Positions 1 through 64,000 of a stretch of 64,000 bases of DNA are shown in pieces. This DNA comes from Eubacteriales bacterium. GTDB taxonomy: Bacteria > Bacillota > Clostridia > Oscillospirales > CAG-272. Numbering within the stretch: position 1 is the first letter of the stretch; every line of letters begins with the position of its first letter. The position numbers and the translations under genes were made by a program. The DNA lies in NCBI GenBank assembly GCA_045531795.1, contig JAZSET010000073.1:202-64201 (forward strand), given 5' to 3'. The notes beneath the pieces are model-generated. The model saw only the letters and a list, made by a program, of their open reading frames with translations, ran no database searches and had not been told where the DNA came from.

Positions 1-210
1 ATCGGTTGTTCTGCCAAGGGCACAGCCGGGTAGCCGCGTATGGATGTGATAAACGCTGAAGGCATCTAAGCGTGAAACACACCTCAAGATTAGATATCCC
101 ATAGCATAAGCTAGTAAGGTCACTTGTAGACTACGAGTTTGATAGGTCAAGTGTGGAAGCGCAGTAATGCGTGCAGCTGATTGATACTAATAGACCGAGG
201 GCTTGAACTT
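1..210 (+). rRNA. rrl: 23S rRNA, 3'-terminal ~210 nt (partial, continues upstream of window)
   Basis: Matches the conserved 23S 3' domain, e.g. 'gataggtcaagtgtggaagcgcagtaatgcgtgcagctgattgatactaatagaccgagggcttgaactt', and is followed by tRNA and 5S genes. The end position is approximate. Confidence 0.85.
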
Positions 211-321
211 ACAATGTGAGTATACACTCACTTGAAGGTTCGTTCGTGTTCCTTCTTCCTTTATTCGATTTTCTATGAGCATTTTTGCAAAATATATGAA
301 GCACCGAAGGGTGAAATATAT

Positions 322-397
322 GCACCTTTAGCTCAGTTGGTAGAGCAACTGACTCTTAATCAGTGGGTCCCGGGTTCGAATCCCTGAAGGTGCACCA
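322..397 (+). tRNA. tRNA-Lys (anticodon CTT), CCA encoded
   Basis: Cloverleaf read by eye: acceptor gcacctt/aaggtgc, D arm gctc/gagc, anticodon stem actga/tcagt with loop ctCTTaa, T loop ttcgaat. There is one C-U mismatch in the T stem. Confidence 0.85.
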
Positions 398-410
398 AAA
401 TTGTATATTC

Positions 411-499
411 CATGGTAAGAACAGTTGCGAGAGCAACAGCCGTCTTAATCATGTGGTAACGCGATGCATCGCGGGGGTCAAATCCCTGAAGGTGCACCA
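411..499 (+). pseudogene. tRNA-like remnant sharing the 3' end of the preceding tRNA-Lys
   Basis: The last 19 nt (481-499, aatccctgaaggtgcacca) are identical to 379-397 of tRNA-Lys. A 'cttaatca' anticodon-loop-like string and a long palindromic arm (cgcgatgcatcgcg) are present. No 5' acceptor strand complementary to aaggtgc was found. Confidence 0.35.
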
Positions 500-504
500 A
501 AGAA

Positions 505-621
<117 letters not shown>

Positions 622-644
622 CAAAAGCAGGAAACCGAAAAGAA

Positions 645-761
<117 letters not shown>

Positions 762-800
762 CAGAATTTTCGGTTCCTGTATTTTAATTTAAAGCCATAT

Positions 801-836
801 ATTCCTCCTTAGCTCAGTTGGTTAGTACGACTGTAA
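801..836 (+). pseudogene. 5' fragment of a tRNA (duplicate of the tRNA-Asn 5' end), truncated near the anticodon loop
   Basis: 'atattcctccttagctcagt' at 799-818 is repeated exactly at 899-918, the start of the intact tRNA-Asn. The remainder diverges and there is no T arm or 3' acceptor. Confidence 0.5.
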
Positions 837-847
837 GTAAAAACACC

Positions 848-895
848 GGAAATTTAGTGGCTAACGGGGGAGTTAAAAGAATTAGCTAAATTTCC
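848..895. repeat. Inverted repeat / hairpin between the tRNA fragment and the intact tRNA-Asn
   Basis: ggaaatttag (848-857) is the reverse complement of ctaaatttcc (886-895). The arms extend with a small bulge. Confidence 0.55.
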
Positions 896-902
896 ACAAT
901 AT

Positions 903-979
<77 letters not shown>

Positions 980-980
980 G

Positions 981-1018
981 AAAAACACCTGAAACCATGG
1001 GTTTCGGGTGTTTTTTTT
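981..1018 (+). terminator. Intrinsic terminator closing the rRNA/tRNA operon
   Basis: Stem acacctgaaac/gtttcgggtgt followed by T8. Confidence 0.85.
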
Positions 1019-1200
1019 GCGTTTAGGCAGAAAAATCTTTATGGTGCTTTTGCTTACACTCGCTCCCACTCATACGACCGACTGTTAACCATAAAAATAT
1101 GTGCGATTGTTGTAGACTTTTATCACTTCAAATTCAAATTATCTCTCTGAAAAATGAAAATCGCACGAGTATACAAAAACAAAACATGGAGGAACACTTT

Positions 1201-1995
1201 ATGAGTGAATCAAAAATTATAGCTATTACAAATCAAAAAGGCGGAGTTGCAAAAAGCACCACAACTGTTAATCTCGGGGTAGGTCTTGTGAAGCTTGGAA
1301 AGAAGGTCCTTGTTATTGATGCCGATCCGCAAGGCAGTCTTACAGTAAGTTTGGGATATAAAAATCCTGACGAAATTGATAATACTCTTTCAAATTTAAT
1401 GCAAAACATTTTGGAAGAGACAGAATTCAATTGTAGCGATTATATTATCCACCACCCCGAAGGCATTGATTTAATACCGTCAAATATTGAGTTGTCCGGA
1501 ATGGAAATCAGTCTTTTTAACGCAATAAACCGTGAGCAAATCTTAAGCAAATGCATCGCACCGCTTGGAGATCGTTATGATTACATCCTTATAGACTGTA
1601 TGCCGTCTTTGGGACTTATGACTATTAATGCTTTGTCAGCTGCCGATAGTGTGCTTATTCCCTGCCAACCAAATTTCCTTTCAACAAAAGGTTTGAATTT
1701 ATTGCTTAAATCTATTTCAAAAGTGAAAAGGCAGATAAATCCTGATCTTGATATACTCGGAATTTTGCTTACTATGGTTGACGGTCGAACCAATAATGCT
1801 AAAATTATCAGTTCGTCGCTTCGTGAAACTGTTGGTGCTGACATTCGAGTATTTAATACCGAAATACCGCACTCTGTTAAAATTCCCGAAAGCAGTTTGA
1901 TTGGAAAAAGTATCTTATTCTATGATAAACGATGTAAAGCATCAGTAGCATATGAAGAACTTTCAAGGGAGGTAGCTTTAATTGAAGGACACTAA
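1201..1995 (+). CDS. parA: ParA/Soj-family partition ATPase
   Basis: Deviant Walker A 'NQKGGVAKSTT'. 'VLVIDADPQGS' and 'ILIDCMPSLG' are typical of ParA. GGAGG lies 8 nt upstream of the ATG at 1201, so the longer track ORF start at 1099 is unlikely. Confidence 0.9.
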   Translation: MSESKIIAITNQKGGVAKSTTTVNLGVGLVKLGKKVLVIDADPQGSLTVSLGYKNPDEIDNTLSNLMQNILEETEFNCSDYIIHHPEGIDLIPSNIELSGMEISLFNAINREQILSKCIAPLGDRYDYILIDCMPSLGLMTINALSAADSVLIPCQPNFLSTKGLNLLLKSISKVKRQINPDLDILGILLTMVDGRTNNAKIISSSLRETVGADIRVFNTEIPHSVKIPESSLIGKSILFYDKRCKASVAYEELSREVALIEGH

Positions 1996-2911
1996 GAAAA
2001 TAGATTTAGGTCTTACCGGATATAACGAATTATTTGGCGAAGATAAGTCTAAGGAGCAAAAGAAGCAAATAAAAATATCTGAAATTCCCTTGCATTTGAT
2101 TGATGATGCTCCAAATCATCCCTTTAAGGTGAAAATCGATGAAGATATGTATAAGCTTGTCGATAGCATTAAAGAAAATGGAATTATAGTCCCCGCTATA
2201 GTCAGACATAAGGATAATGGCAGATATGAACTTGTTGCCGGTCACAGAAGAAAAAAAGCTTGTGAGCTTGCAGGTATTCCAACTTTAAAATCAGAGATTC
2301 GAAAACTTAGCTATGATGAAGCCGTTGTAATGATGGTAGAATCCAATTTTCAAAGAACAAAGCTTTTGCCAAGTGAGCTTGCTTATTCCTATCGTATGAG
2401 AATGGATGCCTTAAAGCGTCAAGGAAAACGAAGTGATTTAACTTCGTCTCCAGCGGAGACAAAGTTAAGAACAGATGAAAAGCTTGCTTTAATGTCAGGT
2501 AATAGCCGTGCACAGATTCAAAGATATATCAGATTAACCGAACTTATTAAAGAGCTTCTTGATATGGTTGATGAAGAAAAGATAGGCTTTCGCCCCGCTG
2601 TAGAACTGTCATATCTTTCGCAAGATGAGCAGAAGCTTCTTCTCGACACCATAAAAAGTGAGGACGCAACCCCTTCTCTCGCACAGGCACTTAAAATGAA
2701 GCAGTTTTCAAAGGACGGAAAACTTGATGCAGATAAAATCCTTGAAATAATGTGTGAGAGAAAACCTAATCAGGCAGAAAAGATTACATTTAAAGCCGAG
2801 TCTTTGAGAAAATATATTCCTAAAAGTATCATCTCTCCCAAAGAAACCGAGGAATATATAATCAAAGCATTGGCACATTACAGAGAGCATATGAGAGGAG
2901 AAAAACATTGA
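1982..2911 (+). CDS. parB: ParB/Spo0J-like nuclease-domain partition protein
   Basis: 'IPLHLIDDAPNHPF', 'IIVPAIVR' and 'ELVAGHRRKKACELAG' form the ParB N-terminal box. TTG start with an upstream GGAGG, overlapping the parA stop. Confidence 0.85.
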   Translation: MKDTKKIDLGLTGYNELFGEDKSKEQKKQIKISEIPLHLIDDAPNHPFKVKIDEDMYKLVDSIKENGIIVPAIVRHKDNGRYELVAGHRRKKACELAGIPTLKSEIRKLSYDEAVVMMVESNFQRTKLLPSELAYSYRMRMDALKRQGKRSDLTSSPAETKLRTDEKLALMSGNSRAQIQRYIRLTELIKELLDMVDEEKIGFRPAVELSYLSQDEQKLLLDTIKSEDATPSLAQALKMKQFSKDGKLDADKILEIMCERKPNQAEKITFKAESLRKYIPKSIISPKETEEYIIKALAHYREHMRGEKH

Positions 2912-3300
2912 GAAAAATATATGCATATACAAAGGACAACCGTAGTCCTGTAGAAGAATTTATAAAAGCTACAAATGACAAGATTAAGGAAAAACTCATA
3001 TTTCAGATGATCTACATAAAGAACGAAACAAACCCTTTTTGCGAACCTTACGTAAAGCACTTTTCAATGGAAAGGTACAGAAGGATGTATGAGCTTCGCC
3101 TAAAGGCAGCGGAAACTATGATTAGAATAGTTTTTTATGAGCATGATGGTGAAATTGTATTTCTGCACGCTTTTCATAAGAGAGATAAAAAGGATACGGA
3201 CAAAGGTCTTGAAAGCGCTTTGAAGATACTCGAAAGCATAGTTGATAAGGACGGCAAAATCCCAAAAGAAAATAAAAAGGAGTTGAAGCTGTATGATTAA
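2908..3300 (+). CDS. Gp49/HigB-like (RelE/ParE superfamily) toxin-like protein
   Basis: 'SPVEEFI' and 'YELRLKAAETMIRIVFYEHDGEIVFLHAFHKRDKKDTDKGLESA' match the Gp49-family pattern (ELR..., R..Y, LH.F.KK..KTP). The start overlaps the parB stop (TTGA). Confidence 0.6.
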   Translation: MRKIYAYTKDNRSPVEEFIKATNDKIKEKLIFQMIYIKNETNPFCEPYVKHFSMERYRRMYELRLKAAETMIRIVFYEHDGEIVFLHAFHKRDKKDTDKGLESALKILESIVDKDGKIPKENKKELKLYD

Positions 3301-4303
3301 TGCAGTATTGTGGCTCGGTAAGATAAAGTACGAAAGCGGTCTTGCCATGAACTTTGCAAAAAACAATATCCGCATAGTTGATGAAAACTTTGAAGATATA
3401 GAGGATTTTATCGACAGGTTTGACTCGCTTGATACTAATGTTGATGTTCTCGTTATAGCCGATGCCGTTATTCTCAGTGCTGACAGAAAAAAGCTTTTTC
3501 AGCGAATCAGGCAGATAGAACCTAATATTCGCATCATTATCGTATTCCCCGGTTACAGAAACCAGTATATCGAAGAGCAGATATCCGAGTACCGCAATGT
3601 GTACGGAATATCCGATATCATATATGAAGGTCGCGGACTCGATGAGGATTACTTTTCGGATGTTATCAAAAAGGGATACATTTACGATTACGAAGTGAAT
3701 GTTTATGACGAAGAGGAAAAGAACGAAGCTCCTCAAATATCCGAGCCTAAATGTATCACTATCGGAGTTTTGGGATTTACTCATGGTTGCGGCGTTACAA
3801 GTACTGTCATAAATGTTGCGGAATCAATTGCAGGCACTCAAAATATACAGGTCCGAGCCATTGATTTTTCGGGTACGGGAAGTCTTCGATTTGCAAAGTC
3901 AAAAAAGGTTACATACATCGTCCATTCGGATATTGATGTGGCAAGAATAAAAAAGACAAGCGGCGCTATTGTATATGACTTCGGTACACCCTTCAACATC
4001 TCATCAAAGGGTAAGCTTTTAAGTCACAATGACTCATTTGACGAGGAAAAGATTAAGCACTTCAAAGAGTGCGACCTAAAAGTTTGTATGTGCTTTTCCG
4101 ACAGCTGGCACATAGGAAAACTGAAATATTTCTTAAACGATAAGCTTTGGAGCAGGGAAATTGATGATAGTTTCATAATATTACTTGATAAAGTCCCGAG
4201 AGATTCCGAAGTTCGTCGTTTGAGGATAAATATATACGGCAGAAACGATATGGCTTTTGCAGAGAAAATAGCAAGTCTTTTTGCCGAAAAGGACGGTGAA
4301 TAA
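3293..4303 (+). CDS. Hypothetical protein; N-terminal receiver-like region plus a degenerate P-loop-like segment
   Basis: 336-aa ORF in the operon. 'VDVLVIADAVILSADRKKLFQRIRQIEPNIRIIIVF' resembles a CheY-like fold and 'ITIGVLGFTHGCGVTSTVINVAESIA' resembles a degenerate MinD/CpaE Walker A. Weak, by eye only. Confidence 0.35.
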   Translation: MINAVLWLGKIKYESGLAMNFAKNNIRIVDENFEDIEDFIDRFDSLDTNVDVLVIADAVILSADRKKLFQRIRQIEPNIRIIIVFPGYRNQYIEEQISEYRNVYGISDIIYEGRGLDEDYFSDVIKKGYIYDYEVNVYDEEEKNEAPQISEPKCITIGVLGFTHGCGVTSTVINVAESIAGTQNIQVRAIDFSGTGSLRFAKSKKVTYIVHSDIDVARIKKTSGAIVYDFGTPFNISSKGKLLSHNDSFDEEKIKHFKECDLKVCMCFSDSWHIGKLKYFLNDKLWSREIDDSFIILLDKVPRDSEVRRLRINIYGRNDMAFAEKIASLFAEKDGE

Positions 4304-4363
4304 CAATGTTTCGTATTTAGAAGAAGACCACAAAAACAAAATACCGTAAAGGAGATTAAAGAA

Positions 4364-5275
4364 ATGAAAACAGCAAAAATTCTTTTAACGGCATTTCTTG
4401 CTATTCTCACTTTAACAGGAAGTGTGTTTGCAAGCGATGCTCCCGTGACGGATATTCCCGAACCGCAAGAAGTGGTGGCGAGTATTGTTGATAGCAAAAT
4501 GGTTATCGAAAAGATTTATGTTATGCCAAAAGGCAGTGATGAATCTGTTATCCCGAAGGACAACTTTATCGAGAATGAAATCATTTTTGTTTACGATGAA
4601 GTCAAGGTAACCGACAATTCCAAAGAAGAGTCCAAAGAGCATACCGAGAATGTCAGCTACAACACATCCACAAATGACGCAGAAACCGTTGTAGCATTAT
4701 TCGCCCCTTCCCTTGATGTTTCAACGGAAGACGGTTATACCGGCACTCTCACTTTTGACCATTCCACCCTCGAACTTGTGCCTGCCGGATATAGCAGCCG
4801 CAAGTTTACTGTCTCGGAAGAAAGAAATTATCCCAATCTTGCTTCTGCCGACACATCCCTTGTGCCTAAAACTATCGACAAAGACGGAGTAACATTAACC
4901 CTTGCCAATATCGAATGGGTATCCTCTGTCGGTGAAACGGTTGACGGCACAGAAGTCCCTGTAAGATATACCGCAAATGCAGTGTACACGGGAACAGCAA
5001 CCAAAACCTATGTAAACGGATATACCGCAAGTGCCGATTACAAAGGCACGGTTACAAAGATTTTGGATGATACCGTTACATACACAGTAGTATTTAAGGA
5101 GGAAATGCCTATTATGATTACAGACGATAAGACAACAGATACCGATGTAACCAAAAAGGACAACAAGGTTGGTACTACGGGAATTGTTGTAGGTTCTATT
5201 GCCGGTATTGCAGTTCTCAGTGCGGGCGGTTATACTCTTTACCGCTTTATTCGTAAGAAAAGGAAGGGATATTAA
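4364..5275 (+). CDS. Secreted surface protein with C-terminal membrane anchor (possible sortase substrate)
   Basis: Signal peptide 'MKTAKILLTAFLAILTLTGSVFAS'. C-terminal hydrophobic stretch plus basic tail 'RFIRKKRKGY'. Lies directly upstream of the sortase gene. Confidence 0.6.
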   Translation: MKTAKILLTAFLAILTLTGSVFASDAPVTDIPEPQEVVASIVDSKMVIEKIYVMPKGSDESVIPKDNFIENEIIFVYDEVKVTDNSKEESKEHTENVSYNTSTNDAETVVALFAPSLDVSTEDGYTGTLTFDHSTLELVPAGYSSRKFTVSEERNYPNLASADTSLVPKTIDKDGVTLTLANIEWVSSVGETVDGTEVPVRYTANAVYTGTATKTYVNGYTASADYKGTVTKILDDTVTYTVVFKEEMPIMITDDKTTDTDVTKKDNKVGTTGIVVGSIAGIAVLSAGGYTLYRFIRKKRKGY

Positions 5276-6127
5276 ATGAAAAAATTGACACTTCTTTTAT
5301 CCCTCGGTCTTGTACTCGCCCTTTCCATATCGGCATCTGCCGCAGATTATGTGGCTTACTCACCAAACAGCACCATTTTCGGTACTCCCACATCGGTAAA
5401 TGTTGTGACAGTCGGAAACAACGTGAACAAGGAAGCACTTGACATCAGTAAAAACAGTGCCCTTATTCCGCCTGCTTTCGGAAGTGCCACAAGCAATCTT
5501 CGTGATAGCGGAACACCGCTTACTCCCAACCTTGCAACTGTGTATAAGGATAATCCTCAAGCCCCTAACGTTGTAGGCGGTGCTACCGAACAACCCACAG
5601 TAACAGTTACAAGCAATGTTCCGAGTTCGAGCATTACAGGTGGAAGCGGTATTACAGTCATTCCCGGAAACATCAATACGGATATTTACGAGGATTACTA
5701 CACCGGACATACTTTTACCGAAGTGACGGAGGATATGTACTACAGCGGCGGATATATCGCAAAGCTTAGTATTCCCGACATCAATCTTTCGGTCAAGGTA
5801 TATGAAGGCACTACAAGCTCCGCACTTTCCAAAGGTGCAGGTCATTTTAAAGAAACGTCTATCTGGGACGGCAATGTTTGTATTGCCGGACACAACAGAG
5901 GTGTAAATAACCATTTTGGAAAGATACATGAGCTTGATCTCGGTGCAACTATCAAGCTTACCACCAAAAACGGTACTCGAAAGTACGAGGTATTTAGTAT
6001 CGAAAAGATCTCGGTAGATGATACAACCGACCTTCAAAACACAAGTGATAATATCATCACCCTTATTACTTGTGTCGAAAATCAATCTGACTACTACCGT
6101 TGGTGCGTTAAAGCACAAGAAGTCTAA
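5276..6127 (+). CDS. Sortase-family transpeptidase
   Basis: N-terminal signal/anchor, catalytic His context 'CIAGHNRG', 'ITLITCV' (TLxTC motif) and a downstream Arg in 'YYRWCV'. Confidence 0.8.
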   Translation: MKKLTLLLSLGLVLALSISASAADYVAYSPNSTIFGTPTSVNVVTVGNNVNKEALDISKNSALIPPAFGSATSNLRDSGTPLTPNLATVYKDNPQAPNVVGGATEQPTVTVTSNVPSSSITGGSGITVIPGNINTDIYEDYYTGHTFTEVTEDMYYSGGYIAKLSIPDINLSVKVYEGTTSSALSKGAGHFKETSIWDGNVCIAGHNRGVNNHFGKIHELDLGATIKLTTKNGTRKYEVFSIEKISVDDTTDLQNTSDNIITLITCVENQSDYYRWCVKAQEV

Positions 6128-6177
6128 TATTTTTAAGTAGGCAAAGCTCAAAAATCACTATACGAGGAGGAATTTAT

Positions 6178-7290
6178 ATGAGGAGTAAAATGTATTTCCT
6201 TATTGGACTTCTCTGCGGTGCATTATTTTTCGGTGGAACAGCAGTTATGGCAAATTCCGGTGTTCTTGCACAAATTACATCGCAAATCTTTTTCCTTAAC
6301 GGAGAAAAGACCGAGCTTTTCGCCTATAATATCGGCGGCAATAACTACATCAAACTTCGTGATGCAGCGGCAATCTTCGGTGCGGATATCAGTTATGAAG
6401 CTGAAACAAACAGTGTACACATATCAACTGACGGAAGCGAGATACCCGAAGATGATACCGTAAAAGAAGAAGTTCCTGAGAAAAACTCGGAAGGTCAGCA
6501 AATAATCATTTCGGGGGATGCTTTTTCAAAAGAAAACTTTTCTGAAAATGCAAACGAAAGTATCTTTGATGCCGTCTACACAAATGATGCCTACAACGCT
6601 ATGAGACAGACTGTTACAGATACGAAAGCCATAATCATGGGCAATAACGAAAACGGCTTTAATCCTGCATATACATATGCTCATTTTGTTGATAAGGACA
6701 CTACCTTTGAATCTATGGGACAAACCGATACTGCAATGCAGTCGGTAGCAGCGGGACTTTCGGGATATTACATATATTCTTTCAGTGCCGAACCTAATGT
6801 GAAAAACTTATATGAGTATCCCGGATACCGCATACTCACTGTACGCATAAATCCCAAGTTCCAAAAGGCAAATGATGCAACAGATGAATTTGTAGATACC
6901 CTTTCTTCTTTATCCGAGCGAGAAAAGGTAAAACGCATCGCAGACTATATTGCCGACCGCATAATTTACAAGGACGAAAATGTTGCGGGAATAAATGAGG
7001 TATTTACTTCTGATGCTCCCGTCAATGGAATTTGCGGCACATATGCAAATGCATTTATCTACTTGTGTCAGAGAGCAGATATACCCTGTGTTTCGATTAA
7101 AGACGCAACTCACGCATGGAATGAGGTATATATTGAAAACAAATGGCACACAGTGGATATAAGCTACTATGATGTCGCACGTACCGATGAATCCTTATTC
7201 TCGGTGAATTATCCGAGAACAGATCCCAATAAACACAAAACGGAATTTGCCAAAGAGCTGCTTGTACCGAATAGTACACTGACAGACTAA
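6178..7290 (+). CDS. Secreted protein with copper-amine-oxidase-N-like domain and transglutaminase-like cysteine protease core
   Basis: Signal peptide. 'YIKLRDAAAIFGADISYEAETNSVHIS' is the stalk domain. 'GICGTYANAFIYLCQRADIPC...ATHAWNEVYIENKWHTVD' supplies a Cys-His-Asp transglutaminase core. Confidence 0.65.
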   Translation: MRSKMYFLIGLLCGALFFGGTAVMANSGVLAQITSQIFFLNGEKTELFAYNIGGNNYIKLRDAAAIFGADISYEAETNSVHISTDGSEIPEDDTVKEEVPEKNSEGQQIIISGDAFSKENFSENANESIFDAVYTNDAYNAMRQTVTDTKAIIMGNNENGFNPAYTYAHFVDKDTTFESMGQTDTAMQSVAAGLSGYYIYSFSAEPNVKNLYEYPGYRILTVRINPKFQKANDATDEFVDTLSSLSEREKVKRIADYIADRIIYKDENVAGINEVFTSDAPVNGICGTYANAFIYLCQRADIPCVSIKDATHAWNEVYIENKWHTVDISYYDVARTDESLFSVNYPRTDPNKHKTEFAKELLVPNSTLTD

Positions 7291-7360
7291 TTCCATATGA
7301 AACTTTAAGCAGACTGAAAAAACGGTCTGCTTTTTGTATTTTAAGAAGGAGGACACTAAG

Positions 7361-10300
7361 ATGTCGAAAACTAAACAAACGAGCAAGAAGTTACTGTGCC
7401 TGTTGCTCGCACTTATGACACTTCTTTCGGTGATTCCCATTACACCGGTAAGTGCAGAAACACTTTCAGACGGAAAATCCAAAACAGTAACTATCAAGCT
7501 CAACGAAACACATTATATCCTTGAAACCGTAGGCGGCACAAAACTTCAAGGACAGTCTTGGACTTATACAAGTGATACGGGAATACAAGGTCCTGCTTAC
7601 TGTATAAATTGGGGACTCGATAAGCCGTCTGACACAAAACAGATACCCATTACGGGCAGATATACCGCAACACCTCAAACGATAGGTGCTTTTGCCAATG
7701 GTTATCCCCAGCGTTCGCTTGAAGATTTCATAAAAATCAATAAGGGTGATCATCCCCTTGTTGCAAATCTTACTCGCGAAGAGTATGTTGCAGCAACTCA
7801 GGCAGCGGTGTGGACAACGCTCGGTCAGCTTCGCATTGAAGGCACTCAGTGGTCAAGCGGCAGAGATACACTGCTCATTCCCGATGAGAGCGATCCCTCG
7901 GCACTTCGTGCTTATGAAGCACTTAAAATCATTCTTTACAATGCATCGTTCTGGACAAAGCCGTTAAATGCAGGTATGCACATTCGTCTTGGCAGAACGC
8001 AAGCCGGTAATGTGCTTAATATCGAAGATGCAAACGGGCTTATCGGTGCAGAACAGAACGGTATGTACGGCATCGAAAAAGAAACAATAGACGGCGTAGA
8101 GTATTATACCCGTACCTTTGTTGCTTCGAGTGCTACATCCACATACAAAAGCAACTACTCCATAAATTTAAGGCTCGATAATTCCCCTGAAGGAACAATC
8201 GTTACAAACCTTAACAACGAAAAGCTTACCTCTTGGCAGGCTTCGGGACAAACATATTGGGTAGTTCCTACTCCTCTTCACGAAGTTACAACCATGAACG
8301 AAAATGGCTCGGAATATGCAGGCGATTTCAAAGTATGTATCCCTGTCAGAAACACTCCCGAAAGCGGAAATATCACTTTCGTTGCTTCTGCTACCATTTC
8401 TCAGTTCAATATCTACTTTGCCAACAATACAACCGATACAGAGCAAAGTTTCATTATTGCCGATCCTATGTACGCACCTATGTCCTGCACAGGTCAGATG
8501 AAGTGGGAAAAGGTTACCTCCCCTTATGGCAGACTTGTTGTAAACAAGGTTGACGGAATGGGAAATCCCTTGCAGGGTGCGATATTCTCCCTTGTAGGCT
8601 CGAACGGCAAAACCTATGACGGTACAAGCGATATTTCCGGTCAAATCGTATGGGAATATCTTGATCCTGCTATTACCTATACACTAAAGGAAACACAGGC
8701 TCCCGCAGGATATATCAAAGCGGAAGATGTAACCGTCAATGTCCTTGCAGGCACAACTACCACTATCAGCGTTAAAAACAGCAGTGAAAGAATGCTTAAA
8801 ATAAGAAAAGTAGACGCACAGAACGGCAATCCGCTTCTCGGTGCCTCCTTCAGACTTGAACAGATAGACGGAAGTTATGTTACCGATGTTACCACAGGGC
8901 ATAGCGGATATGTCGAATTCTTCGGCAACGAGCTTCCTTATGGCACATATAAGGTGTACGAGAAAACTGCTCCCGACGGATACGAAAAATCCACAGAGGT
9001 ACGCACTTTCTCTTGGAACGGACAAAGCGATATTACTCTTACCTTTGAAAATGTAAGAACTCCGTCTTTTGTCATCATAAAGAAGGATAAGGACACAAAC
9101 ATTCCTCTTGAGGATGTGGATTTTGAAGTATACAAGGACGGCTCTCTTGTTACTACCGTTACAACAAACTCCGCAGGCTATGCTCATGTAACAGGTTTAA
9201 CAGAAGGATATTACGAAGTAAAGGAAAAAACTGCACCTAAAGGATATATACTTGATACACAAAAGCACGGTATGTATATAAACCCATATAACCCCGCAGT
9301 TGAAAACGATCCCATACTTGTCCTTACAAACAGTAAAAAGCCTGCCCTCACTATCGAAAAACTCGATACAAAGACCTTAAAGCCTATTGCAAATGTACGC
9401 TTTGAGGTATATAAGGATACTGTTCTTTTGGGCAGCTATACAACAGGCAGTGACGGACTTGTGGAACTTTGTGACCTTGAAACAGGTACATATACAGTCA
9501 AGGAAACAAGAACTCCTTCGGGATATGTACTTCAGAATATTCCTCAGTCTGTGGAGCTTGAAGCAGGTAAAAGTGCTACACTCACTTTCTTCAACCCCAC
9601 AAAGCCCGGTGTCAGCATTAAAAAGATAGATGCGGACACAGGCAAGGCACTTTCGGATGCGGTATTCAAAATTGAGGGTGTTGATGTTTCCTACCTTAAC
9701 GAATTTACTACCGATTCTGACGGTGAGATTATCCTCCCTAAACTTGAAGTCGGTGTATATACGGTAAATGAAATTTCTTCCCCTAAAGGCTATGTTAAGA
9801 ATACCGAAGTACGCACCTTTGAAGCGGCTGAAGACGGAAATGTACAGCTTGTTTTCAAAAACCACAAAAAGCCCTCGCTTAAGGTTACAAAGATAGATGC
9901 TGTAACGGGTGAAGCACTTGAGGGAGCAAGCTTTAGAATTTCCAAAGTCGGTGACAGTACAAGGTACTACGATAAGATAACCGATAAGAACGGTTTGATA
10001 GAACTTACCGATCTTGATGTCGGTATCTATTCGGTACAGGAAATTTCTGCTCCTGATGGATATCTATTGAACGATACTCTTTACCACGCAGAACTCTTTG
10101 CAGGTAAAGAAAGTACCCTTATTGTAGAAAACAAGGCAAAGCCCAGCCTTACAATAAAGAAGTACGACAGTCTTACAGGCTCGCTTCTTTCGGGTACTAC
10201 CTTTGAAGTTTACAGAGATACAACCCTTATCGGCACATATACTACCGATTACACAGGAGAAATTCATCTGTATGACCTTAAAACAGGTACATATACCGTA

Positions 10301-13300
10301 AAGGAAGTATCCACAGATGATAACCATATCGTAAACTCCACACCCCAAGAAATCGAGATAACAGAGGACAGTCTTGACACGGCAGTTCTTGTGTTCTTAA
10401 ATGACCAAAAGCCGTATATGAGACTTGTAAAGCTCGATTCCGGGACCTATAAGGCACTTCCCAATGCCACCTTTAAGTTTGAGAAAATCGGCGGTAAATT
10501 CGTAAAAGAATATACGACCGATGAAAACGGCGAAATCAATCTTGACAAGCTTGAAGCAGGCTCATACAAGGTAACCGAGCTTTCTGCTCCCGAAGGCTAT
10601 CTCATTGACAATGCTGAAAGAACCGTTAAGATCGAGGGCAATGACAGTGCGACATTCGTATTTACAAATACAAAGAAGCCGTCTATCAAGGTGGTAAAAT
10701 ACGATAAGCAGAATGACAAGTACCTTTCGGGTGCCTCGTTCAGAATAGCAAAGATCGAGGATGGCTCCAATTACCTTGACCGCATTACCGACACAAACGG
10801 TATTATTGAAATATCCGACCTCGATCCCGGTGTTTACTCGGTTAAGGAAATCAAAGCACCTACAAATTATGTGCTTAACGAAACAGAATACCATGTAGAG
10901 CTTTTCCCCGGTAAAGAATCACAAGTCGTAGTTCTTAACGAAGAAAAGCCCAGTCTTAAAATCGTAAAGACTGATGCACTCACCGATAAACCTGTTTCGG
11001 GTGTAGGTTTCTTAGTAAGGCTTGCAGACGGAAGTACAGAGAATACCGTTGTAACAGACGAAAACGGCGAAGCACTTCTTTCTCATCTTAACCCCGGCAT
11101 ATATGAAGTTATCGAAAAGAGCGTGCCTAACGGTTATCTTTTAGATTCCGAGCCTAAGCTTGTAACGCTTGAACCTGCAAGAACATCGGTAGTCCGATTT
11201 AAGAATTATCCCAAGCCCACGCTTACCGTAAACAAGGTTGACTCCATTACAAATGATCCACTTGAAAATGCAAAGTTCAGCGTTGTTTACGCAAGTAATA
11301 ACACCTTCTCGGGCGAGATAAACGATCTCGGCACTTTTACCACAGACAAGAACGGTCAGTTTAAGCTCGAAAACCTCAAAGACGGTTGGTATAAGGTAAC
11401 TGAAACACAAGCACCCGAAGGATATGTACAGTCAAATAAAGTCAAAGAAGTATATATTAAGGGCGGCGAAACAAAAGAGCTTACCTTTGAAAACACACCG
11501 CTTTCGGGACTTGTCATCAAGAAAGTCGATGCCGACACAGGCAAGGTTTTGCAGGGTGCAGAATTTATTGTCCGCTATCTTTCGGGAACAAGCGGCAGCG
11601 GCGGTACGGTTATAGGCGAATATACAACCTCCGCTAACGGTACAATCGTCATTTCAAGACTGAAAGCAGGTACTTATGTAATCGAGGAAACAAAAGCACC
11701 TGACGGATATATCATCGACGATGCTCCCGAAACGGTTTACATCACAGGCAAAGAGCAGGATGTTATCACCGTCACCTTTGAAAACAAAAAGGACGGCGGA
11801 CTTATCATCAGGAAGCTCGACAGTGTTACAAAGAAGCCCCTTTCGGATGCTGAATTTAAGGTAACCGATTCTGACGGAAAGTTTGTAGCAACTTCCGGCG
11901 GTACAGTTTCCTCAAACGGCATTTATACAACCGATAAGGACGGTAAAATTCATATTACAGGCATAGAGGCAGGTACAACACTTGTTGTCACCGAAACAAA
12001 AGCTCCCGATGGCTATGTCATTGATACTGCCTCCAAGACTGTAAGAATAGATGCAGACGATACACAAACGCTCACCTTCTACAATAATCCCGACAGCGGA
12101 CTTCTTATCACAAAACTTGATAAAGAGACCAACGAGCCGCTTTATGGTGCGGTATTTGAAGTGACTGACAGTTCGGGTGCAGTAGTGGGTACTTCTAACG
12201 GAAGATATACCACCGATGCAAACGGCATTATCCGCATTACAGGACTTAAACCCGATACCTATGTTGCAACTGAGATTGAAGCACCTTACGGTTATGCACT
12301 CATAAGCGAGCCGCAGACAGTAAAGGTAGTTTCGGGTAAGATCCACAACCTTACCTTCTACAATGCTCCCGCAGGCGGACTTGTCATCTCCAAAGTGGAT
12401 AAAGCCACAGGCGAGCCGCTTTACGGTGCTGTGTTCAAGGTAACAAACAGTCAAGGCACAGTTGTCGGAAATAAGAACGGCAAGTATACTACAAACAGAA
12501 ACGGCGAAATACATCTTTCGGGACTTGAGCCTGACACCTATGTAGTTACCGAAATCGAGGCTCCCGAAGGATATATTCTTGATGGCGCTCCTCAGACAAT
12601 CAAGGTAAGATCGGGTGAAACCCATGAGCTTACTTTCGTAAACAAGGCACTTGGCGGTATTCGTATTACAAAGGTTGACGAGGAAACAAGACAGCCCTTG
12701 AAGAATGTAAAGTTTGCGGTCGAGTATATGAACGGTAAGAAGATCGGCACATATACCACAAATGCAAGCGGTACTATCAATATCGACGACCTTGTAGACG
12801 GCTGGTACACGGTTACCGAAACAAAGGCGGCAGACGGATATATTCTTGATGCAGAGCCGCACGATATCGAAGTCACAGACGGCGAAATCACAAGAGTTAC
12901 CATTACCAACCGAAAGACCTCTTCTTTCCTTATCCATAAAGTAGATTCTACCACAGGAAAAGGAATTTCCGGTGTTACCTTCCTTATCTCCGACAGATAC
13001 GGAAATCCCGTAGCACAGTATGTATCCGACCAGAACGGCTATGTCTATACCGATAATCACAACTTTGAAGACGGCAAGTACTATATCCGTGAAATTGCCG
13101 TTCCGAACGGTTATGTTCTCGATACCGAAGTCAAGACCTTCTATGTGGAATACGGTCATACAAGCTCGGTTACTTGGTACAATACTCCCATTCAGGCACA
13201 AATTCAAATAATAAAGAAGTCGGCAGACGATAACCCTATAAACGGACTTCCCGCAGGCTCGCTTCTTGAAGGTGCTGTGTTTGAAATCTACGACAAGGGC

Positions 13301-14035
13301 GGCAATATCATGGATACAATAAAGACAGACAAGAACGGCAGAGCAAGCTCAAAGCCGCTTCCTCTCGGACTTTATACTATCCGTGAAACGGTTGCACCTA
13401 CCTACTACACTGCAAATCAGACACTTATGACGGCACACCTTGAATTTAACGGTCAGATTATGACCTTCGAGGTGCTTAACAAGTCTGTTTCTACAGGTGT
13501 ATCCGTAACAAAGTACGGATATAACGAAGTAATGCCGAATAATCCCGTTGTTTACACCTTTAAGAACATCGCCAATACATCCACAGTTCCGCTTGACAGC
13601 TTCTATTTCAGAGATACACTCCCGTCTGCTATTCGTGCAGAAAAGCTTGTTACAGGTACATTTAATCAGAATCTTTACTACAAGATCGTGTACCTTACCA
13701 ACTTATCTCGTGGCGAATACAGAACGGTAAACGACAATCTTTCTGCAAGTAAGAATTATGCTATTGATATCTCCAAAGAGGCACTCGGACTTGCCGAGAA
13801 TGAGTACATTACAGAGATAATGTTTGTGTTCGGAAGAGTCAAAGCAGGCTTTGCACAGGTTGAAACACCTTATCTCTACGCACGTTCCGTCAAAGGTCTT
13901 GCAAACGGCTCCAGCTTTGTTAATACTGCCGATGTAGGCGGTGTTTACAACGGTCAGTGGATAACAACCGTTTCGAGATTTGTGACAAAAGTGTACAACT
14001 ACACCTATATTGAAATGCCGAAAACCGGCTATTAA
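7361..14035 (+). CDS. Giant surface adhesin: N-terminal thioester domain plus 18 Cna-B/SpaA-like repeats
   Basis: RBS aggagg lies before the ATG at 7361 and a signal peptide follows. 'GPAYCINWG' (thioester Cys) and 'ATQAAVWT' (TQxA(V)W Gln motif). I counted 18 repeats of the '(K)xDxxTxxPLxGAxFxV' type, each about 90 aa. The C-terminus is 'IEMPKTGY'. Confidence 0.85.
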   Translation: MSKTKQTSKKLLCLLLALMTLLSVIPITPVSAETLSDGKSKTVTIKLNETHYILETVGGTKLQGQSWTYTSDTGIQGPAYCINWGLDKPSDTKQIPITGRYTATPQTIGAFANGYPQRSLEDFIKINKGDHPLVANLTREEYVAATQAAVWTTLGQLRIEGTQWSSGRDTLLIPDESDPSALRAYEALKIILYNASFWTKPLNAGMHIRLGRTQAGNVLNIEDANGLIGAEQNGMYGIEKETIDGVEYYTRTFVASSATSTYKSNYSINLRLDNSPEGTIVTNLNNEKLTSWQASGQTYWVVPTPLHEVTTMNENGSEYAGDFKVCIPVRNTPESGNITFVASATISQFNIYFANNTTDTEQSFIIADPMYAPMSCTGQMKWEKVTSPYGRLVVNKVDGMGNPLQGAIFSLVGSNGKTYDGTSDISGQIVWEYLDPAITYTLKETQAPAGYIKAEDVTVNVLAGTTTTISVKNSSERMLKIRKVDAQNGNPLLGASFRLEQIDGSYVTDVTTGHSGYVEFFGNELPYGTYKVYEKTAPDGYEKSTEVRTFSWNGQSDITLTFENVRTPSFVIIKKDKDTNIPLEDVDFEVYKDGSLVTTVTTNSAGYAHVTGLTEGYYEVKEKTAPKGYILDTQKHGMYINPYNPAVENDPILVLTNSKKPALTIEKLDTKTLKPIANVRFEVYKDTVLLGSYTTGSDGLVELCDLETGTYTVKETRTPSGYVLQNIPQSVELEAGKSATLTFFNPTKPGVSIKKIDADTGKALSDAVFKIEGVDVSYLNEFTTDSDGEIILPKLEVGVYTVNEISSPKGYVKNTEVRTFEAAEDGNVQLVFKNHKKPSLKVTKIDAVTGEALEGASFRISKVGDSTRYYDKITDKNGLIELTDLDVGIYSVQEISAPDGYLLNDTLYHAELFAGKESTLIVENKAKPSLTIKKYDSLTGSLLSGTTFEVYRDTTLIGTYTTDYTGEIHLYDLKTGTYTVKEVSTDDNHIVNSTPQEIEITEDSLDTAVLVFLNDQKPYMRLVKLDSGTYKALPNATFKFEKIGGKFVKEYTTDENGEINLDKLEAGSYKVTELSAPEGYLIDNAERTVKIEGNDSATFVFTNTKKPSIKVVKYDKQNDKYLSGASFRIAKIEDGSNYLDRITDTNGIIEISDLDPGVYSVKEIKAPTNYVLNETEYHVELFPGKESQVVVLNEEKPSLKIVKTDALTDKPVSGVGFLVRLADGSTENTVVTDENGEALLSHLNPGIYEVIEKSVPNGYLLDSEPKLVTLEPARTSVVRFKNYPKPTLTVNKVDSITNDPLENAKFSVVYASNNTFSGEINDLGTFTTDKNGQFKLENLKDGWYKVTETQAPEGYVQSNKVKEVYIKGGETKELTFENTPLSGLVIKKVDADTGKVLQGAEFIVRYLSGTSGSGGTVIGEYTTSANGTIVISRLKAGTYVIEETKAPDGYIIDDAPETVYITGKEQDVITVTFENKKDGGLIIRKLDSVTKKPLSDAEFKVTDSDGKFVATSGGTVSSNGIYTTDKDGKIHITGIEAGTTLVVTETKAPDGYVIDTASKTVRIDADDTQTLTFYNNPDSGLLITKLDKETNEPLYGAVFEVTDSSGAVVGTSNGRYTTDANGIIRITGLKPDTYVATEIEAPYGYALISEPQTVKVVSGKIHNLTFYNAPAGGLVISKVDKATGEPLYGAVFKVTNSQGTVVGNKNGKYTTNRNGEIHLSGLEPDTYVVTEIEAPEGYILDGAPQTIKVRSGETHELTFVNKALGGIRITKVDEETRQPLKNVKFAVEYMNGKKIGTYTTNASGTINIDDLVDGWYTVTETKAADGYILDAEPHDIEVTDGEITRVTITNRKTSSFLIHKVDSTTGKGISGVTFLISDRYGNPVAQYVSDQNGYVYTDNHNFEDGKYYIREIAVPNGYVLDTEVKTFYVEYGHTSSVTWYNTPIQAQIQIIKKSADDNPINGLPAGSLLEGAVFEIYDKGGNIMDTIKTDKNGRASSKPLPLGLYTIRETVAPTYYTANQTLMTAHLEFNGQIMTFEVLNKSVSTGVSVTKYGYNEVMPNNPVVYTFKNIANTSTVPLDSFYFRDTLPSAIRAEKLVTGTFNQNLYYKIVYLTNLSRGEYRTVNDNLSASKNYAIDISKEALGLAENEYITEIMFVFGRVKAGFAQVETPYLYARSVKGLANGSSFVNTADVGGVYNGQWITTVSRFVTKVYNYTYIEMPKTGY

Positions 14036-14096
14036 ATCCATGCAAAAAGGGCTGTCGTTAGTGGCAGCCCTTAACCTTTAAGAAAGGAAAAAGTCT

Positions 14097-14444
14097 ATGA
14101 AAAACAAAATAATGAAATTCTTTTGTCAGGTACTTCCGTTTATTATTGCCATAGTACCGCTGCTTGCAATAAATGTACTTGCGGTTGATGATATGTGGAC
14201 TGTTGCAGACCGCATTATTGTCGATGTATATAACAAGATAGCAGGAATCAGTACCATTCTCGCGGCACTTATGACGACTGTTTGCGTTGTCGGAATGAAG
14301 CTTTCAAACAATCAGCAAAAGGTCGATCAGAGTGTTGACTGGCTCAAGCGTATTTGGATTGCTTGGGCTATTATCAACGGCATAGGTGCATTCCTTGCTT
14401 ATGTTGTACCGCTTCTCGACGGTCTTGCGACGATTAAGCCGTAA
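14097..14444 (+). CDS. Small two-TM conjugation protein (Maff2 / VirB2-like)
   Basis: 115 aa with a signal-like N-terminus and two hydrophobic helices. Its position immediately upstream of the VirB6/TrbL-like gene is as in Clostridial conjugative elements. Confidence 0.5.
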   Translation: MKNKIMKFFCQVLPFIIAIVPLLAINVLAVDDMWTVADRIIVDVYNKIAGISTILAALMTTVCVVGMKLSNNQQKVDQSVDWLKRIWIAWAIINGIGAFLAYVVPLLDGLATIKP

Positions 14445-14485
14445 AATATGAAACATTCGATTAAAAGGTAAGGAGGCGATGTTCT

Positions 14486-16555
14486 TTGCTTGAACCCATA
14501 ATGAAAGGGCTTATCGAATGGATATACGGTCTTATAGAGGATATGGCAGACTATGTATTTGGCGATATTATTGACGTATTGACAATGGATATGTCCTACT
14601 TCAAAAAAGCAGCACCTATTGTAAATGACATCGCTGAAATAATGCTCGCTCTTGGGTGGGCATTACTTTTGGGAAACCTTGTCTTTCAGCTGTTAAAAAG
14701 CATAATGTCGGGAGCAGGCTTTGAGGGCGAAGATCCGCGTACACTTTTTATGCGTACATTCGCTTTCAGTTTTCTGCTCCTCGCTTCTCCGCAGATATGT
14801 GAGATGTGCTCTAAAATGACAGGTGTTGTCGTTGCATATCTGAATATCCCGAGAAGCTTTGCTTTTTCAGCGCCGACAGGGATTTTATTTTCAGGTGCGG
14901 GAGGTGTCTCATGGCTAATTGCCATAATCGTCAGCATAATTCTCATAGTTCAGCTTGTAAAACTGTTCTTTGATATAGGCGAACGATATGTTATTTCTTG
15001 TGTTCTCACCTTTATGGCACCCCTTGCATTTGCTATGGGCGGCAGTAAAAATACAAACGATATTTTCAAGGGCTGGTGCAGAATGTACGGCTCTATGAAC
15101 TTAATGCTCATTATGAATATCGTTTTTCTTAAGCTCATAGTGAACGCAATGGTCAATATGTGGGCATCAAATATTATTGTTTGGCTCGTATTTGTAATGG
15201 CTTTAACAAGAGTTGCACGAAAGATTGACGCTCATATATCCAAAATCGGTCTTAATCCAGCACAGACAAGTAATAGTGTGGGTGTAAGATTCCCCGGTGG
15301 AACAACGCTTGTTGTTGTCAAAACTCTCGCCTCACTCTTCGGTAAGAGTGCTGCCAATATGAAAGGCGGCGGTGGCGGTAATTCCGGCGGCGGTGGTTCT
15401 TCACATCATCACCATACAGGCGGAAATCCTTCCGGTAACGGCGGCAGACCTCGTAATTCTAGTCCTCCTCCACAACCCGGCGCGATGAGTACTCCTACGG
15501 GAGATGCGAATGTAAATGTATCTGTAAACAGTAAGAGTCAGGTTACAAAAGTAAGTTCTCCTATCGGCAATATTGCAGGAAGACAAGCTGGCGGTGCGGT
15601 AAACAATAACCGAGTCGGCGGTAATACCACAAATGCCGATAACAGAACATCCCCACGTGGTGAAGGTCGCAGCGGAGAAAACTCCGAAAGAGACAGAAAC
15701 AATCCTTCGGGCAATCGTCAAAGACCTGCAAATGTCGGCGGAACGGTTATCGTACAGAACGGACAGGGCGGTGTTCAAAACAAGGCTAAAAACATTACCT
15801 CTGTTCCCGCAGTTAAGAGTACAGTCCAACCTAGCGACAAGAGAAGCAGTGCATCTCACGATAAGTCTCAATCGGATATCGGAAGAGAAATACACGACAA
15901 TTCCCGTCAGAACACACAGACGGCAGGAAGAATTACCACACTTGCCAAAGGTAAAGGAAAGGGTGCTCCCGTTCCTATGCCTCAAGCGGTATCTCCGAGT
16001 TCTACGCAGACTGTTATTAACGGCAATTCCAATGGTGTCAATGTACAAAGCGGTACTAATATAGGAGTTCCCGAAACAAGAAGCGTGCCTAAAAATGTTA
16101 CTGTACCCGTTGTAAGTCACCGTCAAAGCACAGGCAGAGTATCGGGAACAGATACCTTTACAGACCGTCAAGTAGTGTCAGGCACAAATAATACCGATGT
16201 TAATGTACCAAACAATAACGGCACTGCACACGGTTCTACGCAAAGCAGAGGTACAGTTGTAAATCAATCAAGTGTCGGTATGTCTGAACACAGAAGTGTA
16301 TCGAGCGTTTCTTCTCACTCATCATCTTCTTCATATGTAAGCACAAACGGCAGAAAAATCGATCCTGAATACAAATTTGGAAGATACGATCCCGCCGCAG
16401 CTAACCGCAAGGGCAAGAGAAATTATTATTCCAAAGACACCGAAACTGTAAAACGGCAAAGTGAACACAAGCGAGGTGAGGAAAATGGAACAGCAGGAAA
16501 AAAGCACAGGACAAAAGGCAGCCAGAGGAGCACAGATAGCAGGCGGAATAGCTAA
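14486..16555 (+). CDS. VirB6/TrbL-like polytopic T4SS membrane protein with long disordered C-terminal tail
   Basis: At least 6 hydrophobic helices in the first ~270 aa, then a Gly/Ser/Asn/Pro-rich tail of about 400 aa including 'GGGGNSGGGGSSHHHH'. TTG start 9 nt after AGGAGG. Confidence 0.6.
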   Translation: MLEPIMKGLIEWIYGLIEDMADYVFGDIIDVLTMDMSYFKKAAPIVNDIAEIMLALGWALLLGNLVFQLLKSIMSGAGFEGEDPRTLFMRTFAFSFLLLASPQICEMCSKMTGVVVAYLNIPRSFAFSAPTGILFSGAGGVSWLIAIIVSIILIVQLVKLFFDIGERYVISCVLTFMAPLAFAMGGSKNTNDIFKGWCRMYGSMNLMLIMNIVFLKLIVNAMVNMWASNIIVWLVFVMALTRVARKIDAHISKIGLNPAQTSNSVGVRFPGGTTLVVVKTLASLFGKSAANMKGGGGGNSGGGGSSHHHHTGGNPSGNGGRPRNSSPPPQPGAMSTPTGDANVNVSVNSKSQVTKVSSPIGNIAGRQAGGAVNNNRVGGNTTNADNRTSPRGEGRSGENSERDRNNPSGNRQRPANVGGTVIVQNGQGGVQNKAKNITSVPAVKSTVQPSDKRSSASHDKSQSDIGREIHDNSRQNTQTAGRITTLAKGKGKGAPVPMPQAVSPSSTQTVINGNSNGVNVQSGTNIGVPETRSVPKNVTVPVVSHRQSTGRVSGTDTFTDRQVVSGTNNTDVNVPNNNGTAHGSTQSRGTVVNQSSVGMSEHRSVSSVSSHSSSSSYVSTNGRKIDPEYKFGRYDPAAANRKGKRNYYSKDTETVKRQSEHKRGEENGTAGKKHRTKGSQRSTDSRRNS

Positions 16556-17636
16556 AATCGCCATAGGTGTTGCTTCTCAAAACTATGCTCAGGCACTTAT
16601 CGGTGCTATCGAGGTAATCCCTTGGAAAAAGGTTTTTACCGTTATCGGAGCATTTCTTTTTCTTCTTCTCATTCCCATACTTATTATCGCTTCTTTGCCG
16701 CAGATACTCATAAATTGGGCATTTTCCGGCTTTGATGACCTTATTTCCCGAAACGAACACGGAACGGAAATCGTAAGCCATTACTACGAAGTGCTTGATG
16801 AACAAGAGGAAGGTGTAGAGCCGGATATCAATTTCCTTATATGCCTTGATGCAGTACGCACAAATCAGGATGTAGAGAGTATGACAGAGGCGGATGTGGA
16901 AAACGCTATTTCTAACAGTTTCACAAAAGATGATGAAACGGGAGAAATATACAACAAAACGCACGATGAAATAATGGAGGATTACGGATTTACCGATGAG
17001 CAAAAGAATTGGGTAAATCTGATGTACAACACCATTACAGGTCAAAAGATTACCCCTGACAGTGAGTTTATAGATCCTGATAGACTTGAAAACTACGATG
17101 GGGTAACTCTTGACGGGCTTACATACTTTAATCAGCTTGATGAAAGATGGGCAAACACGATGTACGGAACTACCGATACAATCGGTGTGGCAGGTTGCGG
17201 TCCGACGGCACTTGCAATCGTTATAGCCAACCTCAAGGGTGAAACGGTAGAGCCTGACGAGGTAGCCGAGTGGTCTTATGAAAACGGCTATGTCTGTGAG
17301 GGAAGCGGAAGCTATATATCCCTTATTCCGAATGCCGCAGAGCATTACGGATTAACTGTTGAAAAACTCGGCAAATCAAGTGCGGAAGAGCTTACAGAAC
17401 ACCTTGAAGCAGGAAAAATGATTATTGCCATTATGGGCAAAGGACATTTCACATCAACAGGTCATTTTATCGTGCTTCGAGGCATTACAGAGGACGGCAA
17501 GGTTCTTGTTGCCGATCCGGTAAGTCTAAACCGAAGCGAAAAAGAGTGGGATATATCTATATTCCTTGAAGAAGTTAAAAACGCAGGCTCAGGCGGTCCG
17601 TTTTGGAGCCTATCATACAATCCTGAAGAAGAATGA
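16485..17636 (+). CDS. T4SS-associated cell-wall hydrolase (papain-like/C39-like cysteine peptidase domain, VirB1 analogue)
   Basis: N-terminal TM segment. 'GVAGCGPTALAIVIANL' (Cys nucleophile) and 'GHFIVLRGITEDGKVLVADP' (His). The ATG at 16485 follows 'gaggtgagg' and overlaps the end of the upstream gene. Confidence 0.6.
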   Translation: MEQQEKSTGQKAARGAQIAGGIAKIAIGVASQNYAQALIGAIEVIPWKKVFTVIGAFLFLLLIPILIIASLPQILINWAFSGFDDLISRNEHGTEIVSHYYEVLDEQEEGVEPDINFLICLDAVRTNQDVESMTEADVENAISNSFTKDDETGEIYNKTHDEIMEDYGFTDEQKNWVNLMYNTITGQKITPDSEFIDPDRLENYDGVTLDGLTYFNQLDERWANTMYGTTDTIGVAGCGPTALAIVIANLKGETVEPDEVAEWSYENGYVCEGSGSYISLIPNAAEHYGLTVEKLGKSSAEELTEHLEAGKMIIAIMGKGHFTSTGHFIVLRGITEDGKVLVADPVSLNRSEKEWDISIFLEEVKNAGSGGPFWSLSYNPEEE

Positions 17637-17651
17637 AGGGGGATTCGTTAA

Positions 17652-17948
17652 ATGAATGATTATATTATTCCGTCAAATTTTGAGGAAGGCGGAAAGTTAA
17701 TGGGCGTCTTTGGCGTTCGCAATGTTATCGAGGCAGGGATTTTATCTCTGCCTTTTATCTATCTTGTGTTTATGTTTGTCCCTTTGGGACTTACTTGGAA
17801 AATCATACTTGCGGCAACCGTTGTTATTCCGGTCGGCGGTTTTGCACTTATCGGGATAAACGATGATCCGCTGTCTATCTTTGTAAAGAATTGGTGGTGC
17901 TGGCTCAGAAACAAAAGAATAATGGAGTATCGAGGTGAGGTAAAATGA
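17652..17948 (+). CDS. PrgI/VirB3-like small membrane protein
   Basis: 98 aa with two TM helices. 'FEEGGKLMGVFGVRNVIEAGIL' is typical of PrgI-family proteins that precede VirB4. Confidence 0.6.
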   Translation: MNDYIIPSNFEEGGKLMGVFGVRNVIEAGILSLPFIYLVFMFVPLGLTWKIILAATVVIPVGGFALIGINDDPLSIFVKNWWCWLRNKRIMEYRGEVK

Positions 17949-18622
17949 AAAGTTTGTTTTCAAAAAAGAAATCTGAAAAATCCTTTGGAAACTATTATCC
18001 GGACAGTACACAGAAGTGGCTGCCCATCGAAACAGTAACAGGCGGTCTTATCTTGCTTAAAGACGGCAGATACATAAAGATCGTGGAAATACTGCCCGTA
18101 AATTTCTATCTGAAAAGCGAGGTTGAACAGGAAAACATCATTTTCTACTTTGCTTCGTATTTGAAGATAGCCCCTGACAATATGCAGATAAGGGTTATGA
18201 CCGAGCGTGCCGATATAGACGATTATCTCAAACGCCATGACCACTACGCATATAACGAGCCGAACGAGCAAACGCAGGCTATGATATACGACGAAATGAA
18301 CTTCGTAAAAGGGCTTTCCGAGAATATCGCCATAAAGAAACGCTTTTATATCATCTTTGAGTATGCAAGCTCAAACTTTGTAGGCAGAAATGTCAAGTTT
18401 ACGGATATTCAAAGGATATTGTCAGATGAAGTATATAAGGCAGGAAGATATTTGTCGCAGTGTGAGCTTGGCGTCGTTGATATAAACGACAACGGTCAGC
18501 TTATCGACCTGCTTTACGGCTTTATCAACAGGCAAAGTTCTAAGTTTGTAAGCCCCGGCAACTTTGCAAACGGTATGTTTGACGAGGTACATACAAATTA
18601 CGGAGGTAATGACTATGAGTAA
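17945..18622 (+). CDS. Protein resembling the N-terminal domain of VirB4-type ATPases (no P-loop)
   Basis: 'WLPIETVTGGLILLKDGRYIKIVEILPVNFYLKSEVEQENIIFYFASYL' follows the pattern of the VirB4/CD1110-family N-terminus. No Walker motif was seen. Confidence 0.4.
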   Translation: MKSLFSKKKSEKSFGNYYPDSTQKWLPIETVTGGLILLKDGRYIKIVEILPVNFYLKSEVEQENIIFYFASYLKIAPDNMQIRVMTERADIDDYLKRHDHYAYNEPNEQTQAMIYDEMNFVKGLSENIAIKKRFYIIFEYASSNFVGRNVKFTDIQRILSDEVYKAGRYLSQCELGVVDINDNGQLIDLLYGFINRQSSKFVSPGNFANGMFDEVHTNYGGNDYE

Positions 18623-20642
18623 GAAAGAAAAAGGCACGACTATTTTTGATACGAAGGAGACAGTATATGAACCCGAAAAAGAAGCACCCCAAGAAGAAAC
18701 ATTTAGTACCGACAATCAAAATCAAAAACAAACCGGTGCCAACCAAAAAAAGAAGGCACAAAATAAGAAGCAATCCCCGTTAAACAAGCTCATCGGGAAG
18801 TTCGTTAAAGCACCCGAAGCTGAAATGCCTGAAATGTGGACGGGACAAACTTCCGTGCTTGATGTCATTTCTCCTTCATCTGTGGATAACGGCAGCCGTG
18901 ACTATATCGTAGTTGACGGTATATATCACTCATACCTTTATGTTGCAGGCTACGGATACCGAACACGAAACGAAGCCGCTTGGCTTTCTCCCCTTGTTGA
19001 AGCGGGCGATAATATCGGTATCAGCTTTACCTTCAGACGAATGCCGAGAGATAAGACACTTTCCCGAATATCTCAGAAAACCATGTTAAACCGCAGTAAA
19101 ATGCGAGATGTGGATGATACAAGGCAAGACTTTGAAGAGCTTGACGATGCAATATCTTCGGGCTTTTTCTTAAAGGAAGGTATGAACAGAGGCGGCGAAG
19201 ATTTCTACTATATGACAACTGTTATCGAGATCACCGCTTACGATGTGGAAGAGCTTGAGCAACGTGTGGCAGATGTTATGACGCTGTGCAGTTCAATGAG
19301 TATGGTCTGTAAGCGTGCAGATTACAAGCACGAACAATGCTTTTTATCTTCACTCCCCGTTTTGTCTGTGGATGCTGATATCGAACGCAAAGGGCGAAGG
19401 AATGTACTTACAGACTCGCTTGCAGCATCGTTCCCATTCTCGTCATTTGAAATATATGACGAAGGCGGTATTTTCTTGGGACTCAATAAGTACAACAGAA
19501 GTGTTGCCATTCTTGACATCTTTGACAGTGATAAGTATTCCAATGCCAACGGCTGTATTTACGGCACCACCGGCGCAGGAAAAACATTCTTACTTCAAAG
19601 TATGGCACTTCGTTTTCGTATGCAAGGTACTCAGGTGTTCATCATAGCTCCCGTAAAGGGACACGAATACATAGACGCTTGCGAGGCTATCGGCGGCAAA
19701 TACATCAAAATTGCTCCTTCATCAAAGGACTGCATCAACATTATGGAGATACGAAAAACAAGTCTTTCAACCGACTATGAGATAAAGAAGGACACACGAA
19801 ACGACTCTATTCTTGCAGAGAAACTGCAAAGTCTTATGATATTCTTTACCCTTATCAAGAACGATATCACACAGGATGAATTAAACCTGCTTGATAGTGC
19901 CGTTATTCGTACATATGCTAATTTCGGTATAAACTTCGATAACGAGTCCTTGTATGCAGAGGACAGGGGGTTTAAGAAGATGCCGACACTTACAGACCTA
20001 TATAACGAGCTTCTTTCAAAAGAGGAAACCAAAAGGCTTTCCCTTATGATAGAGAAGTTTGCAATAGGTTCTTTATCTTCTTTCGGAAGAGAAACGAATG
20101 TAGACCTAACAAATAAGTACATTGTTCTTGATATGACCGAAATGACAGATTCACTCAAGCCTATTGGTATGTTTATGGCACTTGACTTTGTTTGGGATAA
20201 GGCGAAAGAAAGCCGTATACAGAAAAAGGTTATCTTCCTTGACGAGTTGTGGACTCTCATCGGCGCAGGTGCAAACAAGCTTGCGGCAAACTATGTACAG
20301 GAGATTTTCCGACTAATACGAGGTTTTGGCGGTGCGGCAATTCAGGCAACGCAGGATTTGTCAAGCAGTTTTTCAGCCGATACGGGAAGATACGGCAAAG
20401 ACATACTTAACCTTTCGAGCTTCAAAATACTTCTTCATCTTGAGGAAGATGAGGCGTACACCGCACAAAAATATCTCTCCCTTTCGGATGAGGAAACCTT
20501 ACAGATAATCCGAAACGGCAGAGGCGAAGCACTCCTTTGTGCAAACAAGAACAAAGTCTGCATTGAGATAAAAGCATCGCCGCTTATGTATGACCTTATC
20601 ACTACAAAGCGAAGTGACCTTGAAAGCAGGAAGAAAGTATGA
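18615..20642 (+). CDS. virB4: VirB4-family conjugal transfer ATPase
   Basis: Walker A 'GTTGAGKTFLLQS', Walker B 'KVIFLDELW', 'ATQDLS'. GGAGG lies 8 nt upstream of the ATG at 18615. Confidence 0.85.
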   Translation: MSKKEKGTTIFDTKETVYEPEKEAPQEETFSTDNQNQKQTGANQKKKAQNKKQSPLNKLIGKFVKAPEAEMPEMWTGQTSVLDVISPSSVDNGSRDYIVVDGIYHSYLYVAGYGYRTRNEAAWLSPLVEAGDNIGISFTFRRMPRDKTLSRISQKTMLNRSKMRDVDDTRQDFEELDDAISSGFFLKEGMNRGGEDFYYMTTVIEITAYDVEELEQRVADVMTLCSSMSMVCKRADYKHEQCFLSSLPVLSVDADIERKGRRNVLTDSLAASFPFSSFEIYDEGGIFLGLNKYNRSVAILDIFDSDKYSNANGCIYGTTGAGKTFLLQSMALRFRMQGTQVFIIAPVKGHEYIDACEAIGGKYIKIAPSSKDCINIMEIRKTSLSTDYEIKKDTRNDSILAEKLQSLMIFFTLIKNDITQDELNLLDSAVIRTYANFGINFDNESLYAEDRGFKKMPTLTDLYNELLSKEETKRLSLMIEKFAIGSLSSFGRETNVDLTNKYIVLDMTEMTDSLKPIGMFMALDFVWDKAKESRIQKKVIFLDELWTLIGAGANKLAANYVQEIFRLIRGFGGAAIQATQDLSSSFSADTGRYGKDILNLSSFKILLHLEEDEAYTAQKYLSLSDEETLQIIRNGRGEALLCANKNKVCIEIKASPLMYDLITTKRSDLESRKKV

Positions 20643-21277
20643 AAAACAGTTTTGATAACAAGCTCGAAAAACTGAAGATCGACCTTATGAATGTACAAAA
20701 AAAATTCGATGTGTTATGTTCTTCAAGCGGTAAATCTCCGAACACGGTAGAAAAAGCGATTGATGAATTTATGACCGATATAGAAAAGCTTTGTGTGTGT
20801 TCAAGGATATATCTTGACTGCTATCGTTTGATAAATGTAAAAGCCGATTGCTATACCATAGACGACACCGTTTCAAAGGTTGCAGGCAGTGTGGAGATAA
20901 CTCACGACGGCTGGTTACATATCACCCTTAACACACTTTTGCCGAGTTGTAAATACAAAACAAGCGGCTATATCGGGGACACGGTTTGCAGACTTGTAAG
21001 CAATTTTGATGAAGATCTTCCGTACTTTGACAAGGCATTTTTAGCCATTGTCGAGCATTGTAATTATGAAAATCACAATTCACTTGACAATGATAATAAG
21101 GCTTGGAAAGAGATTCCCAATGCCTTGAAAGGTAGAGTTATCCCCGACGATAATCAGTTCATTTTGAGTCTCGGGCTCTTCTCAAAATTGTCGGATGAGG
21201 CAAGGTGTGAGATATACTTAATGCCTTCTGATGAGGCAAATATTTTTATGGATTTATACCTTAATGATATGCTTTAG
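20639..21277 (+). CDS. Hypothetical protein
   Basis: 212-aa ORF translationally coupled to virB4 (ATGA overlap). No motif recognised. Confidence 0.5.
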   Translation: MKNSFDNKLEKLKIDLMNVQKKFDVLCSSSGKSPNTVEKAIDEFMTDIEKLCVCSRIYLDCYRLINVKADCYTIDDTVSKVAGSVEITHDGWLHITLNTLLPSCKYKTSGYIGDTVCRLVSNFDEDLPYFDKAFLAIVEHCNYENHNSLDNDNKAWKEIPNALKGRVIPDDNQFILSLGLFSKLSDEARCEIYLMPSDEANIFMDLYLNDML

Positions 21278-21345
21278 CGGTTTTGTTGTGGGGTGAAAAA
21301 CATACCTAACCGAAAACGGCAAAAAAATGCCGGCAGCAAAACCGC
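21277..21345. other. Nested inverted repeats in the intergenic gap upstream of the putative relaxase/T4CP genes (terminator or oriT candidate)
   Basis: gcggttttgttg (21277-21288) pairs with cagcaaaaccgc (21334-21345). There is an inner hairpin cggca-a6-tgccg (21317-21332). No T-run follows. Confidence 0.35.
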
Positions 21346-21443
21346 CTGACACTGCTAAAAGCCCGTAAAATAAAGGATTTTATAGAGGTGGTTTTTAAGA
21401 AAAAATAAATTTACCGCAGGGTACAGAGGGAGGTTTTGTTACA

Positions 21444-22610
21444 GTGGTTTTTGACAACCGTGATTTCGGGGTTTTAAGGCTTTGCGGAGTTTGCAGGTAT
21501 TTACCTACGGAGATAGGCAGATACTTCAATTCTCCATACTTTTCACCAAGGGAATTACACAATTTGAGGAAGCACAAACTCATAAAAGCACAGACAAATT
21601 TACTAAGCTATACACTCACTTATGAAGGAAGAGAAGCACTTAGAAAATTCGGATATGAGTTTCCGCAGGATTTGAGATTAGATATAAAAAGCGAGACATA
21701 TTTCAGAAAACTGAAAAGTGCATACTTTATAGCAACAATGTTCCTTGCAGGTATAGATGTGTTTCACAGTTCGGTGGAATCCCTTGCAGGTAAAAAAACA
21801 GGGTTTGTCAGCTCGCTTATCTTACGAAGCACAAAGGCAGGTAAAGTTCTCGCCGGTGCAAGACTTTTGGGAATACTCAAAATCGGTTCTACCGCATTTG
21901 TCCCATATCACATAGATAATTCGGAAGAGTGGATTGTACCTTGCTTTGAAAGAGATTCCTTCAATTCGCAGGTTGCAGGTATTAAAGACACAAAGACTAT
22001 TTCTTTAATACTGTCGGGGAAATCCTTGGAGGAATTATGGAGAAGTATTCATCCCCGTTCAAAGAGTGTGACCGTTAAAAACGGTCTTAAGCGTTTCGGC
22101 GTTGCTTTGGAGGAACTTGGGTACGACTACTTGCTTGTGCCTGAAAATGATTTCGGGGTAATACAGCTGCGTATTCTAAAACTTGCAGGATATAAAGAAA
22201 GACTCGCGAGAGCTATCGGATTGGATACCAAGTACAAAGGAGATTTTCCCGAATGCGATGGATTGTTAAATAACATACCTCATATCATTGCTCTTGATTT
22301 TAATGTCAAAAGAGTTGTAAGGATATTAAATCAAATACAGAGAAAAAATCCGAGTATAGAACCGAAAATATACTGTCTGTATTTTCAAAAAGAAACAATG
22401 TTTGCATTACTTAGAAGATACACAAATTTTAAATCGGTAGTTGTTGCTATTGATGAAGATAACTTGCAAAAGGTTTTCCCTGAAATAATGTCGGAAGATA
22501 ATCCGTATGAAATACCAAATGGAAAGGAGGGCGTTCCCGTAGATGCAAATGAAAGAAACATTAAAAAAGATGATATCGAAGCATCCAAAGGTAGAAAGGT
22601 TTTGCCGTAG
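21444..22610 (+). CDS. Hypothetical protein with N-terminal wHTH-like region; possible Replication-relaxation-family protein
   Basis: 'NRDFGVLRLCGVCRYLPTEIGRYF...LHNLRKHKLIKA' resembles the N-terminal signature of the Replic_Relax family. The gene directly precedes and overlaps the T4CP gene. No HUH motif was seen. Confidence 0.3.
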   Translation: MVFDNRDFGVLRLCGVCRYLPTEIGRYFNSPYFSPRELHNLRKHKLIKAQTNLLSYTLTYEGREALRKFGYEFPQDLRLDIKSETYFRKLKSAYFIATMFLAGIDVFHSSVESLAGKKTGFVSSLILRSTKAGKVLAGARLLGILKIGSTAFVPYHIDNSEEWIVPCFERDSFNSQVAGIKDTKTISLILSGKSLEELWRSIHPRSKSVTVKNGLKRFGVALEELGYDYLLVPENDFGVIQLRILKLAGYKERLARAIGLDTKYKGDFPECDGLLNNIPHIIALDFNVKRVVRILNQIQRKNPSIEPKIYCLYFQKETMFALLRRYTNFKSVVVAIDEDNLQKVFPEIMSEDNPYEIPNGKEGVPVDANERNIKKDDIEASKGRKVLP

Positions 22611-24627
22611 GATAAAAGATAGGCTCGGCTTTTATCTTTTGTATACACTTGTCGGTTTGTACCTTTACGGCATATTTGTACACTCATTTCGCAGAGCTTA
22701 CACAAACTTTATGACAGGCTCCTCCGAGAGTATCGTATCTCTTAATCCTTTCACCTGCATTGCAGCAGTATTCACTCCTCAAGGCTTGGGTATACTCTTC
22801 TTTCTTTTCATTATGTATGCACTTATTTCAGGCAAATGGATACATCTCATTACCGGTGTTAAGATAACAAAGGACGAAAGAAACTTCTTTGTTTCAAGTG
22901 AAGGTACACACGGTACTTCCGGCTGGATGAGTAAAAAAGAAAGAGTTAAGGTTCTTGAATCAGGCACAGCCGATGGGCTTCCTTGCCCGATACTTTGCAA
23001 GACAAAGGACAGTGCCTTTGATGACGATAAGTTTGCCGATTATATAGGACTTCGTTCAGACTGCGGACTTAATAAACACATTATTGCTTATGGTGCAACG
23101 GGATCGGGTAAATCAAGAGGCTATGTAAAGCCCTTTATGCTAAAGCTCGCACAGCTTCTTAAAGAGGGCAAAAGCAAACAAAGTATGATTATCGTCGATC
23201 CTAAAGCCGAGCTTTTTGAGCAGTACTCCGAATTTTTGAAAGAAAGCGGGTATACCGTAAGAGCATTTAACCTACTCGATATGGAAAATTCCGACGGGTG
23301 GAATTGTATCGGTGAAACAGAGGGCGATGTTGATATGGTACAGTCGGTAGCTGAAATCATAATCCGTAATACATCTGAGGACGGTGAAAAGGCGGACTTC
23401 TGGGATAAAGCAGAAGCAAACCTTCTTATCGCCCTTATTTTGTATGTACAGAGTATGAGAGATCCGCTTACAAATGAGCTGCTTCCTCTCCATGAGCGTT
23501 CACTCGGCACAATTTACAAGATACTTTCAAGTGAGAGTGCAAAGACACTTGATGCTAAATTCCAAAAGCTTCCCCTTGACCACCCTGCACGTGGTCCCTA
23601 CGGTATCTTTAAGCAGGCGGCAAGTAATCTTTGGGGTAATGTGTTTATCGGTCTTGGCTCACGAATGAATGTGTTTCAGAATAAGCTCGTAGATAAAATT
23701 ACCAAGTATCACGAAATCGACCTTGAGCTTCCCGGCAAAGAACCTTGTGCCTACTTCTGTATCATCTCGGCACAGGATACGGCATACGAGTTCCTTTCCT
23801 CACTTTTCTTCTCAATGCTTTTTAAGAAGCTTTCAGACTACGCAAGAAAGCATGGTGATGAACGAGGAAGACTCCCTATTGAAGTAAACTTTTTGATGGA
23901 TGAGTTCTGCAATGTCGGAAAGCTCTTAGACTTCAAAAAGACAATTTCAGTTGTCAGAGGCTACGGTATCAACTGTCAGATAATCGTACAGTCTATTGCA
24001 CAGTTATCGGACAGATACCCCATAAAAGAATGGGAGGAAATTGTAGGTAACTGTGATACTCAGCTTGTTCTCGGCTGTAATGACATGATGACAAGTGAGT
24101 ACATTTCAAAACGCTGCGGCGCAGTCACTATTCAGCTTACCAATAGCATGGCACCGCAAACACCTTTGTTTTCACCTATAACAAGAGAAGTTACGGGTTA
24201 CAGACAAACCAAGTCAAATAACACCCGACCGCTTATGTATCCCGAAGAAATCTTGCAGATGGATAACAAGGAGTGTCTTGTGCTCATAAGAGGACAAAAG
24301 CCGCTAAAGGGCTTGAAGATAATCCCCGATGAACTGTCTGACTACACCAAACTCAAATTTACAAGAGTTGCAGACTATGTTCCAAAATGGCGAGATTATG
24401 AGGAGGAAGAAAAAAGAGAGGAAGCACAGACGGAAACATTTGAAACGGTTGCCTCTACTCCGATTCCCAACTTTGGAACGGCTCACAATGCGGGAGAACA
24501 GGTTAGCATGTTAGAGGATGAAAAAATAATAGATTTTTCCCGAAACGAAAATGATTATGATCCACAAAGTCAAAACTTGGAGGACGGATACAGTGAAACA
24601 ACAACAGATGATATACTAAACGATTAA
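22543..24627 (+). CDS. virD4: VirD4/TraG-family type IV coupling protein
   Basis: Two N-terminal TM helices, Walker A 'GATGSGKSRG', Walker B 'VNFLMDEFCNVG', and 'IVQSIAQL' typical of TraG/VirD4. Confidence 0.85.
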   Translation: MQMKETLKKMISKHPKVERFCRRIKDRLGFYLLYTLVGLYLYGIFVHSFRRAYTNFMTGSSESIVSLNPFTCIAAVFTPQGLGILFFLFIMYALISGKWIHLITGVKITKDERNFFVSSEGTHGTSGWMSKKERVKVLESGTADGLPCPILCKTKDSAFDDDKFADYIGLRSDCGLNKHIIAYGATGSGKSRGYVKPFMLKLAQLLKEGKSKQSMIIVDPKAELFEQYSEFLKESGYTVRAFNLLDMENSDGWNCIGETEGDVDMVQSVAEIIIRNTSEDGEKADFWDKAEANLLIALILYVQSMRDPLTNELLPLHERSLGTIYKILSSESAKTLDAKFQKLPLDHPARGPYGIFKQAASNLWGNVFIGLGSRMNVFQNKLVDKITKYHEIDLELPGKEPCAYFCIISAQDTAYEFLSSLFFSMLFKKLSDYARKHGDERGRLPIEVNFLMDEFCNVGKLLDFKKTISVVRGYGINCQIIVQSIAQLSDRYPIKEWEEIVGNCDTQLVLGCNDMMTSEYISKRCGAVTIQLTNSMAPQTPLFSPITREVTGYRQTKSNNTRPLMYPEEILQMDNKECLVLIRGQKPLKGLKIIPDELSDYTKLKFTRVADYVPKWRDYEEEEKREEAQTETFETVASTPIPNFGTAHNAGEQVSMLEDEKIIDFSRNENDYDPQSQNLEDGYSETTTDDILND

Positions 24628-24643
24628 AAAGGAGACGCTTACC

Positions 24644-25537
24644 ATGAACGTATATAAAATCAATGACATCATAAACTGCGAGTTTTTGAAAATACCAAAA
24701 ACCATGTTTGCAAATCAAAATTACAGAAGCCTGTCATCAGATGCAAAGCTTACTTATGCATTACTGTATGACAGGCTTTCTCTTTCCAAACTCAATGGCT
24801 GGATAAACGGAAATGACGAAGTATATCTTATTTATACCCGTGATGAAATAGCCGAAGATCTCGGAATTTCATATAAGAAGGCTATCAGTGCATTTAAGGA
24901 GCTTGTCGATATCGGGCTTATCACCGAGCATCGATGCGGACGCGGTATGCCCAACAGAATCTATATTGTCAAACCGGAAGTGGATGCAGAGAGTGCTAAA
25001 AAGTATGTAAAACGAGAAAATTTAAGAACTGCCGAAACGGGATATCAAGAACTGCCGAAACCGCAGTCTAATAAGACTAATATTATTAAGACTGATTTTA
25101 ATAACACTGATAATAGTCAGTCTGTCAGTATGAGAAGAACGATAGGCTTTTATACTGAAACACCCGAGACACTTTCTTATGACGGACAGACGGACACGAT
25201 ATACAGTTTTGACGATATTCTTGAAAACTGCCAACTTGATACCTTTGATGAGGAAGAGCGAAAGATACTTTACGATGCAATGGAAAGGCTTTACTATTCC
25301 GAAAGCTTAAAAATCGGAAATGCACACCTTCCCCAAAACAAGGTCCGAAGCCGTATGTACGAAATTGACGTTACGGTTTTACAGTCGGTCATTGCCAAGC
25401 TGCATCAAAATGACAGGCAGATAAAAAACATTACCGCCTATGTCATGAGCACGCTCTTTAACTGCATTACCGAAGAATACAGTTTGCTTCATGTCGATCC
25501 CTACTTAAACTCCCTGCGAGAAATCAGAAGGGAGTGA
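24644..25537 (+). CDS. RepA_N-family replication initiator
   Basis: 'FLKIPKTMFANQNYRSLSSDAKLTYALLYDRLSLS' and 'YLIYTRDEIAEDLGISYKKAISAFKELVDIGLI' form the canonical RepA_N N-terminal domain. Confidence 0.8.
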   Translation: MNVYKINDIINCEFLKIPKTMFANQNYRSLSSDAKLTYALLYDRLSLSKLNGWINGNDEVYLIYTRDEIAEDLGISYKKAISAFKELVDIGLITEHRCGRGMPNRIYIVKPEVDAESAKKYVKRENLRTAETGYQELPKPQSNKTNIIKTDFNNTDNSQSVSMRRTIGFYTETPETLSYDGQTDTIYSFDDILENCQLDTFDEEERKILYDAMERLYYSESLKIGNAHLPQNKVRSRMYEIDVTVLQSVIAKLHQNDRQIKNITAYVMSTLFNCITEEYSLLHVDPYLNSLREIRRE

Positions 25538-26082
25538 AAAAGGTGTATTTGAATGCTTATCAAAAGTACATAGCAGAGCTGCTTTGTGAATACGAAACGC
25601 TTCTTTGCCGTCAGCTTCTTACAGCCGTAAACGCCAAATTCGATGTGTCTCTTAAAGACCTTAACGGATATACCGATCAGATGTGTTCTTACAGCGAATA
25701 CAAGAAGATTCCTTATGGCGACGATTTTGTTTTATGCTTAAAATCCTCTGAGCCGAATTTTGATGTAATTCGTTCTTTCGAGGTTGTAACTTCTTTTTTC
25801 AAAAGCATAAAGTGGCACAGAAAAGGCAGAGAGCCCGTAACAATCCGCTTTATGATGGCAACTAAAGACCATGACAGAGAGGTGTTTGTAATTCCGGTAA
25901 AACAGGGCGAGGAAAAGTATATTTGCGATTATGTAAGCGACAAGTTTAACGAAAGCAAATGCGAAATGGTTATATTTCTGCTTGAGACAAAGGAACAGAT
26001 GAAGCTCATAAATGCAAGCTGCAATTTCCGTTTTGCCCTTATTACAAAACTCGGCACAGTGTTTTACAAAAAAGAGCAGTAG
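25534..26082 (+). CDS. Hypothetical protein
   Basis: 182-aa ORF. The start is GTG at 25534 or GTG at 25543, the latter 8 nt after GGGAG. No motif recognised. Confidence 0.5.
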   Translation: MKKVYLNAYQKYIAELLCEYETLLCRQLLTAVNAKFDVSLKDLNGYTDQMCSYSEYKKIPYGDDFVLCLKSSEPNFDVIRSFEVVTSFFKSIKWHRKGREPVTIRFMMATKDHDREVFVIPVKQGEEKYICDYVSDKFNESKCEMVIFLLETKEQMKLINASCNFRFALITKLGTVFYKKEQ

Positions 26083-26152
26083 CGCGGCGGTACTGCACGA
26101 AAGGAGGTAGATTTTCAAACGCCGTAAAACTAAAATTACAGGAGGATTTTCT

Positions 26153-27037
26153 ATGGAATTTAAAGACTTAAATCTTGCAAAGCTTGACAAGGATCTTACC
26201 CAACCCGAGCGTGATGAATGGCAGGCAATATATGCTTCCTACAGAGGTCGCTCGGTTATGAGCGGCGGTGTCGCCGGTGTAGACCTTCACGAGTTCAATC
26301 TGGTGCCCAAAGGCAAGAAAAAAGCCGTTCCAACGACGGTCAGATGTCTTATTGTTATCAATTACCGTGTAAAGATAATCATTCCGGAAACAGAAGTCTT
26401 TACAAGAGAGCTTGATACAGGATATCACATACTCCACTCTATGTGCGGTGCAAATATCGACTATGTTATCACCTACATAGACCGTGAAGAAGGCTTTGCG
26501 GTGGCATCACGTAAACTTGCGTTAGAGCAAATTTTGAGAGCCAATTCGAGACGCAGATATCAAGAGGGGCAAATCGTTGATGTCAATATTATTTCGGTCG
26601 GCAGAGATGTCTGTACCGTTAATTTCAGCGGATATGATTTAACTCTTGCTCAGCGCGACATCAGCTATGGCGTCGTTCCCGATCTTCGTGAGACAATGCA
26701 TCCCGGCGAGGTCAGAAAGGCAGTCATAAAAGAATTTGACAAAGAAAACGGTAAGCTTGTTCTTTCGATAAAAGAAACGATGCCTCACCCATTTGAAGGC
26801 ATAGAAACAAGACACCCGATAGGATGTACCAGAATTGCCACTATTGTCGGCAAGTACGGCGGTGGAGTATTTTGCAGGCTGTTTGACGGTGTTACCGATG
26901 TACTTTGTTCACTGAGTCCGATGCAGTATGACGGTGACTTTCAAAACGGCGATAGTGTGGAAATTGTTATCAACAAGTACAATATCGAAAAGAAGCTTGT
27001 CTACGGCAAACTTTTAAGAAAAATGCCGAGACGATAA
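26153..27037 (+). CDS. S1-like (OB-fold) RNA-binding-domain protein
   Basis: 'GQIVDVNIISVGRDVCTVNFSGYDLTLAQRDIS...GEVRKAVIKEFDKENGKLVLSIKE' fits the S1 domain pattern, and a second S1-like segment follows. Confidence 0.55.
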   Translation: MEFKDLNLAKLDKDLTQPERDEWQAIYASYRGRSVMSGGVAGVDLHEFNLVPKGKKKAVPTTVRCLIVINYRVKIIIPETEVFTRELDTGYHILHSMCGANIDYVITYIDREEGFAVASRKLALEQILRANSRRRYQEGQIVDVNIISVGRDVCTVNFSGYDLTLAQRDISYGVVPDLRETMHPGEVRKAVIKEFDKENGKLVLSIKETMPHPFEGIETRHPIGCTRIATIVGKYGGGVFCRLFDGVTDVLCSLSPMQYDGDFQNGDSVEIVINKYNIEKKLVYGKLLRKMPRR

Positions 27038-27057
27038 CGGCAAATCACAACACAAAA

Positions 27058-27082
27058 AGGCGGCAGGGATAACTTGCCGCCT
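27058..27082 (+). terminator. Hairpin after the S1-domain gene
   Basis: aggcggca/tgccgcct stem with a weak T tract. Confidence 0.45.
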
Positions 27083-27107
27083 TAAACTATTTTACGGAGG
27101 GTTTAAG

Positions 27108-27293
27108 ATGAACACTATGAGAGAAAACACACAGATATGTCCTAAATGCGAAACAGGAAAAAAAGATTACGAACTTGATAAAAACAGTCTTTTTTGCAGT
27201 CATATTAACTGCTTAAAAGACGGTATCTGCAGCAAGTTTATACCATTATTGTTTACAGAGAATCGACAAGGAGAAAACGCACAAATGGTATAA
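27108..27293 (+). CDS. Small Cys-rich (zinc-ribbon-like) protein
   Basis: 61 aa with 'CPKCETG' and 'CSHINC...C'. RBS ggaggg upstream. Confidence 0.45.
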   Translation: MNTMRENTQICPKCETGKKDYELDKNSLFCSHINCLKDGICSKFIPLLFTENRQGENAQMV

Positions 27294-27920
<627 letters not shown>

Positions 27921-27994
27921 AAACCACTATCAAAAGGTATACAAATTGATAAATCCAAGAAAAACTCTTGAGTTTCTTTGGCAGTATTGCGATA

Positions 27995-28023
27995 TTGACA
28001 AAAACCACAAAATTTGGTATAAT
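27995..28023 (+). promoter_or_regulatory. Consensus sigma-A promoter
   Basis: TTGACA (27995-28000), exactly 17 nt, then TATAAT (28018-28023), preceded by TGG in an extended -10 context. It lies upstream of the MBL hydrolase gene. Confidence 0.7.
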
Positions 28024-28202
28024 ATTTGCGGAAAATTAAGGGGTTTTCGCCCTTTTCAAAGTCAAAAAATCACAAAAAAATCACTATCAAAATGTATACC
28101 TTTTGCAAAAAACGCCAAAAGAAAGAATTTATGATAGAATAAAGCATTGCTTAAAATTAGATGAAACAAGATAAATACTAAAGAATTAATGGAGGGGATT
28201 AT

Positions 28203-29540
28203 ATGAAACGAATTTTAATTTTGATATTAACCATTTTAACTATTGTAACGGTTTTTAGTGCTTGTACTGAAATACCACTCGAAACGGATATTCAGCCACC
28301 AATTTCTGCAACAGACTTATCTGATACAACTACAGAAATTATTGATACATCCGAAAACATAGATACTACTATACAAGATACACAAGTAACTGATACACAA
28401 CCAGCCGACAAATTCCCGGATGAAACAGAATCACAATCGTCGGAATCCGAAATAGCCGAGCCGGTTGAAACATTACCCAGTGAGACGGAATCACCCACAC
28501 TACCCGTTATATCCACATTTTCAATTCATTTTATTGATGTTGGGCAGGCGGATGCTGCACTTGTTGAATGTGATGAGCATTATATGCTTATTGATGGCGG
28601 AAACAAAGGCGATTCCAATATTATTTATTCAGTTCTCAAAAAAGCCAATGTTGAAAAACTAGATATTGTTGTTGCATCTCACGAGCATGAAGATCATGTC
28701 GGTGGTCTTCCCGGTGCTTTTAATTATACAACATCTGACATAACACTTTGTCCGGTTACATCCGGTGACAGTAAAGCATTTGAAGATTTTAAAAAATATG
28801 CTGATAAAAATGGTAATGGTATTACGATACCGTCGGTGGGCGACAAATATACACTTGGAAGTGCAACAATAGAGATTCTCGGTGTAAACAGTACCAATGA
28901 AAAAAACAGTTCTTCGATTGTGTTGATGATTACTTATGGTGATACATCCTTCTTATTTACAGGCGATGCAGAGCGAGAAGCAGAACAAGTAATTCTTGAT
29001 TCCGGTGTCGATCTTTCTTCAACTGTACTCAAGGTAGGACATCATGGAAGCGATACTTCGACAACGTATCCGTTCCTTCGTGAGATTATGCCGAAGTACG
29101 CAGTGATTTCTGTTGGCGATGGAAACTCTTACGGGCACCCTGATGACAATACTTTAAGCCGTCTGCGTGATGCGGATGTGAAGGTGTTCCGTACAGATAT
29201 TCAAGGTGATATATATTGCACAAGTGATGGCAAGACTGTAACAATGTCTGTAGCTCGAAACGCCGATGCAGATACATTGAAAGCTCCTTCGTCTATAATT
29301 GAGGTCATTCCCAATAAACCTCAACAGGAAACACCAACTTATGAAACACAAACACCCAAATTAGAAGAAGTTCTTCCCATAGGTATTACATATATTCTCA
29401 ATAACAATTCAAAGAAATTCCATTATTCTGACTGCGGAAGTGCTTCTCGAATAAGCGAAAAGAATAAAGGGAGTTATACCGGAACACGTGATGAGCTTAT
29501 AGCGATGGGTTACTCTCCGTGCGGAAACTGTGATCCGTGA
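28203..29540 (+). CDS. Secreted lipoprotein, ComEC-type metallo-beta-lactamase-fold hydrolase with C-terminal Cys-rich tail
   Basis: Lipobox 'VFSAC', acidic Thr/Glu-rich linker, 'SHEHEDHVGG' (HxHxDH), 'GHHGS', and a C-terminal 'FHYSDCGSA...SPCGNCDP'. Confidence 0.75.
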   Translation: MKRILILILTILTIVTVFSACTEIPLETDIQPPISATDLSDTTTEIIDTSENIDTTIQDTQVTDTQPADKFPDETESQSSESEIAEPVETLPSETESPTLPVISTFSIHFIDVGQADAALVECDEHYMLIDGGNKGDSNIIYSVLKKANVEKLDIVVASHEHEDHVGGLPGAFNYTTSDITLCPVTSGDSKAFEDFKKYADKNGNGITIPSVGDKYTLGSATIEILGVNSTNEKNSSSIVLMITYGDTSFLFTGDAEREAEQVILDSGVDLSSTVLKVGHHGSDTSTTYPFLREIMPKYAVISVGDGNSYGHPDDNTLSRLRDADVKVFRTDIQGDIYCTSDGKTVTMSVARNADADTLKAPSSIIEVIPNKPQQETPTYETQTPKLEEVLPIGITYILNNNSKKFHYSDCGSASRISEKNKGSYTGTRDELIAMGYSPCGNCDP

Positions 29541-29565
29541 TTTATAAAAACAAGGAGACACTAAA

Positions 29566-31107
29566 ATGAAAAGAAAACGAATATTAACAATCTTTTTAAT
29601 TGTTTTATTAGCAATTTGTTGTGCAGTAACAACCTTTGCACATTCAGGTCGAACTGATGGCAGTGGAGGACACAAAGATAACAAAAACAAAAGTGGCTTA
29701 GGCAGTTATCATTATCATTGCGGAGGATACCCGGCACATCTTCACAAGGGCGGTTATTGTCCATATACCGATGTATTTCCTTCAAGTGTTTCAATATCTG
29801 TTGAAAAAAGAGTTTTGGGAATCGGTGAGAAAATATCAATTTCGGGTTCTGTGTACCCGGCAAATTCGTGTAATACCAATATAACTTGGAATTGCAGCGA
29901 TTCCAGTGTTGTCAAACTTAAAAACGGAACTATTGAGGCAGTTAATTATGGCACGGCAACTATTACTGCGGAATCATTTAATGAAAAAGTCGGATCGGTC
30001 AAAATAACAGTTAAAGAAATAACTGCCGAAAAGGTAACGATTAATAATATTCCAAACGATGATAGCTTGTACATTGGCGAATCCTTTCAGTTAACTTCCA
30101 CTATAACCCCAAGCAATGTTGACAACCCTTCAATTACATGGAATAGCAGCGACTCTGAAATTGCAACTGTAGACAACAATGGAAATGTTGTATTAAAGAA
30201 TTCCGGAAATGTAAAAATTGAAGCAACGGCAAGCAATGGTGTTAAAGGAGTTTGGCAGGCTCAAGTTAAGGAACGTTTTGTTGAATCTGTAAATATTGAA
30301 GAAAAAGAATTGCCTATGTTGCTTGGATCTACATATACACTAAAAGCGTCTGTAACACCTTCAAATGCAACACACCCGGAAATTCAGTGGGCATCAAATG
30401 ATACAAACATTGTTGATGTATCAAATGATGGGATACTTACTGCAATTTCCTGCGGCAAAACAACTGTAATTGCAACATCTACAAACGGTATCAGTAATTC
30501 AGTAGAGATTACTGTAAATGAAATAGTGGCAGAATCAGTATCAATCGAAGGAAAAACTAAATTTCTTTTAGGCGAAGAAGTTACATTAAGCACAATCATT
30601 ATTCCGGAGAATACTACAGTCAAAGATATTATCTGGAGTGTAGATGATACAGATATTGCAAAGGTTTCTGATGATGGAAAAATTACTGCTCTCGCAATAG
30701 GTAATACTGTTGTTCGAGCAAAACAAAAAGATACTGAGGCTTTTGTAGAAATTTCAGTTTTACCAATTGATGTAACAGAAATAGTCATTACTTCTTCAAA
30801 TGGCAATAGTTTGGGTGAAAATGAAACTTCTGAATTTAGTGCGGAAGTTTTGCCAAGTAATGCAACATATAAAAACATTACTTGGAGTACCAGTGATAGC
30901 TCAATAGCCACGATTGATGAAAATGGCATTTTGACAACACATAAGACCGGAACGGTAATGGTTATTGCAACTACCAATGGCGGTTTTGTTGCAGAATATA
31001 AGCTTAGCGTTGCATCACCGCTTGTTGGTATTATATCCCTTCTTGGAATCGGAGGTGTAGCTACAGGTATAGGGGTTGCTATTAAGAAGAAAAAAGATAA
31101 GGAGTAA
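29566..31107 (+). CDS. YHYH-domain protein with multiple Big_2 (Ig-like) repeats and C-terminal TM anchor
   Basis: Signal peptide, 'GSYHYHCGGYPAHLH', at least 5 repeats of the 'TWxSSDxxIATVDxxGxV' type, and a C-terminal hydrophobic helix plus 'KKKKDKE'. Confidence 0.75.
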   Translation: MKRKRILTIFLIVLLAICCAVTTFAHSGRTDGSGGHKDNKNKSGLGSYHYHCGGYPAHLHKGGYCPYTDVFPSSVSISVEKRVLGIGEKISISGSVYPANSCNTNITWNCSDSSVVKLKNGTIEAVNYGTATITAESFNEKVGSVKITVKEITAEKVTINNIPNDDSLYIGESFQLTSTITPSNVDNPSITWNSSDSEIATVDNNGNVVLKNSGNVKIEATASNGVKGVWQAQVKERFVESVNIEEKELPMLLGSTYTLKASVTPSNATHPEIQWASNDTNIVDVSNDGILTAISCGKTTVIATSTNGISNSVEITVNEIVAESVSIEGKTKFLLGEEVTLSTIIIPENTTVKDIIWSVDDTDIAKVSDDGKITALAIGNTVVRAKQKDTEAFVEISVLPIDVTEIVITSSNGNSLGENETSEFSAEVLPSNATYKNITWSTSDSSIATIDENGILTTHKTGTVMVIATTNGGFVAEYKLSVASPLVGIISLLGIGGVATGIGVAIKKKKDKE

Positions 31108-31212
31108 TCTGCTAAAAAATATCGGCGATGAAAATTTCGAGTTTTGCGATAATTGTGGAAAGAAGTTGCCATAGCCATAACTTAAGGCTAAAAAAGCTAT
31201 TCTTCCTATTTT

Positions 31213-31436
31213 AGCAAAACCTCTTGAAACACCTAATATACTATGCTAAAATAACATTGTAAAAATGGTAAGCAGTTAAAATGGTAAGCAGTTGAACAGG
31301 TATGAAAGTACTATCCCGTGGGATAGCTATGCTCATACCTGTTTTTTCATTTTTACGGACAATAAAATATACATGGGAAACAAACACGCAAAGTAATGTC
31401 TTAGGACTGCTATGCGTGCTTTTTTGTTTTCAAAAA
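31213..31436 (+). promoter_or_regulatory. Promoter-leader-double-terminator module, copy A
   Basis: -35 TTGAAA (31224-29), 17-nt spacer, extended -10 TGCTAAAAT (31244-52). Tandem 16-nt repeat aaaatggtaagcagtt x2 (31262-31293), then terminator 1 and a second hairpin with a T-run. Repeated at 41694-41920. Confidence 0.6.
31295..31347 (+). terminator. Intrinsic terminator 1 of leader module A
   Basis: aacaggtatga/tcatacctgtt outer stem and ctatcc/ggatag inner stem, followed by T6. Confidence 0.7.
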
Positions 31437-31548
31437 GAAAGGGGGCACTCGATATGAGGGCTTAAAAGAAAATCGGAACAAAACAATTTCAGGAGGTAAA
31501 GAAAAATGAAATCTTTCAAAGTCGGGAGTGAGTTAAGTTTTGCGTGAG

Positions 31549-34500
31549 ATGTGCGAACTGTCTCAAATAACCTACAATGACGCGGTAAACGGACTACAGC
31601 TTAATTGTTATGCAGATACTCTTGTGTATCATAAAGCAAACAGTTCAGAGCGTAATCTTGTTGCCATGCGTTTTGGAGGTTATCCCGAGCAAGTCAGGGC
31701 AATGACAGATGTACTCCGTAAAGGAACGGGCGTGCAGGCTGTCGTTGAAAATCACAAAATCATCTTGAACGCCAAAGAGAGTGCATACAAAAGAAGTGTT
31801 ACCCACGACGGTATTTATGCCGAAGGTACGCTTTTTGCCCTCGATGATGAAAGCGGTGAAATGAAGGATGAGGAAAATGTTGAAGTAGAAAGACCGGAGA
31901 GCAAACGAAAAATGTATATCTTCTGTGATGAAGGAGATACCGATTCGTTGTTTGAAGAGCTTGATAAGAAAACTTCCATACCCCTTATCCCTCAGTTCAA
32001 AGACTACATCTTAGAGAAATGTATGAAGCGTAAGATCTTGGTGCCGCTTGAAGTGTTATCTTCAAGTATTCACTTTGATGCGTATATGCTTGAGGTGCGA
32101 AATGATGAAAAGGAAATCGAGGATATTGTTAATGCCGGACTTAAATCAGGCAGGATATCCATTCCCGGTGCAATTAAAAACAGCGGTTTTGAAAACATTG
32201 GAACGGTATCGCAATATCTGAATACCTATGGCGTTACCATTGCAAGCAGAATAAGAGAGTCGTTTAATCCCCTATTCGATCCGTCAACAGAAACTATCTG
32301 TAATAGGCTTAAGGTAATTAACGGCTATCTTAAAAAGAATGTGGGATATACCTTGTATTCCGCACAGCTTGCAGTTGCAGAAGCACTAAAACGCAGACTT
32401 GACAAATCAAAGGTCGGTCTTGTTGTTGCAGAATGCGGAAGCGGAAAAACAAAAATCGGCTCGGCTGCACTGTCAGCTCATCAGAACGGAAAAAAGTGCT
32501 TTAATGTCATTCTCTGTCCTTCTCATGTTACAAAGAAGTGGGTACGGGAAATCGAAGAAACTCTTCCGAATACACAGGCTGAGGTAGTGTATAACCTTGC
32601 CGATATTGACCGTGTACGGCAAAAACATCTTGAGGGCGATAAAACCACATACATCGTTTTGTCAAAGGAACGTGCAAGAGACGGATATATGAGAAAACCG
32701 GTGGCGGTTTACTCTAAAGTCCGAAAGGCTTATGTCTGTCCTTGGTGCGGAGAACCTATTATGATGGAAATTAACGATGATGGTACACATTACAGAGTTC
32801 GTGCAGATCAGTTCTACTTTCAAAAGGAAAACACCAAAAACCATAAGTGTGAGTCTTGCGGAAGCGTTCTCTGGGGTGTCCTTAATCCAGATGACAGACG
32901 AGTGGAATTTAACGATTGGGTGAAGATCGGTGGTTACGGATTCGTATACCGACAGTTTGCTCACAGGCATCTTGAAAAGACAAAGGATCCAAAGGTGCTT
33001 TCAAAACTTGAGGAAATAATCTCAAATCCCGATGTTGCCTTTATCGCAAAGGGAGCATATAACCGCTATTCTATGAGCGATTACATTGCCGAACGCTTTA
33101 AGTCCATTGACGGTGTAATACTTGACGAATTACATCAGTTTAAGGGCGACAGCGGACAGGGCGATGCTATGGAAACTCTTGTAGGATGCAGTAAAAAGGT
33201 CATAGGAATGACGGCAACACTTATTAACGGTTATTCCAGCGGTTTGTTCTATCTTCTTTACCGTATCGTACCGCATTTAATGAGGGTGGATAATAAGGAG
33301 TACAACAATCCCGGTCTGTTTAACAGTGAATACGGTGTTACTGAAACGACTTATGAGCTTAATGATGAGGGCGGATATAACTCCAACAGTAAAAGCCGAA
33401 AGCGAAAGAAATTGCATGAACGGCAAAAGCCCGGTGTGTCACCTCTTGTCTATTCAAGGTTTCTCATTGACTGTGCAGTTTTCTTATCTCTTAATGATAT
33501 GGGAAAGCATTTGCCAGACTATGAGGAAATTCCGATAGAGTTAAATCTCACACCGGAAATCGAAGACGAGTACAAACGCATCGAGAAGGAATATCGTAAC
33601 TGTATGAATAGGCGTGACGGCTCGGCCCAAAAGATAATGTCAAGCTTTTTAAGCCTGCTTACCACATATCCCGACCAACCTTACGACCATGAGCCTATAT
33701 ATTATCCAAAGTCAAAAGAACCAATCGTTACACCAAAGAATCTTTCGGATATCAGTGTACTTAACGAAAAAGATGTTGCTACACTTGATATTGTAAAACG
33801 AAAGGTTTCAGGAGGCGAACGTGTACTTATCTACACAAGCTGGATAAGTATTGACACACAGGATAAGCTCAAAGGTATTTTGGAGGACAACGGATATAAG
33901 GTGGCAGTTCTTGAACAAAAGGTTGCACCTGAAAAACGAGAAGAATGGGTACAAAAAAGAGTAGATGACGGTATAGATGTCCTTATTACAAATCCCAGTC
34001 TTGTGGAAACGGGCTTGGATCTTAATAGCTTTACAACACTTATCTACTACAACATCGGATATAATCTTTTCACTTTCAGACAAAGCTCGCGCCGTTCTTG
34101 GCGTATCAATCAGACATCCCCTCGCATTGAAGTATATATTCTGTATTTCAAGGGTGTAATGCAGGCAAGAGCAATTCGTCTTATGGCATCAAAGCTTGCA
34201 GCGGCAACTCTTGTTGAAGGCAACTTTACAGATGAAGGACTTGCGGCTATGAGCGATTGTACTGATATGACCTCGCAGCTTGCACGTGAGCTTACAAAGG
34301 GCATTCGTGATGAGGTTGAGGATGTTGCGGCTATGTTCAAGAAAATGGCGATTATCAAGGATAATACCGATGTGGAGGAAGAAACCGACACATATACCAT
34401 TTATGTTGACGAAGAAGAAGCGAAAAAGCAGAAAAAGGATATGGAGCTTACAGTTGCACAGAAATTGCAAAGGGCGATGTTCCTTGCAAAGCAGGCAAAT

Positions 34501-34587
34501 GCAAGAAAATCCTCTGTGTTTTTCTCTATGTACACAAACGAAGATGTGCCTGCAGGTACACAGTGTACGCTTTTCGATGTAGCATAA
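31549..34587 (+). CDS. SNF2/DEAD-like superfamily-2 helicase with inserted zinc ribbon
   Basis: Motif I 'AECGSGKTKIG', motif II 'ILDELHQFKG', zinc ribbon 'CPWCGEP...CESCGS', C-terminal helicase motifs 'TNPSLVETGLDL' and 'FRQSSRRSWRINQ'. The track start is TTG at 31540, and an in-frame ATG lies at 31549. Confidence 0.8.
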   Translation: MCELSQITYNDAVNGLQLNCYADTLVYHKANSSERNLVAMRFGGYPEQVRAMTDVLRKGTGVQAVVENHKIILNAKESAYKRSVTHDGIYAEGTLFALDDESGEMKDEENVEVERPESKRKMYIFCDEGDTDSLFEELDKKTSIPLIPQFKDYILEKCMKRKILVPLEVLSSSIHFDAYMLEVRNDEKEIEDIVNAGLKSGRISIPGAIKNSGFENIGTVSQYLNTYGVTIASRIRESFNPLFDPSTETICNRLKVINGYLKKNVGYTLYSAQLAVAEALKRRLDKSKVGLVVAECGSGKTKIGSAALSAHQNGKKCFNVILCPSHVTKKWVREIEETLPNTQAEVVYNLADIDRVRQKHLEGDKTTYIVLSKERARDGYMRKPVAVYSKVRKAYVCPWCGEPIMMEINDDGTHYRVRADQFYFQKENTKNHKCESCGSVLWGVLNPDDRRVEFNDWVKIGGYGFVYRQFAHRHLEKTKDPKVLSKLEEIISNPDVAFIAKGAYNRYSMSDYIAERFKSIDGVILDELHQFKGDSGQGDAMETLVGCSKKVIGMTATLINGYSSGLFYLLYRIVPHLMRVDNKEYNNPGLFNSEYGVTETTYELNDEGGYNSNSKSRKRKKLHERQKPGVSPLVYSRFLIDCAVFLSLNDMGKHLPDYEEIPIELNLTPEIEDEYKRIEKEYRNCMNRRDGSAQKIMSSFLSLLTTYPDQPYDHEPIYYPKSKEPIVTPKNLSDISVLNEKDVATLDIVKRKVSGGERVLIYTSWISIDTQDKLKGILEDNGYKVAVLEQKVAPEKREEWVQKRVDDGIDVLITNPSLVETGLDLNSFTTLIYYNIGYNLFTFRQSSRRSWRINQTSPRIEVYILYFKGVMQARAIRLMASKLAAATLVEGNFTDEGLAAMSDCTDMTSQLARELTKGIRDEVEDVAAMFKKMAIIKDNTDVEEETDTYTIYVDEEEAKKQKKDMELTVAQKLQRAMFLAKQANARKSSVFFSMYTNEDVPAGTQCTLFDVA

Positions 34588-34606
34588 CAGAAAGGATTAA
34601 ACAAAA

Positions 34607-35797
34607 ATGAGGGTTACAGTAAACAGAAAAATAATGCTTGAACACTTAAAGTCTATGAGCAAGCTTGTTCCGACAAGCAGTGCGATTCCCGAACTTAAAG
34701 GTTTTCTTGTTGAAGCAAATGAAGATGACGGATATTTGTATGTGTCGGCAAACAATATTGAGTCGGCAATACAGAGAAAATTTACTGCCGGGATTGAAGA
34801 AGGCGGAGCTTTTGTTCTCGATGCAAGACTGCTTATGGGCATTCTCTCGAAACTTGCAGGCGATGATGTGCTTTTTGAAATGGAACAGGAAGGAAGTGTG
34901 AAAATAGGCTCGGAGAGTTGTACTTATACAATGAGTACTCTCAGAACAGAGAATTTTCCGCGACCTGATATTCCTTTTCCCGATACCACGATGCACGTTG
35001 CCGGAATGAAACAGTTATATAACAAAACAAGTGATACTGTTCACAAGAATGTCGAGGAAATACTCAACGGTATACACCTTGAGATAACTCCAAACGAAAT
35101 AAGGGCAACAGGCTGCGACGGAAAGTGTATCGGAAGTGCCAGACACGAAATGTCTTGTGGCGGCAGTATGAAAGTAACTCTTTCAAGGGTAGCTTTGTCT
35201 TACCTTGTATCTGCTGCAGGCGATGAAGAGCTTGAAGTAGGTTTGTGCAGAAATTTTGTTGTCTTTATGAAGGAAGGAATGCTTTTCTCGGCTAAAAAAC
35301 TCGCAAGGGAATATGTCGATACAGAAAAGATATTTTCTTCTGTGGGCAGCGAATATGAAGCAAAGGTAGAGTTTAAGGAGTTCAAAGAATGTGTACGCAG
35401 TGCCAAAAACATCGCATCTATGGGACACGAAACTTCGTATATTAAACTTGACTTTGAAGATGAAGGTATAAAGGTCTCTACACAAAACGATGTCGGAGGC
35501 GGAGCAAATACTGCTGAAGCGGTTATGTTCAGCGGCACTTCGGGGCTTAGCTTCTACTATCCTGCGGCTTTGCTTGAAAATGCCTTTAAGACGATTGACG
35601 GTACTATGATCGTAAGGGTTGATAAACGAGGCTATCTTCTCATTTTCAATAAACTTGACAGATACCTTATTACTCCCCTTCCTGCATCGGCTGTTCAAAG
35701 TCAGATCTTAAGGTTTGAAAACCAAAAGAAAATAGCTCGCGGAGAAATCGAAGATAAGACTGTGAAAAAAACGAGAACTTCAAGAAAAGCGGCATAA
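34607..35797 (+). CDS. DNA polymerase III beta sliding-clamp-like protein
   Basis: About 396 aa. The N-terminus 'VTVNRKIMLEHLKSMSKLVPTSSAIPELKGFLVEANEDDGYLYVSANNIESAI' and 'FVLDARLLMGILSKL' follow the DnaN pattern. Confidence 0.6.
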   Translation: MRVTVNRKIMLEHLKSMSKLVPTSSAIPELKGFLVEANEDDGYLYVSANNIESAIQRKFTAGIEEGGAFVLDARLLMGILSKLAGDDVLFEMEQEGSVKIGSESCTYTMSTLRTENFPRPDIPFPDTTMHVAGMKQLYNKTSDTVHKNVEEILNGIHLEITPNEIRATGCDGKCIGSARHEMSCGGSMKVTLSRVALSYLVSAAGDEELEVGLCRNFVVFMKEGMLFSAKKLAREYVDTEKIFSSVGSEYEAKVEFKEFKECVRSAKNIASMGHETSYIKLDFEDEGIKVSTQNDVGGGANTAEAVMFSGTSGLSFYYPAALLENAFKTIDGTMIVRVDKRGYLLIFNKLDRYLITPLPASAVQSQILRFENQKKIARGEIEDKTVKKTRTSRKAA

Positions 35798-35813
35798 AGG
35801 AGTTAAAACAAAT

Positions 35814-37196
35814 ATGTTATACACCAAAATGAATCAAATCATTGATGAAGTAAATGCAGAAGTGGCAGAAAGAGAGGAGCTTGTCGAGCTTATCGCCATT
35901 GCCTTGTTATCTAAGAAGAATCTATTTATCTTAGGTGATACAGGTCAGGCTAAAAGCTATGCCATAAATCTTTTCCGTAAGCGTATTGAGGGAGCAAAGC
36001 AATTTGAAAGGCTTATGTCAAAGCAGACCGATGAAGAACAGCTTTTCGGCAGACTTGACCTTTCAAGTCTTATTCCCGGCAATATGCCGCATCAAGAACT
36101 TATGAAAGATGAGTGTTATGCAAAGGCATATACCGAGCTTCAAAAGACTTATGACAACTACAAGAGCACTCACGACACTACAAGCATCAGCCGTGCAGTA
36201 GAACTGCAAAACATGGCAGAACGCTTAAAGAGTATTATCTGTACACTAAGCAGTACATCACCAAAGATGATAACAGACGGAAAGATACCCGACAGCCACA
36301 TTGTGTTTCTCGATGAGATCTTCAAGTCGGGCGACGGTATCTTGAACTCACTGCTTACGGCACTCAATGAAAAGGTATACACAAATGAGGGACAGACGGT
36401 AGATATTCCGGTTGTCTCTTTCTTTTCCGCTTCTAACGAAATACCAAACTTCAACGATTCTGCACAGGCTATCTTAAAGCCCTTGTATGACCGCTTTGAA
36501 TTAAAGGTACTTACCGAGTATGTCAAGGAAAAGGACAATCGTTTGCAGGTTTTGAAGGGTAAACAAGGGTATCTTCCCACACCGTCTAAAACCAGTATCA
36601 CCTTATCTGAACTCGAACAAATGCAAGTCGAAGTACAGGCGGTATTTGTCCCCGACTCAATCAATGAGCTTATGGACAATGTACTGTGCGAACTAAGACG
36701 AGCAGGCGTTCATGTGTCGGACAGAAAGTTTTTCGGATTTACTCCGATCGTTCGTGCAAAGGCATATCTTAACGGAAACACAGAGGTAACATCAAAGGAT
36801 CTGCTTGTTCTCAAAAACTATTTTTGGAACAGACCTGAAGAAATACCCACTGTCGAAAAGGTACTTTGCGACCTTTGTGAAAATCCGCTTGGTGCTGCCA
36901 TTGACAGTCTCATAGCTATGGCAGGAGAAAGTCAAGCAGAGATGAATGAAACAATAGCAGCACTTGATGCAGGGTGCGACGAAAGAGAAAAGATGAAGTC
37001 TTATGTTGTCTTTTCAAAACAGTTGTTTCGCATTTATCTTGAACTTGATAAACTCAAGACAGATGATTTGAGCGATAGCGATTTACAGGAAGTAAACGGC
37101 GGTTTACTTACACTTGAAGAAATGCTCACCGAAGCGGCAAAGTCAGTCGGCACGACCTACATACCGCTCAGTGACCAAAAACGATTAAATTTTTAA
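35814..37196 (+). CDS. MoxR/RavA-like AAA+ ATPase
   Basis: Walker A 'LGDTGQAKS', Walker B 'HIVFLDEIFKS', and 'LNSLLTALNE', typical of MoxR-class AAA+ proteins. Confidence 0.65.
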   Translation: MLYTKMNQIIDEVNAEVAEREELVELIAIALLSKKNLFILGDTGQAKSYAINLFRKRIEGAKQFERLMSKQTDEEQLFGRLDLSSLIPGNMPHQELMKDECYAKAYTELQKTYDNYKSTHDTTSISRAVELQNMAERLKSIICTLSSTSPKMITDGKIPDSHIVFLDEIFKSGDGILNSLLTALNEKVYTNEGQTVDIPVVSFFSASNEIPNFNDSAQAILKPLYDRFELKVLTEYVKEKDNRLQVLKGKQGYLPTPSKTSITLSELEQMQVEVQAVFVPDSINELMDNVLCELRRAGVHVSDRKFFGFTPIVRAKAYLNGNTEVTSKDLLVLKNYFWNRPEEIPTVEKVLCDLCENPLGAAIDSLIAMAGESQAEMNETIAALDAGCDEREKMKSYVVFSKQLFRIYLELDKLKTDDLSDSDLQEVNGGLLTLEEMLTEAAKSVGTTYIPLSDQKRLNF

Positions 37197-37208
37197 AGGA
37201 GAATTATT

Positions 37209-37652
37209 ATGGGATTTAACAAAACTATTTTTATCGGAAGACTTACGAAAGATCCTGAGATTAGAATGTTCGGAGAAGCAAAGGTGGCAAACTTTACACT
37301 TGCAGTTGACAGACGATTCAAGAGCAAGAACGAAGATGCACCCACAGCGGATTTTATCCCCGTTACTGTATGGCGAGGAACTGCTGATTTTGTAGAAAAG
37401 TATTTTACAAAGGGTAAGCAGGTTGTTGCTTGCGGCTGGCTTGAAACCTATTCCTACGAAAAAGACGGTCAAAGAATTCACTCCTTCCGTATCAATGCGG
37501 ATGAGGTTGGATTTGCCGACACCGCAAGGTCCGATAACGGCGGCGGACAGAATAACGGAGGAACAGGTGCTTTTTCCGGTCAGATGAGTCCCGGCGATTT
37601 CAGCGGCTTTGATCCTACAGATTTTAGCAATGACGATGACCTTCCGTTTTAA
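37209..37652 (+). CDS. ssb: Single-stranded DNA-binding protein
   Basis: 'NKTIFIGRLTKDPEIR', an OB fold, a Gly-rich linker, and the acidic tail 'DDDLPF'. Confidence 0.9.
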   Translation: MGFNKTIFIGRLTKDPEIRMFGEAKVANFTLAVDRRFKSKNEDAPTADFIPVTVWRGTADFVEKYFTKGKQVVACGWLETYSYEKDGQRIHSFRINADEVGFADTARSDNGGGQNNGGTGAFSGQMSPGDFSGFDPTDFSNDDDLPF

Positions 37653-37714
37653 TTAAGAATCAGAGGTTGTGCGGGTAAGGATAACACCTTATCTGCACAC
37701 CTTCAAGGAGTAAT

Positions 37715-39289
37715 ATGGGACAATATAAATTCATAGAGGATGTTCTTTCGGGACTATCTTCTTTAACACAAAAAACGACAGGAGAAAAAACAGACAGAGT
37801 TCTTAAATCCACTCGCATTGAACAGGCAATCTACGAAGACCTTTCTTCCGATGCAGATGGACTTGCAAGGTACGCATCAGAAGGCAGTGAAAAGCTTAAA
37901 TCCTTTTCCAGCCTTGTCAACGATGTATTTCAATCCGTTTACGGACTCAGAGCAAGATACACAGACGATAGCGACCTTTCAGCCCTTTCAAAGAGTCTTA
38001 ACAAGACTATCTTGGGAGATCTTATGAGTGATGAAAGTTATGCTGCTGTCAAAAGTGTATGCGAAGGCAAAGAGCTTCCCGCAATCGGCGCCACTGAAGA
38101 ATTTACCGAAAAGTTAGTCGAAAATCTCGATGATGTTTTAAGTAAAACTACAGGCGGCAAAGGTAAGGCAGATGCCCTTGACAAAATGCAGGATGATGAG
38201 ACCGCTTTACAGGAAAAATTACAAGAACTTCTAAAGAAAAGAGAAACCACTCCGCAAAGCGGAATGGAAGCACTGAACGAAAGAATCGTAAATACGGCTA
38301 ACCGCATTGTTTCAAAGCGAGAACAAATGCAGATGTTTGAAAACATCATACAACAGAGTCTCGGAAAGAGCAGCGGTGAGCTTAAAAGGATTGTTTCTTC
38401 TTGTGCCGATTCTGCACTTGAGAGAGCTGAAGGAATAAGCAATATGCTTATGGCTTGGGGTGATGGGGACGCCGAAATGAAAAAGACTCCGGTAAACACC
38501 GAAATCTTAAAGAAAATGGCATCCTCTCACAAACTAAGGCTTATAGCGAAATTCTTGGGAAGATACAAGGAGAAACTTCGTTCCAAACGCCTTGCGGGAT
38601 TTACCTATGGCAGAGGTGAAAAGTATGATATCGAATACGGAAACAACATTAACCGTGCTTTGACATCAGAACTTGCCACTCTCGCATCCCCCGATCTTGT
38701 ACCTCTTTTCTTGAGGAAGTACCAAAACAAATCATTAAAGCAGTACCGAAAGCGTGAGCCTGAGTACAAAGGCGGTGGAGATATTATCGTCTGCCTTGAT
38801 GAATCTTCATCTACCTTTGGCGAAAACAATGCTTACGGTATGGCACTTGCAATGGTGCTTTATGAGATATGCAGAGAAAATCACGCAAATTTCGCACTTG
38901 TACATTTTGCAAAGAATACAAAGGTGGACTATTTTCCTAAAGATGAAAAGGTATCATCCGGGAAGGTGCTTGACTGTGCTGAAACCTTTCTCGGCGGCGG
39001 TACCAACTTTGAAAATCCTCTGCGAGAAGTATTTGCTCTGACGACAAACGGAAAGCTTGATAAGCCCGACATTGTATTTGTCACAGACGGCGAATGCGAT
39101 GTCTCGGATGAATTCTTGAAACTGTTTGACGAATTTAAGGCAGATACAGGTGTAAAGCTCACAGGCATACTTCTCGATAAGGGAAGCTGCTTTGAATTTT
39201 CTTTACAAAAATTTGCAGATGTGATTTTCAGAACAAGTGAACTTGAGGAGGATACAATCATTGAACGAAGCATTGAACAATTTTCGTAG
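37715..39289 (+). CDS. von Willebrand factor A (VWA) domain protein, likely partner of the MoxR ATPase
   Basis: C-terminal VWA domain with MIDAS 'DIIVCLDESSS', 'GGGTNF' and 'IVFVTDGE'. Confidence 0.7.
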   Translation: MGQYKFIEDVLSGLSSLTQKTTGEKTDRVLKSTRIEQAIYEDLSSDADGLARYASEGSEKLKSFSSLVNDVFQSVYGLRARYTDDSDLSALSKSLNKTILGDLMSDESYAAVKSVCEGKELPAIGATEEFTEKLVENLDDVLSKTTGGKGKADALDKMQDDETALQEKLQELLKKRETTPQSGMEALNERIVNTANRIVSKREQMQMFENIIQQSLGKSSGELKRIVSSCADSALERAEGISNMLMAWGDGDAEMKKTPVNTEILKKMASSHKLRLIAKFLGRYKEKLRSKRLAGFTYGRGEKYDIEYGNNINRALTSELATLASPDLVPLFLRKYQNKSLKQYRKREPEYKGGGDIIVCLDESSSTFGENNAYGMALAMVLYEICRENHANFALVHFAKNTKVDYFPKDEKVSSGKVLDCAETFLGGGTNFENPLREVFALTTNGKLDKPDIVFVTDGECDVSDEFLKLFDEFKADTGVKLTGILLDKGSCFEFSLQKFADVIFRTSELEEDTIIERSIEQFS

Positions 39290-39698
39290 AGTCGTAATTG
39301 ACCACTACACAGGACCGGAAATCACAGAATTTTCGGACTTGCGAAAGCATTACGGTACAGGGCAATCCTATCTCATATCCCAAAATCCCGAAAAGAAATA
39401 TGGGTATAGAATAGGTGTACAAACTAATATCGGTGATATTGAAGTAAGCGAATGGCAAAGGCTTGTAGAAGAACTCATTGAGCGTAATGGTGAGCAAGGC
39501 TTATTTGCTCAAATACTTGAATGGGAAAAGCTTTATGGTTTTTCCCGTAATGCTAAAGAGGCTAAACAACAAGCATTGGAACTTCATGCAGCACGAATTT
39601 TCAATAACGAAGATTGGTGTGACTATATCGCTTTCAACGAAAAATATCGCCCTGAAATATTAAGAAATAAAGGAGAACAGAAAAATGAAAAAGATTAA
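39261..39698 (+). CDS. Hypothetical protein
   Basis: The ORF is in the operon. The TTG at 39261 lies 9 nt after GAGGAGG; the track start at 39237 is also possible. Confidence 0.45.
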   Translation: MNEALNNFRRVVIDHYTGPEITEFSDLRKHYGTGQSYLISQNPEKKYGYRIGVQTNIGDIEVSEWQRLVEELIERNGEQGLFAQILEWEKLYGFSRNAKEAKQQALELHAARIFNNEDWCDYIAFNEKYRPEILRNKGEQKNEKD

Positions 39699-39837
39699 AA
39701 AGATAATTAACAGCATAAAAGACAAAGCAGAAACATTCTATATTGATGTCTATAAGTGGAACAAAGGAAAGATCAATGCTATTGCAATACTTGGCGTTAT
39801 CGAGGTAGCGTTAACAATCATTCTTGTGACAATATGA
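39685..39837 (+). CDS. Small (50 aa) single-pass membrane protein, below the ORF-track size cutoff
   Basis: AAGGAG lies 9 nt upstream of the ATG. Translation: 'MKKIKKIINSIKDKAETFYIDVYKWNKGKINAIAILGVIEVALTIILVTI'. Confidence 0.5.
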   Translation: MKKIKKIINSIKDKAETFYIDVYKWNKGKINAIAILGVIEVALTIILVTI

Positions 39838-39851
39838 AGGAGTAAAATTTT

Positions 39852-40052
39852 ATGGATAAGAAAAACAAGAAGCCAAGATGTATGCTTATAGGGAAAGACG
39901 GTAATATATTTGTCCTTTTGGCTTTGGCTTCCCGCACCCTGAAAGAAAATGGATTAAATCAAGAAGCTGATGAAATGTACAAGCGGGCAACATCATCAAG
40001 CAGTTATGATGAGGCTCTGTGCATTATCGGCGAATATGTAGTTATATGTTAA
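39852..40052 (+). CDS. Hypothetical small protein (66 aa)
   Basis: ORF with an aaggag RBS. No motif recognised. Confidence 0.45.
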   Translation: MDKKNKKPRCMLIGKDGNIFVLLALASRTLKENGLNQEADEMYKRATSSSSYDEALCIIGEYVVIC

Positions 40053-40064
40053 TGGAGGTAAACT

Positions 40065-40262
40065 ATGTTTTATAAGGTATTATTTTTACTTGCTTGCTAC
40101 AACATGTTTGTAAGTGTAAGAAGTTTTATTAAGGAATACGTTGTTATCGAAAATGGCGAACTCGTTCAAATTCCGAAGAAAGCATACATTTCTATTGGTG
40201 CTACTGTACTGTTTCATATAATGGTACTTTCGGTTTGCACATTGCCGTCATTTTTGTTTTGA
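40065..40262 (+). CDS. Hypothetical small membrane protein (65 aa)
   Basis: Two hydrophobic segments. RBS ggagg upstream. Confidence 0.4.
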   Translation: MFYKVLFLLACYNMFVSVRSFIKEYVVIENGELVQIPKKAYISIGATVLFHIMVLSVCTLPSFLF

Positions 40263-40284
40263 TTATTTGAAGGAGATATAAGTT

Positions 40285-40530
40285 ATGAAATTATTTGGCA
40301 AATCGGATAACAAAAAGCCGCAAAAACAGGTTAAATATGTATCCGGCGAACTCGGTATTGTCGAAAAAGGAAAAAGAGGTATGATATATTCTACAGATGG
40401 CAAAATCATATTTACCTCTGAAATCGTTGATCTCAAGAACAAGACCGAGCACGGAATAGATATTGAAACTCTCAATTCTGTCTACAAAGTCTCTTACCCT
40501 CAAGGCTGCAAGGCACAAAGAGTAAGCTGA
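40285..40530 (+). CDS. Hypothetical small protein (81 aa)
   Basis: ORF with RBS 'gaaggag'. No motif recognised. Confidence 0.45.
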   Translation: MKLFGKSDNKKPQKQVKYVSGELGIVEKGKRGMIYSTDGKIIFTSEIVDLKNKTEHGIDIETLNSVYKVSYPQGCKAQRVS

Positions 40531-40560
40531 CTTATTTTTGGAACACTTAAATAAAAATAA

Positions 40561-40605
40561 ATCCGGTGTGTTGCCTTGATATTAAGGTACACATCGGATT
40601 TTTGT
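40561..40605 (+). terminator. Intrinsic terminator
   Basis: atccggtgtg/cacatcggat stem followed by T5. Confidence 0.7.
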
Positions 40606-40722
40606 TAATGATTATTAAATTTGAGAATCTTGATTTCAAAGTGGTTTTATGTTAAAATGAATCAATACAAATATTATTTGTTTGAAATATATTTATATGC
40701 TATTAGATGGAAGGTAAATTTA

Positions 40723-41637
40723 ATGAACGATCAATTTGCTGACGAATGTGTAAAAGTCATACAATCGGGAAATATAAATGAGATTAACCAATATTTAGAA
40801 CATTTTTTTGAAAGCATTGATATTGATAAACTAATTAAAAAAATTAAAAGATTTCGTTATTTAAATATTGCTTCTTTAAAAGATGATGAATTGAAATATG
40901 AAATAAAAAATATTCTTATGCATAATAACATATGGAGCTTAATAAATACATATTCTGTTTTTAAGACGGGAAGATATTTTTATAGGGTTCGTTTGTTGAA
41001 AAATTTTGATTTTCCAAATGAAAATTTACAACAACTTTCTGATTTTTGGAATCCTCCTATTAAATTTGTAGATAAATATGGAAGAATAAACGCACCGCAC
41101 GAATCGCTCCTATATACATCTTTTAATCCTCAAACTGCAATATATGAAAAAAAGGCATTTAATTTGCCTATAGCATTATTTGCATATAAAAACAAAAGAG
41201 ATATAAAAGTTTCTTGGATTGGAGCACCAACAAACTATAAGCACCATAACTTTACAAGTCCAAAAGCGATATGTGTTCATGAGATTATAAATAATTTTTT
41301 AATTGATGAATTTACACAAGAAGTTCCTGTAGGAAAAGAAAGCATGTACAGGATCACAGAACACATTGCTAAGGAATATTTTTATGATCCAAATGGAAGC
41401 GGATGGAGATATCCCTCTATTAAGAAAGAAGCATCTGATAATATCTGTTTTTCAACAAACAAGTTAACAGATGATATTGAGTTGGTGGGGGCAATTATTG
41501 GAACGATGTATAAGAATGGAGGATTTGACTTCAAATATTTTATTAGGGGTACAGAAATTGAGAAGAATTATCTATATACAGATAAAGATAATGTTGAATT
41601 CTTCAAGCGGTTGTTTCCAGAGTTTAAGAAAATTTAA
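40723..41637 (+). CDS. RES-domain protein (NAD+-targeting toxin family) with ~110-aa N-terminal extension
   Basis: 'YFYRVR', 'YGRINAPHESLLYTSFNPQTAIYEK' (R...E core) and 'GWRYPSIK' (Ser) match the R-E-S signature. The gene is markedly AT-rich. The ATG at 40723 follows 'ggaagg'. Confidence 0.6.
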   Translation: MNDQFADECVKVIQSGNINEINQYLEHFFESIDIDKLIKKIKRFRYLNIASLKDDELKYEIKNILMHNNIWSLINTYSVFKTGRYFYRVRLLKNFDFPNENLQQLSDFWNPPIKFVDKYGRINAPHESLLYTSFNPQTAIYEKKAFNLPIALFAYKNKRDIKVSWIGAPTNYKHHNFTSPKAICVHEIINNFLIDEFTQEVPVGKESMYRITEHIAKEYFYDPNGSGWRYPSIKKEASDNICFSTNKLTDDIELVGAIIGTMYKNGGFDFKYFIRGTEIEKNYLYTDKDNVEFFKRLFPEFKKI

Positions 41638-41693
41638 ACAAAGTATAGTGCAAAATATAAATAAAACCGTATATTAACATTTTTCCCTTTTTC

Positions 41694-41920
41694 AGCAAAA
41701 CCTCTTGAAACACCAAATATACTATGCTAAAATAACAATGTAAAAATGGTAAGCAGTTAAAATGGTAAGCAGTTGAACAGGTATGAAAGTACTATCCCGT
41801 GGGATAGCCATGCTCATACCTGTTTTTTCATTTTTACAGGACAACAAAATATTTTAAGGAAACAAACACACAAATCTAAGTCTTTGATGGCTTTATTTGT
41901 GTGTTTTTTTGTTTTCAAAA
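41694..41920 (+). promoter_or_regulatory. Promoter-leader-double-terminator module, copy B
   Basis: The first ~145 nt are identical to copy A apart from 3 substitutions, at a constant offset of 10481 nt. -35 at 41705-10, -10 at 41728-33, terminator 1 at 41776-41828, terminator 2 at 41864-41910. Confidence 0.6.
41864..41910 (+). terminator. Intrinsic terminator 2 of leader module B
   Basis: Perfect 12-bp stem aaacacacaaat/atttgtgtgttt followed by a T-run. Confidence 0.75.
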
Positions 41921-41940
41921 TTCAAGGAGGTAAACAAAAA

Positions 41941-42393
41941 ATGAAAAACCACAGGTTGAACGAAAGGCAAAGCAGATTTGCCCAAACACATTACGGTGTT
42001 CTTGAGGATTTCTTGCGAAAGCGAGGTCTTCCATTTGAAGAATACTACGATGCTGTTGTGTTCGAGTATCTTGAAGCAGTAAAACGCTATGATGAGATCC
42101 TTGCATTAAGACGAGAAACATTCGAGTCTGTTGCGGAAAGAATCATGCTTATGGCACTTCGAGAACACTTTGAACAGTCTGACAGACTGCAGGAACAAAA
42201 GGATTTGTTTGAAGCCGTGTATCCCTACTCTCACAGATATGGAGATATGGTACCGGACAAAACAGTTAATGTTTGCGAACAGGTATGCCGGAGATACGCC
42301 GATACTCCAAAAAAGAAGTATAGGCTCTCATATATACGAACACCCAAAAACGTAAGTTGCATTGTCGTCAAGGGGGTGAGCGTTATGAGGTAA
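41941..42393 (+). CDS. Sigma-70-family-like (region 2-like) small transcription factor
   Basis: aaggagg RBS before the ATG at 41941. 'LEDFLRKRGLPFEEYYDAVVFEYLEAVKRYDE' resembles sigma region 2 of mobile-element sigma-like proteins. The assignment is tentative. Confidence 0.4.
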   Translation: MKNHRLNERQSRFAQTHYGVLEDFLRKRGLPFEEYYDAVVFEYLEAVKRYDEILALRRETFESVAERIMLMALREHFEQSDRLQEQKDLFEAVYPYSHRYGDMVPDKTVNVCEQVCRRYADTPKKKYRLSYIRTPKNVSCIVVKGVSVMR

Positions 42394-42451
42394 AATGTGT
42401 TCGTGAAAGCAGACAAAAAATCCAAAAAACAAAATTTAGGAGGACTCAAAA

Positions 42452-43780
42452 ATGAGTGAAGAAAAAACAAACGGATTTTTAGCAAACGACATCGATCTTG
42501 GCAGTGACACAGCTTTTTCGGACTTTCCCGCTTTCGACGGTGCAGATTTTGGAGATTTATTCGAGGACAAATCTTCTCACACCGAAGTAAACACGGATAG
42601 CGTTGTGTCGGATACAGCAGCCACAGAAGAAACGAATGTCACAGTACAGGGGGATGGACAGAATGATGAACACACAGGCGACAAAACAGACGCTTCTGAA
42701 GCAGAAGAAACAAAACCGAACAGCGGTACTTCAAAATCAGAAGAACAAGATCCTTTTGAAGCAGCACTGGCACAGGCAACCGCAAAAGAGGCAGAAAAGA
42801 CAAAGAGTAGTTTGATCTCCAAACTTCCTATCTTTCAATATGCCAACGCAAAAGAAGAAATTGCCGACACTTCAAAAACCTTTGATGAGCTTCGTAATGA
42901 AAAGGCAGAGGATTTTCCCGAACTTGACGACGGAACTTCTGTAACTTGGAAAATGACATACGGAACGATAAGCAAGTCCGTATCCAATCCCAAGAAAACT
43001 ACCATTGCGAGCTTGAAAACTCAGATAGAAGGTTCAAAGGAATTTTTGGAGTATCTTAAAAAAGCAAAGGGCGAGGTTGAATGTAAAGTTACTCCCTCTG
43101 TTACCGCAAAGAAAAAGGGACAAATGTCATCATATAAAGGTGTGTTTGTTACTCTTGAAGATGCGGCAACAAGCGGGAAAGCTATTGCATACGTGCCGTC
43201 GGATGACGGCAAGGTGTATGAGGTGCGTCCTAACAGAATCGGCACATTTATCACTCCTACCGAAAAAGTATCAATGTTAAGAAAGGTAAGGGCCGGGTTT
43301 ATCCCGGCTCTGCCGAAAATCCCTTATTCGATTTTGTCAGAGATTTTATCTTTCTTTAAGGCATATATCACAGAAAACGGCGAGCTTGAAGCCCTTGCAT
43401 TTATCTATTGGTCTGTGGAAGAAGAAAAATACCGTGTGTATGTTCCGAAGCAGACTGTATCTAAGGCAAGCGTGGATTCGAGTCTTCCCGATATTGATGA
43501 GGATAAATTCATACTCGTTATGGAAATACATTCTCACAATACTATGACGGCAAGATTCTCCCCGACCGATGACAGAGATGAAAAAGCCACAAGGCTTTAC
43601 ACAGTTGTCGGACGAATGGATAAGGTCTTTCCCGACATTACCACACGCGCATCTGTCGGAGGCAAATATATAGAGGTTGATCCCGAAACGGTCTTTGAAC
43701 GATTTGAAGGTGCTTTTCCCGAGTCTTGGAAAGAAGCAGTTGAAGCTGTAACTCCCAAAAAGAAGGAGGTTATAGAATGA
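42452..43780 (+). CDS. Protein with acidic disordered N-terminus and C-terminal JAB/MPN (JAMM) metallopeptidase domain
   Basis: Exact JAMM motif 'EIHSHNTMTARFSPTDD' (E...HxHx7SxxD). Confidence 0.75.
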   Translation: MSEEKTNGFLANDIDLGSDTAFSDFPAFDGADFGDLFEDKSSHTEVNTDSVVSDTAATEETNVTVQGDGQNDEHTGDKTDASEAEETKPNSGTSKSEEQDPFEAALAQATAKEAEKTKSSLISKLPIFQYANAKEEIADTSKTFDELRNEKAEDFPELDDGTSVTWKMTYGTISKSVSNPKKTTIASLKTQIEGSKEFLEYLKKAKGEVECKVTPSVTAKKKGQMSSYKGVFVTLEDAATSGKAIAYVPSDDGKVYEVRPNRIGTFITPTEKVSMLRKVRAGFIPALPKIPYSILSEILSFFKAYITENGELEALAFIYWSVEEEKYRVYVPKQTVSKASVDSSLPDIDEDKFILVMEIHSHNTMTARFSPTDDRDEKATRLYTVVGRMDKVFPDITTRASVGGKYIEVDPETVFERFEGAFPESWKEAVEAVTPKKKEVIE

Positions 43781-44499
43781 AGCTTGCCATAGACAGACCG
43801 GTAAAGATATTGATAATCGGTGCCGGAGGAACGGGCGGTCATGTTATACCGCATCTGTATAGAATTGCCTACTCCATAAACAGAGCGTGCAAGGTGATTA
43901 TCGCTGACGGTGATATAGTGGAAAGAAAAAACCTTGTCAGACAGAATTTTGCCGAATGTGATATAGGCGAAAACAAAGCAAAGGTTATGGCTGAGAGATA
44001 TTCCGAGGTGTTTGGTATCGAAACCGAATATATCCCGGAATATATCGAAAGCGAAGATGAACTCTACGAGCTTCTTCATGTACCAAATAATTATTATGGC
44101 CGACCGAAGCCCATAAGCATTCTCATCGGTGCCGTTGACAATAACCGTTCAAGAGTGATGTGTAATAATGTTTTCAATAAGCTTGACGACATTATCTACA
44201 TTGATTCGGGTAACGGTGAGTTTACGGGACAGGTGGTGTGCGGTGCAAAGATGGGCGGCAAGGTTATCAGTAAGCCGATAGCGAGGCTTTACCCGGATAT
44301 CCTTACCGATACCGAAAAGTTTCCTTCCGAACTTTCTTGTGCGGAAAGAAATGTGTCGGCACCCCAGACTATTGCCGCAAATGTATTTGCAGGTACGGCA
44401 GTGGCTACCATGCTTTACTATTTGCTCATTGAAGGAAATCTTGAGAGTACAAGGGTAACCTTTTCTTCAAAGAAATTAACTATCAGAAAGGCAGCATAA
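43777..44499 (+). CDS. ThiF/MoeB/E1-like adenylyltransferase
   Basis: 'ILIIGAGGTGG' (Rossmann P-loop), 'DGDIVERKNLVRQ', 'GENKAKV' and 'AVDNNRSR' are canonical E1-like adenylation-domain motifs. The start overlaps the JAB gene stop. Confidence 0.8.
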   Translation: MKLAIDRPVKILIIGAGGTGGHVIPHLYRIAYSINRACKVIIADGDIVERKNLVRQNFAECDIGENKAKVMAERYSEVFGIETEYIPEYIESEDELYELLHVPNNYYGRPKPISILIGAVDNNRSRVMCNNVFNKLDDIIYIDSGNGEFTGQVVCGAKMGGKVISKPIARLYPDILTDTEKFPSELSCAERNVSAPQTIAANVFAGTAVATMLYYLLIEGNLESTRVTFSSKKLTIRKAA

Positions 44500-44503
44500 G
44501 GAT

Positions 44504-44689
44504 ATGGTAAATGACATTGTGCTAACACAAACAAAAAAGGTAGTTATGACTATGGATAAAACCGTAACTGTCGTAACAGAGAAACTTGAAACCGTAGATA
44601 AGTACGGCAGACGAAAACTCCAAAACTATGAGAGAACCGAAAGTGTTGAAAATCACGATCTCGGACTTGATTTATGGAGGGCTGCTTAA
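44504..44689 (+). CDS. Small protein (61 aa) ending in Ala-Ala, adjacent to the E1-like gene (candidate modifier)
   Basis: ORF between the E1-like and methyltransferase genes, with stop/start overlap TAATG. The sequence is predominantly beta-strand-like by eye. C-terminus '...LDLWRAA'. Confidence 0.4.
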   Translation: MVNDIVLTQTKKVVMTMDKTVTVVTEKLETVDKYGRRKLQNYERTESVENHDLGLDLWRAA

Positions 44690-46053
44690 TGTCGGAAAGC
44701 TATTATGCTCTTGAACGATTTGCGGCAGCAGACAGAAGCCTTGTAAGCATTATCGAAGCAATGCCCATAAAACGCAGGGCTATTGATATTTACAAGGAAA
44801 AGAACAACATACAACGAGCAAAAGACACCTTCTCTGAGCTTGAAAGCGTCAAGAATAGACTTCTTGATACTGTCAGAGAACTCGGTCTTTTGTTCTCGGA
44901 GTGTGATTTGCCCGAATGCTCTGCTTATGCAAATAAACTTTACGGTGCCGTAAAAGCTTTCAAACTTATGACACACGACTATACCAAGCTTATCTCGGCT
45001 ATACAAGCTATAAAAGACAAAATTCCGAAAAGTGAAGCGGCTACCGCAAGAACTATCGGACACCTTATGAATAACGTAAAAATGGGATACTATCCTACCG
45101 ATATTTCTCATGTCAAGAGAATTAAAAACGCTTTGAAGTTTCCCGAAACAAGTGTAAATATATTTGATCCTTGCTGCGGTTGCGGTCTTGCACTTGAAGC
45201 TCTCGCTTTGGGTACTGACACAGTTACCTACGGAACTGAAATAGATGAGGCACGAGGTAAGGAAGCCGAAAGCCGTCTTGACAGAGTGGGATTCGGAAGC
45301 TTCTTTCATTCAAGAATAAGCTCAGACGCTTTTCAAGCCCTGTTTCTTAATCCACCGTACTTAAATGTTATGGGTGAAGGCGGAGTCAAGGCAAGAAGCG
45401 AGAAAAGATTTCTTGTGGAAAGTATGGGACACTTGATGAAAGACGGCGTACTTATGTACATTATCCCGTATTACAGATTGACATACGATATTTGCCGTGT
45501 GCTTTGCGATAATTTTGGGGATATATCTCTTTACAGATTCCTTGATGATGAGTTTTCCAAGTTTCATCAGATCGTTGTCTTTGGTGTACGAAAGCCAAAG
45601 GACGACGGCTCGGAACTTGCGGAAAAACTGTCGCAATACGCAATGTGTCCCGAAAAGATACCGATGATTGATACTTTGGGAACAGGAATATATTCTATTC
45701 CCGAAGCAAAGAAGCCTATCGAGATATTCAAAGGAGCAAATTTCAATCTTGGCGAACTTCGGCGTCAGCTTGCTGCATCCAAAAGCATAAATATGATTTT
45801 TGAGAAAAGCAAGATAGATGCTATGGAAAAACGCCCGCTTTTGCCCCTTAATATCGGTCAGGTAGGTCTCATCGGAGGAAGCGGACTCATAAACGGCTAT
45901 GTTGACTGTGATACACCCCACGTTATCAAAGGCAGAGTCATAAAAGAAATAAAGCGGAGAGAAAATGATACGGAAGGCACCCTGACAGAAACGAGAGTCA
46001 ACAGGATGCTTTTTAACATTTTAACGCCTGAAGGTGTAAAACATCTGGCGTAG
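44689..46053 (+). CDS. SAM-dependent DNA methyltransferase (NPPY class)
   Basis: Motif I 'IFDPCCGCGLALEAL', motif IV 'FLNPPY'. GGAGGG upstream of the ATG at 44689. Confidence 0.75.
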   Translation: MSESYYALERFAAADRSLVSIIEAMPIKRRAIDIYKEKNNIQRAKDTFSELESVKNRLLDTVRELGLLFSECDLPECSAYANKLYGAVKAFKLMTHDYTKLISAIQAIKDKIPKSEAATARTIGHLMNNVKMGYYPTDISHVKRIKNALKFPETSVNIFDPCCGCGLALEALALGTDTVTYGTEIDEARGKEAESRLDRVGFGSFFHSRISSDAFQALFLNPPYLNVMGEGGVKARSEKRFLVESMGHLMKDGVLMYIIPYYRLTYDICRVLCDNFGDISLYRFLDDEFSKFHQIVVFGVRKPKDDGSELAEKLSQYAMCPEKIPMIDTLGTGIYSIPEAKKPIEIFKGANFNLGELRRQLAASKSINMIFEKSKIDAMEKRPLLPLNIGQVGLIGGSGLINGYVDCDTPHVIKGRVIKEIKRRENDTEGTLTETRVNRMLFNILTPEGVKHLA

Positions 46054-46064
46054 AAAGGATTTAT

Positions 46065-46373
46065 ATGGAATACGAAATTGACCTAAAGAAGCTTGTTTCG
46101 TGCTTAAAGAAAGATAAGTCACAATCTGTTCCCGAGTATATCGAAACAGACGGTGAAAGATATATCTTTGAAAATATCATTCAAAAGTTTGCATCAAATT
46201 CCGATGTTACAATGGATGAAATTGACCTTGATGCATTTGATGAAGATGATATCACAACACTTATTGATTATAAATCGGACTTTATTGAGGATACGCTATG
46301 TGCGGTATATAAGTTGGTTAAAACATTTGGTGATATGCCGCCGGCAATCGTAAGGGCGAGACAATTCTTTTAG
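46065..46373 (+). CDS. Hypothetical acidic protein (102 aa)
   Basis: ORF with an RBS. Asp/Glu-rich segment 'DVTMDEIDLDAFDEDDITTLIDYKSDFIEDT'. Confidence 0.45.
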   Translation: MEYEIDLKKLVSCLKKDKSQSVPEYIETDGERYIFENIIQKFASNSDVTMDEIDLDAFDEDDITTLIDYKSDFIEDTLCAVYKLVKTFGDMPPAIVRARQFF

Positions 46374-46382
46374 GAGGACAAA

Positions 46383-46976
46383 ATGAAGTTAAAGGAAGAA
46401 GAATATTCAAGACAACTGCTTATGATAGTCTGTCTTTTTAAGGTGTTTCATGATGCAGGTATTACCATTCTCGAAAGATGTGATGGTGCAACACCTCTTC
46501 ATATGGACTATTACTATGAATTTGCGTTAGATGCTATTCAAAATGCCGCACCGATTGTGTACAGCGATGAAAATCTCTACACGAAACACGGATTCTCATA
46601 TGACGATGATGAAGTAAATCTTTATGCATATTCGTCAAAGGAATTTAAGGAGTATTACCGTATCGCTCGAAAACTACACCGTATCGAAGGCTGTAAGACA
46701 AAGGAAAACCCGTATATCAAAGAGTTTGAAAGAAAAATTGAAAGATTACGAGGTTTTGACTCATATAACTTTGATTACTTTATTGGCGGTAAAAGAAAAG
46801 GTGCAAGACTTGAGGCTTTGTGGGGATATGAATTTGATTGTGAGATTCCCATGTGCTTGTGGATCGTGCGTGTAATGTCTTTTGCAAAAGCGGAACTTCC
46901 AAAAATTCAAAAGAAGTACCGAGAAGCACGCCGTAAAAAACGTTCGGGAGGTAAGCATCATGCGATACAACGATGA
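46383..46976 (+). CDS. Hypothetical protein (197 aa)
   Basis: ORF with an aggagg RBS. No motif recognised. Confidence 0.45.
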   Translation: MKLKEEEYSRQLLMIVCLFKVFHDAGITILERCDGATPLHMDYYYEFALDAIQNAAPIVYSDENLYTKHGFSYDDDEVNLYAYSSKEFKEYYRIARKLHRIEGCKTKENPYIKEFERKIERLRGFDSYNFDYFIGGKRKGARLEALWGYEFDCEIPMCLWIVRVMSFAKAELPKIQKKYREARRKKRSGGKHHAIQR

Positions 46977-47616
46977 AATGGTAATACACATTACAAGTGA
47001 AGGCAAAATTTTGGTTGAGGACATAGAAAACGGTGTCAAGGCATTCAAAACGGTAGAGCCGGAGGTATTCATCAACTGTGTGAAAGATTCTATACGCACA
47101 AGTATGGTTTCAAGCGGCATCTTGCCAAGCGGCGTATTTTATTACGGCGCAGGAGATGGCGGTAAACAAAAGGTATGTGTAGAATTTCCTGCAAGAAGAT
47201 GTGATGTTATGTACAAGAAGACCGAGTATAAGGACTTTCCTATACCGAGACTTGTTTTCGGTTTTGTCCTTGACGGTGATCGTATTACAAATGTCAATCT
47301 TGGTGTTGTAGATGATGGTAACCTTACTCCCAAAAGTAAGATGTACATATATCCGTTTTCCAATGTAAGCGGATATAGACTGTGTTGCGGTTCAAATAAA
47401 TTGCCGAACATTAAGTCTTTGCATCAGCTAACAGGAGTAATGTACTTTATCATGTCAATGCCAAATAACAACGACCACTACCGTTCGGAACGCACAAAAC
47501 TCGAAACAGAACTCAGAACAGTTTTTGAGCTTCTCAAGGATAAAGATCCTAAATACTATTATACCGATGTTCTGAAAGAAAGCGGAAAAACTCTAAAAGA
47601 TTTTGTGGATAATTAA
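46960..47616 (+). CDS. E2/UBC-like protein candidate (PRTRC-type cassette member)
   Basis: 'IYPFSNVSGYRLCCGSNKLP' parallels the E2 'HPN(x)nG.IC' active-site arrangement. GGGAGG lies upstream of the ATG at 46960. The gene sits in the same cluster as the JAB and E1-like genes. Confidence 0.4.
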   Translation: MRYNDEMVIHITSEGKILVEDIENGVKAFKTVEPEVFINCVKDSIRTSMVSSGILPSGVFYYGAGDGGKQKVCVEFPARRCDVMYKKTEYKDFPIPRLVFGFVLDGDRITNVNLGVVDDGNLTPKSKMYIYPFSNVSGYRLCCGSNKLPNIKSLHQLTGVMYFIMSMPNNNDHYRSERTKLETELRTVFELLKDKDPKYYYTDVLKESGKTLKDFVDN

Positions 47617-47631
47617 GAAAGGAAAACAATT

Positions 47632-48435
47632 ATGAGGGAATATTTTGAAGATTTCGGAAAGCCTTTTCCTGCAAGCGATGTCAGTTGGCGTTTGCAATAT
47701 GTAAACAAAGAGAAAATGCAAGGAATAGCTGTTCCTTACCTTGATGCCCGTGCCATTGCCGACAGACTTGATGAGGTAGTGGGACAGATGAATTGGAAGG
47801 ACAGTTACACCCCTTGGCACGATTGCACAGGAGGCAAAAAAACAAAACAGTCCCAGCTTTGCACCATTTCTATCTTCGATGCGGAAAATAATCAGTGGAT
47901 AGATAAAACAGACGGTGCAGAAGACAGTGATATTGAGCCAATCAAGGGCGGTCTCTCAGATGCCTTTAAGCGTGCTGCGGTGAAATGGAATATCGGAAGA
48001 TATTTGTATAGCTTCAGCACGGTTTGGGTAACTGCGGTAGAACGTGGCGATAGCTATGTTATAGCAGATTCGGAAAAATCAAAACTCGAAGATGCATATA
48101 ACAAACAGGTTGCAAAGATTTTTGGTGGCAGTGCACCTACTACCACTACAAAAGCACCTTCCCAAAAGCCCGATGTTACACCCGGTAATTCCGGACAGCC
48201 CGGTGCTGAAAAGCCTACCCAGAATGATGACATCTATGAAGTTCGCAAAATTCAGGTACAGGACAACCGCAGTTCTATTCTGCTTTTTGGAAACGGAAAA
48301 CAGTTCCAAGCATTTATGAATGGTACTGATGCCCGTTTACAGCCCGGTACCAGAATTAAAAACATCAATGCTCAAAAGGGTAAAAATGCTTACGGCAGTT
48401 ACGCAATACTCGGTTCTTATGATATTGCGGCTTAA
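47632..48435 (+). CDS. Rad52/Sak-like single-strand annealing protein
   Basis: 'VPYLDARAIADRLDEVVGQMNWKDSY' and 'GGLSDAFKRAAVKWNIGRYLY' match the Rad52/22 family signature. Confidence 0.65.
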   Translation: MREYFEDFGKPFPASDVSWRLQYVNKEKMQGIAVPYLDARAIADRLDEVVGQMNWKDSYTPWHDCTGGKKTKQSQLCTISIFDAENNQWIDKTDGAEDSDIEPIKGGLSDAFKRAAVKWNIGRYLYSFSTVWVTAVERGDSYVIADSEKSKLEDAYNKQVAKIFGGSAPTTTTKAPSQKPDVTPGNSGQPGAEKPTQNDDIYEVRKIQVQDNRSSILLFGNGKQFQAFMNGTDARLQPGTRIKNINAQKGKNAYGSYAILGSYDIAA

Positions 48436-48449
48436 GGAAAGGGACGGTT

Positions 48450-50210
48450 ATGATAAAAATAAACAGATTTAATATTCTCAGTGTAAGAATGGAAGGTTTT
48501 AAAAAATTCAAGGATGCATACACAATGGATTTCGACAAACTTACTTGCATTTCGGGCAGTAACGGTGAGGGTAAAACCTCAATTGCCGATGCGATTGCCT
48601 TTGCTTTTTGCGGTACTCCTTTTTGGGGCGAAAAAAGCTGTGACAGGCTTCTTAATTCGGAAAGCAAAGAAATGTCCGTAAGTATTCAGATAGTCGATGA
48701 AAACGGCGAAGTACATACACTTTCACGCACCAAATACGGCAACAATACAACTATTATCTTTGATACACTTCAGGTACGACAAACAGATCTTACCACAATG
48801 TTTGCAGAAAAGGATGTGTTCCTTTCTCTCATCAATCCCATATATTTCATTGAAAAGATTGCAGAGGACGGCAGAGAGTTTCTTCAAAAGCTCGTTCCGC
48901 AGCCCGACCAAAGTGAAATACTTGCACAGATGAGTGAAAGCACAAGGGCACTTCTTGAAAGCGAGAGCTTGCTCGATCCCGAATACTTTATTAAGAAACG
49001 CCGAGAAGAACTCAAGGCACTTGAAGATGCGGACGCATACCTTGCAGGTCAAAAAGATTTGCTTAAGGCTCAGTTTGATGATACTTCTTCTAAGATGGAC
49101 GATGTTCTGAAAAAAGGCGATGAGATAGTAAGGAAAAAGCAATCACTTGAAGAAAAACAGTTTGCCGGCATTGATGTGGAAAAACTGAGAGCAAGGCAGG
49201 CTGCCATTGCAGAAAGTCTTTCGGGGGAAGTGCGTACACGCCTTGCCGCAAAGCAGGCTGAAGCACAAAACAGACAGTACATTTCCAAATTCACACCTGA
49301 AATTGCAGAAATTGAAGCAGAAATTCGTGCTCTATCCGAAAGGTGTAATCGCCTTGTAACACAAATGAAAGGTATAAAGGTTGGCGATACTTGTCCCACC
49401 TGCCATACCACTGTTACTGAGGCAAATTATAAAAGCATTATTGCCGGAATGAAAGCGGACTATGACAAGGCTTGTTCGGACGGTAAAGCAGCCATTGCCG
49501 CAAGAGCAGAACTCTTGGCACTCGATAAGAAGAGTAAAGAAAAGTTTGAGGAATTTCGTCAGGCTGATCTTAAAAGAGTGGAAGCAGAACGCTCTGAGCT
49601 TGGCACTGCCGATGTATCCGAAATCGCACTTATTGAGGATAAGCTCAAATTCGGAAATCTTACACCGGAGGAATACGACGAACTTTGTGCTCTTACAACT
49701 CAGGCAGAAAGTTATCTTAAGGAAGTTGAGGTATTATGTGCCGCAAACGATATTCCCGGTAAAATCGAGAAAATCGACAGCGACCTTGCTCAGAATAAGA
49801 CAAAGAAAATAGATCTTCTGAGTCTCATTCATGCAGTAACCGAGTATATGGCAAAGAGAGCAGAGATAACACTTCAAAGTCTTCAGATGAACAGAGCATC
49901 CATTAAGCTTTTCGATGTAGTGAAAACTACGGGAGAACTTAAAAATGTGTTCCGTTTTACCTATGACGGCAAGGATTACCGATGGCTTTCTACATCAGAG
50001 CGAATAAAGGCAGGTCTTGAAGTGTCTGCACTTCTCGAAAGACTTACAGGGCTTATATATCCCAAGTACATAGACAATGCAGAGTGTATCACCACAAAGC
50101 TTGACCGCATTAACGGACAGGCAATTTTGGCATATGCGAGAAAGACACCTCTTGTGGCTACATATCCGTTAAGACAAGTGGCAGCTCAGAGAGAGGCGGT
50201 CGCAGCATGA
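48450..50210 (+). CDS. Rad50/SbcC-like SMC-type ATPase with CxxC hook
   Basis: Walker A 'ISGSNGEGKTS', a long coiled coil, a central 'CPTCH', a C-terminal 'LSTSERIKAGL' signature-like motif and 'YIDNAE'. Confidence 0.65.
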   Translation: MIKINRFNILSVRMEGFKKFKDAYTMDFDKLTCISGSNGEGKTSIADAIAFAFCGTPFWGEKSCDRLLNSESKEMSVSIQIVDENGEVHTLSRTKYGNNTTIIFDTLQVRQTDLTTMFAEKDVFLSLINPIYFIEKIAEDGREFLQKLVPQPDQSEILAQMSESTRALLESESLLDPEYFIKKRREELKALEDADAYLAGQKDLLKAQFDDTSSKMDDVLKKGDEIVRKKQSLEEKQFAGIDVEKLRARQAAIAESLSGEVRTRLAAKQAEAQNRQYISKFTPEIAEIEAEIRALSERCNRLVTQMKGIKVGDTCPTCHTTVTEANYKSIIAGMKADYDKACSDGKAAIAARAELLALDKKSKEKFEEFRQADLKRVEAERSELGTADVSEIALIEDKLKFGNLTPEEYDELCALTTQAESYLKEVEVLCAANDIPGKIEKIDSDLAQNKTKKIDLLSLIHAVTEYMAKRAEITLQSLQMNRASIKLFDVVKTTGELKNVFRFTYDGKDYRWLSTSERIKAGLEVSALLERLTGLIYPKYIDNAECITTKLDRINGQAILAYARKTPLVATYPLRQVAAQREAVAA

Positions 50211-51295
50211 CAAGCTTTGTATATGATACTTTCGATATTGTGGATGTTGCCGCACGCCTTGGTATCAAATTCCACCCTACACAAAGTAATAATGTGGAGT
50301 ATAAGGCTTTATGTCCCTTTTGCTCGGATACTAAATATCATTTGGGAATTAACAGAAGTAAAGAAAAGTTCAACTGCTTTAAGTGCGGAGAACACGGTAA
50401 CAGCGTTACTCTGTATGCAAAGATAAATGGCATCTCAAACAAGGAAGCACACAGGCTTCTTAAACTTGAAGAAGAGAGGTCGGAATTTAAGCCGATATAT
50501 TTTCCGCCTGTGGAGTCCGAAGCACCAATTCGTCCGATTGAGGACCGACATAAAGTGTACTATGATTTTCTGAATCTTCTTCGATTAAACAGAGGGCATA
50601 TGCTTAATCTGCAAAATCGAGGGCTTGACTTTTCGGATATCTACACCTTTATGTATAAGAGTGTACCGACAGATAATGTGTCAAGACGCGAAGTGCTTGA
50701 AGCACTCTCGGCAAAACACGATCTGACAGGCATTCCGGGCTTTTGGTATGACGAAAAGGGTACGGCTCATATGTACTACAATAAACTTGGCGGTATTTTC
50801 ATTCCCGTTTGCAATAAGGAAGGGTATATACAAGGTCTTCAAATGAGACTTGATGTTTCCGAATATTCAAGCGAAAAGAAATTCCGCTGGTTTTCAAGCC
50901 GACACTTTGACGGCGGTACAGGTGCAAAGCCGTGGATTCATGTTGTAGGAGATACTTCATCAAAAGAGATTTGTCTTACTGAGGGAGCGATGAAGGCAGA
51001 TATTGCAAGTGTACTTTCAAATGGCAGACTTTTTGCTGCCGTTCCGGGAGTTAATGCAATCGCCTTTCTTCCCGAAGTTTTGAGCGAACTTGGCATAACA
51101 AAGGTGTATGAAGCTTTTGATATGGACAAACGCTCAAAGCCCGAAGTAAAGCAGGCACTTATTGCTTTAAGAACGACTTTATTTCAAAACGGAATTGAAT
51201 GTGAGAGCTGTTCGTGGAATCCCTTGTATAAGGGTATCGACGATTATATGCTTGCAAGAACAAAACTGGCACAGAATATGCCCATTGCGGCATAG
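50207..51295 (+). CDS. DNA primase (CHC2 zinc finger + Toprim-like domain)
   Basis: 'CPFCSDTKYHLGINRSKEKFNCFKCGEHG', then 'CLTEGAMKADI' and 'EAFDMDKR' (Toprim Glu and DxD). Confidence 0.75.
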   Translation: MTSFVYDTFDIVDVAARLGIKFHPTQSNNVEYKALCPFCSDTKYHLGINRSKEKFNCFKCGEHGNSVTLYAKINGISNKEAHRLLKLEEERSEFKPIYFPPVESEAPIRPIEDRHKVYYDFLNLLRLNRGHMLNLQNRGLDFSDIYTFMYKSVPTDNVSRREVLEALSAKHDLTGIPGFWYDEKGTAHMYYNKLGGIFIPVCNKEGYIQGLQMRLDVSEYSSEKKFRWFSSRHFDGGTGAKPWIHVVGDTSSKEICLTEGAMKADIASVLSNGRLFAAVPGVNAIAFLPEVLSELGITKVYEAFDMDKRSKPEVKQALIALRTTLFQNGIECESCSWNPLYKGIDDYMLARTKLAQNMPIAA

Positions 51296-51312
51296 TTGAA
51301 AGGAATAAAAAT

Positions 51313-52314
51313 ATGAGTAAATCAATGGAACAGTTTATGGTGGTAAATTCAGCTACAGGCGAAGAACAGGGTATTTTGGGTAAGTATATGTACTACTCTC
51401 TTCCCAAGCTCATTGTCAAAGCGGAAAAGGTAAAGGAAATCTGCGATCAGATTGGCTTTCCCTTTCTCTTAAAGGATAACATTCCGGTAAGCGATGCCTT
51501 CAGAAGTGCTACGGGAGATATACACGACAGAATTGAAGAATCCTTCGGGGACGAAATCAAGATATGTCGTATATATTGCCGTGATAACAAGAAGGTCGAT
51601 GCCGATGTTCTTTCCCGTGAGCTTGTAGAAGAAACTCTTTACGAGAGCACAAACACTTACCGCAAGCTTGCCAACATAACCCTTGACAAAAAGACGGGTT
51701 CTCTTGTTTTATCCGATGTGGATTATTCTTCAGACAGAAACATTCTCGGATATTTTGAACAGGCGGAAAGGCTTTTCAAGTTATACAAGGACTGTGTAGG
51801 CAACAGAAATATCGAAAATCTTGCAGAAAAGTATGTTTTCTCGATGCACGCAATAGGTATCGCCGCAAGAGGACATCACTACTTTGTCCCCAAAGCATAT
51901 ATGCACGAGATAGCTTTGCTTGAGGAATTTTTAGAGCTAATAGGCAAAGAAAACCTCTTTACTTATTCAAGCAATCGTGATGCTACATATATCAGTATCA
52001 ACTCGATGTATGTTATTGACGATGCAAAGCAGAGAGGAAAAATGTCAAATGAGTTCTACAAGGATATGGGACGCGAGATTGAGGAGTACCAAAAGCGTAT
52101 GATATCCCTCATTCAAAGCGGAAACAGCAGTCAGAGAATACTTGACCGCTGGGAAGCAAAAATATCCACCCTTGAGCAGAAAAAGCGTGAATATGAAACC
52201 ATACTCAAGCAGGATCTTTCCGGCGTAGATGAAGAATTTACAATGCTTCGTGATATGTGCAATCAGTTTAAGCTAACTGTACGCAGTTCACAAGTATTCG
52301 GCGCCGTAGCTTGA
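51313..52314 (+). CDS. Hypothetical protein (333 aa)
   Basis: ORF with an RBS. No motif recognised. Confidence 0.5.
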   Translation: MSKSMEQFMVVNSATGEEQGILGKYMYYSLPKLIVKAEKVKEICDQIGFPFLLKDNIPVSDAFRSATGDIHDRIEESFGDEIKICRIYCRDNKKVDADVLSRELVEETLYESTNTYRKLANITLDKKTGSLVLSDVDYSSDRNILGYFEQAERLFKLYKDCVGNRNIENLAEKYVFSMHAIGIAARGHHYFVPKAYMHEIALLEEFLELIGKENLFTYSSNRDATYISINSMYVIDDAKQRGKMSNEFYKDMGREIEEYQKRMISLIQSGNSSQRILDRWEAKISTLEQKKREYETILKQDLSGVDEEFTMLRDMCNQFKLTVRSSQVFGAVA

Positions 52315-52368
52315 AACCAAAACGGAGAGTGCAGGTAAAACTGCACTCTCTCTAAAATGGAGGTACAT

Positions 52369-52668
52369 ATGACAGGAAGTATGAGCATAGGCAAAATCAA
52401 ACCCGTTGGTAGAATTGATTATCTCGGTTCAAACGGCAAAATTGGTGAAAGGTTTTATTCTTTTAACGAAGAGGATTTCCTTAAGACCGTAAAAAACGAT
52501 AATTATTACGGAGTCCCTATGGTTATCAATGTTTACCGAGATGAAAACGGCAAAACTATTCCGCTTGATTTTTTGTTAAGCATTGATCCACCCGTACAGG
52601 GCTTCCACATTCTTGATTATGAAGGAGAATTTGAATATGGTAAAAATACAGAACTTATCGCAGCTTAA
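52369..52668 (+). CDS. Hypothetical protein (~99 aa)
   Basis: GGAGG lies 6 nt upstream of the ATG at 52369. Confidence 0.45.
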   Translation: MTGSMSIGKIKPVGRIDYLGSNGKIGERFYSFNEEDFLKTVKNDNYYGVPMVINVYRDENGKTIPLDFLLSIDPPVQGFHILDYEGEFEYGKNTELIAA

Positions 52669-52951
52669 AAAGGCATTACAAGTCGGCGCAGAATACACAA
52701 TGGTTGCTCACAAAAACAGACCTGACTGTGTTGGTCTTATCCGTGTTGTAAATGCCGTTCAAAGTAACTGTGTTTACTGTAAAATTAAGAACCAGCCTGT
52801 ACACCCGTATTCCAATATGAACGGCGGTCTCGGTATACGTATGGATTTTGAAAAGTCATCTCATTATGAGTTTGGCAATACCGTCAAATTCTATTTGAGT
52901 TCTGACAAATCCTCACCGTTTTACGAGTTTGTGGTTCTAAAGACAGCATAA
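52637..52951 (+). CDS. Hypothetical protein (~104 aa)
   Basis: 'gaaggag' RBS before the ATG at 52637. Overlaps the upstream gene by 32 nt. Confidence 0.45.
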   Translation: MVKIQNLSQLKKALQVGAEYTMVAHKNRPDCVGLIRVVNAVQSNCVYCKIKNQPVHPYSNMNGGLGIRMDFEKSSHYEFGNTVKFYLSSDKSSPFYEFVVLKTA

Positions 52952-52962
52952 AGGAGTTTTAT

Positions 52963-53202
52963 ATGGAAGTAAAAACCGAAACAGACAGCAATTGGAGAAC
53001 AACGGAAACAATAATTCTCAGCGACGAGGAAAAAGAAGCGATAAACGAAGCTCACGAAATAGTGGCTCAAAGATACAAGGATATGGGGCTTATTCAGAAA
53101 CCTTGGGAAAAAGACCACCTTGAATATCGTTTTCTTGGAATTCTTCGCTATGAAGGAATTGAAGCCATGTTGAACTTTGCGAGAACTGCAAGAATGAAAT
53201 AG
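52963..53202 (+). CDS. Hypothetical protein (79 aa)
   Basis: aaggag RBS. No motif recognised. Confidence 0.45.
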   Translation: MEVKTETDSNWRTTETIILSDEEKEAINEAHEIVAQRYKDMGLIQKPWEKDHLEYRFLGILRYEGIEAMLNFARTARMK

Positions 53203-53211
53203 GAGAAAAAT

Positions 53212-53739
53212 ATGGATAACAAAGAATATGTATGTTACTGCGTCGGCGACAAATACGATAAGGTCATGAAAGGCGACGGTGCGATTTTTGAAATGAATGA
53301 GGATAAGTGTTTTATCAATATTGGATTTACCGATATTTCAGAAGCAGAAATACAGGCAATCAGTCAGGGAAAGCTTAATATTTTCCTTAGTGTAATTGAA
53401 GGCGTTGTTTTTGTTTCGGCTTCATTTGATAATAAGCTTATTATGGATATGCCCTTTAACGCAGGGCTTTATCCCGATTTCAACATTAAAAATCCGGCAC
53501 CTTTCGGATATATTGTGCCGATAATTGCGGTTGATAACAGAACAAACATTATCAAGGCGATTCGTGTGGTAGGTTTTGATGCCGAGTTTAGTGCAAAGCT
53601 TTATGCTTTTGCAGAAAAACAATGGAGTGACAAGATTACCAACCACGATGAGCGAGTCGAGAGTGTTTATAAGCGTTATTCTCCAACCGACATTATTAAA
53701 CACGCAATTCTTAAAAACAAAGTGGAGGAAATACTGTGA
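53212..53739 (+). CDS. Hypothetical protein (175 aa)
   Basis: aggag RBS. No motif recognised. Confidence 0.45.
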   Translation: MDNKEYVCYCVGDKYDKVMKGDGAIFEMNEDKCFINIGFTDISEAEIQAISQGKLNIFLSVIEGVVFVSASFDNKLIMDMPFNAGLYPDFNIKNPAPFGYIVPIIAVDNRTNIIKAIRVVGFDAEFSAKLYAFAEKQWSDKITNHDERVESVYKRYSPTDIIKHAILKNKVEEIL

Positions 53740-54032
53740 AAAAAAGGAACAGAGTCTATCAGAGACTTGATAACGACTATCGCAAGTTTCGTAATGAAAT
53801 GCTTTCCAAAGATCCGGAAGAACTGTTCGACAGAGCCTATAAGGTTTTCTGCATAACGGAATTCTATTCGTATCTTACCGATTCATACGAACTTACGCCA
53901 CAGTCGGTATCATTCATTCTGAGTTTTAAGGGGAATGTTTTTGAGCAGCTTTACTATGAGTGGCTTAGAAGCGATTATACACACAGAGAGGTTTTTGAAG
54001 AAGTAATAGACAGTACCTTGTGTGCTGCCTAA
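53736..54032 (+). CDS. Hypothetical protein (98 aa)
   Basis: GTG start overlapping the upstream stop. This is the last gene before a strong terminator. Confidence 0.45.
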   Translation: MKKRNRVYQRLDNDYRKFRNEMLSKDPEELFDRAYKVFCITEFYSYLTDSYELTPQSVSFILSFKGNVFEQLYYEWLRSDYTHREVFEEVIDSTLCAA

Positions 54033-54104
54033 TTTGGAATACTTAAAATAATAGAAGAAGCATGGCAAAACTATGAAAACTCTTAAAATTCACATGTAAT
54101 AGCC

Positions 54105-54146
54105 AAAAAAGTGGGCGGTTCAATTCTGAATTGCCCACTTTTTTGT
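54105..54146 (+). terminator. Intrinsic terminator at the right edge of the element
   Basis: aaaaaagtgggc/gcccactttttt stem with a T-run. Confidence 0.8.
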
Positions 54147-54215
54147 GTATTATACGAACGTTGCGATAGTTTTTTTCTATTTTAAGCAAAATAAGAATTA
54201 AATAATTAGATATAT

Positions 54216-54244
54216 TTGCGGTTGTTAGAGCATTAACATATTAT
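54216..54244 (+). promoter_or_regulatory. Candidate sigma-A promoter
   Basis: TTGCGG (54216-21), 17-nt spacer, TATTAT (54239-44). Confidence 0.35.
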
Positions 54245-54432
54245 AAGTCTTATATGTGGACACAGATTTTTTAAGATAAGTAAGATTAGCATATTGAAGA
54301 GGAACATCTGAAATGTAACAGCTATCTAAAATACAACAAATATCCGAAGGTGCGAAATCCGCAGTATTGTGCTGCAATTAAAAAATAATACGCAGGTGAA
54401 AAGATAAGTTTAACTTATTGAATGGTCAAGAT

Positions 54433-54487
54433 AAGTCAGACAAGCCAATGTGAGAAAAGAGCGTTGGTTTGTCTGGCTTATTTTTTT
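54433..54487 (+). terminator. Strong intrinsic terminator with no upstream ORF
   Basis: 16-bp stem aagtcagacaagccaa/ttggtttgtctggctt with two G-U pairs, followed by T8. Confidence 0.75.
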
Positions 54488-54503
54488 GCAAAAAAAATTT
54501 TTT

Positions 54504-54530
54504 AACCATGACAGCAGTTGTCAGGTTTAA
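54504..54530. promoter_or_regulatory. 27-bp palindromic site, copy 1 (candidate operator)
   Basis: aaccatgacagcagttgtcaggtttaa, with imperfect inverted arms AACC(A)TGACA-N5-TGTCAGGTT. It is identical to 59865-59891 and lies 33 nt upstream of the HTH gene. Confidence 0.55.
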
Positions 54531-54563
54531 CAGATAAACTGTGTTCGGAAAGGAGGAATATAT

Positions 54564-54929
54564 ATGGGAACGGCTGAACGAAGGCACGAAATAATGCGAG
54601 TTTTATGTCGGAGAAGATACGAAACAATCAAAAATTTAGCGAATGAGTTCGGCGTTTCAGAAAGAACCCTTGCGCGAGATATTGAGATGCTAAGCCTAAC
54701 TGAACCTATTTATACAAAGCAAGGAAAACACTGCGGCGGCGTGTACGTGATGGATGGATTTTCCATGACACGAATGTATATGAAAGACACAGAACTTGCT
54801 GTACTTCAAAAGCTTTCAAACAGTGTTTATGATGATGCTGTTTGTCGGCTTGATACGGCTGAACGCTTAATACTTAAAAACATAATCTCGCAGTACACAA
54901 AACCTACAACAAAAAAAGGAGAATTGTAA
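54564..54929 (+). CDS. HTH transcriptional regulator (DeoR/HTH_11-like N-terminal domain)
   Basis: 'RRHEIMRVLCRRRYETIKNLANEFGVSERTLARDIEML'. aaggagg RBS upstream. Confidence 0.65.
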   Translation: MGTAERRHEIMRVLCRRRYETIKNLANEFGVSERTLARDIEMLSLTEPIYTKQGKHCGGVYVMDGFSMTRMYMKDTELAVLQKLSNSVYDDAVCRLDTAERLILKNIISQYTKPTTKKGEL

Positions 54930-55996
54930 TGAAAAAACAAGAAAAAGAACTATTCAAAGCCTTGTGTAGCTTTAAGTCTGAGGAATTTGATGAAAGTTTA
55001 CTTCAAGCTGCAACCCCCGTTGTTTTGGGACATTTATTTTTTAACCGTATGCAGGCGGTTGCTTACGGGGTGTTGAAAAAGCATAGCCTTTTGGGAAAGG
55101 TAAACCGAGAATTCAGAAACTCTCTTAAAGGAGCGTATGAGCAAAATCTTGAAAAGAACAGAAGTTTCTTTTGGTGTATTAGTCACGTGGAAGAAGTGCT
55201 TTCTAAATGCGGTGCTAAATATGCAATGCTGAAAGGTGCTTATCTGTGCAAGGCGTATCCCGAGGGCTTCCGCACCTCTAACGACATTGATTTGCTCGTA
55301 CACCCCAAGGATGTAACCGAAATCGGCAATGCATTGTTATCTGCCGGTTTTAAGCAAGGTAATATCCGTAACGGCAGTTTTATCCCTGGCACTCGAAAGG
55401 AAATCATTGAATCAAAAATGATGCGAGGAGAAACTGTTCCGTATATTAAGGAAATAGGCTTACCGGGAATGCAGTTTTTAGAGGTGGATATCAACTTTTC
55501 TCTCGACTATAAGCCCGGTGATACTGTACTTTTAGAGGATATGATTGAAAACACCTCTGTCAGAGAAATTGGCAATCTTAAGGTTCGTACCTTGAGAGAT
55601 TATGATTTCTTTGTACACCTTTGCAGTCATCTTTACAAGGAAGCCACAACACTTCCGTGGGTAGAAATGATGAGAGATATGACACTCTACAAATATGCGG
55701 ATATTTATATGCTGCTCAGTGATATGACCGAGATGAAAGTTGATGCATTGTTTGCGAGAGCAACGCAAACGAATACCGAAAAAATATGTGCTTTTACGGT
55801 AACTCAAATGTCGGAGCTTTTTAAATTCACAAATTCTTATGCAGTAGAAAAAGCCAATGAAATTTTAAAGAGCGAACCCGATTTTATCCATACTATTGTT
55901 TCTCCTAAGGATAAAAAGAAACTTGTTTTTACTGAAAAAAGTGTAGAAACAAGATTCTTTGCCGATAACCGAAAAAGTCTTTTAGAGGAGGTGTAA
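54929..55996 (+). CDS. Nucleotidyltransferase-fold protein (uncharacterised NTase family)
   Basis: 'FRTSNDIDLLVHPKD' is a pol-beta-type NTase motif and 'FLEVDINFS' lies downstream. The start overlaps the HTH gene stop. Confidence 0.55.
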   Translation: MKKQEKELFKALCSFKSEEFDESLLQAATPVVLGHLFFNRMQAVAYGVLKKHSLLGKVNREFRNSLKGAYEQNLEKNRSFFWCISHVEEVLSKCGAKYAMLKGAYLCKAYPEGFRTSNDIDLLVHPKDVTEIGNALLSAGFKQGNIRNGSFIPGTRKEIIESKMMRGETVPYIKEIGLPGMQFLEVDINFSLDYKPGDTVLLEDMIENTSVREIGNLKVRTLRDYDFFVHLCSHLYKEATTLPWVEMMRDMTLYKYADIYMLLSDMTEMKVDALFARATQTNTEKICAFTVTQMSELFKFTNSYAVEKANEILKSEPDFIHTIVSPKDKKKLVFTEKSVETRFFADNRKSLLEEV

Positions 55997-56000
55997 TATA

Positions 56001-56636
56001 ATGAAATCTTTAAATATGAGACCGAATGAAACAAACGGCTTTCTTTTTACCTTCTGCGGACTTGATGGGTGCGGAAAAACATCAAATTTGACAAAGCTTA
56101 AGGAAGAAATTGAAAAAGAATATCCTGTATTGCTTACTAAGCAGCCTACCAATGCAGTCCGTAATTCCGATATTTTCAGAACATATATGGATTGTCCTGA
56201 CCATTCTGCTTATGATTACCGCAGTTTATCATTGCTTGCGGCAAGCGACCGTTTGCAGCACGGAAGTAAGGTGATTGAGCCGGCGATGCGTGAAGGAAAA
56301 ATCGTTATCAGCGATAGATATTTTTATTCCTGCCTTGCTAACTTACATGCCAGAGGTTTTGAAAAAGACGAGTGGATTTATGAGATTGCCGAATCGATTG
56401 TAAGACCTGATGTTGCCTTTTTCTTTGATGTACCGGTTGAAATCGCAGTCCAGCGTGTTCGCAGTCGTCCCGAAGAAAAGGACCGATATATTGATATGGA
56501 ATTGCAGTATAAGCTCCATGATGAGTATATCGAAATATGTGAAGCAAATAACGGCGTGCTTGTTCCAACGGATGTTTCATTTGAGGAAAGCTACGCTATT
56601 GTAAAAAAAGAAGTAGAAAGGGTGATAAACAGATGA
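56001..56636 (+). CDS. Thymidylate-kinase-like nucleotide kinase
   Basis: P-loop 'FCGLDGCGKTS', 'ISDRYFYS' (DRY/S motif), and the lid region 'RVRSRPEEKDRY'. Confidence 0.65.
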   Translation: MKSLNMRPNETNGFLFTFCGLDGCGKTSNLTKLKEEIEKEYPVLLTKQPTNAVRNSDIFRTYMDCPDHSAYDYRSLSLLAASDRLQHGSKVIEPAMREGKIVISDRYFYSCLANLHARGFEKDEWIYEIAESIVRPDVAFFFDVPVEIAVQRVRSRPEEKDRYIDMELQYKLHDEYIEICEANNGVLVPTDVSFEESYAIVKKEVERVINR

Positions 56637-56878
56637 ATATTGAAAAAAAGGTAAAAAACATTTTATCTGAACTCAGCGGCGAAGAGGGAATTTCTAATGA
56701 AACAACTCTTCAAAACGATTTGGCTCTTGACAGTCTTTCGATGGTAACTCTACTTGTTGAAATCGAGGATGTTTTTGAAATTCAGCTTGACGAGGCGGAT
56801 ATGAACCCCTTTGATTTCGAGACTGTACAAAGCGTTATAGATATGGTTGCAAAATATGTAGGTGATGAATATGAATAA
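56633..56878 (+). CDS. Acyl/peptidyl carrier protein
   Basis: 81 aa. 'LALDSLSMVTLLVEIED' contains the DSL phosphopantetheine-attachment motif. Confidence 0.75.
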   Translation: MNIEKKVKNILSELSGEEGISNETTLQNDLALDSLSMVTLLVEIEDVFEIQLDEADMNPFDFETVQSVIDMVAKYVGDEYE

Positions 56879-57896
56879 GATAGTTGATTTGCCTCTCGTT
56901 GAGCCGTTGTATAGCACTTATCATCATCAGGGACCGTGCACGGCTATTATCAAGGATAATCCGACGATCCGAAATTGGTACTTAAATCAAGTTATGAATT
57001 TGTCCTGTAACCGAAAATTTTTAAGTGGATTTACTACTCCCGAAATAACAATACCGGATTCCTCTTGGTCTGTTAATCCGTATTTTGATAGGCAGTGGTG
57101 TTCCACACGTTTTGCAAAAGGTCATATACACTATATTATTCGTGAAATGTTGAATCAGGGTTATTATGTAGCCTTTAGCGGCATTGACGACTATTACATC
57201 GAAGGCAAAAGTTGGTATAAAGAACGTCATTTTAGTCACGACGGTCTTATTTGCGGCTACAACAAAGATGACAAGACATTTTGTGTTTACTCTTATGACA
57301 GTAACTGGGTTTACAGAAAGTTTTGGACACCTCAAAAATGCTTTAATCAATCAAGAAAGGCTATGCTGAAAAAAGAAACAATATCCAATTTTTGCGGATT
57401 AAAAGCAAAGGGAGATAATGTAGCGTTTTTTCCTGAAACAGTTTGCACAAAACTTAAAGAATATCTTGATTCTGATTTAAAGAAATATCCGTTTGACGGT
57501 GAAGGAAACGTTTTCGGCATTGTTGTTCATGAGTTTATTGCTGAGTATGTTACTAAATTGCACAATGGATCCATTCCCTATGAAAGAATGGACAGACGAG
57601 TTTTCAGGCTTATTTGGGAGCATAAAAAGGCTATGCTTGAGCGTATTCACGCTCTTGAGGAAGCACTTGAAATCAACAAACGGTACGGTAAACAGTATGA
57701 GCAGATTGTAGCAGAAGCTGATAAAATGCGTATGCTTTATGCCTCTCATCATATGCGCCGTAGAGATTCTGTCTTGCCTATTATTCGTGAAAAATTACTG
57801 ACTCTTTCGGTAAATGAAAGAAAAATACTCACATTGCTTGTAAGAGCAGTAGAAAAGGAGTTGAAGAAAAATGCTATGGGAACACCTGAAAAGTAA
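56865..57896 (+). CDS. Hypothetical protein (~343 aa) between the carrier protein and AMP-ligase genes
   Basis: The ORF overlaps the carrier gene stop. No catalytic motif was recognised with confidence. Several ATG/GTG starts are possible (56862-56871). Confidence 0.5.
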   Translation: MNMNKIVDLPLVEPLYSTYHHQGPCTAIIKDNPTIRNWYLNQVMNLSCNRKFLSGFTTPEITIPDSSWSVNPYFDRQWCSTRFAKGHIHYIIREMLNQGYYVAFSGIDDYYIEGKSWYKERHFSHDGLICGYNKDDKTFCVYSYDSNWVYRKFWTPQKCFNQSRKAMLKKETISNFCGLKAKGDNVAFFPETVCTKLKEYLDSDLKKYPFDGEGNVFGIVVHEFIAEYVTKLHNGSIPYERMDRRVFRLIWEHKKAMLERIHALEEALEINKRYGKQYEQIVAEADKMRMLYASHHMRRRDSVLPIIREKLLTLSVNERKILTLLVRAVEKELKKNAMGTPEK

Positions 57897-59235
57897 AATG
57901 CAATCTAATTTCTCACAGAAAATTTGTGAGGGAAAAGCAGAGATAACTTACGAGGAAACCATCATTTTTGCTGAGGAATTTGCAAAGAAATTGATTGGTA
58001 TCAAATGCTGTGCTATACTTTGTGGTTCTGAAATGGCGGCAGCGTTGGCATTACTTAGCTGCTTTGCGGCAGACGTTACTGCACTACCGCTTTCACAACG
58101 GTACGGTGAGCTTCATTGCAATAAAATTCTTGATGCAATTAGTCCGGATGCTTTGATTACCGACCAAGGTGGTGAGCTTAAGGTTGTTCGTTTAAGTTAC
58201 TCGAGATATACTTTTTCCCAAATTAAACCGGCTCTTATTATGTGTACTTCCGGCACCACAGGAATGCCAAAGGGTGCAATGCTTACCGAAAGCAATGTAC
58301 TTACAAATGTAACGGATATTGTAGCTTATTTTAACATGAATGAAAGCGACACAATTCTTATATCCCGTCCGTTGTATCACTGTGCCGTTTTAACGGGTGA
58401 GTTTTTAAGTGCACTTGTCAAAGGGGTTAAAATCCGATTTTATTCGGGAACATTTAATCCGACACTTGTTCTGAAACTATTGAAGGATTATTCCATAACC
58501 GCCTTTTGCGGCACACCTACACTTATAAGTATGATGGCTCGCTTTAAACGAAAAATAGATGATGACTGCTTAAAGTATATTTGCATCAGCGGTGAGTGTA
58601 TGGGAGCAGAAACAGGCAAACAAATTCGCAAGGCTTTTCCTAATGCCGATATTTATAACATTTACGGTCTTACCGAGGCGTGTCCCCGTGTGTCATATTT
58701 ACCACCTGAATTGTTTGATGATTACCCTGATTGTGTCGGAATTCCGCTTAATTCGGTTGCCGTTAAAATTCTGCTTGACGACGGCAGCATAGCTGAGCCT
58801 AATCAGGTAGGCGTTTTATGGGTAAAAGGCGGTAATGTCATGGCAGGATACTACAACAATCCCAAGAAAACCGCCGAGGCTATAAAAGACGGTTGGCTTT
58901 GCACCGGTGATTTGGCACTAATCAATAGCAAGGGTTTGCTTAAAATCAAAGGCCGCAATGACGATATGATTATTAAAGCGGGAATGAACATCTATCCGCA
59001 GGAAATCGAAAGTGCACTTAAAATTGACAACCGTGTTAAAGAAGCACTTATTCTTGCTGAAAATGATGAACGCTTAGGTGTACAACTGGTACTTAACATT
59101 GTGGGAGATTTTGACGATGCAAGACAAGTCAAAGAACTGTGTCAGGCTTGCTTGCCTGCATATCAGGTGCCGACAAAAATCAATTTAGTTACTGAGTTGC
59201 CTAAGAACGGCTCGGGGAAAATTATAAGAAGATGA
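57871..59235 (+). CDS. AMP-dependent synthetase/ligase (adenylate-forming enzyme)
   Basis: 'CTSGTTGMPKGAMLT', 'YGLTEA', 'GWLCTGDLA', 'KIKGRNDDMIIKAGMNIYPQEIE', 'PKNGSGKIIR'. Confidence 0.85.
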   Translation: MLWEHLKSKMQSNFSQKICEGKAEITYEETIIFAEEFAKKLIGIKCCAILCGSEMAAALALLSCFAADVTALPLSQRYGELHCNKILDAISPDALITDQGGELKVVRLSYSRYTFSQIKPALIMCTSGTTGMPKGAMLTESNVLTNVTDIVAYFNMNESDTILISRPLYHCAVLTGEFLSALVKGVKIRFYSGTFNPTLVLKLLKDYSITAFCGTPTLISMMARFKRKIDDDCLKYICISGECMGAETGKQIRKAFPNADIYNIYGLTEACPRVSYLPPELFDDYPDCVGIPLNSVAVKILLDDGSIAEPNQVGVLWVKGGNVMAGYYNNPKKTAEAIKDGWLCTGDLALINSKGLLKIKGRNDDMIIKAGMNIYPQEIESALKIDNRVKEALILAENDERLGVQLVLNIVGDFDDARQVKELCQACLPAYQVPTKINLVTELPKNGSGKIIRR

Positions 59236-59239
59236 GTTT

Positions 59240-59782
59240 ATGAAGGAATTTGAAATAAAGAGAATGCTTAGTGAGGAAACTTACAATCATCTTCGCAAGC
59301 ATTGGGGAGATGGAAAATCTCCGATCATTCAGACCAATTATTATTTCGATACGGATTCTCTTGATATGAATAGGCAAGGTATCACTTGTCGGATTCGGCT
59401 TAAGGACGGTATTTATAAGGCAACTGTGAAGAGTCATGTTATCGAAGTCTCGAATTGCAGTCTTGAAGAAGACCTGTCCGAAAAAGCCTATTTAGACACA
59501 TCAGTGTTTTTGTCACGCGGTCTTCATTTGCAGGGTGAGCTAATAACGGAGAGAATTATTTTGTTCAAGGATAATGCTTGCGAAATAATGCTTGACCGCA
59601 ACAGCTATTTGGGTGTGGTTGATTATGAGCTGGAAATTGAATATCGTTTAGGCTTTGAGCAAAAGGCAACAGGCTTGCTTAATGAAATTATTGTCGAGCT
59701 ATTACAACACGGATTTGATGTAAGCCGTGAGGAAATGCGAGGCGAATCCAAGTCTGAACGCTTCTTTAAAAGAAAATCATAG
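59240..59782 (+). CDS. CYTH-domain (triphosphate tunnel metalloenzyme) protein
   Basis: N-terminal 'EFEIKR' (ExExK), 'RIRL', and the C-terminal 'YELEIEY' acidic strand. Confidence 0.6.
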   Translation: MKEFEIKRMLSEETYNHLRKHWGDGKSPIIQTNYYFDTDSLDMNRQGITCRIRLKDGIYKATVKSHVIEVSNCSLEEDLSEKAYLDTSVFLSRGLHLQGELITERIILFKDNACEIMLDRNSYLGVVDYELEIEYRLGFEQKATGLLNEIIVELLQHGFDVSREEMRGESKSERFFKRKS

Positions 59783-59864
59783 TTAAGAACGTGAGAAGGA
59801 TATTTGATTATCAGATAGATTCGATTGAGTATGAAAAATTAAAATATTTTTCAATAACCATTTC

Positions 59865-59891
59865 AACCATGACAGCAGTTGTCAGGTTTAA
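59865..59891. promoter_or_regulatory. 27-bp palindromic site, copy 2 (candidate operator)
   Basis: Identical to 54504-54530. Lies upstream of the DUF1906-like/RHS genes. Confidence 0.55.
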
Positions 59892-59975
59892 GGATTAAAA
59901 TACAAATGCAGCTGTAGAAGATTGGGACGCCAGTCGAAAACAAAACATAAAATTCAAAGAAAGAAGGAAAACAAA

Positions 59976-60794
59976 ATGGCATGTAAAGGTGCAAAAAACA
60001 AAACCGCTTCTGTTGAAGCAACACAGGTGGCAGCAGCCGCAGTTCAGACAGAGATTCAAAAAGCAGAGGCGAGGGCTTCTGTTGGCAGACTTTTGTTCGG
60101 TGTGGATTCTAAAATCCAAGCAGGAGATATTTTGCAAAACAATATTTCATTATTTGAATGGGTAGTTCGCAATAAGGTATATCCTAACTTTTGGGGTAGA
60201 AACCTTGTGGGTGAAAATGCGCTTACAAAGAACGAAATCGCATTTATTCATTCAAAGGGCTGTAAGATAGCTACTATCTATACAGATTCCGGCGAAAAGA
60301 AGACTGAGGAACAGGGCAAAATCGTTGCAAAGAAAATTGATGTTGTTGCTCTTGAACTCGGTATCCCCGAAGGAACGGCAGTGTTCCTTGAAGTGGTTGA
60401 CGGGGAGAATATAAGTCGCGATTATATGAAAGGCTTTGCAGCAGGTCTTGAGGAGGAAGGCTTTGTTCCCGGCTTTAAGGCAAATACTGATGCGAAGTTC
60501 GGATTTGACCGTGAGTTCAGTCGTGGCCTTCAGACCGACCATGAAATCTTTGATAAGTGTCTTGTATGGGCAATTTCTCCAAGTCTTAAAGAATATGACC
60601 GTGTGACCACCACTCATCTTATTCATCCGGATAACTGGATGCCTTATGCTCCGTCCGGTATCACCCGTAAAGATATTGCTGTATGGCAGTACGGTAAAAA
60701 CTGTCACCCTATTGAAGATGATATGGGTAAGATAACCACATTTAATCTCAATCTTGTAAATAACGAACAGGTTATCGTGGAAAAAATGTTTTAA
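59976..60794 (+). CDS. DUF1906 / Rv2525c-like glycoside-hydrolase-fold protein
   Basis: 'FWGRNLVGENALTKNEIAFIHSKGCKIATIY', 'GIPEGTAVFLEV' and 'WQYG' follow the DUF1906 pattern. The ATG at 59976 is preferred over the track start at 59922. Confidence 0.45.
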   Translation: MACKGAKNKTASVEATQVAAAAVQTEIQKAEARASVGRLLFGVDSKIQAGDILQNNISLFEWVVRNKVYPNFWGRNLVGENALTKNEIAFIHSKGCKIATIYTDSGEKKTEEQGKIVAKKIDVVALELGIPEGTAVFLEVVDGENISRDYMKGFAAGLEEEGFVPGFKANTDAKFGFDREFSRGLQTDHEIFDKCLVWAISPSLKEYDRVTTTHLIHPDNWMPYAPSGITRKDIAVWQYGKNCHPIEDDMGKITTFNLNLVNNEQVIVEKMF

Positions 60795-60808
60795 GGAGGT
60801 AAAAGACT

Positions 60809-63800
60809 ATGTGTAATGGTAATAATAATTACTGTCCCGACAATAATTACTATCCCGAGAATAATTACTGTCCCGACAATAATGACTGTTCCGAGAATAA
60901 TTACTGTCCCGACAATAATGACTGTCCTGACAATAATGACTGTCCTGACGACAATTGCCCCGGAGGTAATACCGGAAATCCGTCCGTTGTGTGCGTTAGT
61001 TCGGTAAGCATTTCTTCAGGTAATGTAACTATAAAAAAGGGCAGTTGGAGTTACCCAAGCGTACAAGTATACCCTAATAATGCTACCAACAAAACACTTT
61101 ATTGGTATAGCTCCAATTCTGCCGTGGCTTCTGTAAATTCAAACACGGGATATATTTACGCCAACGGTGTTGGTACTGCAAGAATTTATGCACAGGCAAC
61201 CGACGGCAGCGGTTGCAGTGATTACATTACTGTCACCGTTACAAGCGGAACTATATATGTTTCCTCTGTGGAGCTTAACAGAAGCTATGTTTCTATTGAA
61301 AAAGGAAAAACATATACTCTTTCAGCTACGGTATGTCCTACTAATGCAAGCAATAAATTGCTTGCATGGAGCAGTAGCAATACTTCTGTTGCAACTGTTA
61401 GTTCGAGCGGTGTAGTAACCGCAAAAGCTTGCGGATATGTAACCATTACCGCAACTGCAAAAGACGGTAGCGGTGCGTGCGATTGTTGTGACTTTTACAT
61501 TACAGGCGATACGCTTGTAAACTCGGTTTCTTTAAGCCCCTCAAGCAAAACTATCAGCGTTGGAGATTCTTTTTGGGTATATGAAACTATATGTCCTACT
61601 AATGCTACAAACTGTGCAGTTACTTGGAGTACAAGTAATTCAAGTGTTGCAACCGTAACTCAAAGCGGACTTGTTATTGCTCAGGGTGCAGGCAGTGCGA
61701 CTATTACGGCAACTGCTCAAGATGGAAGTGGGAAAAAGGGTTATTGCTATGTAACGGTTAAAGGCACAGTTTGTGTGGAAAGTGTTGAAGTAAGTCGTTC
61801 GTCATTGACACTATATAAGGGAAACACATATACCTTATCTGCTACAGTTTGCCCGACAAATGCCAATAACAGAAGTGTTCGTTGGAGCAGTGGAAATACA
61901 TCAATTGCTACTGTAAGCTCAAGTGGTCTGGTAACCGCAAAGACCGCAGGTAGAGTTGCGATATATGCGACAGCCAAAGATGGCAGTGGATGTAGCGACT
62001 ATTGTTGGGTGACTGTTAAAACGATTCCCGATCCCGTTTACACACCGGCACAGGAGGAAATTCCTGAGAGCAAGGTTCCCGAAAGTACATTTGAAGACCC
62101 GATAGATATGTACAGCGGTGCTCATACTCTTAAAAACACATTGCTCACATTGTTTGGCGGTCAGGGAACAAAGCTTGTTGCTGAGTATAATTCAACCAGA
62201 TTATCTGAAGGTGATTTTGGCAAAGGCTGGTATCATAATTTTGAGAAAACTCTTGAATTTGACGGCTGTGAAGCGAGAGTATATAGCTCGCCTTCGACAT
62301 ATTCGAGATACACCTCGAATGATGATTGCACAGTATTTACTTGTACTGCTGCCAATAAGAACAACTTTGTTCTTACTGTAAACACGGCGAATACTTTACC
62401 GTATTCAATTGACTGTAACAAGGAAAGAACCGAGTATTATGACAGTGAAGGCCGTTTGGCAAAAATTGTTGACCATCAAGGCTTTGAAACGGTTATTTCT
62501 TATTCGGATACCCTTATTACAATTACCGACTCTGTGTCGGGCAAAAAGCTCTATCTTGAAAAGGATTCTTCCTGCAAGGTTGTAAGAGTGTATGATGAAA
62601 ATTCCCGTCAGGTTACATTAACCTATACAGGCGAGCTTTTAACTGCTATTTGTGATGCAAACGGCAATACTTTAAGCTATACCTATAACGAGGACGGCCA
62701 GGTTTTGACCGGTACTGACTCTAACGGCATCTGCTATTTTACAAATACATATGATGAAATAGGCAGAGTGGCTACACAAAAGGATGGTATAACCGGCTCG
62801 ATTACATCATCTGTCACTTATGAGGACGCAGGTAAGCGAATTTGTACGAACCGTAACGGAAAGACGAGTATCCGTGTGTTTAACGGCAACGGCTTGCTTA
62901 CAAGCTTTACCGATGAAAACGGAAAGACAAAGACATATACCTATGACAGTCGTTATAATGTAATCAAGGAAACCGATGCATTGGGTAATTCAGTGGTCAA
63001 GGAATATAACTCCTTTAATAAGCCTACTGTTATTATCGATAAGAACGGGGGTAAGACTTACTTTACTTATGATTCTAAGGGTAATGTAACTAAAATCACC
63101 TATCCAAAAATTGGTGAGGTTGCACCGTCTGAAAGCTTTGTATATAACGAAAGAAGCCAAATAACTTCTCATACTGATGTTCGCGGCAACGTTACGGTAT
63201 TTACCTATGATGTAAGTGCAATGCCGCTAACCAAAAAGGTTGGAAGCAGAAATGCAATTCAGTATTCTTATGAGGGTGGCTTACTTAAAGCACAAACAGA
63301 TGCTTTAGGCAATACTACTCAGTATAGCCACAATGCAATCGGTCAGGTAATAACCAAAACCGATGCTGATAACAAGGCTACAACTTACGAATACGATGCT
63401 TGCGGAAATCTGCTTAAAACAACCGATGCGAACGGTCAGTCTGTTGTAACAACCTATGACGGCAACCACCAAAAGACCTCTGTTACCGATGCGCTTGGCA
63501 ACAAAACTGAGTATACCTATAACGGCAATATGAAGAATACCCTTGTCAAGTTCCCTGACGGCAATACGGTGTCTTATGAGTATGATGGTGAGGACAGACC
63601 CATTAAAACCACCGACCAGGCAGGTAATGTTACTACTGTTCAGTATGATAGTGTTGGCAGAGCAGTTTCGAAGCACTTTGCAGACGGCAGTGTGGTTAAT
63701 TACGAGTATGATGCTATAGGTAACATTGTAAAGGAAACCAACCCCAAGGGTGCAGTAACTCTTAAAACCTATGACGGCAACGGCAATGTATTGTCTGTAA

Positions 63801-64000
63801 CCGATAATGATGGTAACATTACTCGCTACCAGTATAATGCTCTCGGTAAGGTTGTTAGAAGTGTAAATGCCATGTCTGGTGCTACCGTATATGAATATTC
63901 ATCTGCAGGAGATTTGTTATCCGAAACCGACCCGCTGGGTAACAAAAAGGTTTATACCTACGATGCCTTCGGTAATATGCTGACTGCAAGGGATGCAAAA
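60809..64000 (+). CDS. Large Big_2 + RHS/YD-repeat protein (polymorphic toxin), 5' part; ORF open to the end of the window
   Basis: aaggagg RBS. My own translation in the frame of the ATG at 60809 has no stop before 64000. It shows four Big_2-type repeats ('VCPTNA..N..V.WSSSN.SVATVSSSGLVTAK') and then many YD repeats ('YTYNEDGQVLTGTD', 'YEYDACGNLLKTTDANG', 'YEYDAIGNIVKETNPKG'). It is absent from the ORF track because there is no stop codon. Confidence 0.8.
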   Translation, partial: MCNGNNNYCPDNNYYPENNYCPDNNDCSENNYCPDNNDCPDNNDCPDDNCPGGNTGNPSVVCVSSVSISSGNVTIKKGSWSYPSVQVYPNNATNKTLYWYSSNSAVASVNSNTGYIYANGVGTARIYAQATDGSGCSDYITVTVTSGTIYVSSVELNRSYVSIEKGKTYTLSATVCPTNASNKLLAWSSSNTSVATVSSSGVVTAKACGYVTITATAKDGSGACDCCDFYITGDTLVNSVSLSPSSKTISVGDSFWVYETICPTNATNCAVTWSTSNSSVATVTQSGLVIAQGAGSATITATAQDGSGKKGYCYVTVKGTVCVESVEVSRSSLTLYKGNTYTLSATVCPTNANNRSVRWSSGNTSIATVSSSGLVTAKTAGRVAIYATAKDGSGCSDYCWVTVKTIPDPVYTPAQEEIPESKVPESTFEDPIDMYSGAHTLKNTLLTLFGGQGTKLVAEYNSTRLSEGDFGKGWYHNFEKTLEFDGCEARVYSSPSTYSRYTSNDDCTVFTCTAANKNNFVLTVNTANTLPYSIDCNKERTEYYDSEGRLAKIVDHQGFETVISYSDTLITITDSVSGKKLYLEKDSSCKVVRVYDENSRQVTLTYTGELLTAICDANGNTLSYTYNEDGQVLTGTDSNGICYFTNTYDEIGRVATQKDGITGSITSSVTYEDAGKRICTNRNGKTSIRVFNGNGLLTSFTDENGKTKTYTYDSRYNVIKETDALGNSVVKEYNSFNKPTVIIDKNGGKTYFTYDSKGNVTKITYPKIGEVAPSESFVYNERSQITSHTDVRGNVTVFTYDVSAMPLTKKVGSRNAIQYSYEGGLLKAQTDALGNTTQYSHNAIGQVITKTDADNKATTYEYDACGNLLKTTDANGQSVVTTYDGNHQKTSVTDALGNKTEYTYNGNMKNTLVKFPDGNTVSYEYDGEDRPIKTTDQAGNVTTVQYDSVGRAVSKHFADGSVVNYEYDAIGNIVKETNPKGAVTLKTYDGNGNVLSVTDNDGNITRYQYNALGKVVRSVNAMSGATVYEYSSAGDLLSETDPLGNKKVYTYDAFGNMLTARDAK
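60824..60949 (+). repeat. Seven tandem 18-nt repeats encoding NN(Y/D)C(P/S)(D/E) hexapeptides at the RHS protein N-terminus
   Basis: aataattactgtcccgac and close variants, repeated head-to-tail and in frame with the 60809 ORF. Confidence 0.85.

Follow-up and report, generated by a model that had tools for sequence, protein, structure and literature searches.

Organization of the two operons and their leader module

The 64-kb window, i.e., the whole stretch of DNA that was analyzed, represents a large conjugative element from a gut Clostridium, with conjugation genes at 14 to 25 kb and two further operons, each preceded by one copy of a compact (~220 bp) module (Table 1). Copy A is followed by genes for an SNF2-type helicase and for DnaN-like, MoxR, SSB, and VWA proteins, and copy B is followed by genes for a 150-aa protein and then JAB, ThiF/E1, a DUF6094 methylase, E2, and Rad52. 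These domain searches agree with the first-pass annotation, which had placed an SNF2 operon behind copy A and a sigma-like gene with a JAB/E1 operon behind copy B; among four orthologues of the 150-aa protein, two match Sigma70_r2 (E = 3e-5). The modules do not lie at the start of the conjugation genes. Upstream are cargo genes (i.e., Big_2 before copy A and RES before copy B), neither of which has a terminator of its own, and no terminator was found between them and the modules. A resolvase upstream of copy A had been taken for an accessory insertion. That description is too simple, since many relatives have a resolvase gene behind the S1-like gene. The stretch from the S1-like gene to module A is nonetheless variable: in L043 and L064, 277 nt separate the end of the S1-like gene from the module.

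Alignment of positions 31150 to 31520 with 41631 to 42000 confirmed that 31213-31436 and 41694-41920 are direct repeats, as proposed from a first reading of the sequence (~225 bp in front of two operons). Near-identity extends from ~31213/41694 to 31357/41838, with three mismatches and no indels over the first ~145 nt; a 1-nt indel follows, after which the copies are diverged yet collinear to ~31436/41920. The upstream and downstream flanks of the two copies are unrelated to each other. The 16-nt unit AAAATGGTAAGCAGTT, annotated as two tandem units per copy, occurs exactly four times in the window (31262, 31278, 41743, and 41759), and none of 100 shuffles yielded at least five matches to the unit at up to three mismatches.

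Table 1. Features of the two module copies and associated genes (positions in the window)
Feature	Positions	Strand	Basis
Candidate trans-acting factor, 294-aa protein of S1/OB RNA-binding domains	26153..27037	+	inference only
Promoter, copy A: TTGAAA, 17 nt, TG-extended TAAAAT	31224..31252	+	10/12 matches, TG present
Inferred transcription start (G31259) and 5' strand of outer stem P1 (GUAAAAAUGG), copy A	31259..31268	+	fold, family alignment
Tandem 16-nt units AAAATGGTAAGCAGTT, copy A; cores GGTAAGCAGTT at 31267-31277 and 31283-31293	31262..31293	+	exact unit matches
Hairpin 1 (P2), copy A: inner stem CUAUCC/GGAUAG, conserved GGGAUAGCUAUG, U6 at 31342-31347	31294..31344	+	fold, covariation
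P1 3' strand, copy A (UCAUUUUUAC), complementary to 5' end at 31259-31268	31347..31356	+	fold, family alignment
Hairpin 2 (T2), copy A: core CACGCA/UGCGUG at 31385-31418, U-run 31420-31430, stem extended by A-rich/U-rich flanks	31376..31431	+	fold, covariation
Three-codon uORF AUG AGG GCU UAA behind a strong SD	31454..31465	+	conserved in SNF2 leaders L031, L061, L048, L078
First long gene of operon 1, SNF2/DEAD-type helicase; operon ends at terminator ~40559-40605	31540..34587	+	ORF, domain search
Promoter, copy B: TTGAAA, 17 nt, TG-extended TAAAAT	41705..41733	+	promoter search
Inferred start (G41740) and P1 5' strand, copy B	41740..41749	+	fold, covariance model
Two tandem 16-nt units, copy B	41743..41774	+	exact unit matches
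Hairpin 1 (P2), copy B	41775..41825	+	fold
P1 3' strand, copy B	41828..41838	+	fold
Hairpin 2 (T2), copy B: stem ACACACAAAU/AUUUGUGUGU compensatory relative to copy A, then U7	41858..41916	+	alignment, fold
First gene of operon 2, encoding a 150-aa protein with weak similarity to sigma-70 region 2; RBS 41924-41930; operon ends at terminator 54104-54145	41941..42393	+	domain search

Distribution of the module

A covariance model of the module (R1) detected only the two copies in the window (104 and 102.5 bits). Its hits elsewhere showed that the module recurs in ~100 mobile elements of gut Clostridia (109 hits in 100 loci; 94 unique instances), with all family members hosted by gut Clostridia, Oscillospiraceae, or Eubacteriales metagenome-assembled genomes and always oriented like the downstream genes. 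In at least 20 related elements, it precedes either the SNF2/DnaN operon or the (sigma-like)/JAB/E1/methylase operon, and the proteins encoded behind these modules are only 40 to 85% identical to those of the window. The earlier proposal of a functional, conserved non-coding module is thereby supported: it is a real non-coding unit under selective maintenance, and the refuting condition set in that proposal, a lack of the module upstream of these operons in homologous elements, does not hold. Arrays of two to four modules, each with its own promoter, are also found ahead of the recombinase genes in unrelated integrative islands.

The module was absent from PLSDB plasmids and GenBank phages, and the literature searched contains no description of it. 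Scans with Rfam 15 recovered only rRNA, 5S, tRNA, and one T-box, all located elsewhere; the module itself matched no family at the gathering score, and raising E to 10 gave only chance-level hits (the best, trpB, at 22 bits versus a gathering score of 59).

Within the family, the core GTAAGCAGTT of the tandem unit is constant, and the 5' part of unit 2 is variable. There are one to three units per module, spaced by 16 nt, 17 nt, or 42 nt (in the last case with a small hairpin inserted).

Promoter and predicted transcription start

The good promoter annotated for each copy was recovered, with a TG extension. The predicted promoters have the hexamers and positional conservation of sigma-70-type promoters, and their 17-nt spacing lies within the 16 to 18 nt typical of these. 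In 85 of the 94 unique family members, a TAnnnT hexamer is located exactly at -12 to -7 from the first conserved base, and 74 have the TG extension. Family conservation begins 6 nt after TAnnnT in those 85 members despite differing -35, spacer, and -10 sequences. The start of the conserved sequence coincides exactly with the predicted transcription start, a correction to the first-pass annotation. A -10-like TAAAAAT is located at +2 to +8, inside the 5' strand of P1 in copy A. RNA-labelled runs yielded only contigs that include promoter DNA as well.

Structure of the leader

Both leaders fold as an outer stem (P1), hairpin 1 (P2), and hairpin 2 (T2), with energies of -55.3 and -54.6 kcal/mol (z = -5.5), and 0 of 200 shuffles folded as well. 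In P1, the 3' tail of hairpin 1, CAUUUUUAC, pairs with the leader 5' end, GUAAAAAUG. This pair is invariant, so P1 shows no covariation; three GUAAACAUGG variants occur without a compensating change, and the exceptions are L086, which lacks both strands, and L084, which has a U-G pair. P2 and T2 both show many G-U pairs and compensatory changes across the family, well above slid controls. The paired fraction of P2 is 90 to 92% of cells, and the hairpin bears an invariant GGGAUAG(G/C)U motif. For T2, eight pairs are changed on both sides and the core is 88.5% paired.

The first-pass annotation had placed two terminators between promoter and cargo. For hairpin 2 this holds: T2 is kept with compensatory changes in 15 leaders, has the stem-loop and U-tract of an intrinsic terminator on the transcribed strand, and is present in every ICE-type leader, abutting the ribosome-binding site (RBS), which makes it the predicted universal terminator of the module. 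The T-run of hairpin 1 is terminator-like in the window (U6) and poor in several relatives (e.g., CUAUUGUCAUUUUUAC in L016), so that hairpin 1 is better described, from the alignment, as a conserved structured element with a variable U-tract that is not always terminator-like.

No promoter-like site was found between T2 and the RBS of the first gene in ICE-type leaders. In copy B, T2 ends at 41916, with the RBS from 41924 and the ATG at 41941, which leaves no space for a further promoter; expression must therefore pass T2. Neither the folds of the two window leaders nor inspection of the family leaders revealed a conserved alternative pairing that would disrupt T2, which points to modification of polymerase rather than to a refolding attenuator.

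A possible licensing switch at the leader

The module most likely decides whether RNA polymerase may continue into the operons. Tentatively, we read each copy as providing one long operon with its promoter and 5' leader and acting as a promoter-coupled antitermination ("licensing") switch of the nut/put/qut kind. A housekeeping-type promoter would initiate exactly at GUAAAAAUGG, and the first ~105 nt would form a conserved domain in which the 5' end pairs with CAUUUUUAC (P1), the two GGUAAGCAGUU units remain single-stranded, and hairpin P2 bears the invariant GGGAUAGGU motif. The strong intrinsic terminator T2 would follow ~25 nt further, immediately before the first RBS. By default, polymerase would halt at T2, and in the window probably at hairpin 1 already. 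The operon would be on only if a polymerase from the module's own promoter gained termination resistance via the +1 to +105 element, and polymerases arriving from the upstream cargo genes would be stopped.

Processive antitermination, either cis-acting or factor dependent, is established in other Gram-positive conjugative elements, namely, as conAn (PMC8191782) and as canT of Tn916 (PMC11658703), and the antitermination reading draws on these precedents. The base-pair changes seen in P2 and T2, both G-U and compensatory, argue for a signal at the RNA level, and the variation in spacing and copy number of the units would be tolerated more easily by RNA binding than by cooperative DNA binding. 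A DNA-level mechanism would account just as well for the fixed, promoter-adjacent position of the module. In neither operon was a strong internal terminator detected, and the anatomy thus does not require processivity.

The likeliest route to licensing would be a protein that binds the tandem units on nascent RNA, comparable to N and nut, with the element's own multi-S1-domain protein as a candidate. In relatives, this protein is encoded by a backbone gene that lies shortly before module A, and its structural model comprises several S1/OB domains (pLDDT 82.6), with bS1 as the best structural matches. The sequence specificity of S1 domains is usually low. No S1-like gene was found in the 8 to 20 kb around island-borne arrays, so the factor there would have to come in trans from a different element or from the host.

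Alternative readings

One alternative, which we consider unlikely, is a factor-independent cis-acting antiterminator RNA of the HK022 put, EAR, or Tn916 canT type, in which the domain of P1, units, and P2 would bind polymerase and T2 would be ignored. T2 would then stop only polymerases that lack a correctly folded 5' domain, and regulation would take place at the promoter. The presence of one copy behind each promoter of two long operons recalls putL and putR, the conserved structured domain begins at +1, modules are present in islands without an S1-like gene, and canT is a precedent for such RNAs in Gram-positive conjugative elements (PMC11658703). Against this, an element of ~105 nt of which 35 nt are unstructured tandem repeats resembles neither put (two stem-loops) nor canT (~450 nt), and the module lacks similarity to any Rfam family; only its architecture is compatible with this class. 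Moreover, beside a promoter that looks constitutive, a constitutive antiterminator would leave T2 without a purpose, unless upstream read-through were the sole target.

The units may instead act as DNA, to which we also assign a rather low probability. They would be either operators at +8 to +35 at which a repressor would block or roadblock the promoter or a Q-like antiterminator loading site, with polymerase held at a sigma-dependent promoter-proximal pause by TAAAAAT (+2 to +8), which resembles a -10 element. The distance between the -10 hexamer and the units is strictly fixed, the GUAAACAUGG and GUAAAGAUGG variants of the -10-like sequence retain the key A and T, and the order of promoter and terminator follows the logic of lambda PR'-qut-tR'. 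However, the units form direct, not inverted, repeats, 16 nt corresponds to 1.5 helical turns, some units are 17 or 42 nt apart or single, and in L086 ~150 nt separate them from the closest good promoter. Pfam scans of 50 ORFs revealed no domain of the Q family or of any other antiterminator. A gene just upstream of the module in L010, L012, and L045 encodes a small HTH_11 protein, a relative of the product of the window gene at 54564 to 54929; this favors the DNA reading, but the association is limited to these three loci.

It is quite improbable that the module is primarily a gene for a small RNA of ~90 to 175 nt, ended at hairpin 1 or T2, whose units would either titrate a protein or base-pair with a target while the operons are expressed by leak-through. 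The module has its own promoter and terminator, and the island arrays of two to four modules resemble multicopy sponge RNAs. In ICE-type leaders, however, T2 abuts the first RBS and no other promoter is present, so the operon depends on the module promoter; relatives keep the module ahead of the same two operons, and a complementary target (AACTGCTTACC) is absent from the window and the loci.

Attenuation by a leader peptide, in which translation of AUG GUA AGC AGU UAA would control terminator formation, retains hardly any probability, being contradicted by the comparative data: the annotated four-codon mini-ORFs exist in both window copies, but they lack a Shine-Dalgarno sequence, the AUG lies at transcript position +8, the ATG of the second unit is ACG, GGG, AGG, or TTG in most relatives, and no alternative pairing connects the ORF with T2.

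Relation to known systems

Like lambda N/nut and HK022 put, the module occurs as two near-identical copies just downstream of the promoters of two long mobile-element operons, as a short conserved RNA element followed by terminators to be passed. Unlike them, it is found in Firmicutes conjugative elements rather than lambdoid phages, starts at +1, and consists of tandem 11- to 16-nt units and a long hairpin. A lambda-type nut site was rejected: no boxA-like CGCUCUUUA/UGUUCUUUA and no boxB are present in the module, and no N-like family was detected among the ORFs scanned. With lambdoid Q/qut (PR'-tR', 6S RNA), it shares a strong promoter, an early -10-like sequence, and a long operon behind a terminator; a short terminated transcript by default and licensing limited to polymerase from that promoter are proposed for the module as well. 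Its candidate binding sites, however, are direct repeats downstream of the start, and no scanned ORF had a Q-family Pfam match, with TAAAAAT and the downstream terminator both present.

Among Firmicutes conjugative elements, conAn (pLS20 family) and canT (Tn916) rely, as proposed for the module, on RNAs near an operon start to get past terminators, and they provide insulation from outside transcription (PMC8191782, PMC11658703). conAn2 and canT differ in being large RNAs (hundreds of nucleotides) that occur once per element, lack tandem units, and have no sequence similarity to the module; moreover, the operons behind the module are SNF2/SSB and JAB/E1/methylase/Rad52 operons, not conjugation genes. 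conAn is a bipartite system, with ConAn1 encoded beside the large conAn2 RNA at the head of the conjugation operon. The zipper-type attenuator cATT of pLS20 also lies in the leader of a conjugative element of a Gram-positive host, with complementary sequences flanking a long stem-loop, and its stem extension competes with a terminator (PMC13401043). P1 does not overlap T2, unlike in cATT, and thus cannot be the antiterminator of T2.

The order of promoter, short tandem repeats, terminator, and protein gene is also that of type III toxin-antitoxin systems (toxIN). Such a system was rejected: the units are 16 nt in one to three copies (versus ~36 nt in 2 to 5.5 copies in toxIN), the downstream genes are SNF2 or sigma-like genes of long operons, no ToxN-like endoribonuclease is present, and PADLOC gave no match to such toxins. 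An Frpo-like single-stranded DNA promoter was rejected as well, since the template-strand fold pairs only the -10 element (with a T-rich stretch at -50) and leaves the -35 element in a 27-nt loop.

Implications for mobile elements of gut Clostridia

Large conjugative elements are major gene carriers in uncultured gut Clostridia. To our knowledge, nothing is known about how their genes are switched on. The module is easy to recognize and precedes the two biggest non-conjugation operons (DNA handling and ubiquitin-like/methylase genes); integrative islands of other classes carry it too. Should it prove to be an antitermination tag, the short list of known processive antitermination systems would gain a new kind, and there would be a handle to detect, induce, or silence such elements. 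The island arrays would then allow direct tests of cross-talk between mobile elements.

A more speculative idea, which we regard as a long shot, is that the GGUAAGCAGUU-tagged leader serves as a shared regulatory "currency" of gut-Clostridia mobile elements. The multi-S1 protein of an ICE would load on the 5' tag and license polymerase past the terminators of ICE establishment operons, and unrelated integrative islands would have captured tag arrays before their excision/integration genes. If so, islands would excise only with an active helper ICE, i.e., by a satellite-like eavesdropping via the antitermination signal. With ~100 instances and covariation in two helices, the module is a candidate for a new Rfam family.

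A duplicated leader module in a conjugative element

The window is a large conjugative element in which all genes lie on the + strand, and it opens on the end of an rRNA operon (i.e., the 23S end, a tRNA, two 5S genes, and a tRNA). The leader module, which comprises a promoter, 16-nt units, and hairpins, occurs in front of two of its operons: copy A precedes operon 1 (SNF2/DnaN) and copy B precedes operon 2 (the sigma-like gene, JAB, E1, and a methylase). Alignment of 31150-31520 with 41631-42000 revealed unrelated flanks and near-identity starting at ~31213/41694, with 3 mismatches and no indels over ~145 nt; beyond a 1-nt indel, the copies are diverged yet collinear up to 31436/41920. The unit AAAATGGTAAGCAGTT is present exactly four times in the 64 kb, as two tandem pairs, a count reached by none of 100 shuffles. 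A covariance model built from family members matched only modules A and B in the window, and a consensus scan returned the same promoter in both. The direct repeat, the two tandem units, and the promoter that the first-pass annotation had described for each copy were thus all borne out. Leaders A and B adopt the same predicted fold, consisting of an outer stem (P1), a long hairpin (P2), and a second hairpin (T2, an intrinsic terminator), with energies of -55.3 kcal/mol (A) and -54.6 kcal/mol (B), each at z near -5.5.

Features of the module and of the element in the window
Feature	Position	Strand	Description
Promoters A, B	31224-31252, 41705-41733	+	TTGAAA-17-TAAAAT with TG extension (consensus scan)
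Unit pairs A, B	31262/31278, 41743/41759		Exact tandem 16-nt units
P2 (hairpin 1)	31294-31344, 41775-41825	+	Structure conserved, with G-U pairs and compensatory changes
T2 (hairpin 2)	31376-31431, 41858-41916	+	Every ICE-type leader: ...AACACACG-loop-CGUGUGU7..., covarying flanks
Genes, group 1	after rRNA operon end	+	ParA, ParB, sortase, 2233-aa surface protein
Genes, group 2		+	TrbL-like, VirB4/TraG-like, VirD4-type coupling protein
Genes, group 3		+	RepA_N, DUF5697, 294-aa S1-domain protein (candidate factor, 26153-27037)
Genes, group 4		+	Resolvase, metallo-beta-lactamase-fold protein, Big_2 protein
Genes, group 5	after module A	+	SNF2-type helicase, DnaN-like, MoxR, SSB, VWA
Operon 1 end	about 40559-40605		Good terminator
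Genes, group 6	before module B	+	RES-domain gene (weak)
Genes, group 7	after module B	+	150-aa (sigma-like) protein, JAB, ThiF/E1, DUF6094 methylase, E2, Rad52, SMC-like ATPase, primase-like protein
Operon 2 end	54104-54145		Bidirectional terminator

PADLOC gave generic domain matches only for the operons, which therefore do not correspond to a catalogued defence system. The window copy of the sigma-like protein had no match in Pfam, NCBIfam, or PDB and no close homologue in an indexed search; Sigma70_r2 was reached by two orthologues only.

Several minor features accompany these genes. The element seems to abut, or to be inserted beside, the rRNA/tRNA locus (1-975), where tandem 5S genes (505-621 and 645-761) are found and two tRNAs lie directly before ParA (1099). 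A Gp49/RelE-like toxin-family gene (2908-3300) directly follows parB, and the SSB-VWA intergenic region (37663-37704) contains a hairpin of very high stability that lacks a U-tract. A 121-aa HTH_11 gene (54564-54929), with homologues 210-730 nt upstream of modules in three loci from other genomes (L010, L012, and L045), is preceded by a 420-nt leader (54146-54563) with a second strong terminator-like hairpin at about 54427-54488. At 60837-60955, three promoter-like matches 36 nt apart betray a tandem 36-nt repeat within a large open reading frame (ORF) leaving the window end, which likely encodes a repetitive surface protein.

Distribution of the module family

In a species-representative genome collection, the exact 32-mer spanning two units was found at 15 loci and the 19-mer GTAAAAATGGTAAGCAGTT at 67 loci, of which about nine are chance matches in unrelated phyla; the others belong to Clostridia, Oscillospiraceae, Acutalibacteraceae, or Eubacteriales, all as MAGs from gut or rumen. 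The covariance model produced 109 matches at 100 loci (94 unique sequences). At 20 or more loci, the module is the immediate upstream neighbour of an SNF2/DnaN operon or of a JAB/E1/methylase operon (in the latter, the small sigma-like gene may be present or absent), and the encoded proteins share 40-85% identity with those of the window. Because the module precedes the same operons in at least these 20 relatives, the objection that homologous elements might lack it there, raised in the first-pass annotation, falls. Module co-occurrence statistics are weak, since the genomes are MAGs in which many contigs are broken at modules.

The second context of the module is a set of integrative islands unrelated to the window's element. 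These carry arrays of 2-4 modules at intervals of 200-300 nt; every module has a promoter of its own, and the subtype order is conserved (L003, 2184-3024; also L009, L030, L049, L054, L062, and L063). Downstream of the array, about 700 nt in which no reading frame is conserved lead to a 290-aa tyrosine-recombinase-like gene, followed by Xis and a Tn916-type integrase, or by a large serine recombinase, beside a tRNA gene or host genes. The ~700-nt stretch (L003, 3030-3760; L009, reverse strand, about 1500-800) is conserved in sequence with frame-breaking indels between loci, contains a further GGGAUAACUAUG motif, has no Rfam match, and may represent a long structured RNA.

The Rfam search proposed for the leader covered the module as well as the whole window and 18 loci (Rfam 15), and nothing resembling the module was matched at gathering or permissive thresholds. 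BLAST searches with the module as query found no match among PLSDB plasmids or in GenBank phages. All nine IMG/VR matches were rejected: they represent one phage coding sequence in which the 19-mer is a coincidence and both a second unit and a promoter are missing. Literature searches with the unit sequence returned unrelated primers only, and those combining "S1 domain," ICE, and antitermination returned no paper. Public RNA runs that contain the element look like DNA or metagenomic data; from two faecal runs labelled "transcriptomic," short contigs including promoter DNA were obtained, which are hence uninformative on transcript starts and ends. In the public sequencing run X10, word depth over the unit region (31247-31288) was 30-40x that of the flanks (about 1900 vs 40-60), so this one sample holds dozens of module copies.

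Conserved parts of the leader

A TAnnnT hexamer lies 6 nt before the conserved sequence in 85 of the 94 unique modules, and 74 carry the TG extension. The -35, the spacer, and the -10 (TAAAAT, TATAAT, TATACT, TAAACT, or TACAAT) differ among subfamilies; given this fixed 6-nt distance from otherwise varying promoters, the conserved element is predicted to begin at the transcription start, GUAAAAAUGG. On the minus strand, a promoter-like TTTACA-17-TATATT (31235-31263 and 41716-41744), its -35 being the conserved TGTAAA of the transcript start read in reverse complement, may be due to chance. An inverted repeat, ATTTTAGCA / TGCTAAAAT (31209-31217 with 31244-31252), flanks the -35; in other subfamilies, TTTTTAAC / GTTAAAAT bracket it, and both sides seem to change together. 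A single-stranded DNA (Frpo-like) promoter was tested and rejected.

Modules contain one, two (most), or three units, and in one subfamily they are separated by 30 inserted nt that form a small hairpin themselves. The unit core GUAAGCAGUU is constant across the family, an apparent invariance inflated by the initial gathering of members with exact unit words; in less biased samples, reached via the S1-like and SNF2 proteins, GGUAAGCAG is still present in at least one unit, and the other unit includes variants such as GGUAAACAGGU. The 5' part of unit 2 is variable (AAAAYG, ACACGG, AAACAG, or AAAATT). No complementary target for the units was detected in the window or the loci.

Compensatory changes, for which a covariation check had been suggested, were found in both hairpins. 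For P2, analysed on 19 sequences, pairing holds in 92.7% of cells (vs 37-50% with slid partners), and double-sided changes affect 10 cells (vs 3.5 in shuffles). An almost invariant GGGAUAG(G/C)U(A/G)YG, which recurs in otherwise different subfamilies, lies on its 3' side. The start of its 5' arm, UUAAGCAGGU (window version, GAACAGGU), has the appearance of a degenerate third unit. The U-rich tail after P2 ends in CAUUUUUAC, the exact complement of the 5' end GUAAAAAUG. This P1 pairing is invariant and so displays no covariation; both strands are absent in L086, a U-G pair occurs in L084, and three GUAAACAUGG variants lack compensation. For T2, analysed on 15 leaders, double-sided changes affect 8 pairs, and pairing in the core helix reaches 88.5% (vs 30-63% slid). 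Of the two hairpins with T-runs originally proposed, T2 is present in every ICE-type leader, whereas the U-tract behind P2 is terminator-like in the window (U6) and poor in several relatives.

Two small ORFs were observed in the SNF2 leader. A three-codon upstream ORF, AUG AGG GCU UAA (31454-31465), with a strong SD immediately after T2, is kept in the SNF2 leaders of L031, L061, L048, and L078 and absent from JAB leaders. A 13-codon ORF with a perfect RBS (31506-31547) overlaps the SNF2 TTG/ATG start region (31540/31549) out of frame; because L031 is arranged similarly, this overlap probably reflects translational coupling rather than a frameshift error.

Concerted evolution of the two copies

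In the five elements for which both copies are known, the promoter and core (-28..+110) are 92-100% identical within an element and 54-87% identical between elements. The linker and T2 instead track orthology, SNF2-type resembling SNF2-type and JAB-type resembling JAB-type. Since the copies match within elements even at neutral promoter-spacer positions, the promoter-core tract undergoes concerted evolution by gene conversion, which accounts for the 3 differences in 145 nt in the window. The A/B identity, from which function had been argued, is therefore not in itself evidence of selection; that argument holds for the family-wide constancy of the units, the P2 motif, and T2, which we take as the evidence of selection.

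An antitermination-type reading and its alternatives

T2 adjoins the RBS (in copy B, the RBS at 41924-41930 and the ATG at 41941), and the consensus scan found no promoter-like site between them; the operons must therefore be transcribed through T2. A refolding attenuator was rejected, as neither T2 arm has a conserved alternative partner. Coupled with the missing refolding alternative, the order of promoter, conserved element, strong terminator, and gene matches processive antitermination systems (N/nut, put, Q/qut, canT, and conAn) and not riboswitch-like attenuators. Polymerase started at the module's own promoter would be licensed to pass T2, since a terminator behind a promoter makes sense only then, and polymerase arriving from unterminated upstream cargo genes would be stopped there. 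No terminator of their own was found for the Big_2 and RES genes directly upstream of modules A and B, and no convincing internal + strand terminators calling for processivity were found within operon 1 or 2.

We tentatively favour an RNA-level, factor-dependent mechanism, although we give it somewhat less than an even chance. The units are direct repeats of flexible number and spacing, are predicted to be single stranded between P1 and P2, are always oriented with the transcript, and neighbour helices with RNA-type covariation. The fixed +1 position of the conserved element fits licensing by an RNA 5' domain and, equally, a promoter-proximal DNA site. Action of the units as DNA (i.e., an operator or a Q-like loading site) is a rival, in our judgment an unlikely one; in its favour are a -10-like TAAAAAT (+2..+8) and, at three loci, a gene for a small HTH_11 protein next to modules. 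A factor-free, put/canT-like RNA is just as unlikely. A stand-alone small RNA, the alternative initially offered, seems more doubtful than either. Leader-peptide attenuation is highly improbable: the four-codon mini-ORFs read into the units do not survive comparison of relatives, in which the varying 5' part of unit 2 destroys the second one.

The functionally closest systems are nut/put, qut, canT, and conAn; the resemblance to the pLS20 zipper attenuator is limited to the principle that a 5' segment pairs past a long hairpin. As far as defining features could be tested, they assign the module to no known family. We regard it as a leader/antitermination-type motif that is new, is widespread in Firmicute mobile elements, and has a putative function.

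A candidate trans-acting factor

For the favoured factor-dependent mechanism, the candidate trans factor is the backbone-encoded 294-aa S1-like protein. About 200 of its residues match ribosomal protein S1 (NCBIfam, E = 5e-16; PDB bS1, E = 6e-15). The protein is modeled as several consecutive OB/S1 barrels (pLDDT 82.6) with bS1 as the best structural matches, and belongs to an unnamed family of >500 proteins. In L043 and L064, its gene ends 277 nt before the SNF2 module. No S1-like protein is encoded near the island arrays, so the factor would act in trans, be host encoded, or not exist. The units are essentially unchanged at 60-80% S1-like identity, which leaves a comparison of protein-unit co-variation without power. 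In the window, a strong terminator (27057-27083) and a serine resolvase (27324-27920) come after the S1-like gene; many relatives have the same resolvase behind their S1-like gene, and it also precedes the island array in L003 and L090 (77% identity).

Follow-up and report, generated by a model that had tools for sequence, protein, structure and literature searches.

Terminal Ala-Ala is a ClpXP degron in E. coli RecN, in the N-terminal fragment of LexA and in Caulobacter CtrA. Signals of the ssrA type, among which RqcH Ala-tails are also counted, are added co-translationally or reside on a single regulator. An unbiased screen in E. coli identified AA and LVA-type termini as the strongest C-terminal degrons, dependent on ClpXP (PMC10862746), and ClpX is reported to contact the Ala-Ala-COO- of ssrA (PMC7652416). 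In type II CBASS, Cap2 (E1-E2) conjugates the C-terminus of the cGAS/CD-NTase and Cap3 (JAB) reverses this; a terminal Gly or Ala of cGAS is kept only together with Cap2 and Cap3 (PMC10097602). Proteobacterial plasmids and ICEs carry a further gene set, covered by TIGR03734-03741. This PRTRC (ParB-related, ThiF-related cassette) includes in its canonical form a protein C ending ..GDKG, its neighbours share no terminus, and no functional study of it was among the papers that our search listed.

The element analysed here looks like a conjugative plasmid of gut Clostridia, carrying RepA_N, ParA/ParB and T4SS genes, among the latter those for VirD4-like and VirB4-like ATPases. The T4SS genes share the 1.1-31.1 kb region with adhesin and sortase genes. 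All plus-strand ORFs were re-derived within the window (the whole stretch of 64,000 nucleotides) for a survey of C-termini, and termini were then compared per protein family across about 250 related loci. In the DNA-processing block 8 of 28 proteins end in Ala-Ala and four more in x-Ala, exactly the set named in the original prediction, and seven of the last nine genes of the block carry the feature. Elsewhere in the window the count is 0 of about 32, with no called ORF ending in Ala at 1.1-31.1 kb or 54.5-60.8 kb. We found no earlier description of such a clustered terminal Ala-Ala signature in the literature. The relevant features are:

31540..34587, + strand: SNF2/DEAD-type helicase, x-Ala end ..FDVA, a looser tag (Pfam Helicase_C/DEAD/ResIII)
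34607..35797, + strand: Pol III beta-like sliding clamp, ..TSRKAA (Pfam DNA_pol3_beta, 1.8e-13)
35814..39289, + strand: MoxR AAA+ ATPase, SSB (..DDLPF) and VWA protein, conserved and untagged (Pfam)
42452..43780, + strand: JAB/JAMM metalloprotease (PRTRC_A-like), untagged (Pfam Prok-JAB)
43777..44499, + strand: ThiF/E1-like adenylyltransferase (PRTRC_ThiF-like), ..IRKAA (Pfam ThiF, 1.9e-17)
44504..44689, + strand: 61-aa protein directly 3' of E1, ..LWRAA (from sequence)
44674..46053, + strand: DUF6094 methyltransferase, x-Ala end ..KHLA (Pfam DUF6094, 6.9e-105)
46882..47616, + strand: Prok-E2_D ubiquitin-conjugating-like protein, likely start ATG 46960, untagged (Pfam Prok-E2_D, 3e-05, just under the Pfam gathering score)
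47632..48435, + strand: Rad52/22-like annealing protein, ..YDIAA (Pfam Rad52_Rad22, 1.4e-12)
48450..50210, + strand: Rad50/SMC-like ATPase, ..EAVAA (Pfam AAA_23/SMC_N)
50207..51295, + strand: primase (CHC2 zinc finger plus DUF3854/Toprim-like), ..MPIAA (Pfam)
51313..52314, + strand: DUF6744 protein, x-Ala end ..GAVA (Pfam DUF6744, 2e-84)
52357..52668 (alternative start 52369), + strand: small ORF of 99-103 aa, ..ELIAA (from sequence)
52583..52951 (likely start 52637), + strand: small ORF, x-Ala end ..LKTA, doubtful as a member (from sequence)
53736..54032, + strand: DUF3848 protein, ..TLCAA (Pfam DUF3848, 2.2e-12)

The next gene's ribosome-binding site lies within 10-20 nt downstream of many of the tagged genes.

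The comparison of orthologues that the original prediction had called for bore the signature out and showed it to be far stronger than could be seen from the window alone. Terminal Ala-Ala is kept family by family even where upstream residues vary: in the related loci it ends 63 sliding clamps, with three more in VA, out of 67; 104 of 120 Rad50-like proteins (7 AG, 7 AS); and 94 of 108 DUF6744 proteins (5 VA), while the protein database gives 114 AA and 6 VA among 120 DUF6744 termini. The Rad52-like protein has AA in 101 of 103 unique family members. For the 61-aa protein, which matched no Pfam family and whose single-sequence AF2 model is unreliable, 17 AA and 6 VA were counted among 26, and the end ..R-[A/V]-A, with R at -3 conserved, recurs in 23/26; its positional equivalent in the C. 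leptum-type clade is a protein of 72-84 aa ending ..RRAA. Lower shares of AA are seen in E1 (AA 27, VA 13, IA 8 of 66), in the SNF2 helicase (VA 13, AS 13, AA 10 of 49) and in the primase, where 44 of 107 members are tagged and the tag is lost in a high-GC Oscillospiraceae clade. In the wider Rad50-like family (87 full-length representatives at 50% identity) AA occurs 35 times, AG 16, VA 9 and AS 8, AG and AS swapping with AA on neighbouring branches. The tag of DUF3848 appears weakly conserved (CA 4, AA 2 of 10), and two small ORFs have too few relatives to gauge conservation of the tail, that at 52357 having a single homologue in the fetched loci (..RLAA) and that at 52583 two family members (AE and TA). 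One member of the predicted set probably does not belong to it: the ..HLA end of the methyltransferase follows a family pattern of L-[T/A/G/S], with LT most frequent (LT 37, LA 29, LG 9, LS 5 of 87). Other proteins of the block almost never have the tag, AA termini being found in 0/64 MoxR, 0/57 SSB, 0/57 VWA, 4/79 JAB and 1/93 E2-like proteins.

In the clamp the tag is carried on an added extension: canonical plasmid DnaN ends ..PVRL or ..PVRV, and the element clamps extend 4-40 residues beyond this point in a basic tail ending AA. In the DUF6744 protein, for which no structural match was found with the AF2 model (pLDDT 88.6), confidence falls in the last residues. Chance is excluded as the source of the cluster. 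AA termini make up 2.3% of non-family ORFs in the related loci, which is an upper bound on the background, and 0.56% of phage ORFs (n=1,966); at p=0.02 the probability of at least 8 of 28 is 6e-8. When the block is compared with the remainder of the window by Fisher's test, P is 0.0012 for AA ends and 2e-5 for Ala ends of any kind. The differing Ala codons and three stop codons noted in the window are matched in the orthologues, which use every one of the four Ala codons at each of the two positions, together with all three stops. Residue -3 is unconstrained (E, K, R, Q, I, L, M, V and P all occur), the tagged tails being enriched in Q, P, R and K, and constraint falls on the last two residues only, with AA dominant and VA the main alternative. 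The variety of codons and stops and the free -3 residue therefore place selection on the last two residues of the protein.

The original prediction had offered three explanations: a ClpXP degron, a handle for the E1/E2/JAB enzymes and a signal for T4SS export. The first fits best, because AA with VA as alternative corresponds to the two strongest ClpXP tags of the E. coli screen and because the signature also occurs in elements without E1/E2/JAB; the second has real support, though the trio is not needed, and the third has no positive evidence. We put the probability at roughly 0.5 that the tails are built-in, ssrA-like [A/V]-A-COOH degrons read by host ClpXP. [Ala/Val]-Ala-COOH is a portable two-residue tag that closes a flexible tail rich in Lys, Arg, Gln and Pro; some 11-17 unrelated cytoplasmic DNA-processing proteins of the plasmid family have acquired it and keep it (clamp, Rad52-like, Rad50-like, DUF6744, primase, SNF2 helicase, E1, small regulators and others). 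By mimicking the ssrA end it would present these proteins to the host ClpX unfoldase, and they might be continuously degraded or remodelled by ClpXP. If so, the module for replication, recombination and establishment would turn over quickly, its level being governed by continuing expression and by the load on the host protease.

The resemblance to ssrA-type degrons extends to the Ala-Ala-COOH end with VA tolerated (PMC10862746; PMC7652416), to an exposed appended tail and to carriers of the DNA-repair and replication type, here exclusively cytoplasmic DNA-processing proteins. A host of the element family has its own tmRNA tag ending ..LAFAA, encoded in L248 by a gene that adjoins the element, and the related E1/E2 loci of pCER270 and L416/L417 are untagged. 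Unlike ssrA-type signals, the tag is hard-wired on 11-17 unrelated families of one mobile-element lineage. Against the degron reading, terminal AA is necessary but not sufficient in E. coli, where the tag is weaker if -3 is Pro, Gly, His or a small polar residue, and E, K, Q, R or P fills this position in many of the present tails (..RPAA, ..KEAA, ..QQAA). The AG (16/87) and AS (8/87) ends of the wider Rad50-like family are also awkward, since YALAS serves ClpXP only weakly as a tag and the E. coli screen (PMC10862746) shows depletion of Gly and Ser. Moreover, AA is rare on phage Rad52 relatives (2/71) and on phage ORFs generally, and therefore the trait is not a general habit of mobile elements, and L248/L334-L340 lost several AA tags although the host ssrA tag ends in AA. 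For ClpX of these Clostridia, the specificity is assumed.

A possible but unlikely alternative is that the element's own E1, E2 and JAB use the tails as handles. E1 would adenylate the terminal Ala carboxylate and pass it as a thioester to Cys168 of E2 and then to target lysines, with JAB reversing the reaction, much as happens to cGAS in type II CBASS, except that there would be many donor proteins; if the two readings are combined, conjugation would cap the free carboxylate and so shield the AA degron from ClpXP. The assignment of the trio was correct, and can be refined to a distant PRTRC-like set: the best NCBIfam matches are PRTRC_A (JAB; TIGR03735, 50.5 bits), PRTRC_ThiF (E1; TIGR03736, 103.6 bits against a cut-off of 144.75) and PRTRC_B (E2), all far below the curated cut-offs, and the set, like PRTRC itself, lies on mobile elements near a plasmid dnaN, with no PRTRC_C/E/F found. 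Catalytic residues are intact and conserved across 41-58 sequences (GxGGxG and Cys188 in E1; YPFSNV...C168 in E2; E313, H360xH362, S370 and D373 in JAB); JAB and the E2-like protein are possible readers of the tag. As in type II CBASS (PMC10097602), E1, E2 and JAB occur without a ubiquitin-like protein beside non-Ubl proteins with a conserved tiny end, the wider family being limited to A, G and S; no Ubl was recognisable in the window and no protein of the block ends in Gly. A further point in favour is the ..R-[A/V]-A end of the E1-adjacent small protein. In 120/121 loci E2 is encoded upstream of Rad52, and AA on Rad52-like proteins, confined to this element family, is found in 9/9 viral contigs with the trio vs 2/71 without. 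The only lineage without JAB, E1, methyltransferase and E2 in the canonical place, L248/L334-L340, has lost AA on Rad52 (..IAS), DUF6744 (..LWT) and primase (..GQ).

Nevertheless, the signature does not require the trio, nor does the trio suffice for it. Locus L354 (25.7% GC), where the signature stands next to an integrase and a 'Gp3-like' gene, has AA or VA on 7 of 15 block genes (P ~1e-9) and contains no ThiF, E2 or JAB in 19.7 kb; in L352 (30.6% GC), again without E1/E2/JAB in the locus, an [I/V]A end is found on Rad52, Rad50, a methyltransferase, ArdC and two further proteins. Conversely, pCER270 and L416/L417 have related E1/E2 and no signature. Known E1 enzymes act on modifiers that end in Gly, as does canonical PRTRC protein C (assigned by name only), which has no multi-protein signature around it, whereas Ala is far commoner than Gly at the tagged ends. 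Donors from 11-17 families would be unprecedented, and of the three enzymes only E1 has the tag. Differences from type II CBASS are also considerable: E1 and E2 are separate small PRTRC-type proteins, the match of E1 to Cap2 models is confined to its Rossmann part, CD-NTase and effector are lacking in the element, and both last residues are constrained on many proteins.

Rather improbable is another reader of the free [A/V]-A carboxylate, serving remodelling or assembly instead of degradation, for which the element's MoxR AAA+/VWA (MIDAS) pair or host FtsH or ClpA/ClpC with an adaptor would be candidates. MoxR and VWA are kept in all clades examined and never tagged, and the free -3 residue and tolerated terminal G or S are an imperfect match to E. 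coli ClpX. The case is made by exclusion, with no positive evidence, and the L354 and L352 loci contain no MoxR or VWA.

Still less credible is a T4SS signal, in which a basic tail plus AA would export establishment proteins (primase, annealing protein, clamp and a methyltransferase/ArdC-like protein) into the recipient. Leading-region proteins of some plasmids are translocated, and the tagged proteins are of kinds useful in the recipient right after DNA entry; the tails are K/R-enriched, VirD4-like and VirB4-like ATPases are present, and the ArdC homologue of L352 ends ..EIA. Yet a strict terminal dipeptide is not known as a T4SS signal, the tag is absent from relaxase and T4SS-region proteins, JAB, SSB and MoxR of the same block are untagged, and L354 has the signature with no T4SS gene in 19.7 kb.

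Finally, the absence of any protein-level function, with the ends reflecting a DNA or RNA motif (GCNGCN plus stop, for instance for translational coupling or as a GCNGC methylation site), a gene-calling artefact or chance, might draw on the closely following ribosome-binding sites but is effectively refuted by codon variety (four Ala codons at both positions, three stops, VA encoded by GTN GCN accepted), by stop positions that are independent of start-codon calling, by family termini, by the agreement of 114/120 independently predicted database proteins and by P values of ~1e-7 or lower.

Re-derivation of the ORFs in the window, where every long gene lies on the + strand, reproduced the shared terminus that had been predicted for the block of DNA-processing genes at 31.5-54 kb: eight of its 28 proteins end in Ala-Ala (AA) and four more in x-Ala. 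As had also been claimed, a terminal Ala is absent from all called ORFs at 1.1-31.1 kb and 54.5-60.8 kb. The proteins concerned are:

34607-35797, + strand, sliding clamp, AA end
43777-44499, + strand, E1, AA end
44504-44689, + strand, 61-aa protein, AA end
47632-48435, + strand, Rad52-like protein, AA end
48450-50210, + strand, Rad50-like protein, AA end
50207-51295, + strand, primase, AA end
stops at 52668 and 54032, + strand, two further ORFs, AA end
+ strand, x-Ala end: SNF2 helicase, DUF6094 methyltransferase, DUF6744 protein and the ORF stopping at 52951

The AA background is at most 2.3% (an upper bound, from non-family ORFs of related loci) and 0.56% among 1,966 phage ORFs, so that eight of 28 is far beyond chance (P ~6e-8 at p=0.02; Fisher test of the block vs the remainder of the window, 0.0012). 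From the originally proposed set of twelve, the AA enders stand, whereas the DUF6094 methyltransferase, whose family ends in L-[T/A/G/S], probably falls outside the tagged set. The 197-aa ORF at 46383-46976 belongs to a family of which 36 of 49 members in related elements carry a terminal AA, yet its own end is ..AIQR; the tag has apparently been lost from it or was never there. This ORF overlaps the annotated start of E2, the true start of which is probably the ATG at 46960. The family of the protein encoded at 46065-46373 (102 aa, ..RQFF) ends in an aromatic pair (FF 18, FC 16, also FI and YF; n=61), a second and different conserved C-terminus within the block.

Scans of genome-collection, viral-contig and metagenome data yielded more than 400 related loci, about 250 of them belonging to the element family of the window, from MAGs and isolates of Clostridia, Oscillospiraceae and Ruminococcaceae. 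Termini were counted on unique sequences, which were assigned by family HMMs made from clustered ORFs.

C-terminal dipeptides by protein family in the related loci
Rad52-like: 101/103 AA
Rad50-like: 104 AA, 7 AG, 7 AS (n=120)
Clamp: 63 AA, 3 VA (n=67)
DUF6744: 94 AA, 5 VA (n=108)
Seven families absent or untagged in the window: 74-100% AA
61-aa protein: 17 AA, 6 VA (n=26)
E1: 27 AA, 13 VA, 8 IA (n=66)
Primase: 44/107 AA
SNF2 helicase: 10 AA, 13 VA, 13 AS (n=49)
JAB: 4/79 AA
E2: 1/93 AA
MoxR: 0/64 AA
SSB: 0/57 AA, own ..DDLPF tip retained
VWA: 0/57 AA

An independent check on 120 DUF6744 database proteins predicted by others gave 114 AA and six VA. The terminal dipeptide is near-invariant across about 35-100% sequence identity, the lowest identity of homologues to the window proteins being ~34%, and the residues before it are freely variable. 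Orthologues use all four Ala codons at both positions and all three stop codons. Since the tag is kept despite varying upstream residues and mixed codons and stops, the target of selection is the C-terminal dipeptide of the protein. The conservation in orthologues that the original prediction called for was thereby found in the Rad52-like, Rad50-like, clamp and DUF6744 families, and its claim of a protein-level signal that is not a DNA repeat holds across orthologues. Altogether the tag is present on at least 11 unrelated families in one mobile-element lineage. Members of the wider Rad50-like family end in A, G or S preceded by A or V, with swaps between neighbouring branches.

At 20001-30172 of locus L114, the 168-kb circular Subdoligranulum variabile plasmid OY725881.1 (PLSDB record), the module recurs with a mixture of termini (E1 ..RTA, Rad52 ..SAA, Rad50 ..KAG, primase ..LAA, DUF6744 ..PCA). 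In five loci of a C. leptum/Ruminococcaceae clade (L182, L186, L189, L191, L194), two genes are inserted at about 2.8-4.4 kb, between the small protein ending in RAA and the methyltransferase, which here ends ..SLG. The product of the first is conserved, 141 aa long and terminates in ..[K/A/I/L]VG; the second gene, absent from L194, encodes ~360 aa with a CxxxCxxC resembling the radical-SAM signature.

We consider it about an even chance (~0.5) that the AA tails are ssrA-like degrons read by the ClpXP protease of the host. Eight window proteins carry an ssrA-like terminus (AA or VA with a free carboxylate), conserved family by family, and AA and VA are the termini permitted in the window's clade. 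An unbiased screen in E. coli found AA and VA to be the two strongest C-terminal tags, both ClpXP-dependent (PMC10862746), and binding of the Ala-Ala-COO- of ssrA by ClpX is described in PMC7652416. A host of the element family encodes a tmRNA with the tag AKTNNFNQELAFAA, which ends ..LAFAA; in the related locus L248 the tmRNA gene adjoins the element. Natural ClpXP substrates that end in AA include RecN, the LexA N-fragment and CtrA. The tails may be exposed: plasmid DnaN clamps normally end ..PVRL and the element clamps add 4-40 residues ending in AA, and tagged tails generally show an enrichment of Q, P, R and K. In the AF2 model of DUF6744 the confidence falls to 58 at the end, but the last helix reaches residue 332 of 333. 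An accessible AA terminus should be visible to ClpX, whatever other reader exists.

Several observations weaken the degron reading. The AA-ended proteins do not show the favourable residues at position -3 (hydrophobic; no Pro, Gly or small polar residue), since charged or Pro residues are frequent there (E 49, K 47, R 37, Q 36, then I, L, M and V; P 9), although the E. coli -3 rule is a preference and not an absolute requirement. Moreover, AG and AS variants exist, the trait is rare in phages, and tags were lost in a lineage without the E1/E2/JAB trio. It is because of these points that we do not place the ClpXP reading above ~0.5. At the same odds, the tag would resemble the ssrA degron in its mode of action and differ in being hard-wired on a whole mobile-element module. 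In L248, the tmRNA gene (13389-13783, - strand) adjoins a large serine recombinase (11741-13519) at the element end, which suggests integration at or beside ssrA.

An unlikely but more novel alternative is that terminal AA serves as a handle for the element's own E1/E2/JAB enzymes, either alone or with these acting as a degron cap. The PRTRC-like E1 would activate a dozen replication and recombination proteins at their terminal Ala, E2 would join them via their C-termini to targets and JAB would release them, a ubiquitin-like pathway without ubiquitin. Because conjugation would remove the free carboxylate, it would also turn off the ssrA-like ClpXP degron, which would give a reversible stabilise/destroy switch over the plasmid's whole DNA-processing module.

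The closest NCBIfam models for JAB, E1 and E2 are PRTRC protein A, ThiF and protein B, respectively, yet every score falls far short of the curated cut-off (ThiF 103.6 vs 144.75 bits; protein A 50.5 vs 101.8; protein B 18.7 vs 131.45). Protein C of a PRTRC cassette is lacking, and the 61-aa protein has no PRTRC_C match; the sole ParB of the window (1982-2911) lies 40 kb from the trio. In the canonical PRTRC cassette of Pseudomonas pBT2101, by comparison, protein C ends in Gly and its neighbours share no common terminus. Nor is the trio a CBASS Cap2/Cap3 set: PADLOC matched only E1 residues 9-77 to Cap2 models and neither E2 nor JAB, Pfam scans of the window found no CD-NTase, and E1 and E2 are separate genes, whereas Cap2 of type II CBASS is an E1-E2 fusion. 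The 61-aa protein was rejected as a beta-grasp ubiquitin-like protein (Ubl), having no Pfam or NCBIfam match and only itself as a hit in a word-index search; its single-sequence AF2 model (one long helix, pTM 0.41) was uninformative.

Several findings favour a role of the trio. The motifs of E1 (G15-x-G17-G18-x-G20, D121-N122-N123-x-x-R126, C188), E2 (Y157-P-F-S-N-V162...C168) and JAB (JAMM residues E313, H360, H362, S370, D373) are at least 93% conserved, so the residues expected of an active conjugation module are intact, and no Ubl is recognisable in the window, where none of the small proteins scanned has a Ubl-type Pfam match. The small protein beside E1 ends ..R-[A/V]-A, and 120 of 121 loci have E2 upstream of Rad52. 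Among 80 viral-collection loci with Rad52 relatives, the protein ends in AA in 9/9 of the element family vs 2/71 of true phage, both of the latter from genomes of 65-70% GC. The Rad50-like termini (A/G/S after A/V) recall cGAS of type II CBASS, the terminal Gly/Ala of which is conserved only alongside Cap2/Cap3 (PMC10097602). Finally, L248 and the sediment contigs L334-L340 lack JAB, E1, methyltransferase and E2 between VWA and Rad52, and here Rad52 ends ..IAS, DUF6744 ..LWT and primase ..GQ. In L248, a RadC-like JAB and a weak DUF6809 match occupy the place of the trio.

Against this stands L354 (25.7% GC), where seven of 15 co-directional block genes are tagged (..IAA, ..IAA, ..KVA, ..VAA, ..EAA, ..LAA, ..KVA; P ~1e-9) and Pfam and six-frame HMM searches found no ThiF, E2 or JAB within 19.7 kb. 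L352 (30.6% GC), also without a trio in the locus, carries Rad52 ..LIA, Rad50 ..EVA, methyltransferase ..AVA, ArdC ..EIA and two more. Conversely, B. cereus pCER270 and loci L416/L417 have E1/E2 and lack the signature. The signature thus does not require the trio, nor is the trio enough to produce it, and the terminal tiny residue is not restricted to trio-bearing loci as it is in CBASS. Strict dependence on E1/E2/JAB is excluded by L354 and L352, and a general property of PRTRC-like cassettes by pBT2101, pCER270 and pTHECO01 (Thermobacillus). A viral-contig search for more trio-less relatives returned the same elements only. For the link to the co-encoded trio first proposed, the intact enzymes and the missing Ubl speak in favour; the tagged, trio-less L354 and L352 speak against it.

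Another reader, such as the MoxR/VWA proteins of the block, seems improbable. Still less credit can be given to a T4SS export signal, since no protein encoded in the T4SS region bears the tag; to our knowledge, no sequence definition of a T4SS translocation signal exists for Gram-positive systems. An artefact is hardly conceivable: chance, gene-calling error and a DNA motif are ruled out by the codon mix, the statistics and the 120 independently predicted database proteins. High Ala or GC composition was rejected (window ~41% GC, L354 25.7%), as was a general phage habit (2/71 phage Rad52, 0.56% of phage ORFs).

As the original prediction had supposed, no account of clustered Ala-Ala termini on a conjugative or other mobile element came up in a full-text literature search; among the papers listed that mention PRTRC, none is a study of its function. 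Individual regulators and repair proteins with C-terminal Ala-Ala degrons are known, and a categorically new mechanism is doubtful; new here is one two-residue tag hard-wired across an entire functional module that spans at least 11 unrelated families. If ClpXP reads it, a host protease sets how long the replication, recombination and establishment proteins of these conjugative plasmids and ICEs of gut Clostridia persist. This would offer a simple handle on how the plasmids establish themselves, on copy control and on host range, as well as a sequence rule to predict unstable proteins in uncultured Firmicutes. If E1/E2/JAB reads it, this would be the first function for the uncharacterised PRTRC-type systems and the second case, after cGAS, of Ubl-free ubiquitin-like conjugation. 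Whichever reader is correct, there is now a list of candidate substrates.

The window appears to cover most of a ~65-kb conjugative plasmid, the longest recorded contig with its DUF6744 protein being 65,098 bases. Encoded there are two tRNA genes, ParA/ParB, a sortase, a 2,233-aa TED/SpaA adhesin, a T4SS set (TrbL-like, VirB4-like, VirD4-like), RepA_N and a resolvase, followed by the DNA-processing block (SNF2 helicase, beta-clamp, MoxR, SSB, VWA, Prok-JAB, ThiF, DUF6094 methyltransferase, Prok-E2_D, Rad52-like, Rad50-like, primase, DUF6744). A fold search with the good model of DUF6744 gave best PDB TM-scores of only ~0.1. Downstream of the tagged block, 54564-59235 holds an unrelated cluster, none of it ending in Ala (HTH regulator, NTP_transf_5, thymidylate-kinase-like protein, AMP-binding enzyme and a 344-aa protein without match). 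Within a low-GC island at 40000-42000 (30% vs ~41%), the ORF at 40621-41637 (338 aa) shows a weak RES-domain match (E 0.0028); none of the related loci has a homologue of it, which makes inserted cargo or a toxin the probable explanation. The tRNA-Lys(CTT) (322-397) and tRNA-Asn(GTT) (903-978) genes, directly upstream of parA/parB, are either plasmid-borne or the mark of an integrated element. Upstream of the T4SS genes, 5276-14035 encodes the sortase, a transglutaminase-like protein and the 2,233-aa surface protein, with a thioester (TED) domain and 18 SpaA-type repeats, which together probably form a mating adhesin.

Follow-up and report, generated by a model that had tools for sequence, protein, structure and literature searches.

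The segment 42452-47616 (plus strand) of the window, the whole stretch of 64,000 nucleotides that was analysed, is supported as a JAB, E1 and E2 cassette of the PRTRC type, carried on a Gram-positive conjugative element. It probably belongs to the '6D'/PRTRC class of ubiquitin-like conjugation operons, as a divergent member, and is located within the replication/recombination operon of the element. The cassette encodes a JAMM/JAB protein, a ThiF-type E1, a 61-aa ORF, a DUF6094 methyltransferase, two small proteins and a Prok-E2_D protein, and all seven genes form one operon in which junctions overlap or are closely spaced, sited in the replication/recombination module of a conjugative element of gut Clostridia. 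This arrangement is far beyond chance. Among the 80 related genome loci that were retrieved, about 60 repeat the gene order, and these come almost all from Clostridia. The best NCBIfam matches of the JAB, E1 and E2 proteins are PRTRC_A, PRTRC_ThiF and PRTRC_B, respectively, as expected from the PRTRC-type cassette proposed in an earlier, sequence-only reading of this DNA, with every PRTRC (TIGRFAM) model scoring under its trusted cutoff on the window proteins.

The 6D class was described as the association of a ubiquitin-like protein (Ubl), a JAB peptidase, an E1, an E2 and an alpha-helical protein, and Gram-positive members from B. cereus and B. thuringiensis were already listed at that time (Iyer, Burroughs & Aravind 2006, Genome Biol 7:R60). 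Literature searches gave no experimental or functional study of this operon class, in agreement with the statement of the sequence-only reading that its function had not been established experimentally.

The Ubl-JAB fusion protein and the ThiF-type E1

The first gene (42452..43780, plus strand) encodes a 442-aa fusion protein with 803 homologues, in which an acidic disordered N-terminus is followed by a ubiquitin-like domain, then by a linker and an alpha+beta domain, and finally by a JAMM peptidase; its conserved part begins at about residue 100. Pfam Prok-JAB matches this protein with 27.3 bits (cutoff 25), and PRTRC_A matches residues 300-408 (E=1.8e-13). The JAMM metal-binding motif, H360-S-H362 ... 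S370 ... D373 (43529..43570, plus strand), works with the upstream Glu313, giving a complete signature, E...HxH(x7)S(x2)D, whose residues are invariant in both homologue alignments. The motif previously noticed at the C-terminus is thus intact, but HSHNTMTARFSPTDD corresponds to residues 360-374, in the C-terminal quarter of the protein and not at its very end. Two further invariant residues, Arg259 and Trp320, lie before the JAB catalytic motifs and may correspond to an Arg and a Trp that are conserved in the N-terminal alpha+beta domain described for 6D JAB proteins (Genome Biol 7:R60).

The modifier itself is likely to be the region spanning residues ~124-223 of the same protein (42821..43120, plus strand), a ubiquitin-like domain of the PRTRC_C/Prok_Ub type located N-terminally of JAB. 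Comparison by hhalign with PRTRC_C gave a probability of 95.6% (E 1.2e-8), and 92.2% (E 5.7e-7) when the profile was restricted to annotated PRTRC_C sequences, the match to PRTRC_C being limited to the ~43 N-terminal residues of this domain; the probability against standalone Firmicute Ubls was 80%, and Pfam scans of the domain as a single sequence gave no match. Because the structure model of the Ubl-JAB protein is unusable (pLDDT 44.6), the beta-grasp fold of this domain rests on sequence profiles. Its family comprises 214 representative clusters among 1.84 billion proteins.

The domain ends in Lys222-Gly223, which is invariant in 31 diverse homologues and after which comes a linker that varies in length, and Gly223 is predicted to be both the JAB processing site and the C-terminus of the mature Ubl. 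Standalone Ubl homologues from Firmicute plasmids stop exactly at KG (...AKKG*, ...QKKG*, ...YAKG*), and their gene adjoins the E2 gene, lying between E2 and ThiF in the two Clostridia-class plasmids, of Thermoanaerobacterium and C. botulinum, and directly after E2 in B. licheniformis. Canonical PRTRC_C proteins terminate in GDKG, GQKG or DSNG; one of them extends past TKG, an extension that would require processing, and one terminates in ...TKA.

The second gene (43777..44499, plus strand) encodes a 240-aa E1-like adenylyltransferase with a single adenylation domain (Pfam ThiF, E=1.9e-17; PRTRC_ThiF, E=9.9e-30, under its trusted cutoff). The translational coupling to the JAB gene that had been proposed was borne out, the stop and start codons overlapping in ATGA at 43777-43780, and the motifs GAGGTGG, DGDIVERKNLVRQ and DNNRSR are all present, with the nucleotide and Arg-finger motifs of E1 enzymes. 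GxGGxGG, DGD..E.NL.RQ, AVDN, Cys164 and Cys188 are kept in 59 relatives, Cys188 lying within 'SCAE', the counterpart of which in the PRTRC ThiF of P. aeruginosa is 'SCSAAE'. The nearest solved relative by sequence is MccB (E=7e-5), and the PADLOC match to Cap2 is confined to residues 9-77, a generic nucleotide-binding region.

The E2-like protein and the genes that precede it

The E2-like protein (46960..47616, plus strand; Prok-E2_D/PRTRC_B), read from the ATG at 46960, has 218 aa, the same length as nearly all its homologues, and Cys142 (codon 47383-47385) is its candidate catalytic residue, together with Asn135 and His155. The E2-like segment reported earlier, YPFSNVSGYRLCCG, is present in this ORF; none of P132, N135, C142, G144 and N146 varies among 49 diverse homologues, and His155 occurs in 48 of these 49. 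The resulting pattern, PxxN...C...H...PNNxD, loosely recalls the HPN...C...PNPxDP motifs of E2 enzymes. Prok-E2_D scores 24.3 bits on the window protein (E=3e-5), just under the cutoff of 25, and PF14460 is assigned to many of the homologues, with 35.5 bits for one from Bacillus. The AF2 model of the protein is the sole confident structure model (pLDDT 86.3), and a Foldseek search with it against the PDB returned no UBC/E2 fold (best E 0.36). Profile comparison (hhalign) with three eukaryotic E2s was also null. The E2 identity consequently rests on Pfam/TIGRFAM membership and on motif spacing. Both Pfam and comparative genomics place the family within the E2 superfamily, and 6D E2s have no HPN histidine and carry a conserved histidine after the cysteine (Genome Biol 7:R60), an account that fits N135/C142 with His155 after Cys142. 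In some related loci the E2-like gene is kept without a nearby ThiF, JAB or recognisable Ubl, an odd situation for a component of an obligate E1-E2 relay.

Upstream, the methyltransferase (44689..46053, plus strand) carries an NPPY motif and matches Pfam DUF6094 (E=6.9e-105), PADLOC mad2 (E=6.4e-12) and the PHROG 'DNA methyltransferase'; it was found at 66 related loci, and its place separating E1 from the E2 sub-module is conserved throughout this Clostridia family. It is followed by a conserved 102-aa protein (46065..46373, plus strand; 33 related loci), the C-terminus of which is aromatic or aliphatic and in no case AA. Proteins of similar size, likewise with an aromatic last residue (...DEDFF, ...DEDEIY), are encoded two genes upstream of E2 in plasmids of Thermoanaerobacterium and C. 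botulinum, and by position would be its equivalents. The 197-aa protein (46383..46976, plus strand), whose gene overlaps the E2 start, is recognisable in 27 related loci and has positional equivalents in Firmicute plasmids; we infer that it is the counterpart of the 6D alpha-helical protein. Neither small protein has a family match in Pfam or NCBIfam.

Proposed mechanism and comparison with known systems

By homology, the cassette would probably operate through a conjugation relay. The JAB domain would cleave the fusion after Gly223, giving a Ubl that ends in Lys-Gly, whose Gly223 would be adenylated by an E1 dimer and probably held as a thioester on Cys188. The E2-like protein would then accept the Ubl on Cys142, for transfer to target lysines, a modification that the JAB domain could reverse. 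The 102-aa and 197-aa proteins would be conserved partners of Ubl-JAB, E1 and E2, and the methyltransferase and the lineage-dependent AA-terminated small protein would represent insertions between E1 and the E2 sub-module. The role of the cassette is most likely the control of the replication/establishment machinery of the element, or of host proteins meeting it, after transfer, because its companions here are constantly replication genes (SSB, a DnaN-like clamp, a Rad52-type annealing protein, an SbcC/SMC-like ATPase and primase) and the PRTRC cassettes of Proteobacteria have similar neighbours (ParB, DnaN, helicase and sigma-like genes). The ParB of the element is an ordinary ParB, 40 kb from the cassette.

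With the 6D/PRTRC systems (Prok-E2_D, Prok_Ub, Prok-JAB) the window cassette shares a Gly-ended Ubl, a JAB with an extra N-terminal domain, a short single-domain ThiF, an E2 with a histidine after the cysteine in place of the HPN histidine, fast-diverging small partners, and a location on plasmids or conjugative elements beside replication and partition genes. It differs from them in that the Ubl is fused to JAB and bears an acidic disordered tail of ~120 residues, in the gene order (JAB-E1 ... E2 versus ParB-E-C-F-B-A-ThiF), in the presence of the DUF6094 methyltransferase and sometimes of the small AA-terminated ORF, and in having neither an adjoining PRTRC-type ParB nor a match to PRTRC_E or PRTRC_F. 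The cassettes of Firmicute megaplasmids (B. licheniformis, the B. cereus group, Paenibacillus, Thermoanaerobacterium and C. botulinum) keep the equivalents of the 102-aa and 197-aa proteins and E2 contiguous and in the order of the window, beside a ThiF gene, as well as a Ubl with a disordered N-terminal tail and a KG end, with identities to the window proteins of 31-37% for ThiF and 25-31% for E2; however, their Ubl is a gene of its own, and they contain no internal DUF6094 methyltransferase and no Ala-Ala pattern. In a C. botulinum plasmid, a CBASS operon is located about 5 kb away from the cassette, and relatives also occur in phage-like contigs and among uncharacterised phage proteins.

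For the Bil and Bub systems it has been shown that JAB pre-processes Ubls and that these are handed from E1 to E2. In Bil (BilABCD, class 6C), which has a comparable set of Ubl, E2, JAB and E1, the JAB trims the Ubl to a C-terminal Gly and transfer takes place via E1 and E2 cysteines, but its E2 belongs to the CEHH family and not to Prok-E2_D, and its site is the defence island, whereas the window cassette occupies a replication module. Type I Bub (class 6E) also makes its Ubl as a fusion that requires cleavage by a JAB peptidase (BubAB being cut by BubCD), although there the fusions are Ubl-E2 and peptidase-E1, intermediates are Ser/Tyr oxyesters and a DUF6527 protease takes part, in contrast to the Ubl-JAB fusion and conserved cysteines of the window, which has no DUF6527. 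Type II CBASS (Cap2/Cap3, class 6B) follows a similar E1, E2 and JAB logic, with an E1 that acts on a non-Ubl C-terminal Ala; unlike the window cassette, it has an E1-E2 fusion (Cap2) and a CD-NTase.

The 61-aa ORF, the Ala-Ala termini and alternative readings

The 61-aa ORF announced after ThiF (44504..44689, plus strand; ending in WRAA) is a clade-restricted real small gene. Its orthologues at 11 related loci terminate in GRAA or RRAA and differ chiefly at third codon positions, and its stop overlaps the likely true start of the methyltransferase (TAATG, 44687-44691, with GGAGG 8 nt upstream). It had been put forward as the modifier, a proposal that is not supported here: no family match was found in Pfam or NCBIfam, hhalign probabilities against PRTRC_C and the window Ubl profile are below 1%, and the ORF is missing in many otherwise intact cassettes, in two of which, for example, the stop of ThiF directly adjoins the start of the methyltransferase. 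It is an accessory gene.

The abundance of Ala-Ala termini among neighbouring proteins, on the other hand, was confirmed: 8 of the 60 genes have them, where 0.22 would be expected (P=7.5e-11). C-terminal Ala-Ala is a key determinant for ClpXP, as in ssrA tags and the RqcH Ala-tails of Firmicutes, and recognition by this protease explains the pattern more simply than an action of E1 and E2 on these ends. According to the latter idea, which appears improbable, the E1 and E2 would conjugate the 61-aa protein and the replication and recombination proteins through their Ala-Ala C-termini, in a Cap2-like manner, and JAB would reverse it. It could account for the enrichment, for the retention of the termini in orthologues (71 of 72 for Rad52, 40 of 43 for DUF6744) and for the small ORF ending in [GR]RAA or KGAA after ThiF at ~24 loci; moreover, it has a precedent in the adenylation by Cap2 of the C-terminal Ala of E. 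cloacae CdnD (...GRFA), and the ...TKA end of one canonical PRTRC_C is compatible with it. However, the cassette already encodes a Gly-terminated Ubl, the small ORF is absent from many intact cassettes, and Ala-Ala occurs on many unrelated proteins, including E1, almost never on Ubl-JAB and never on the E2-like protein among related loci. Homologous plasmid cassettes of Bacillus and Thermobacillus show no such enrichment in surrounding genes, and the termini are also kept at loci where an E2-like gene has neither ThiF nor JAB nor methyltransferase within 10 kb of it. This persistence without E1 and JAB favours a degron as the more likely meaning of the termini.

An anti-defence module acting at establishment in a new host, in which the Ubl would tag host immune proteins or JAB would strip host ubiquitin-like conjugates such as those of CBASS cGAS or Bil, and which would leave the element's own proteins unregulated, is unlikely, even though the cassette is grouped with establishment functions (SSB, an orphan methyltransferase, an annealing protein and primase), CBASS II and Bil act in phage-host conflict, with Bub predicted to do likewise from genomic context, and the phage-like relatives and the CBASS operon of the C. 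botulinum plasmid would suit it. No PADLOC model matches JAB or E2, the Cap2 match of ThiF is generic, and a role in the DNA transactions of the element itself is suggested by the close and ancient association with DnaN, ParB, SSB and sigma-like genes, which is seen in Firmicutes as well as in Proteobacteria. It is very unlikely, finally, that no protein conjugation takes place, the E1 and Ubl being a ThiS/MoaD-like sulfur carrier or an MccB-like peptide-modifying pair and the E2-like protein being non-catalytic or of an unrelated fold. The similarity of E1 to MccB, the confident E2 model without a UBC match in the PDB and the occurrence of the E2-like gene without E1 are consistent with such a pair, but no sulfurtransferase, rhodanese or cofactor-biosynthesis genes were found near the cassette. 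A conjugating cassette is instead indicated by the Ubl fused to a JAB peptidase through a KG junction, by the assignment of the family to the E2 superfamily, and by an invariant cysteine set in a loosely E2-like pattern, the hhalign comparison itself being null.

The cassette and its place among known ubiquitin-like systems

The sequence-only reading described the interval 42452-47616 as a cassette of JAB peptidase, E1-like, small Ala-Ala-terminated and E2-like proteins interleaved with a methyltransferase. This observation is confirmed, and every motif quoted in it was found in the cassette. All genes of the window are carried by the + strand, and seven closely packed ORFs occupy this interval. 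The 442-aa protein (42452-43780) matches Prok-JAB with 27.3 bits (cutoff 25) and PRTRC_A with E=1.8e-13, and its JAMM motif, at residues 360-374, is complete together with the invariant Glu313. The ATG of the 240-aa protein overlaps the preceding stop codon (ATGA at 43777), and its matches are to ThiF (E=1.9e-17, 63.7 bits vs 28.1) and PRTRC_ThiF (E=9.9e-30). Translation of the methyltransferase probably begins at the ATG at 44689 (TAATG overlap; GGAGG 8 nt upstream); the gene extends to 46053 and its product matches DUF6094 (E=6.9e-105). The end of the 197-aa ORF is overlapped by the start, at 46960, of the 218-aa E2-like ORF, which matches Prok-E2_D (E=3e-5, 24.3 bits, cutoff 25) and PRTRC_B (E=8.6e-4). 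No meaningful match was obtained in the family scan for the 61-aa ORF (44504-44689), for the 197-aa ORF (p197), or for the 102-aa ORF (p102) located between the latter and the methyltransferase.

The methyltransferase (44689-46053) also matches the PADLOC model 'mad2' (E=6.4e-12), and carries an NPPY motif together with a weak PrmC match, while the SbcC/SMC-like ATPase encoded downstream (48450-50210) matches the 'mad3', AriA and LmuB models. These matches may reflect a generic similarity to components of methylation-associated defence.

Class 6D was defined by the association of a ubiquitin-like domain (Ubl), a JAB, an E1, an E2 and a rapidly diverging alpha-helical protein, noted in B. cereus, B. 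thuringiensis, cyanobacteria, Bacteroides and proteobacteria (Iyer et al. 2006). The E2s of this class have no HPN histidine, and present a conserved histidine C-terminal to the cysteine (Iyer et al. 2006). The E2-like protein of the window agrees with this description, having a conserved Cys, no HPN His and a His after the Cys; Ubl, JAB and E1-like components co-occur in its cassette, the Ubl being supported by hhalign. The 6D JAB possesses an extra N-terminal alpha+beta domain with a conserved Arg and Trp, and in the window protein R259 and W320 are invariant and N-terminal to the JAB catalytic motifs; we infer that these are the residues of the 2006 description. The cassette belongs with class 6D, which corresponds to the TIGRFAM PRTRC cassette, and the interpretation of a cassette of this type on a conjugative element of Clostridia is maintained.

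Its relationship to PRTRC was assessed with models TIGR03734-03742. The ThiF reaches 103.6 bits against a trusted cutoff of 144.75 for TIGR03736, although this is still by far its best NCBIfam match; the JAB scores 50.5 with PRTRC_A (cutoff 101.8) and the E2-like protein 18.7 with PRTRC_B (cutoff 131.45), each model being the sole or best NCBIfam match of the corresponding protein, though below cutoff. The window Ubl is fused to the JAB, whereas PRTRC_C is free-standing. No cassette gene matches PRTRC_E or PRTRC_F, and an adjacent PRTRC-type ParB is missing: the sole ParB of the window (1982-2911) lies about 40 kb upstream, and scores 93.4 with the generic ParB model (58.45) and 48.4 with PRTRC_parB (278.6). 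Taking into account that the cassette remains below every trusted cutoff and has no adjacent PRTRC ParB, E or F, it is a divergent PRTRC relative and not an equivalog.

The cassette is not CBASS II, Bil or Bub. In Type II CBASS, Cap2 is an E1-E2 fusion, whereas the window encodes its E1 and E2 in two distinct genes and lacks a CD-NTase; the PADLOC E1-E2 models match only residues 9-77 of the ThiF, and the PADLOC scan of the JAB and E2 proteins gave no match. Bub (6E) contains a DUF6527 serine protease and E1/E2 proteins without catalytic cysteines; the window has no DUF6527 match and, unlike Bub, an invariant E2 Cys142 and conserved E1 Cys164 and Cys188. One related locus, on the C. botulinum plasmid pFWSKR40E1 (L094; 11098-12672 and 1-1476), carries its homologous cassette about 5 kb from a CBASS operon (DncV-like cyclase and cGAMP-activated phospholipase) and near a cas3 gene.

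This kind of cassette is already known, without experimental characterisation: no experimental study of PRTRC/6D was found in the literature searched, and recent papers still mention uncharacterised operon families. Of the bioinformatic classes of 2006, 6D/PRTRC seems to be the last one for which neither a published function nor a detectable solved structure exists. Classes 6B, 6C and 6E are now CBASS II, Bil and Bub, and for 6A NCBIfam has an anti-phage model. Unlike these defence systems, 6D accompanies replication and partition genes of plasmids and ICEs, and its study could show ubiquitin-like tagging used in horizontal gene transfer rather than immunity. What distinguishes the present cassette is the Ubl-JAB fusion, the methyltransferase inserted in the cassette, and its location in the replication module of a conjugative element of Clostridia.

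The candidate modifier and its predicted transfer

In the 442-aa protein, the JAB domain is confined to the C-terminal ~140 residues. The segment from residue 1 to ~100 is variable and acidic, and strong conservation begins at about residue 100. Across 31 diverse homologues, a conserved block spans residues 124-223 and closes with an invariant Lys222-Gly223, which is followed by a linker of variable length and then by a conserved YKG. Standalone counterparts of this block exist. Thus, a homologous ThiF/E2 cassette occurs on a megaplasmid of B. licheniformis, where the gene directly after E2 encodes a 129-aa protein with a disordered N-terminus and a C-terminal domain ending ...IPVVTGAKKG*, to be compared with ...KVTPSVTAKKKG223 in the window; its sole Pfam/NCBIfam matches are Prok_Ub (E=0.028) and PRTRC_C (E=0.063). 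Plasmids of Thermoanaerobacterium and C. botulinum share this arrangement, encoding in succession p102-like, p197-like and E2 proteins, a standalone protein of tail plus domain with the end ...QKKG* or ...YAKG*, and ThiF. On five proteobacterial and Desulfuromonadales plasmids, the annotated PRTRC_C proteins have GDKG, GQKG, DSNG or GTKA as their ends, and one of them, from Xanthomonas, runs on past TKG.

By hhalign, the window-family domain aligns with PRTRC_C plus the Bacillus protein at a probability of 95.6% (E=1.2e-8), with the five annotated PRTRC_C alone at 92.2% (E=5.7e-7), and with three Firmicute standalone proteins at 79.9% (E=1.4e-5). The confident part of these alignments corresponds to the first ~43 residues of the domain (~41 columns against PRTRC_C; predicted b1-b2-a1-b3), and the final strand and the KG tail come after a ~40-residue insertion predicted to be mostly helical. 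Single-sequence scans gave no match: Prok_Ub was absent from Pfam scans of 27 members, and hmmscan of the window domain gave no PRTRC_C match. A search of 1.84 billion representative proteins returned 214 clusters (50% identity), mostly in proteins of 400-550 aa, and including a possibly incomplete 182-aa protein that stops exactly at ...RAKTKG; a further search for homologues, with a diverse profile, brought in few more divergent sequences. The beta-grasp fold is putative, the AF2 model built for the entire 442-aa protein from 14 homologues being poor (pLDDT 44.6, unusable); at that low confidence, the order of secondary structure over residues 127-215 is b-b-a-b-b-a-a-b. The PDB sequence search with the Ubl-JAB profile gave no significant match. 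We conclude from sequence comparison that the 442-aa protein is most probably a Ubl-JAB fusion, the mature Ubl of which would end at Gly223.

The sequence-only reading had instead taken the 61-aa protein as the modifier, and this part of the interpretation has to be abandoned. The 61-aa ORF is a real gene, with orthologues of 60-67 aa in 11 related loci (termini GRAA, RRAA, RRIA or RGVA) that differ from it mainly at third codon positions. However, its product has no family matches, hhalign gives a probability of less than 1% both with PRTRC_C and with the Ubl domain, and in about eight loci ThiF directly adjoins the methyltransferase. In some 13 more distant loci, ThiF is followed by an ORF of 72-87 aa ending RRAA, KGAA or RKVA; its homology to the 60-67-aa ORFs was not demonstrable (hhalign probability 1.3%). 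A well-conserved 141-aa ORF (MGRGYWLPP...INSQH.K.VG, ending K[VA]VG) comes next. This pair was seen in the related loci L026, L040, L046-L048, L058, L063, L070, L076-L079, L082 and L084, often with an ORF of ~360 aa after it.

The E1 is a short, single-domain ThiF. Its nucleotide loop, DGD..E.NL.RQ, AVDN, Cys164 and Cys188 are conserved in 59 relatives, both cysteines being kept in at least 98% of them; Cys188 lies in 'SCAE', and the PRTRC ThiF of P. aeruginosa has 'SCSAAE'. According to the PDB sequence search, its closest solved relative is MccB, over the nucleotide-binding region only.

The E2-like family comprises more than 570 proteins, and many of the 571 homologues have a precomputed PF14460 match. 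P132, N135, C142, G144, N146, N169 and N170 are invariant. In 49 homologues, C142, N135 and D172 are each found in 49 and H155 in 48, D172 being present in more than 90% of the full set of 120 sequences; the position before the Pro is a Tyr, not a His. The AF2 model obtained with 120 homologues is confident (pLDDT 86.3), and its order of helix, beta-meander, Cys-bearing loop and helices could fit a UBC-like core. N135-x7-C142-x25-PNNxD is spaced in a way that loosely resembles the eukaryotic HPN...C...PNPxDP, an alignment that hhalign does not support: the family gave a probability of 0.2% against three eukaryotic E2s. Foldseek against the PDB gave a best E of 0.36 with no E2 in the top 50, and against BFVD it matched only uncharacterised phage proteins; the PDB sequence search with the E2 profile found no solved structure related by sequence. 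Because fold searches and hhalign gave no match, UBC membership rests on the Pfam/TIGRFAM assignment. The UBC fold of 46960-47616 is putative: the Prok-E2_D match is just under its gathering score (24.3 vs 25 bits, and 35.5 bits with PF14460 for a Bacillus homologue), and Foldseek gave no UBC counterpart in the PDB.

By homology with Bil and Bub, the JAB would cleave the fusion at Gly223, the E1 would adenylate the released Ubl, which would then pass to Cys142 of the E2-like protein, and would finally be conjugated to target proteins. The Clostridia family offers a clear modifier prediction with a processing site, Gly223, and a compact construct for biochemistry (Ubl-JAB, E1, p102, p197 and E2); it is abundant in gut metagenomes, with hundreds of homologues.

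The disordered tail of the Ubl-JAB protein (residues 1-123, 42452-42820) and of relatives in L072, L056, L060, L048, L070, L047 and L063 contains conserved short motifs: (L/I)DLGS and [DN]PF[AE] repeats before the Ubl, and, at the N-terminus, NxLF/NPLNDFL. Directly before the Ubl, a subclade has QxSLF, its L072 version, QLSLF, being the canonical motif for binding the beta-clamp; QLALF is found in the standalone Ubl of Bacillus (L002, 12600-12989). A DnaN-like clamp is encoded in the same module (34607-35797).

The conjugative element and its replication module

The window is a conjugative element in a Clostridia host. Its order is ParA/ParB, sortase, a 2233-aa SpaA/thioester-domain adhesin, TrbL-like protein, VirB4-like ATPase, coupling protein, RepA_N initiator and a long module, at 31.5-54 kb, that contains the cassette. 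In this module, the cassette is preceded by genes for an SNF2 helicase, the divergent DnaN-like clamp, MoxR, SSB, a vWA protein and a sigma-like protein, and followed by those for a Rad52-type annealing protein, the SbcC/SMC-like ATPase, a DnaG/DUF3854 primase and DUF6744. About 60 of 80 genome loci retrieved with the E2 profile keep the order JAB-ThiF-[variable]-DUF6094-[p102]-[p197]-E2-Rad52-SMC-primase-DUF6744, in Oscillospiraceae, Lachnospiraceae, Clostridium leptum DSM 753, Acetatifactor muris DSM 23669 and others, and the order from JAB to DUF6744 was seen again in metagenome contigs. Some copies of the cassette lie within megabase-scale chromosomal contigs, and a related copy is found on a Subdoligranulum plasmid of 168 kb; no match was obtained when the cassette was compared with plasmids by blastn. 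Proteobacterial PRTRC cassettes also adjoin dnaN, sigma-like, helicase and SSB genes, so that the association with replication is old.

Several features of the surroundings have to be noted. Genes for tRNA-Lys(CTT) and tRNA-Asn(GTT), at 322-397 and 903-978, lie immediately upstream of parA/parB (1099-2911); they may belong to the element, or they may flag a site of integration. A short way upstream of the cassette, 35814-39289 encodes the MoxR-type AAA+ ATPase (bpMoxR domain), the SSB, with a classic acidic tip (...DDDLPF) at its end, and the ViaA-like vWA protein, a trio kept in several related loci (L003, L047, L082). An island at 40001-42000 has a GC content of 0.30 vs ~0.41 elsewhere, and is probably a later insertion; its 338-aa ORF (40621-41637), without Pfam match, shortly precedes the sigma-like gene and the cassette. 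Downstream, 54564-60794 encodes cargo-like functions: an NTP_transf_5 nucleotidyltransferase, a thymidylate-kinase-like protein, an AMP-binding (adenylate-forming) enzyme, a CYTH domain protein and an Rv2525c-like glycoside hydrolase.

Ala-Ala termini and possible roles in replication

An Ala-Ala end is encoded by eight of the 60 window genes, where 0.22 would be expected (P=7.5e-11). Every one of them belongs to the module (31540-54032; ends at 35797, 44499, 44689, 48435, 50210, 51295, 52668 and 54032), where four further proteins end in x-Ala, and neither ending occurs among the 25 genes called upstream of it (ParA/ParB, sortase, adhesin, T4SS, RepA_N). The trait is gene-specific and kept gene by gene over ~80 related loci. 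Ala-Ala ends are found in 71/72 loci for Rad52, 40/43 for DUF6744, 18/23 for the sigma-like protein, 40/59 for the SMC-like protein (most others AS or AG), 17/27 for p197, 27/59 for ThiF and 27/51 for the primase; the counts are 0/86 for E2, 0/33 for p102, 0/66 for the methyltransferase (which ends LA, LG, LT or LS) and 2/57 for Ubl-JAB. The trait is absent around the Bacillus and Thermobacillus cassettes. A nucleotide-level cause was ruled out, the Ala codons and stop codons being variable.

ssrA tags and RqcH Ala-tails in Firmicutes are recognised by ClpXP mainly through their C-terminal Ala-Ala, and for this reason a built-in degron would be the simplest reading of these termini. A secretion signal for the type IV system is possible. 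It is also possible that the proteins are E1 substrates, since Cap2 adenylates a C-terminal Ala; this reading is weakened by four loci that keep the termini and the E2-like gene but have no ThiF, JAB or methyltransferase within 10 kb. With the candidate modifier corrected, the Ala-Ala termini, a strong observation in their own right, are set apart from the E1/E2 machinery.

A bolder proposal, which we regard as improbable, combines the degron reading with the tail motifs of relatives, namely the canonical beta-clamp-binding QLSLF/QxSLF directly before the Ubl and the acidic DPF repeats. The Ubl would be a replisome-directed tag, tethered by these motifs to the DnaN-like clamp or the SSB partners of the element; E1/E2 would modify clamp-associated replication and recombination proteins, and the Ala-Ala termini of the same proteins would be ClpXP degrons, tagging and proteolysis together timing a burst of replication after conjugative entry. 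If true, this would be a bacterial analogue of PCNA ubiquitylation or SUMOylation.

Four Ruminococcaceae/Oscillospiraceae MAG contigs (L062, L065, L071 and L073) keep the genes for sigma-like, p102-like, p197-like, E2, Rad52, SMC, primase and DUF6744 proteins, and JAB, ThiF and methyltransferase genes, absent within 10 kb, are replaced by one for a 188-aa protein with a CGDWGE motif and the end KKAG, rejected as a standalone Ubl from reading its sequence. In L073, the p102-like/p197-like/E2 unit is tandemly duplicated.
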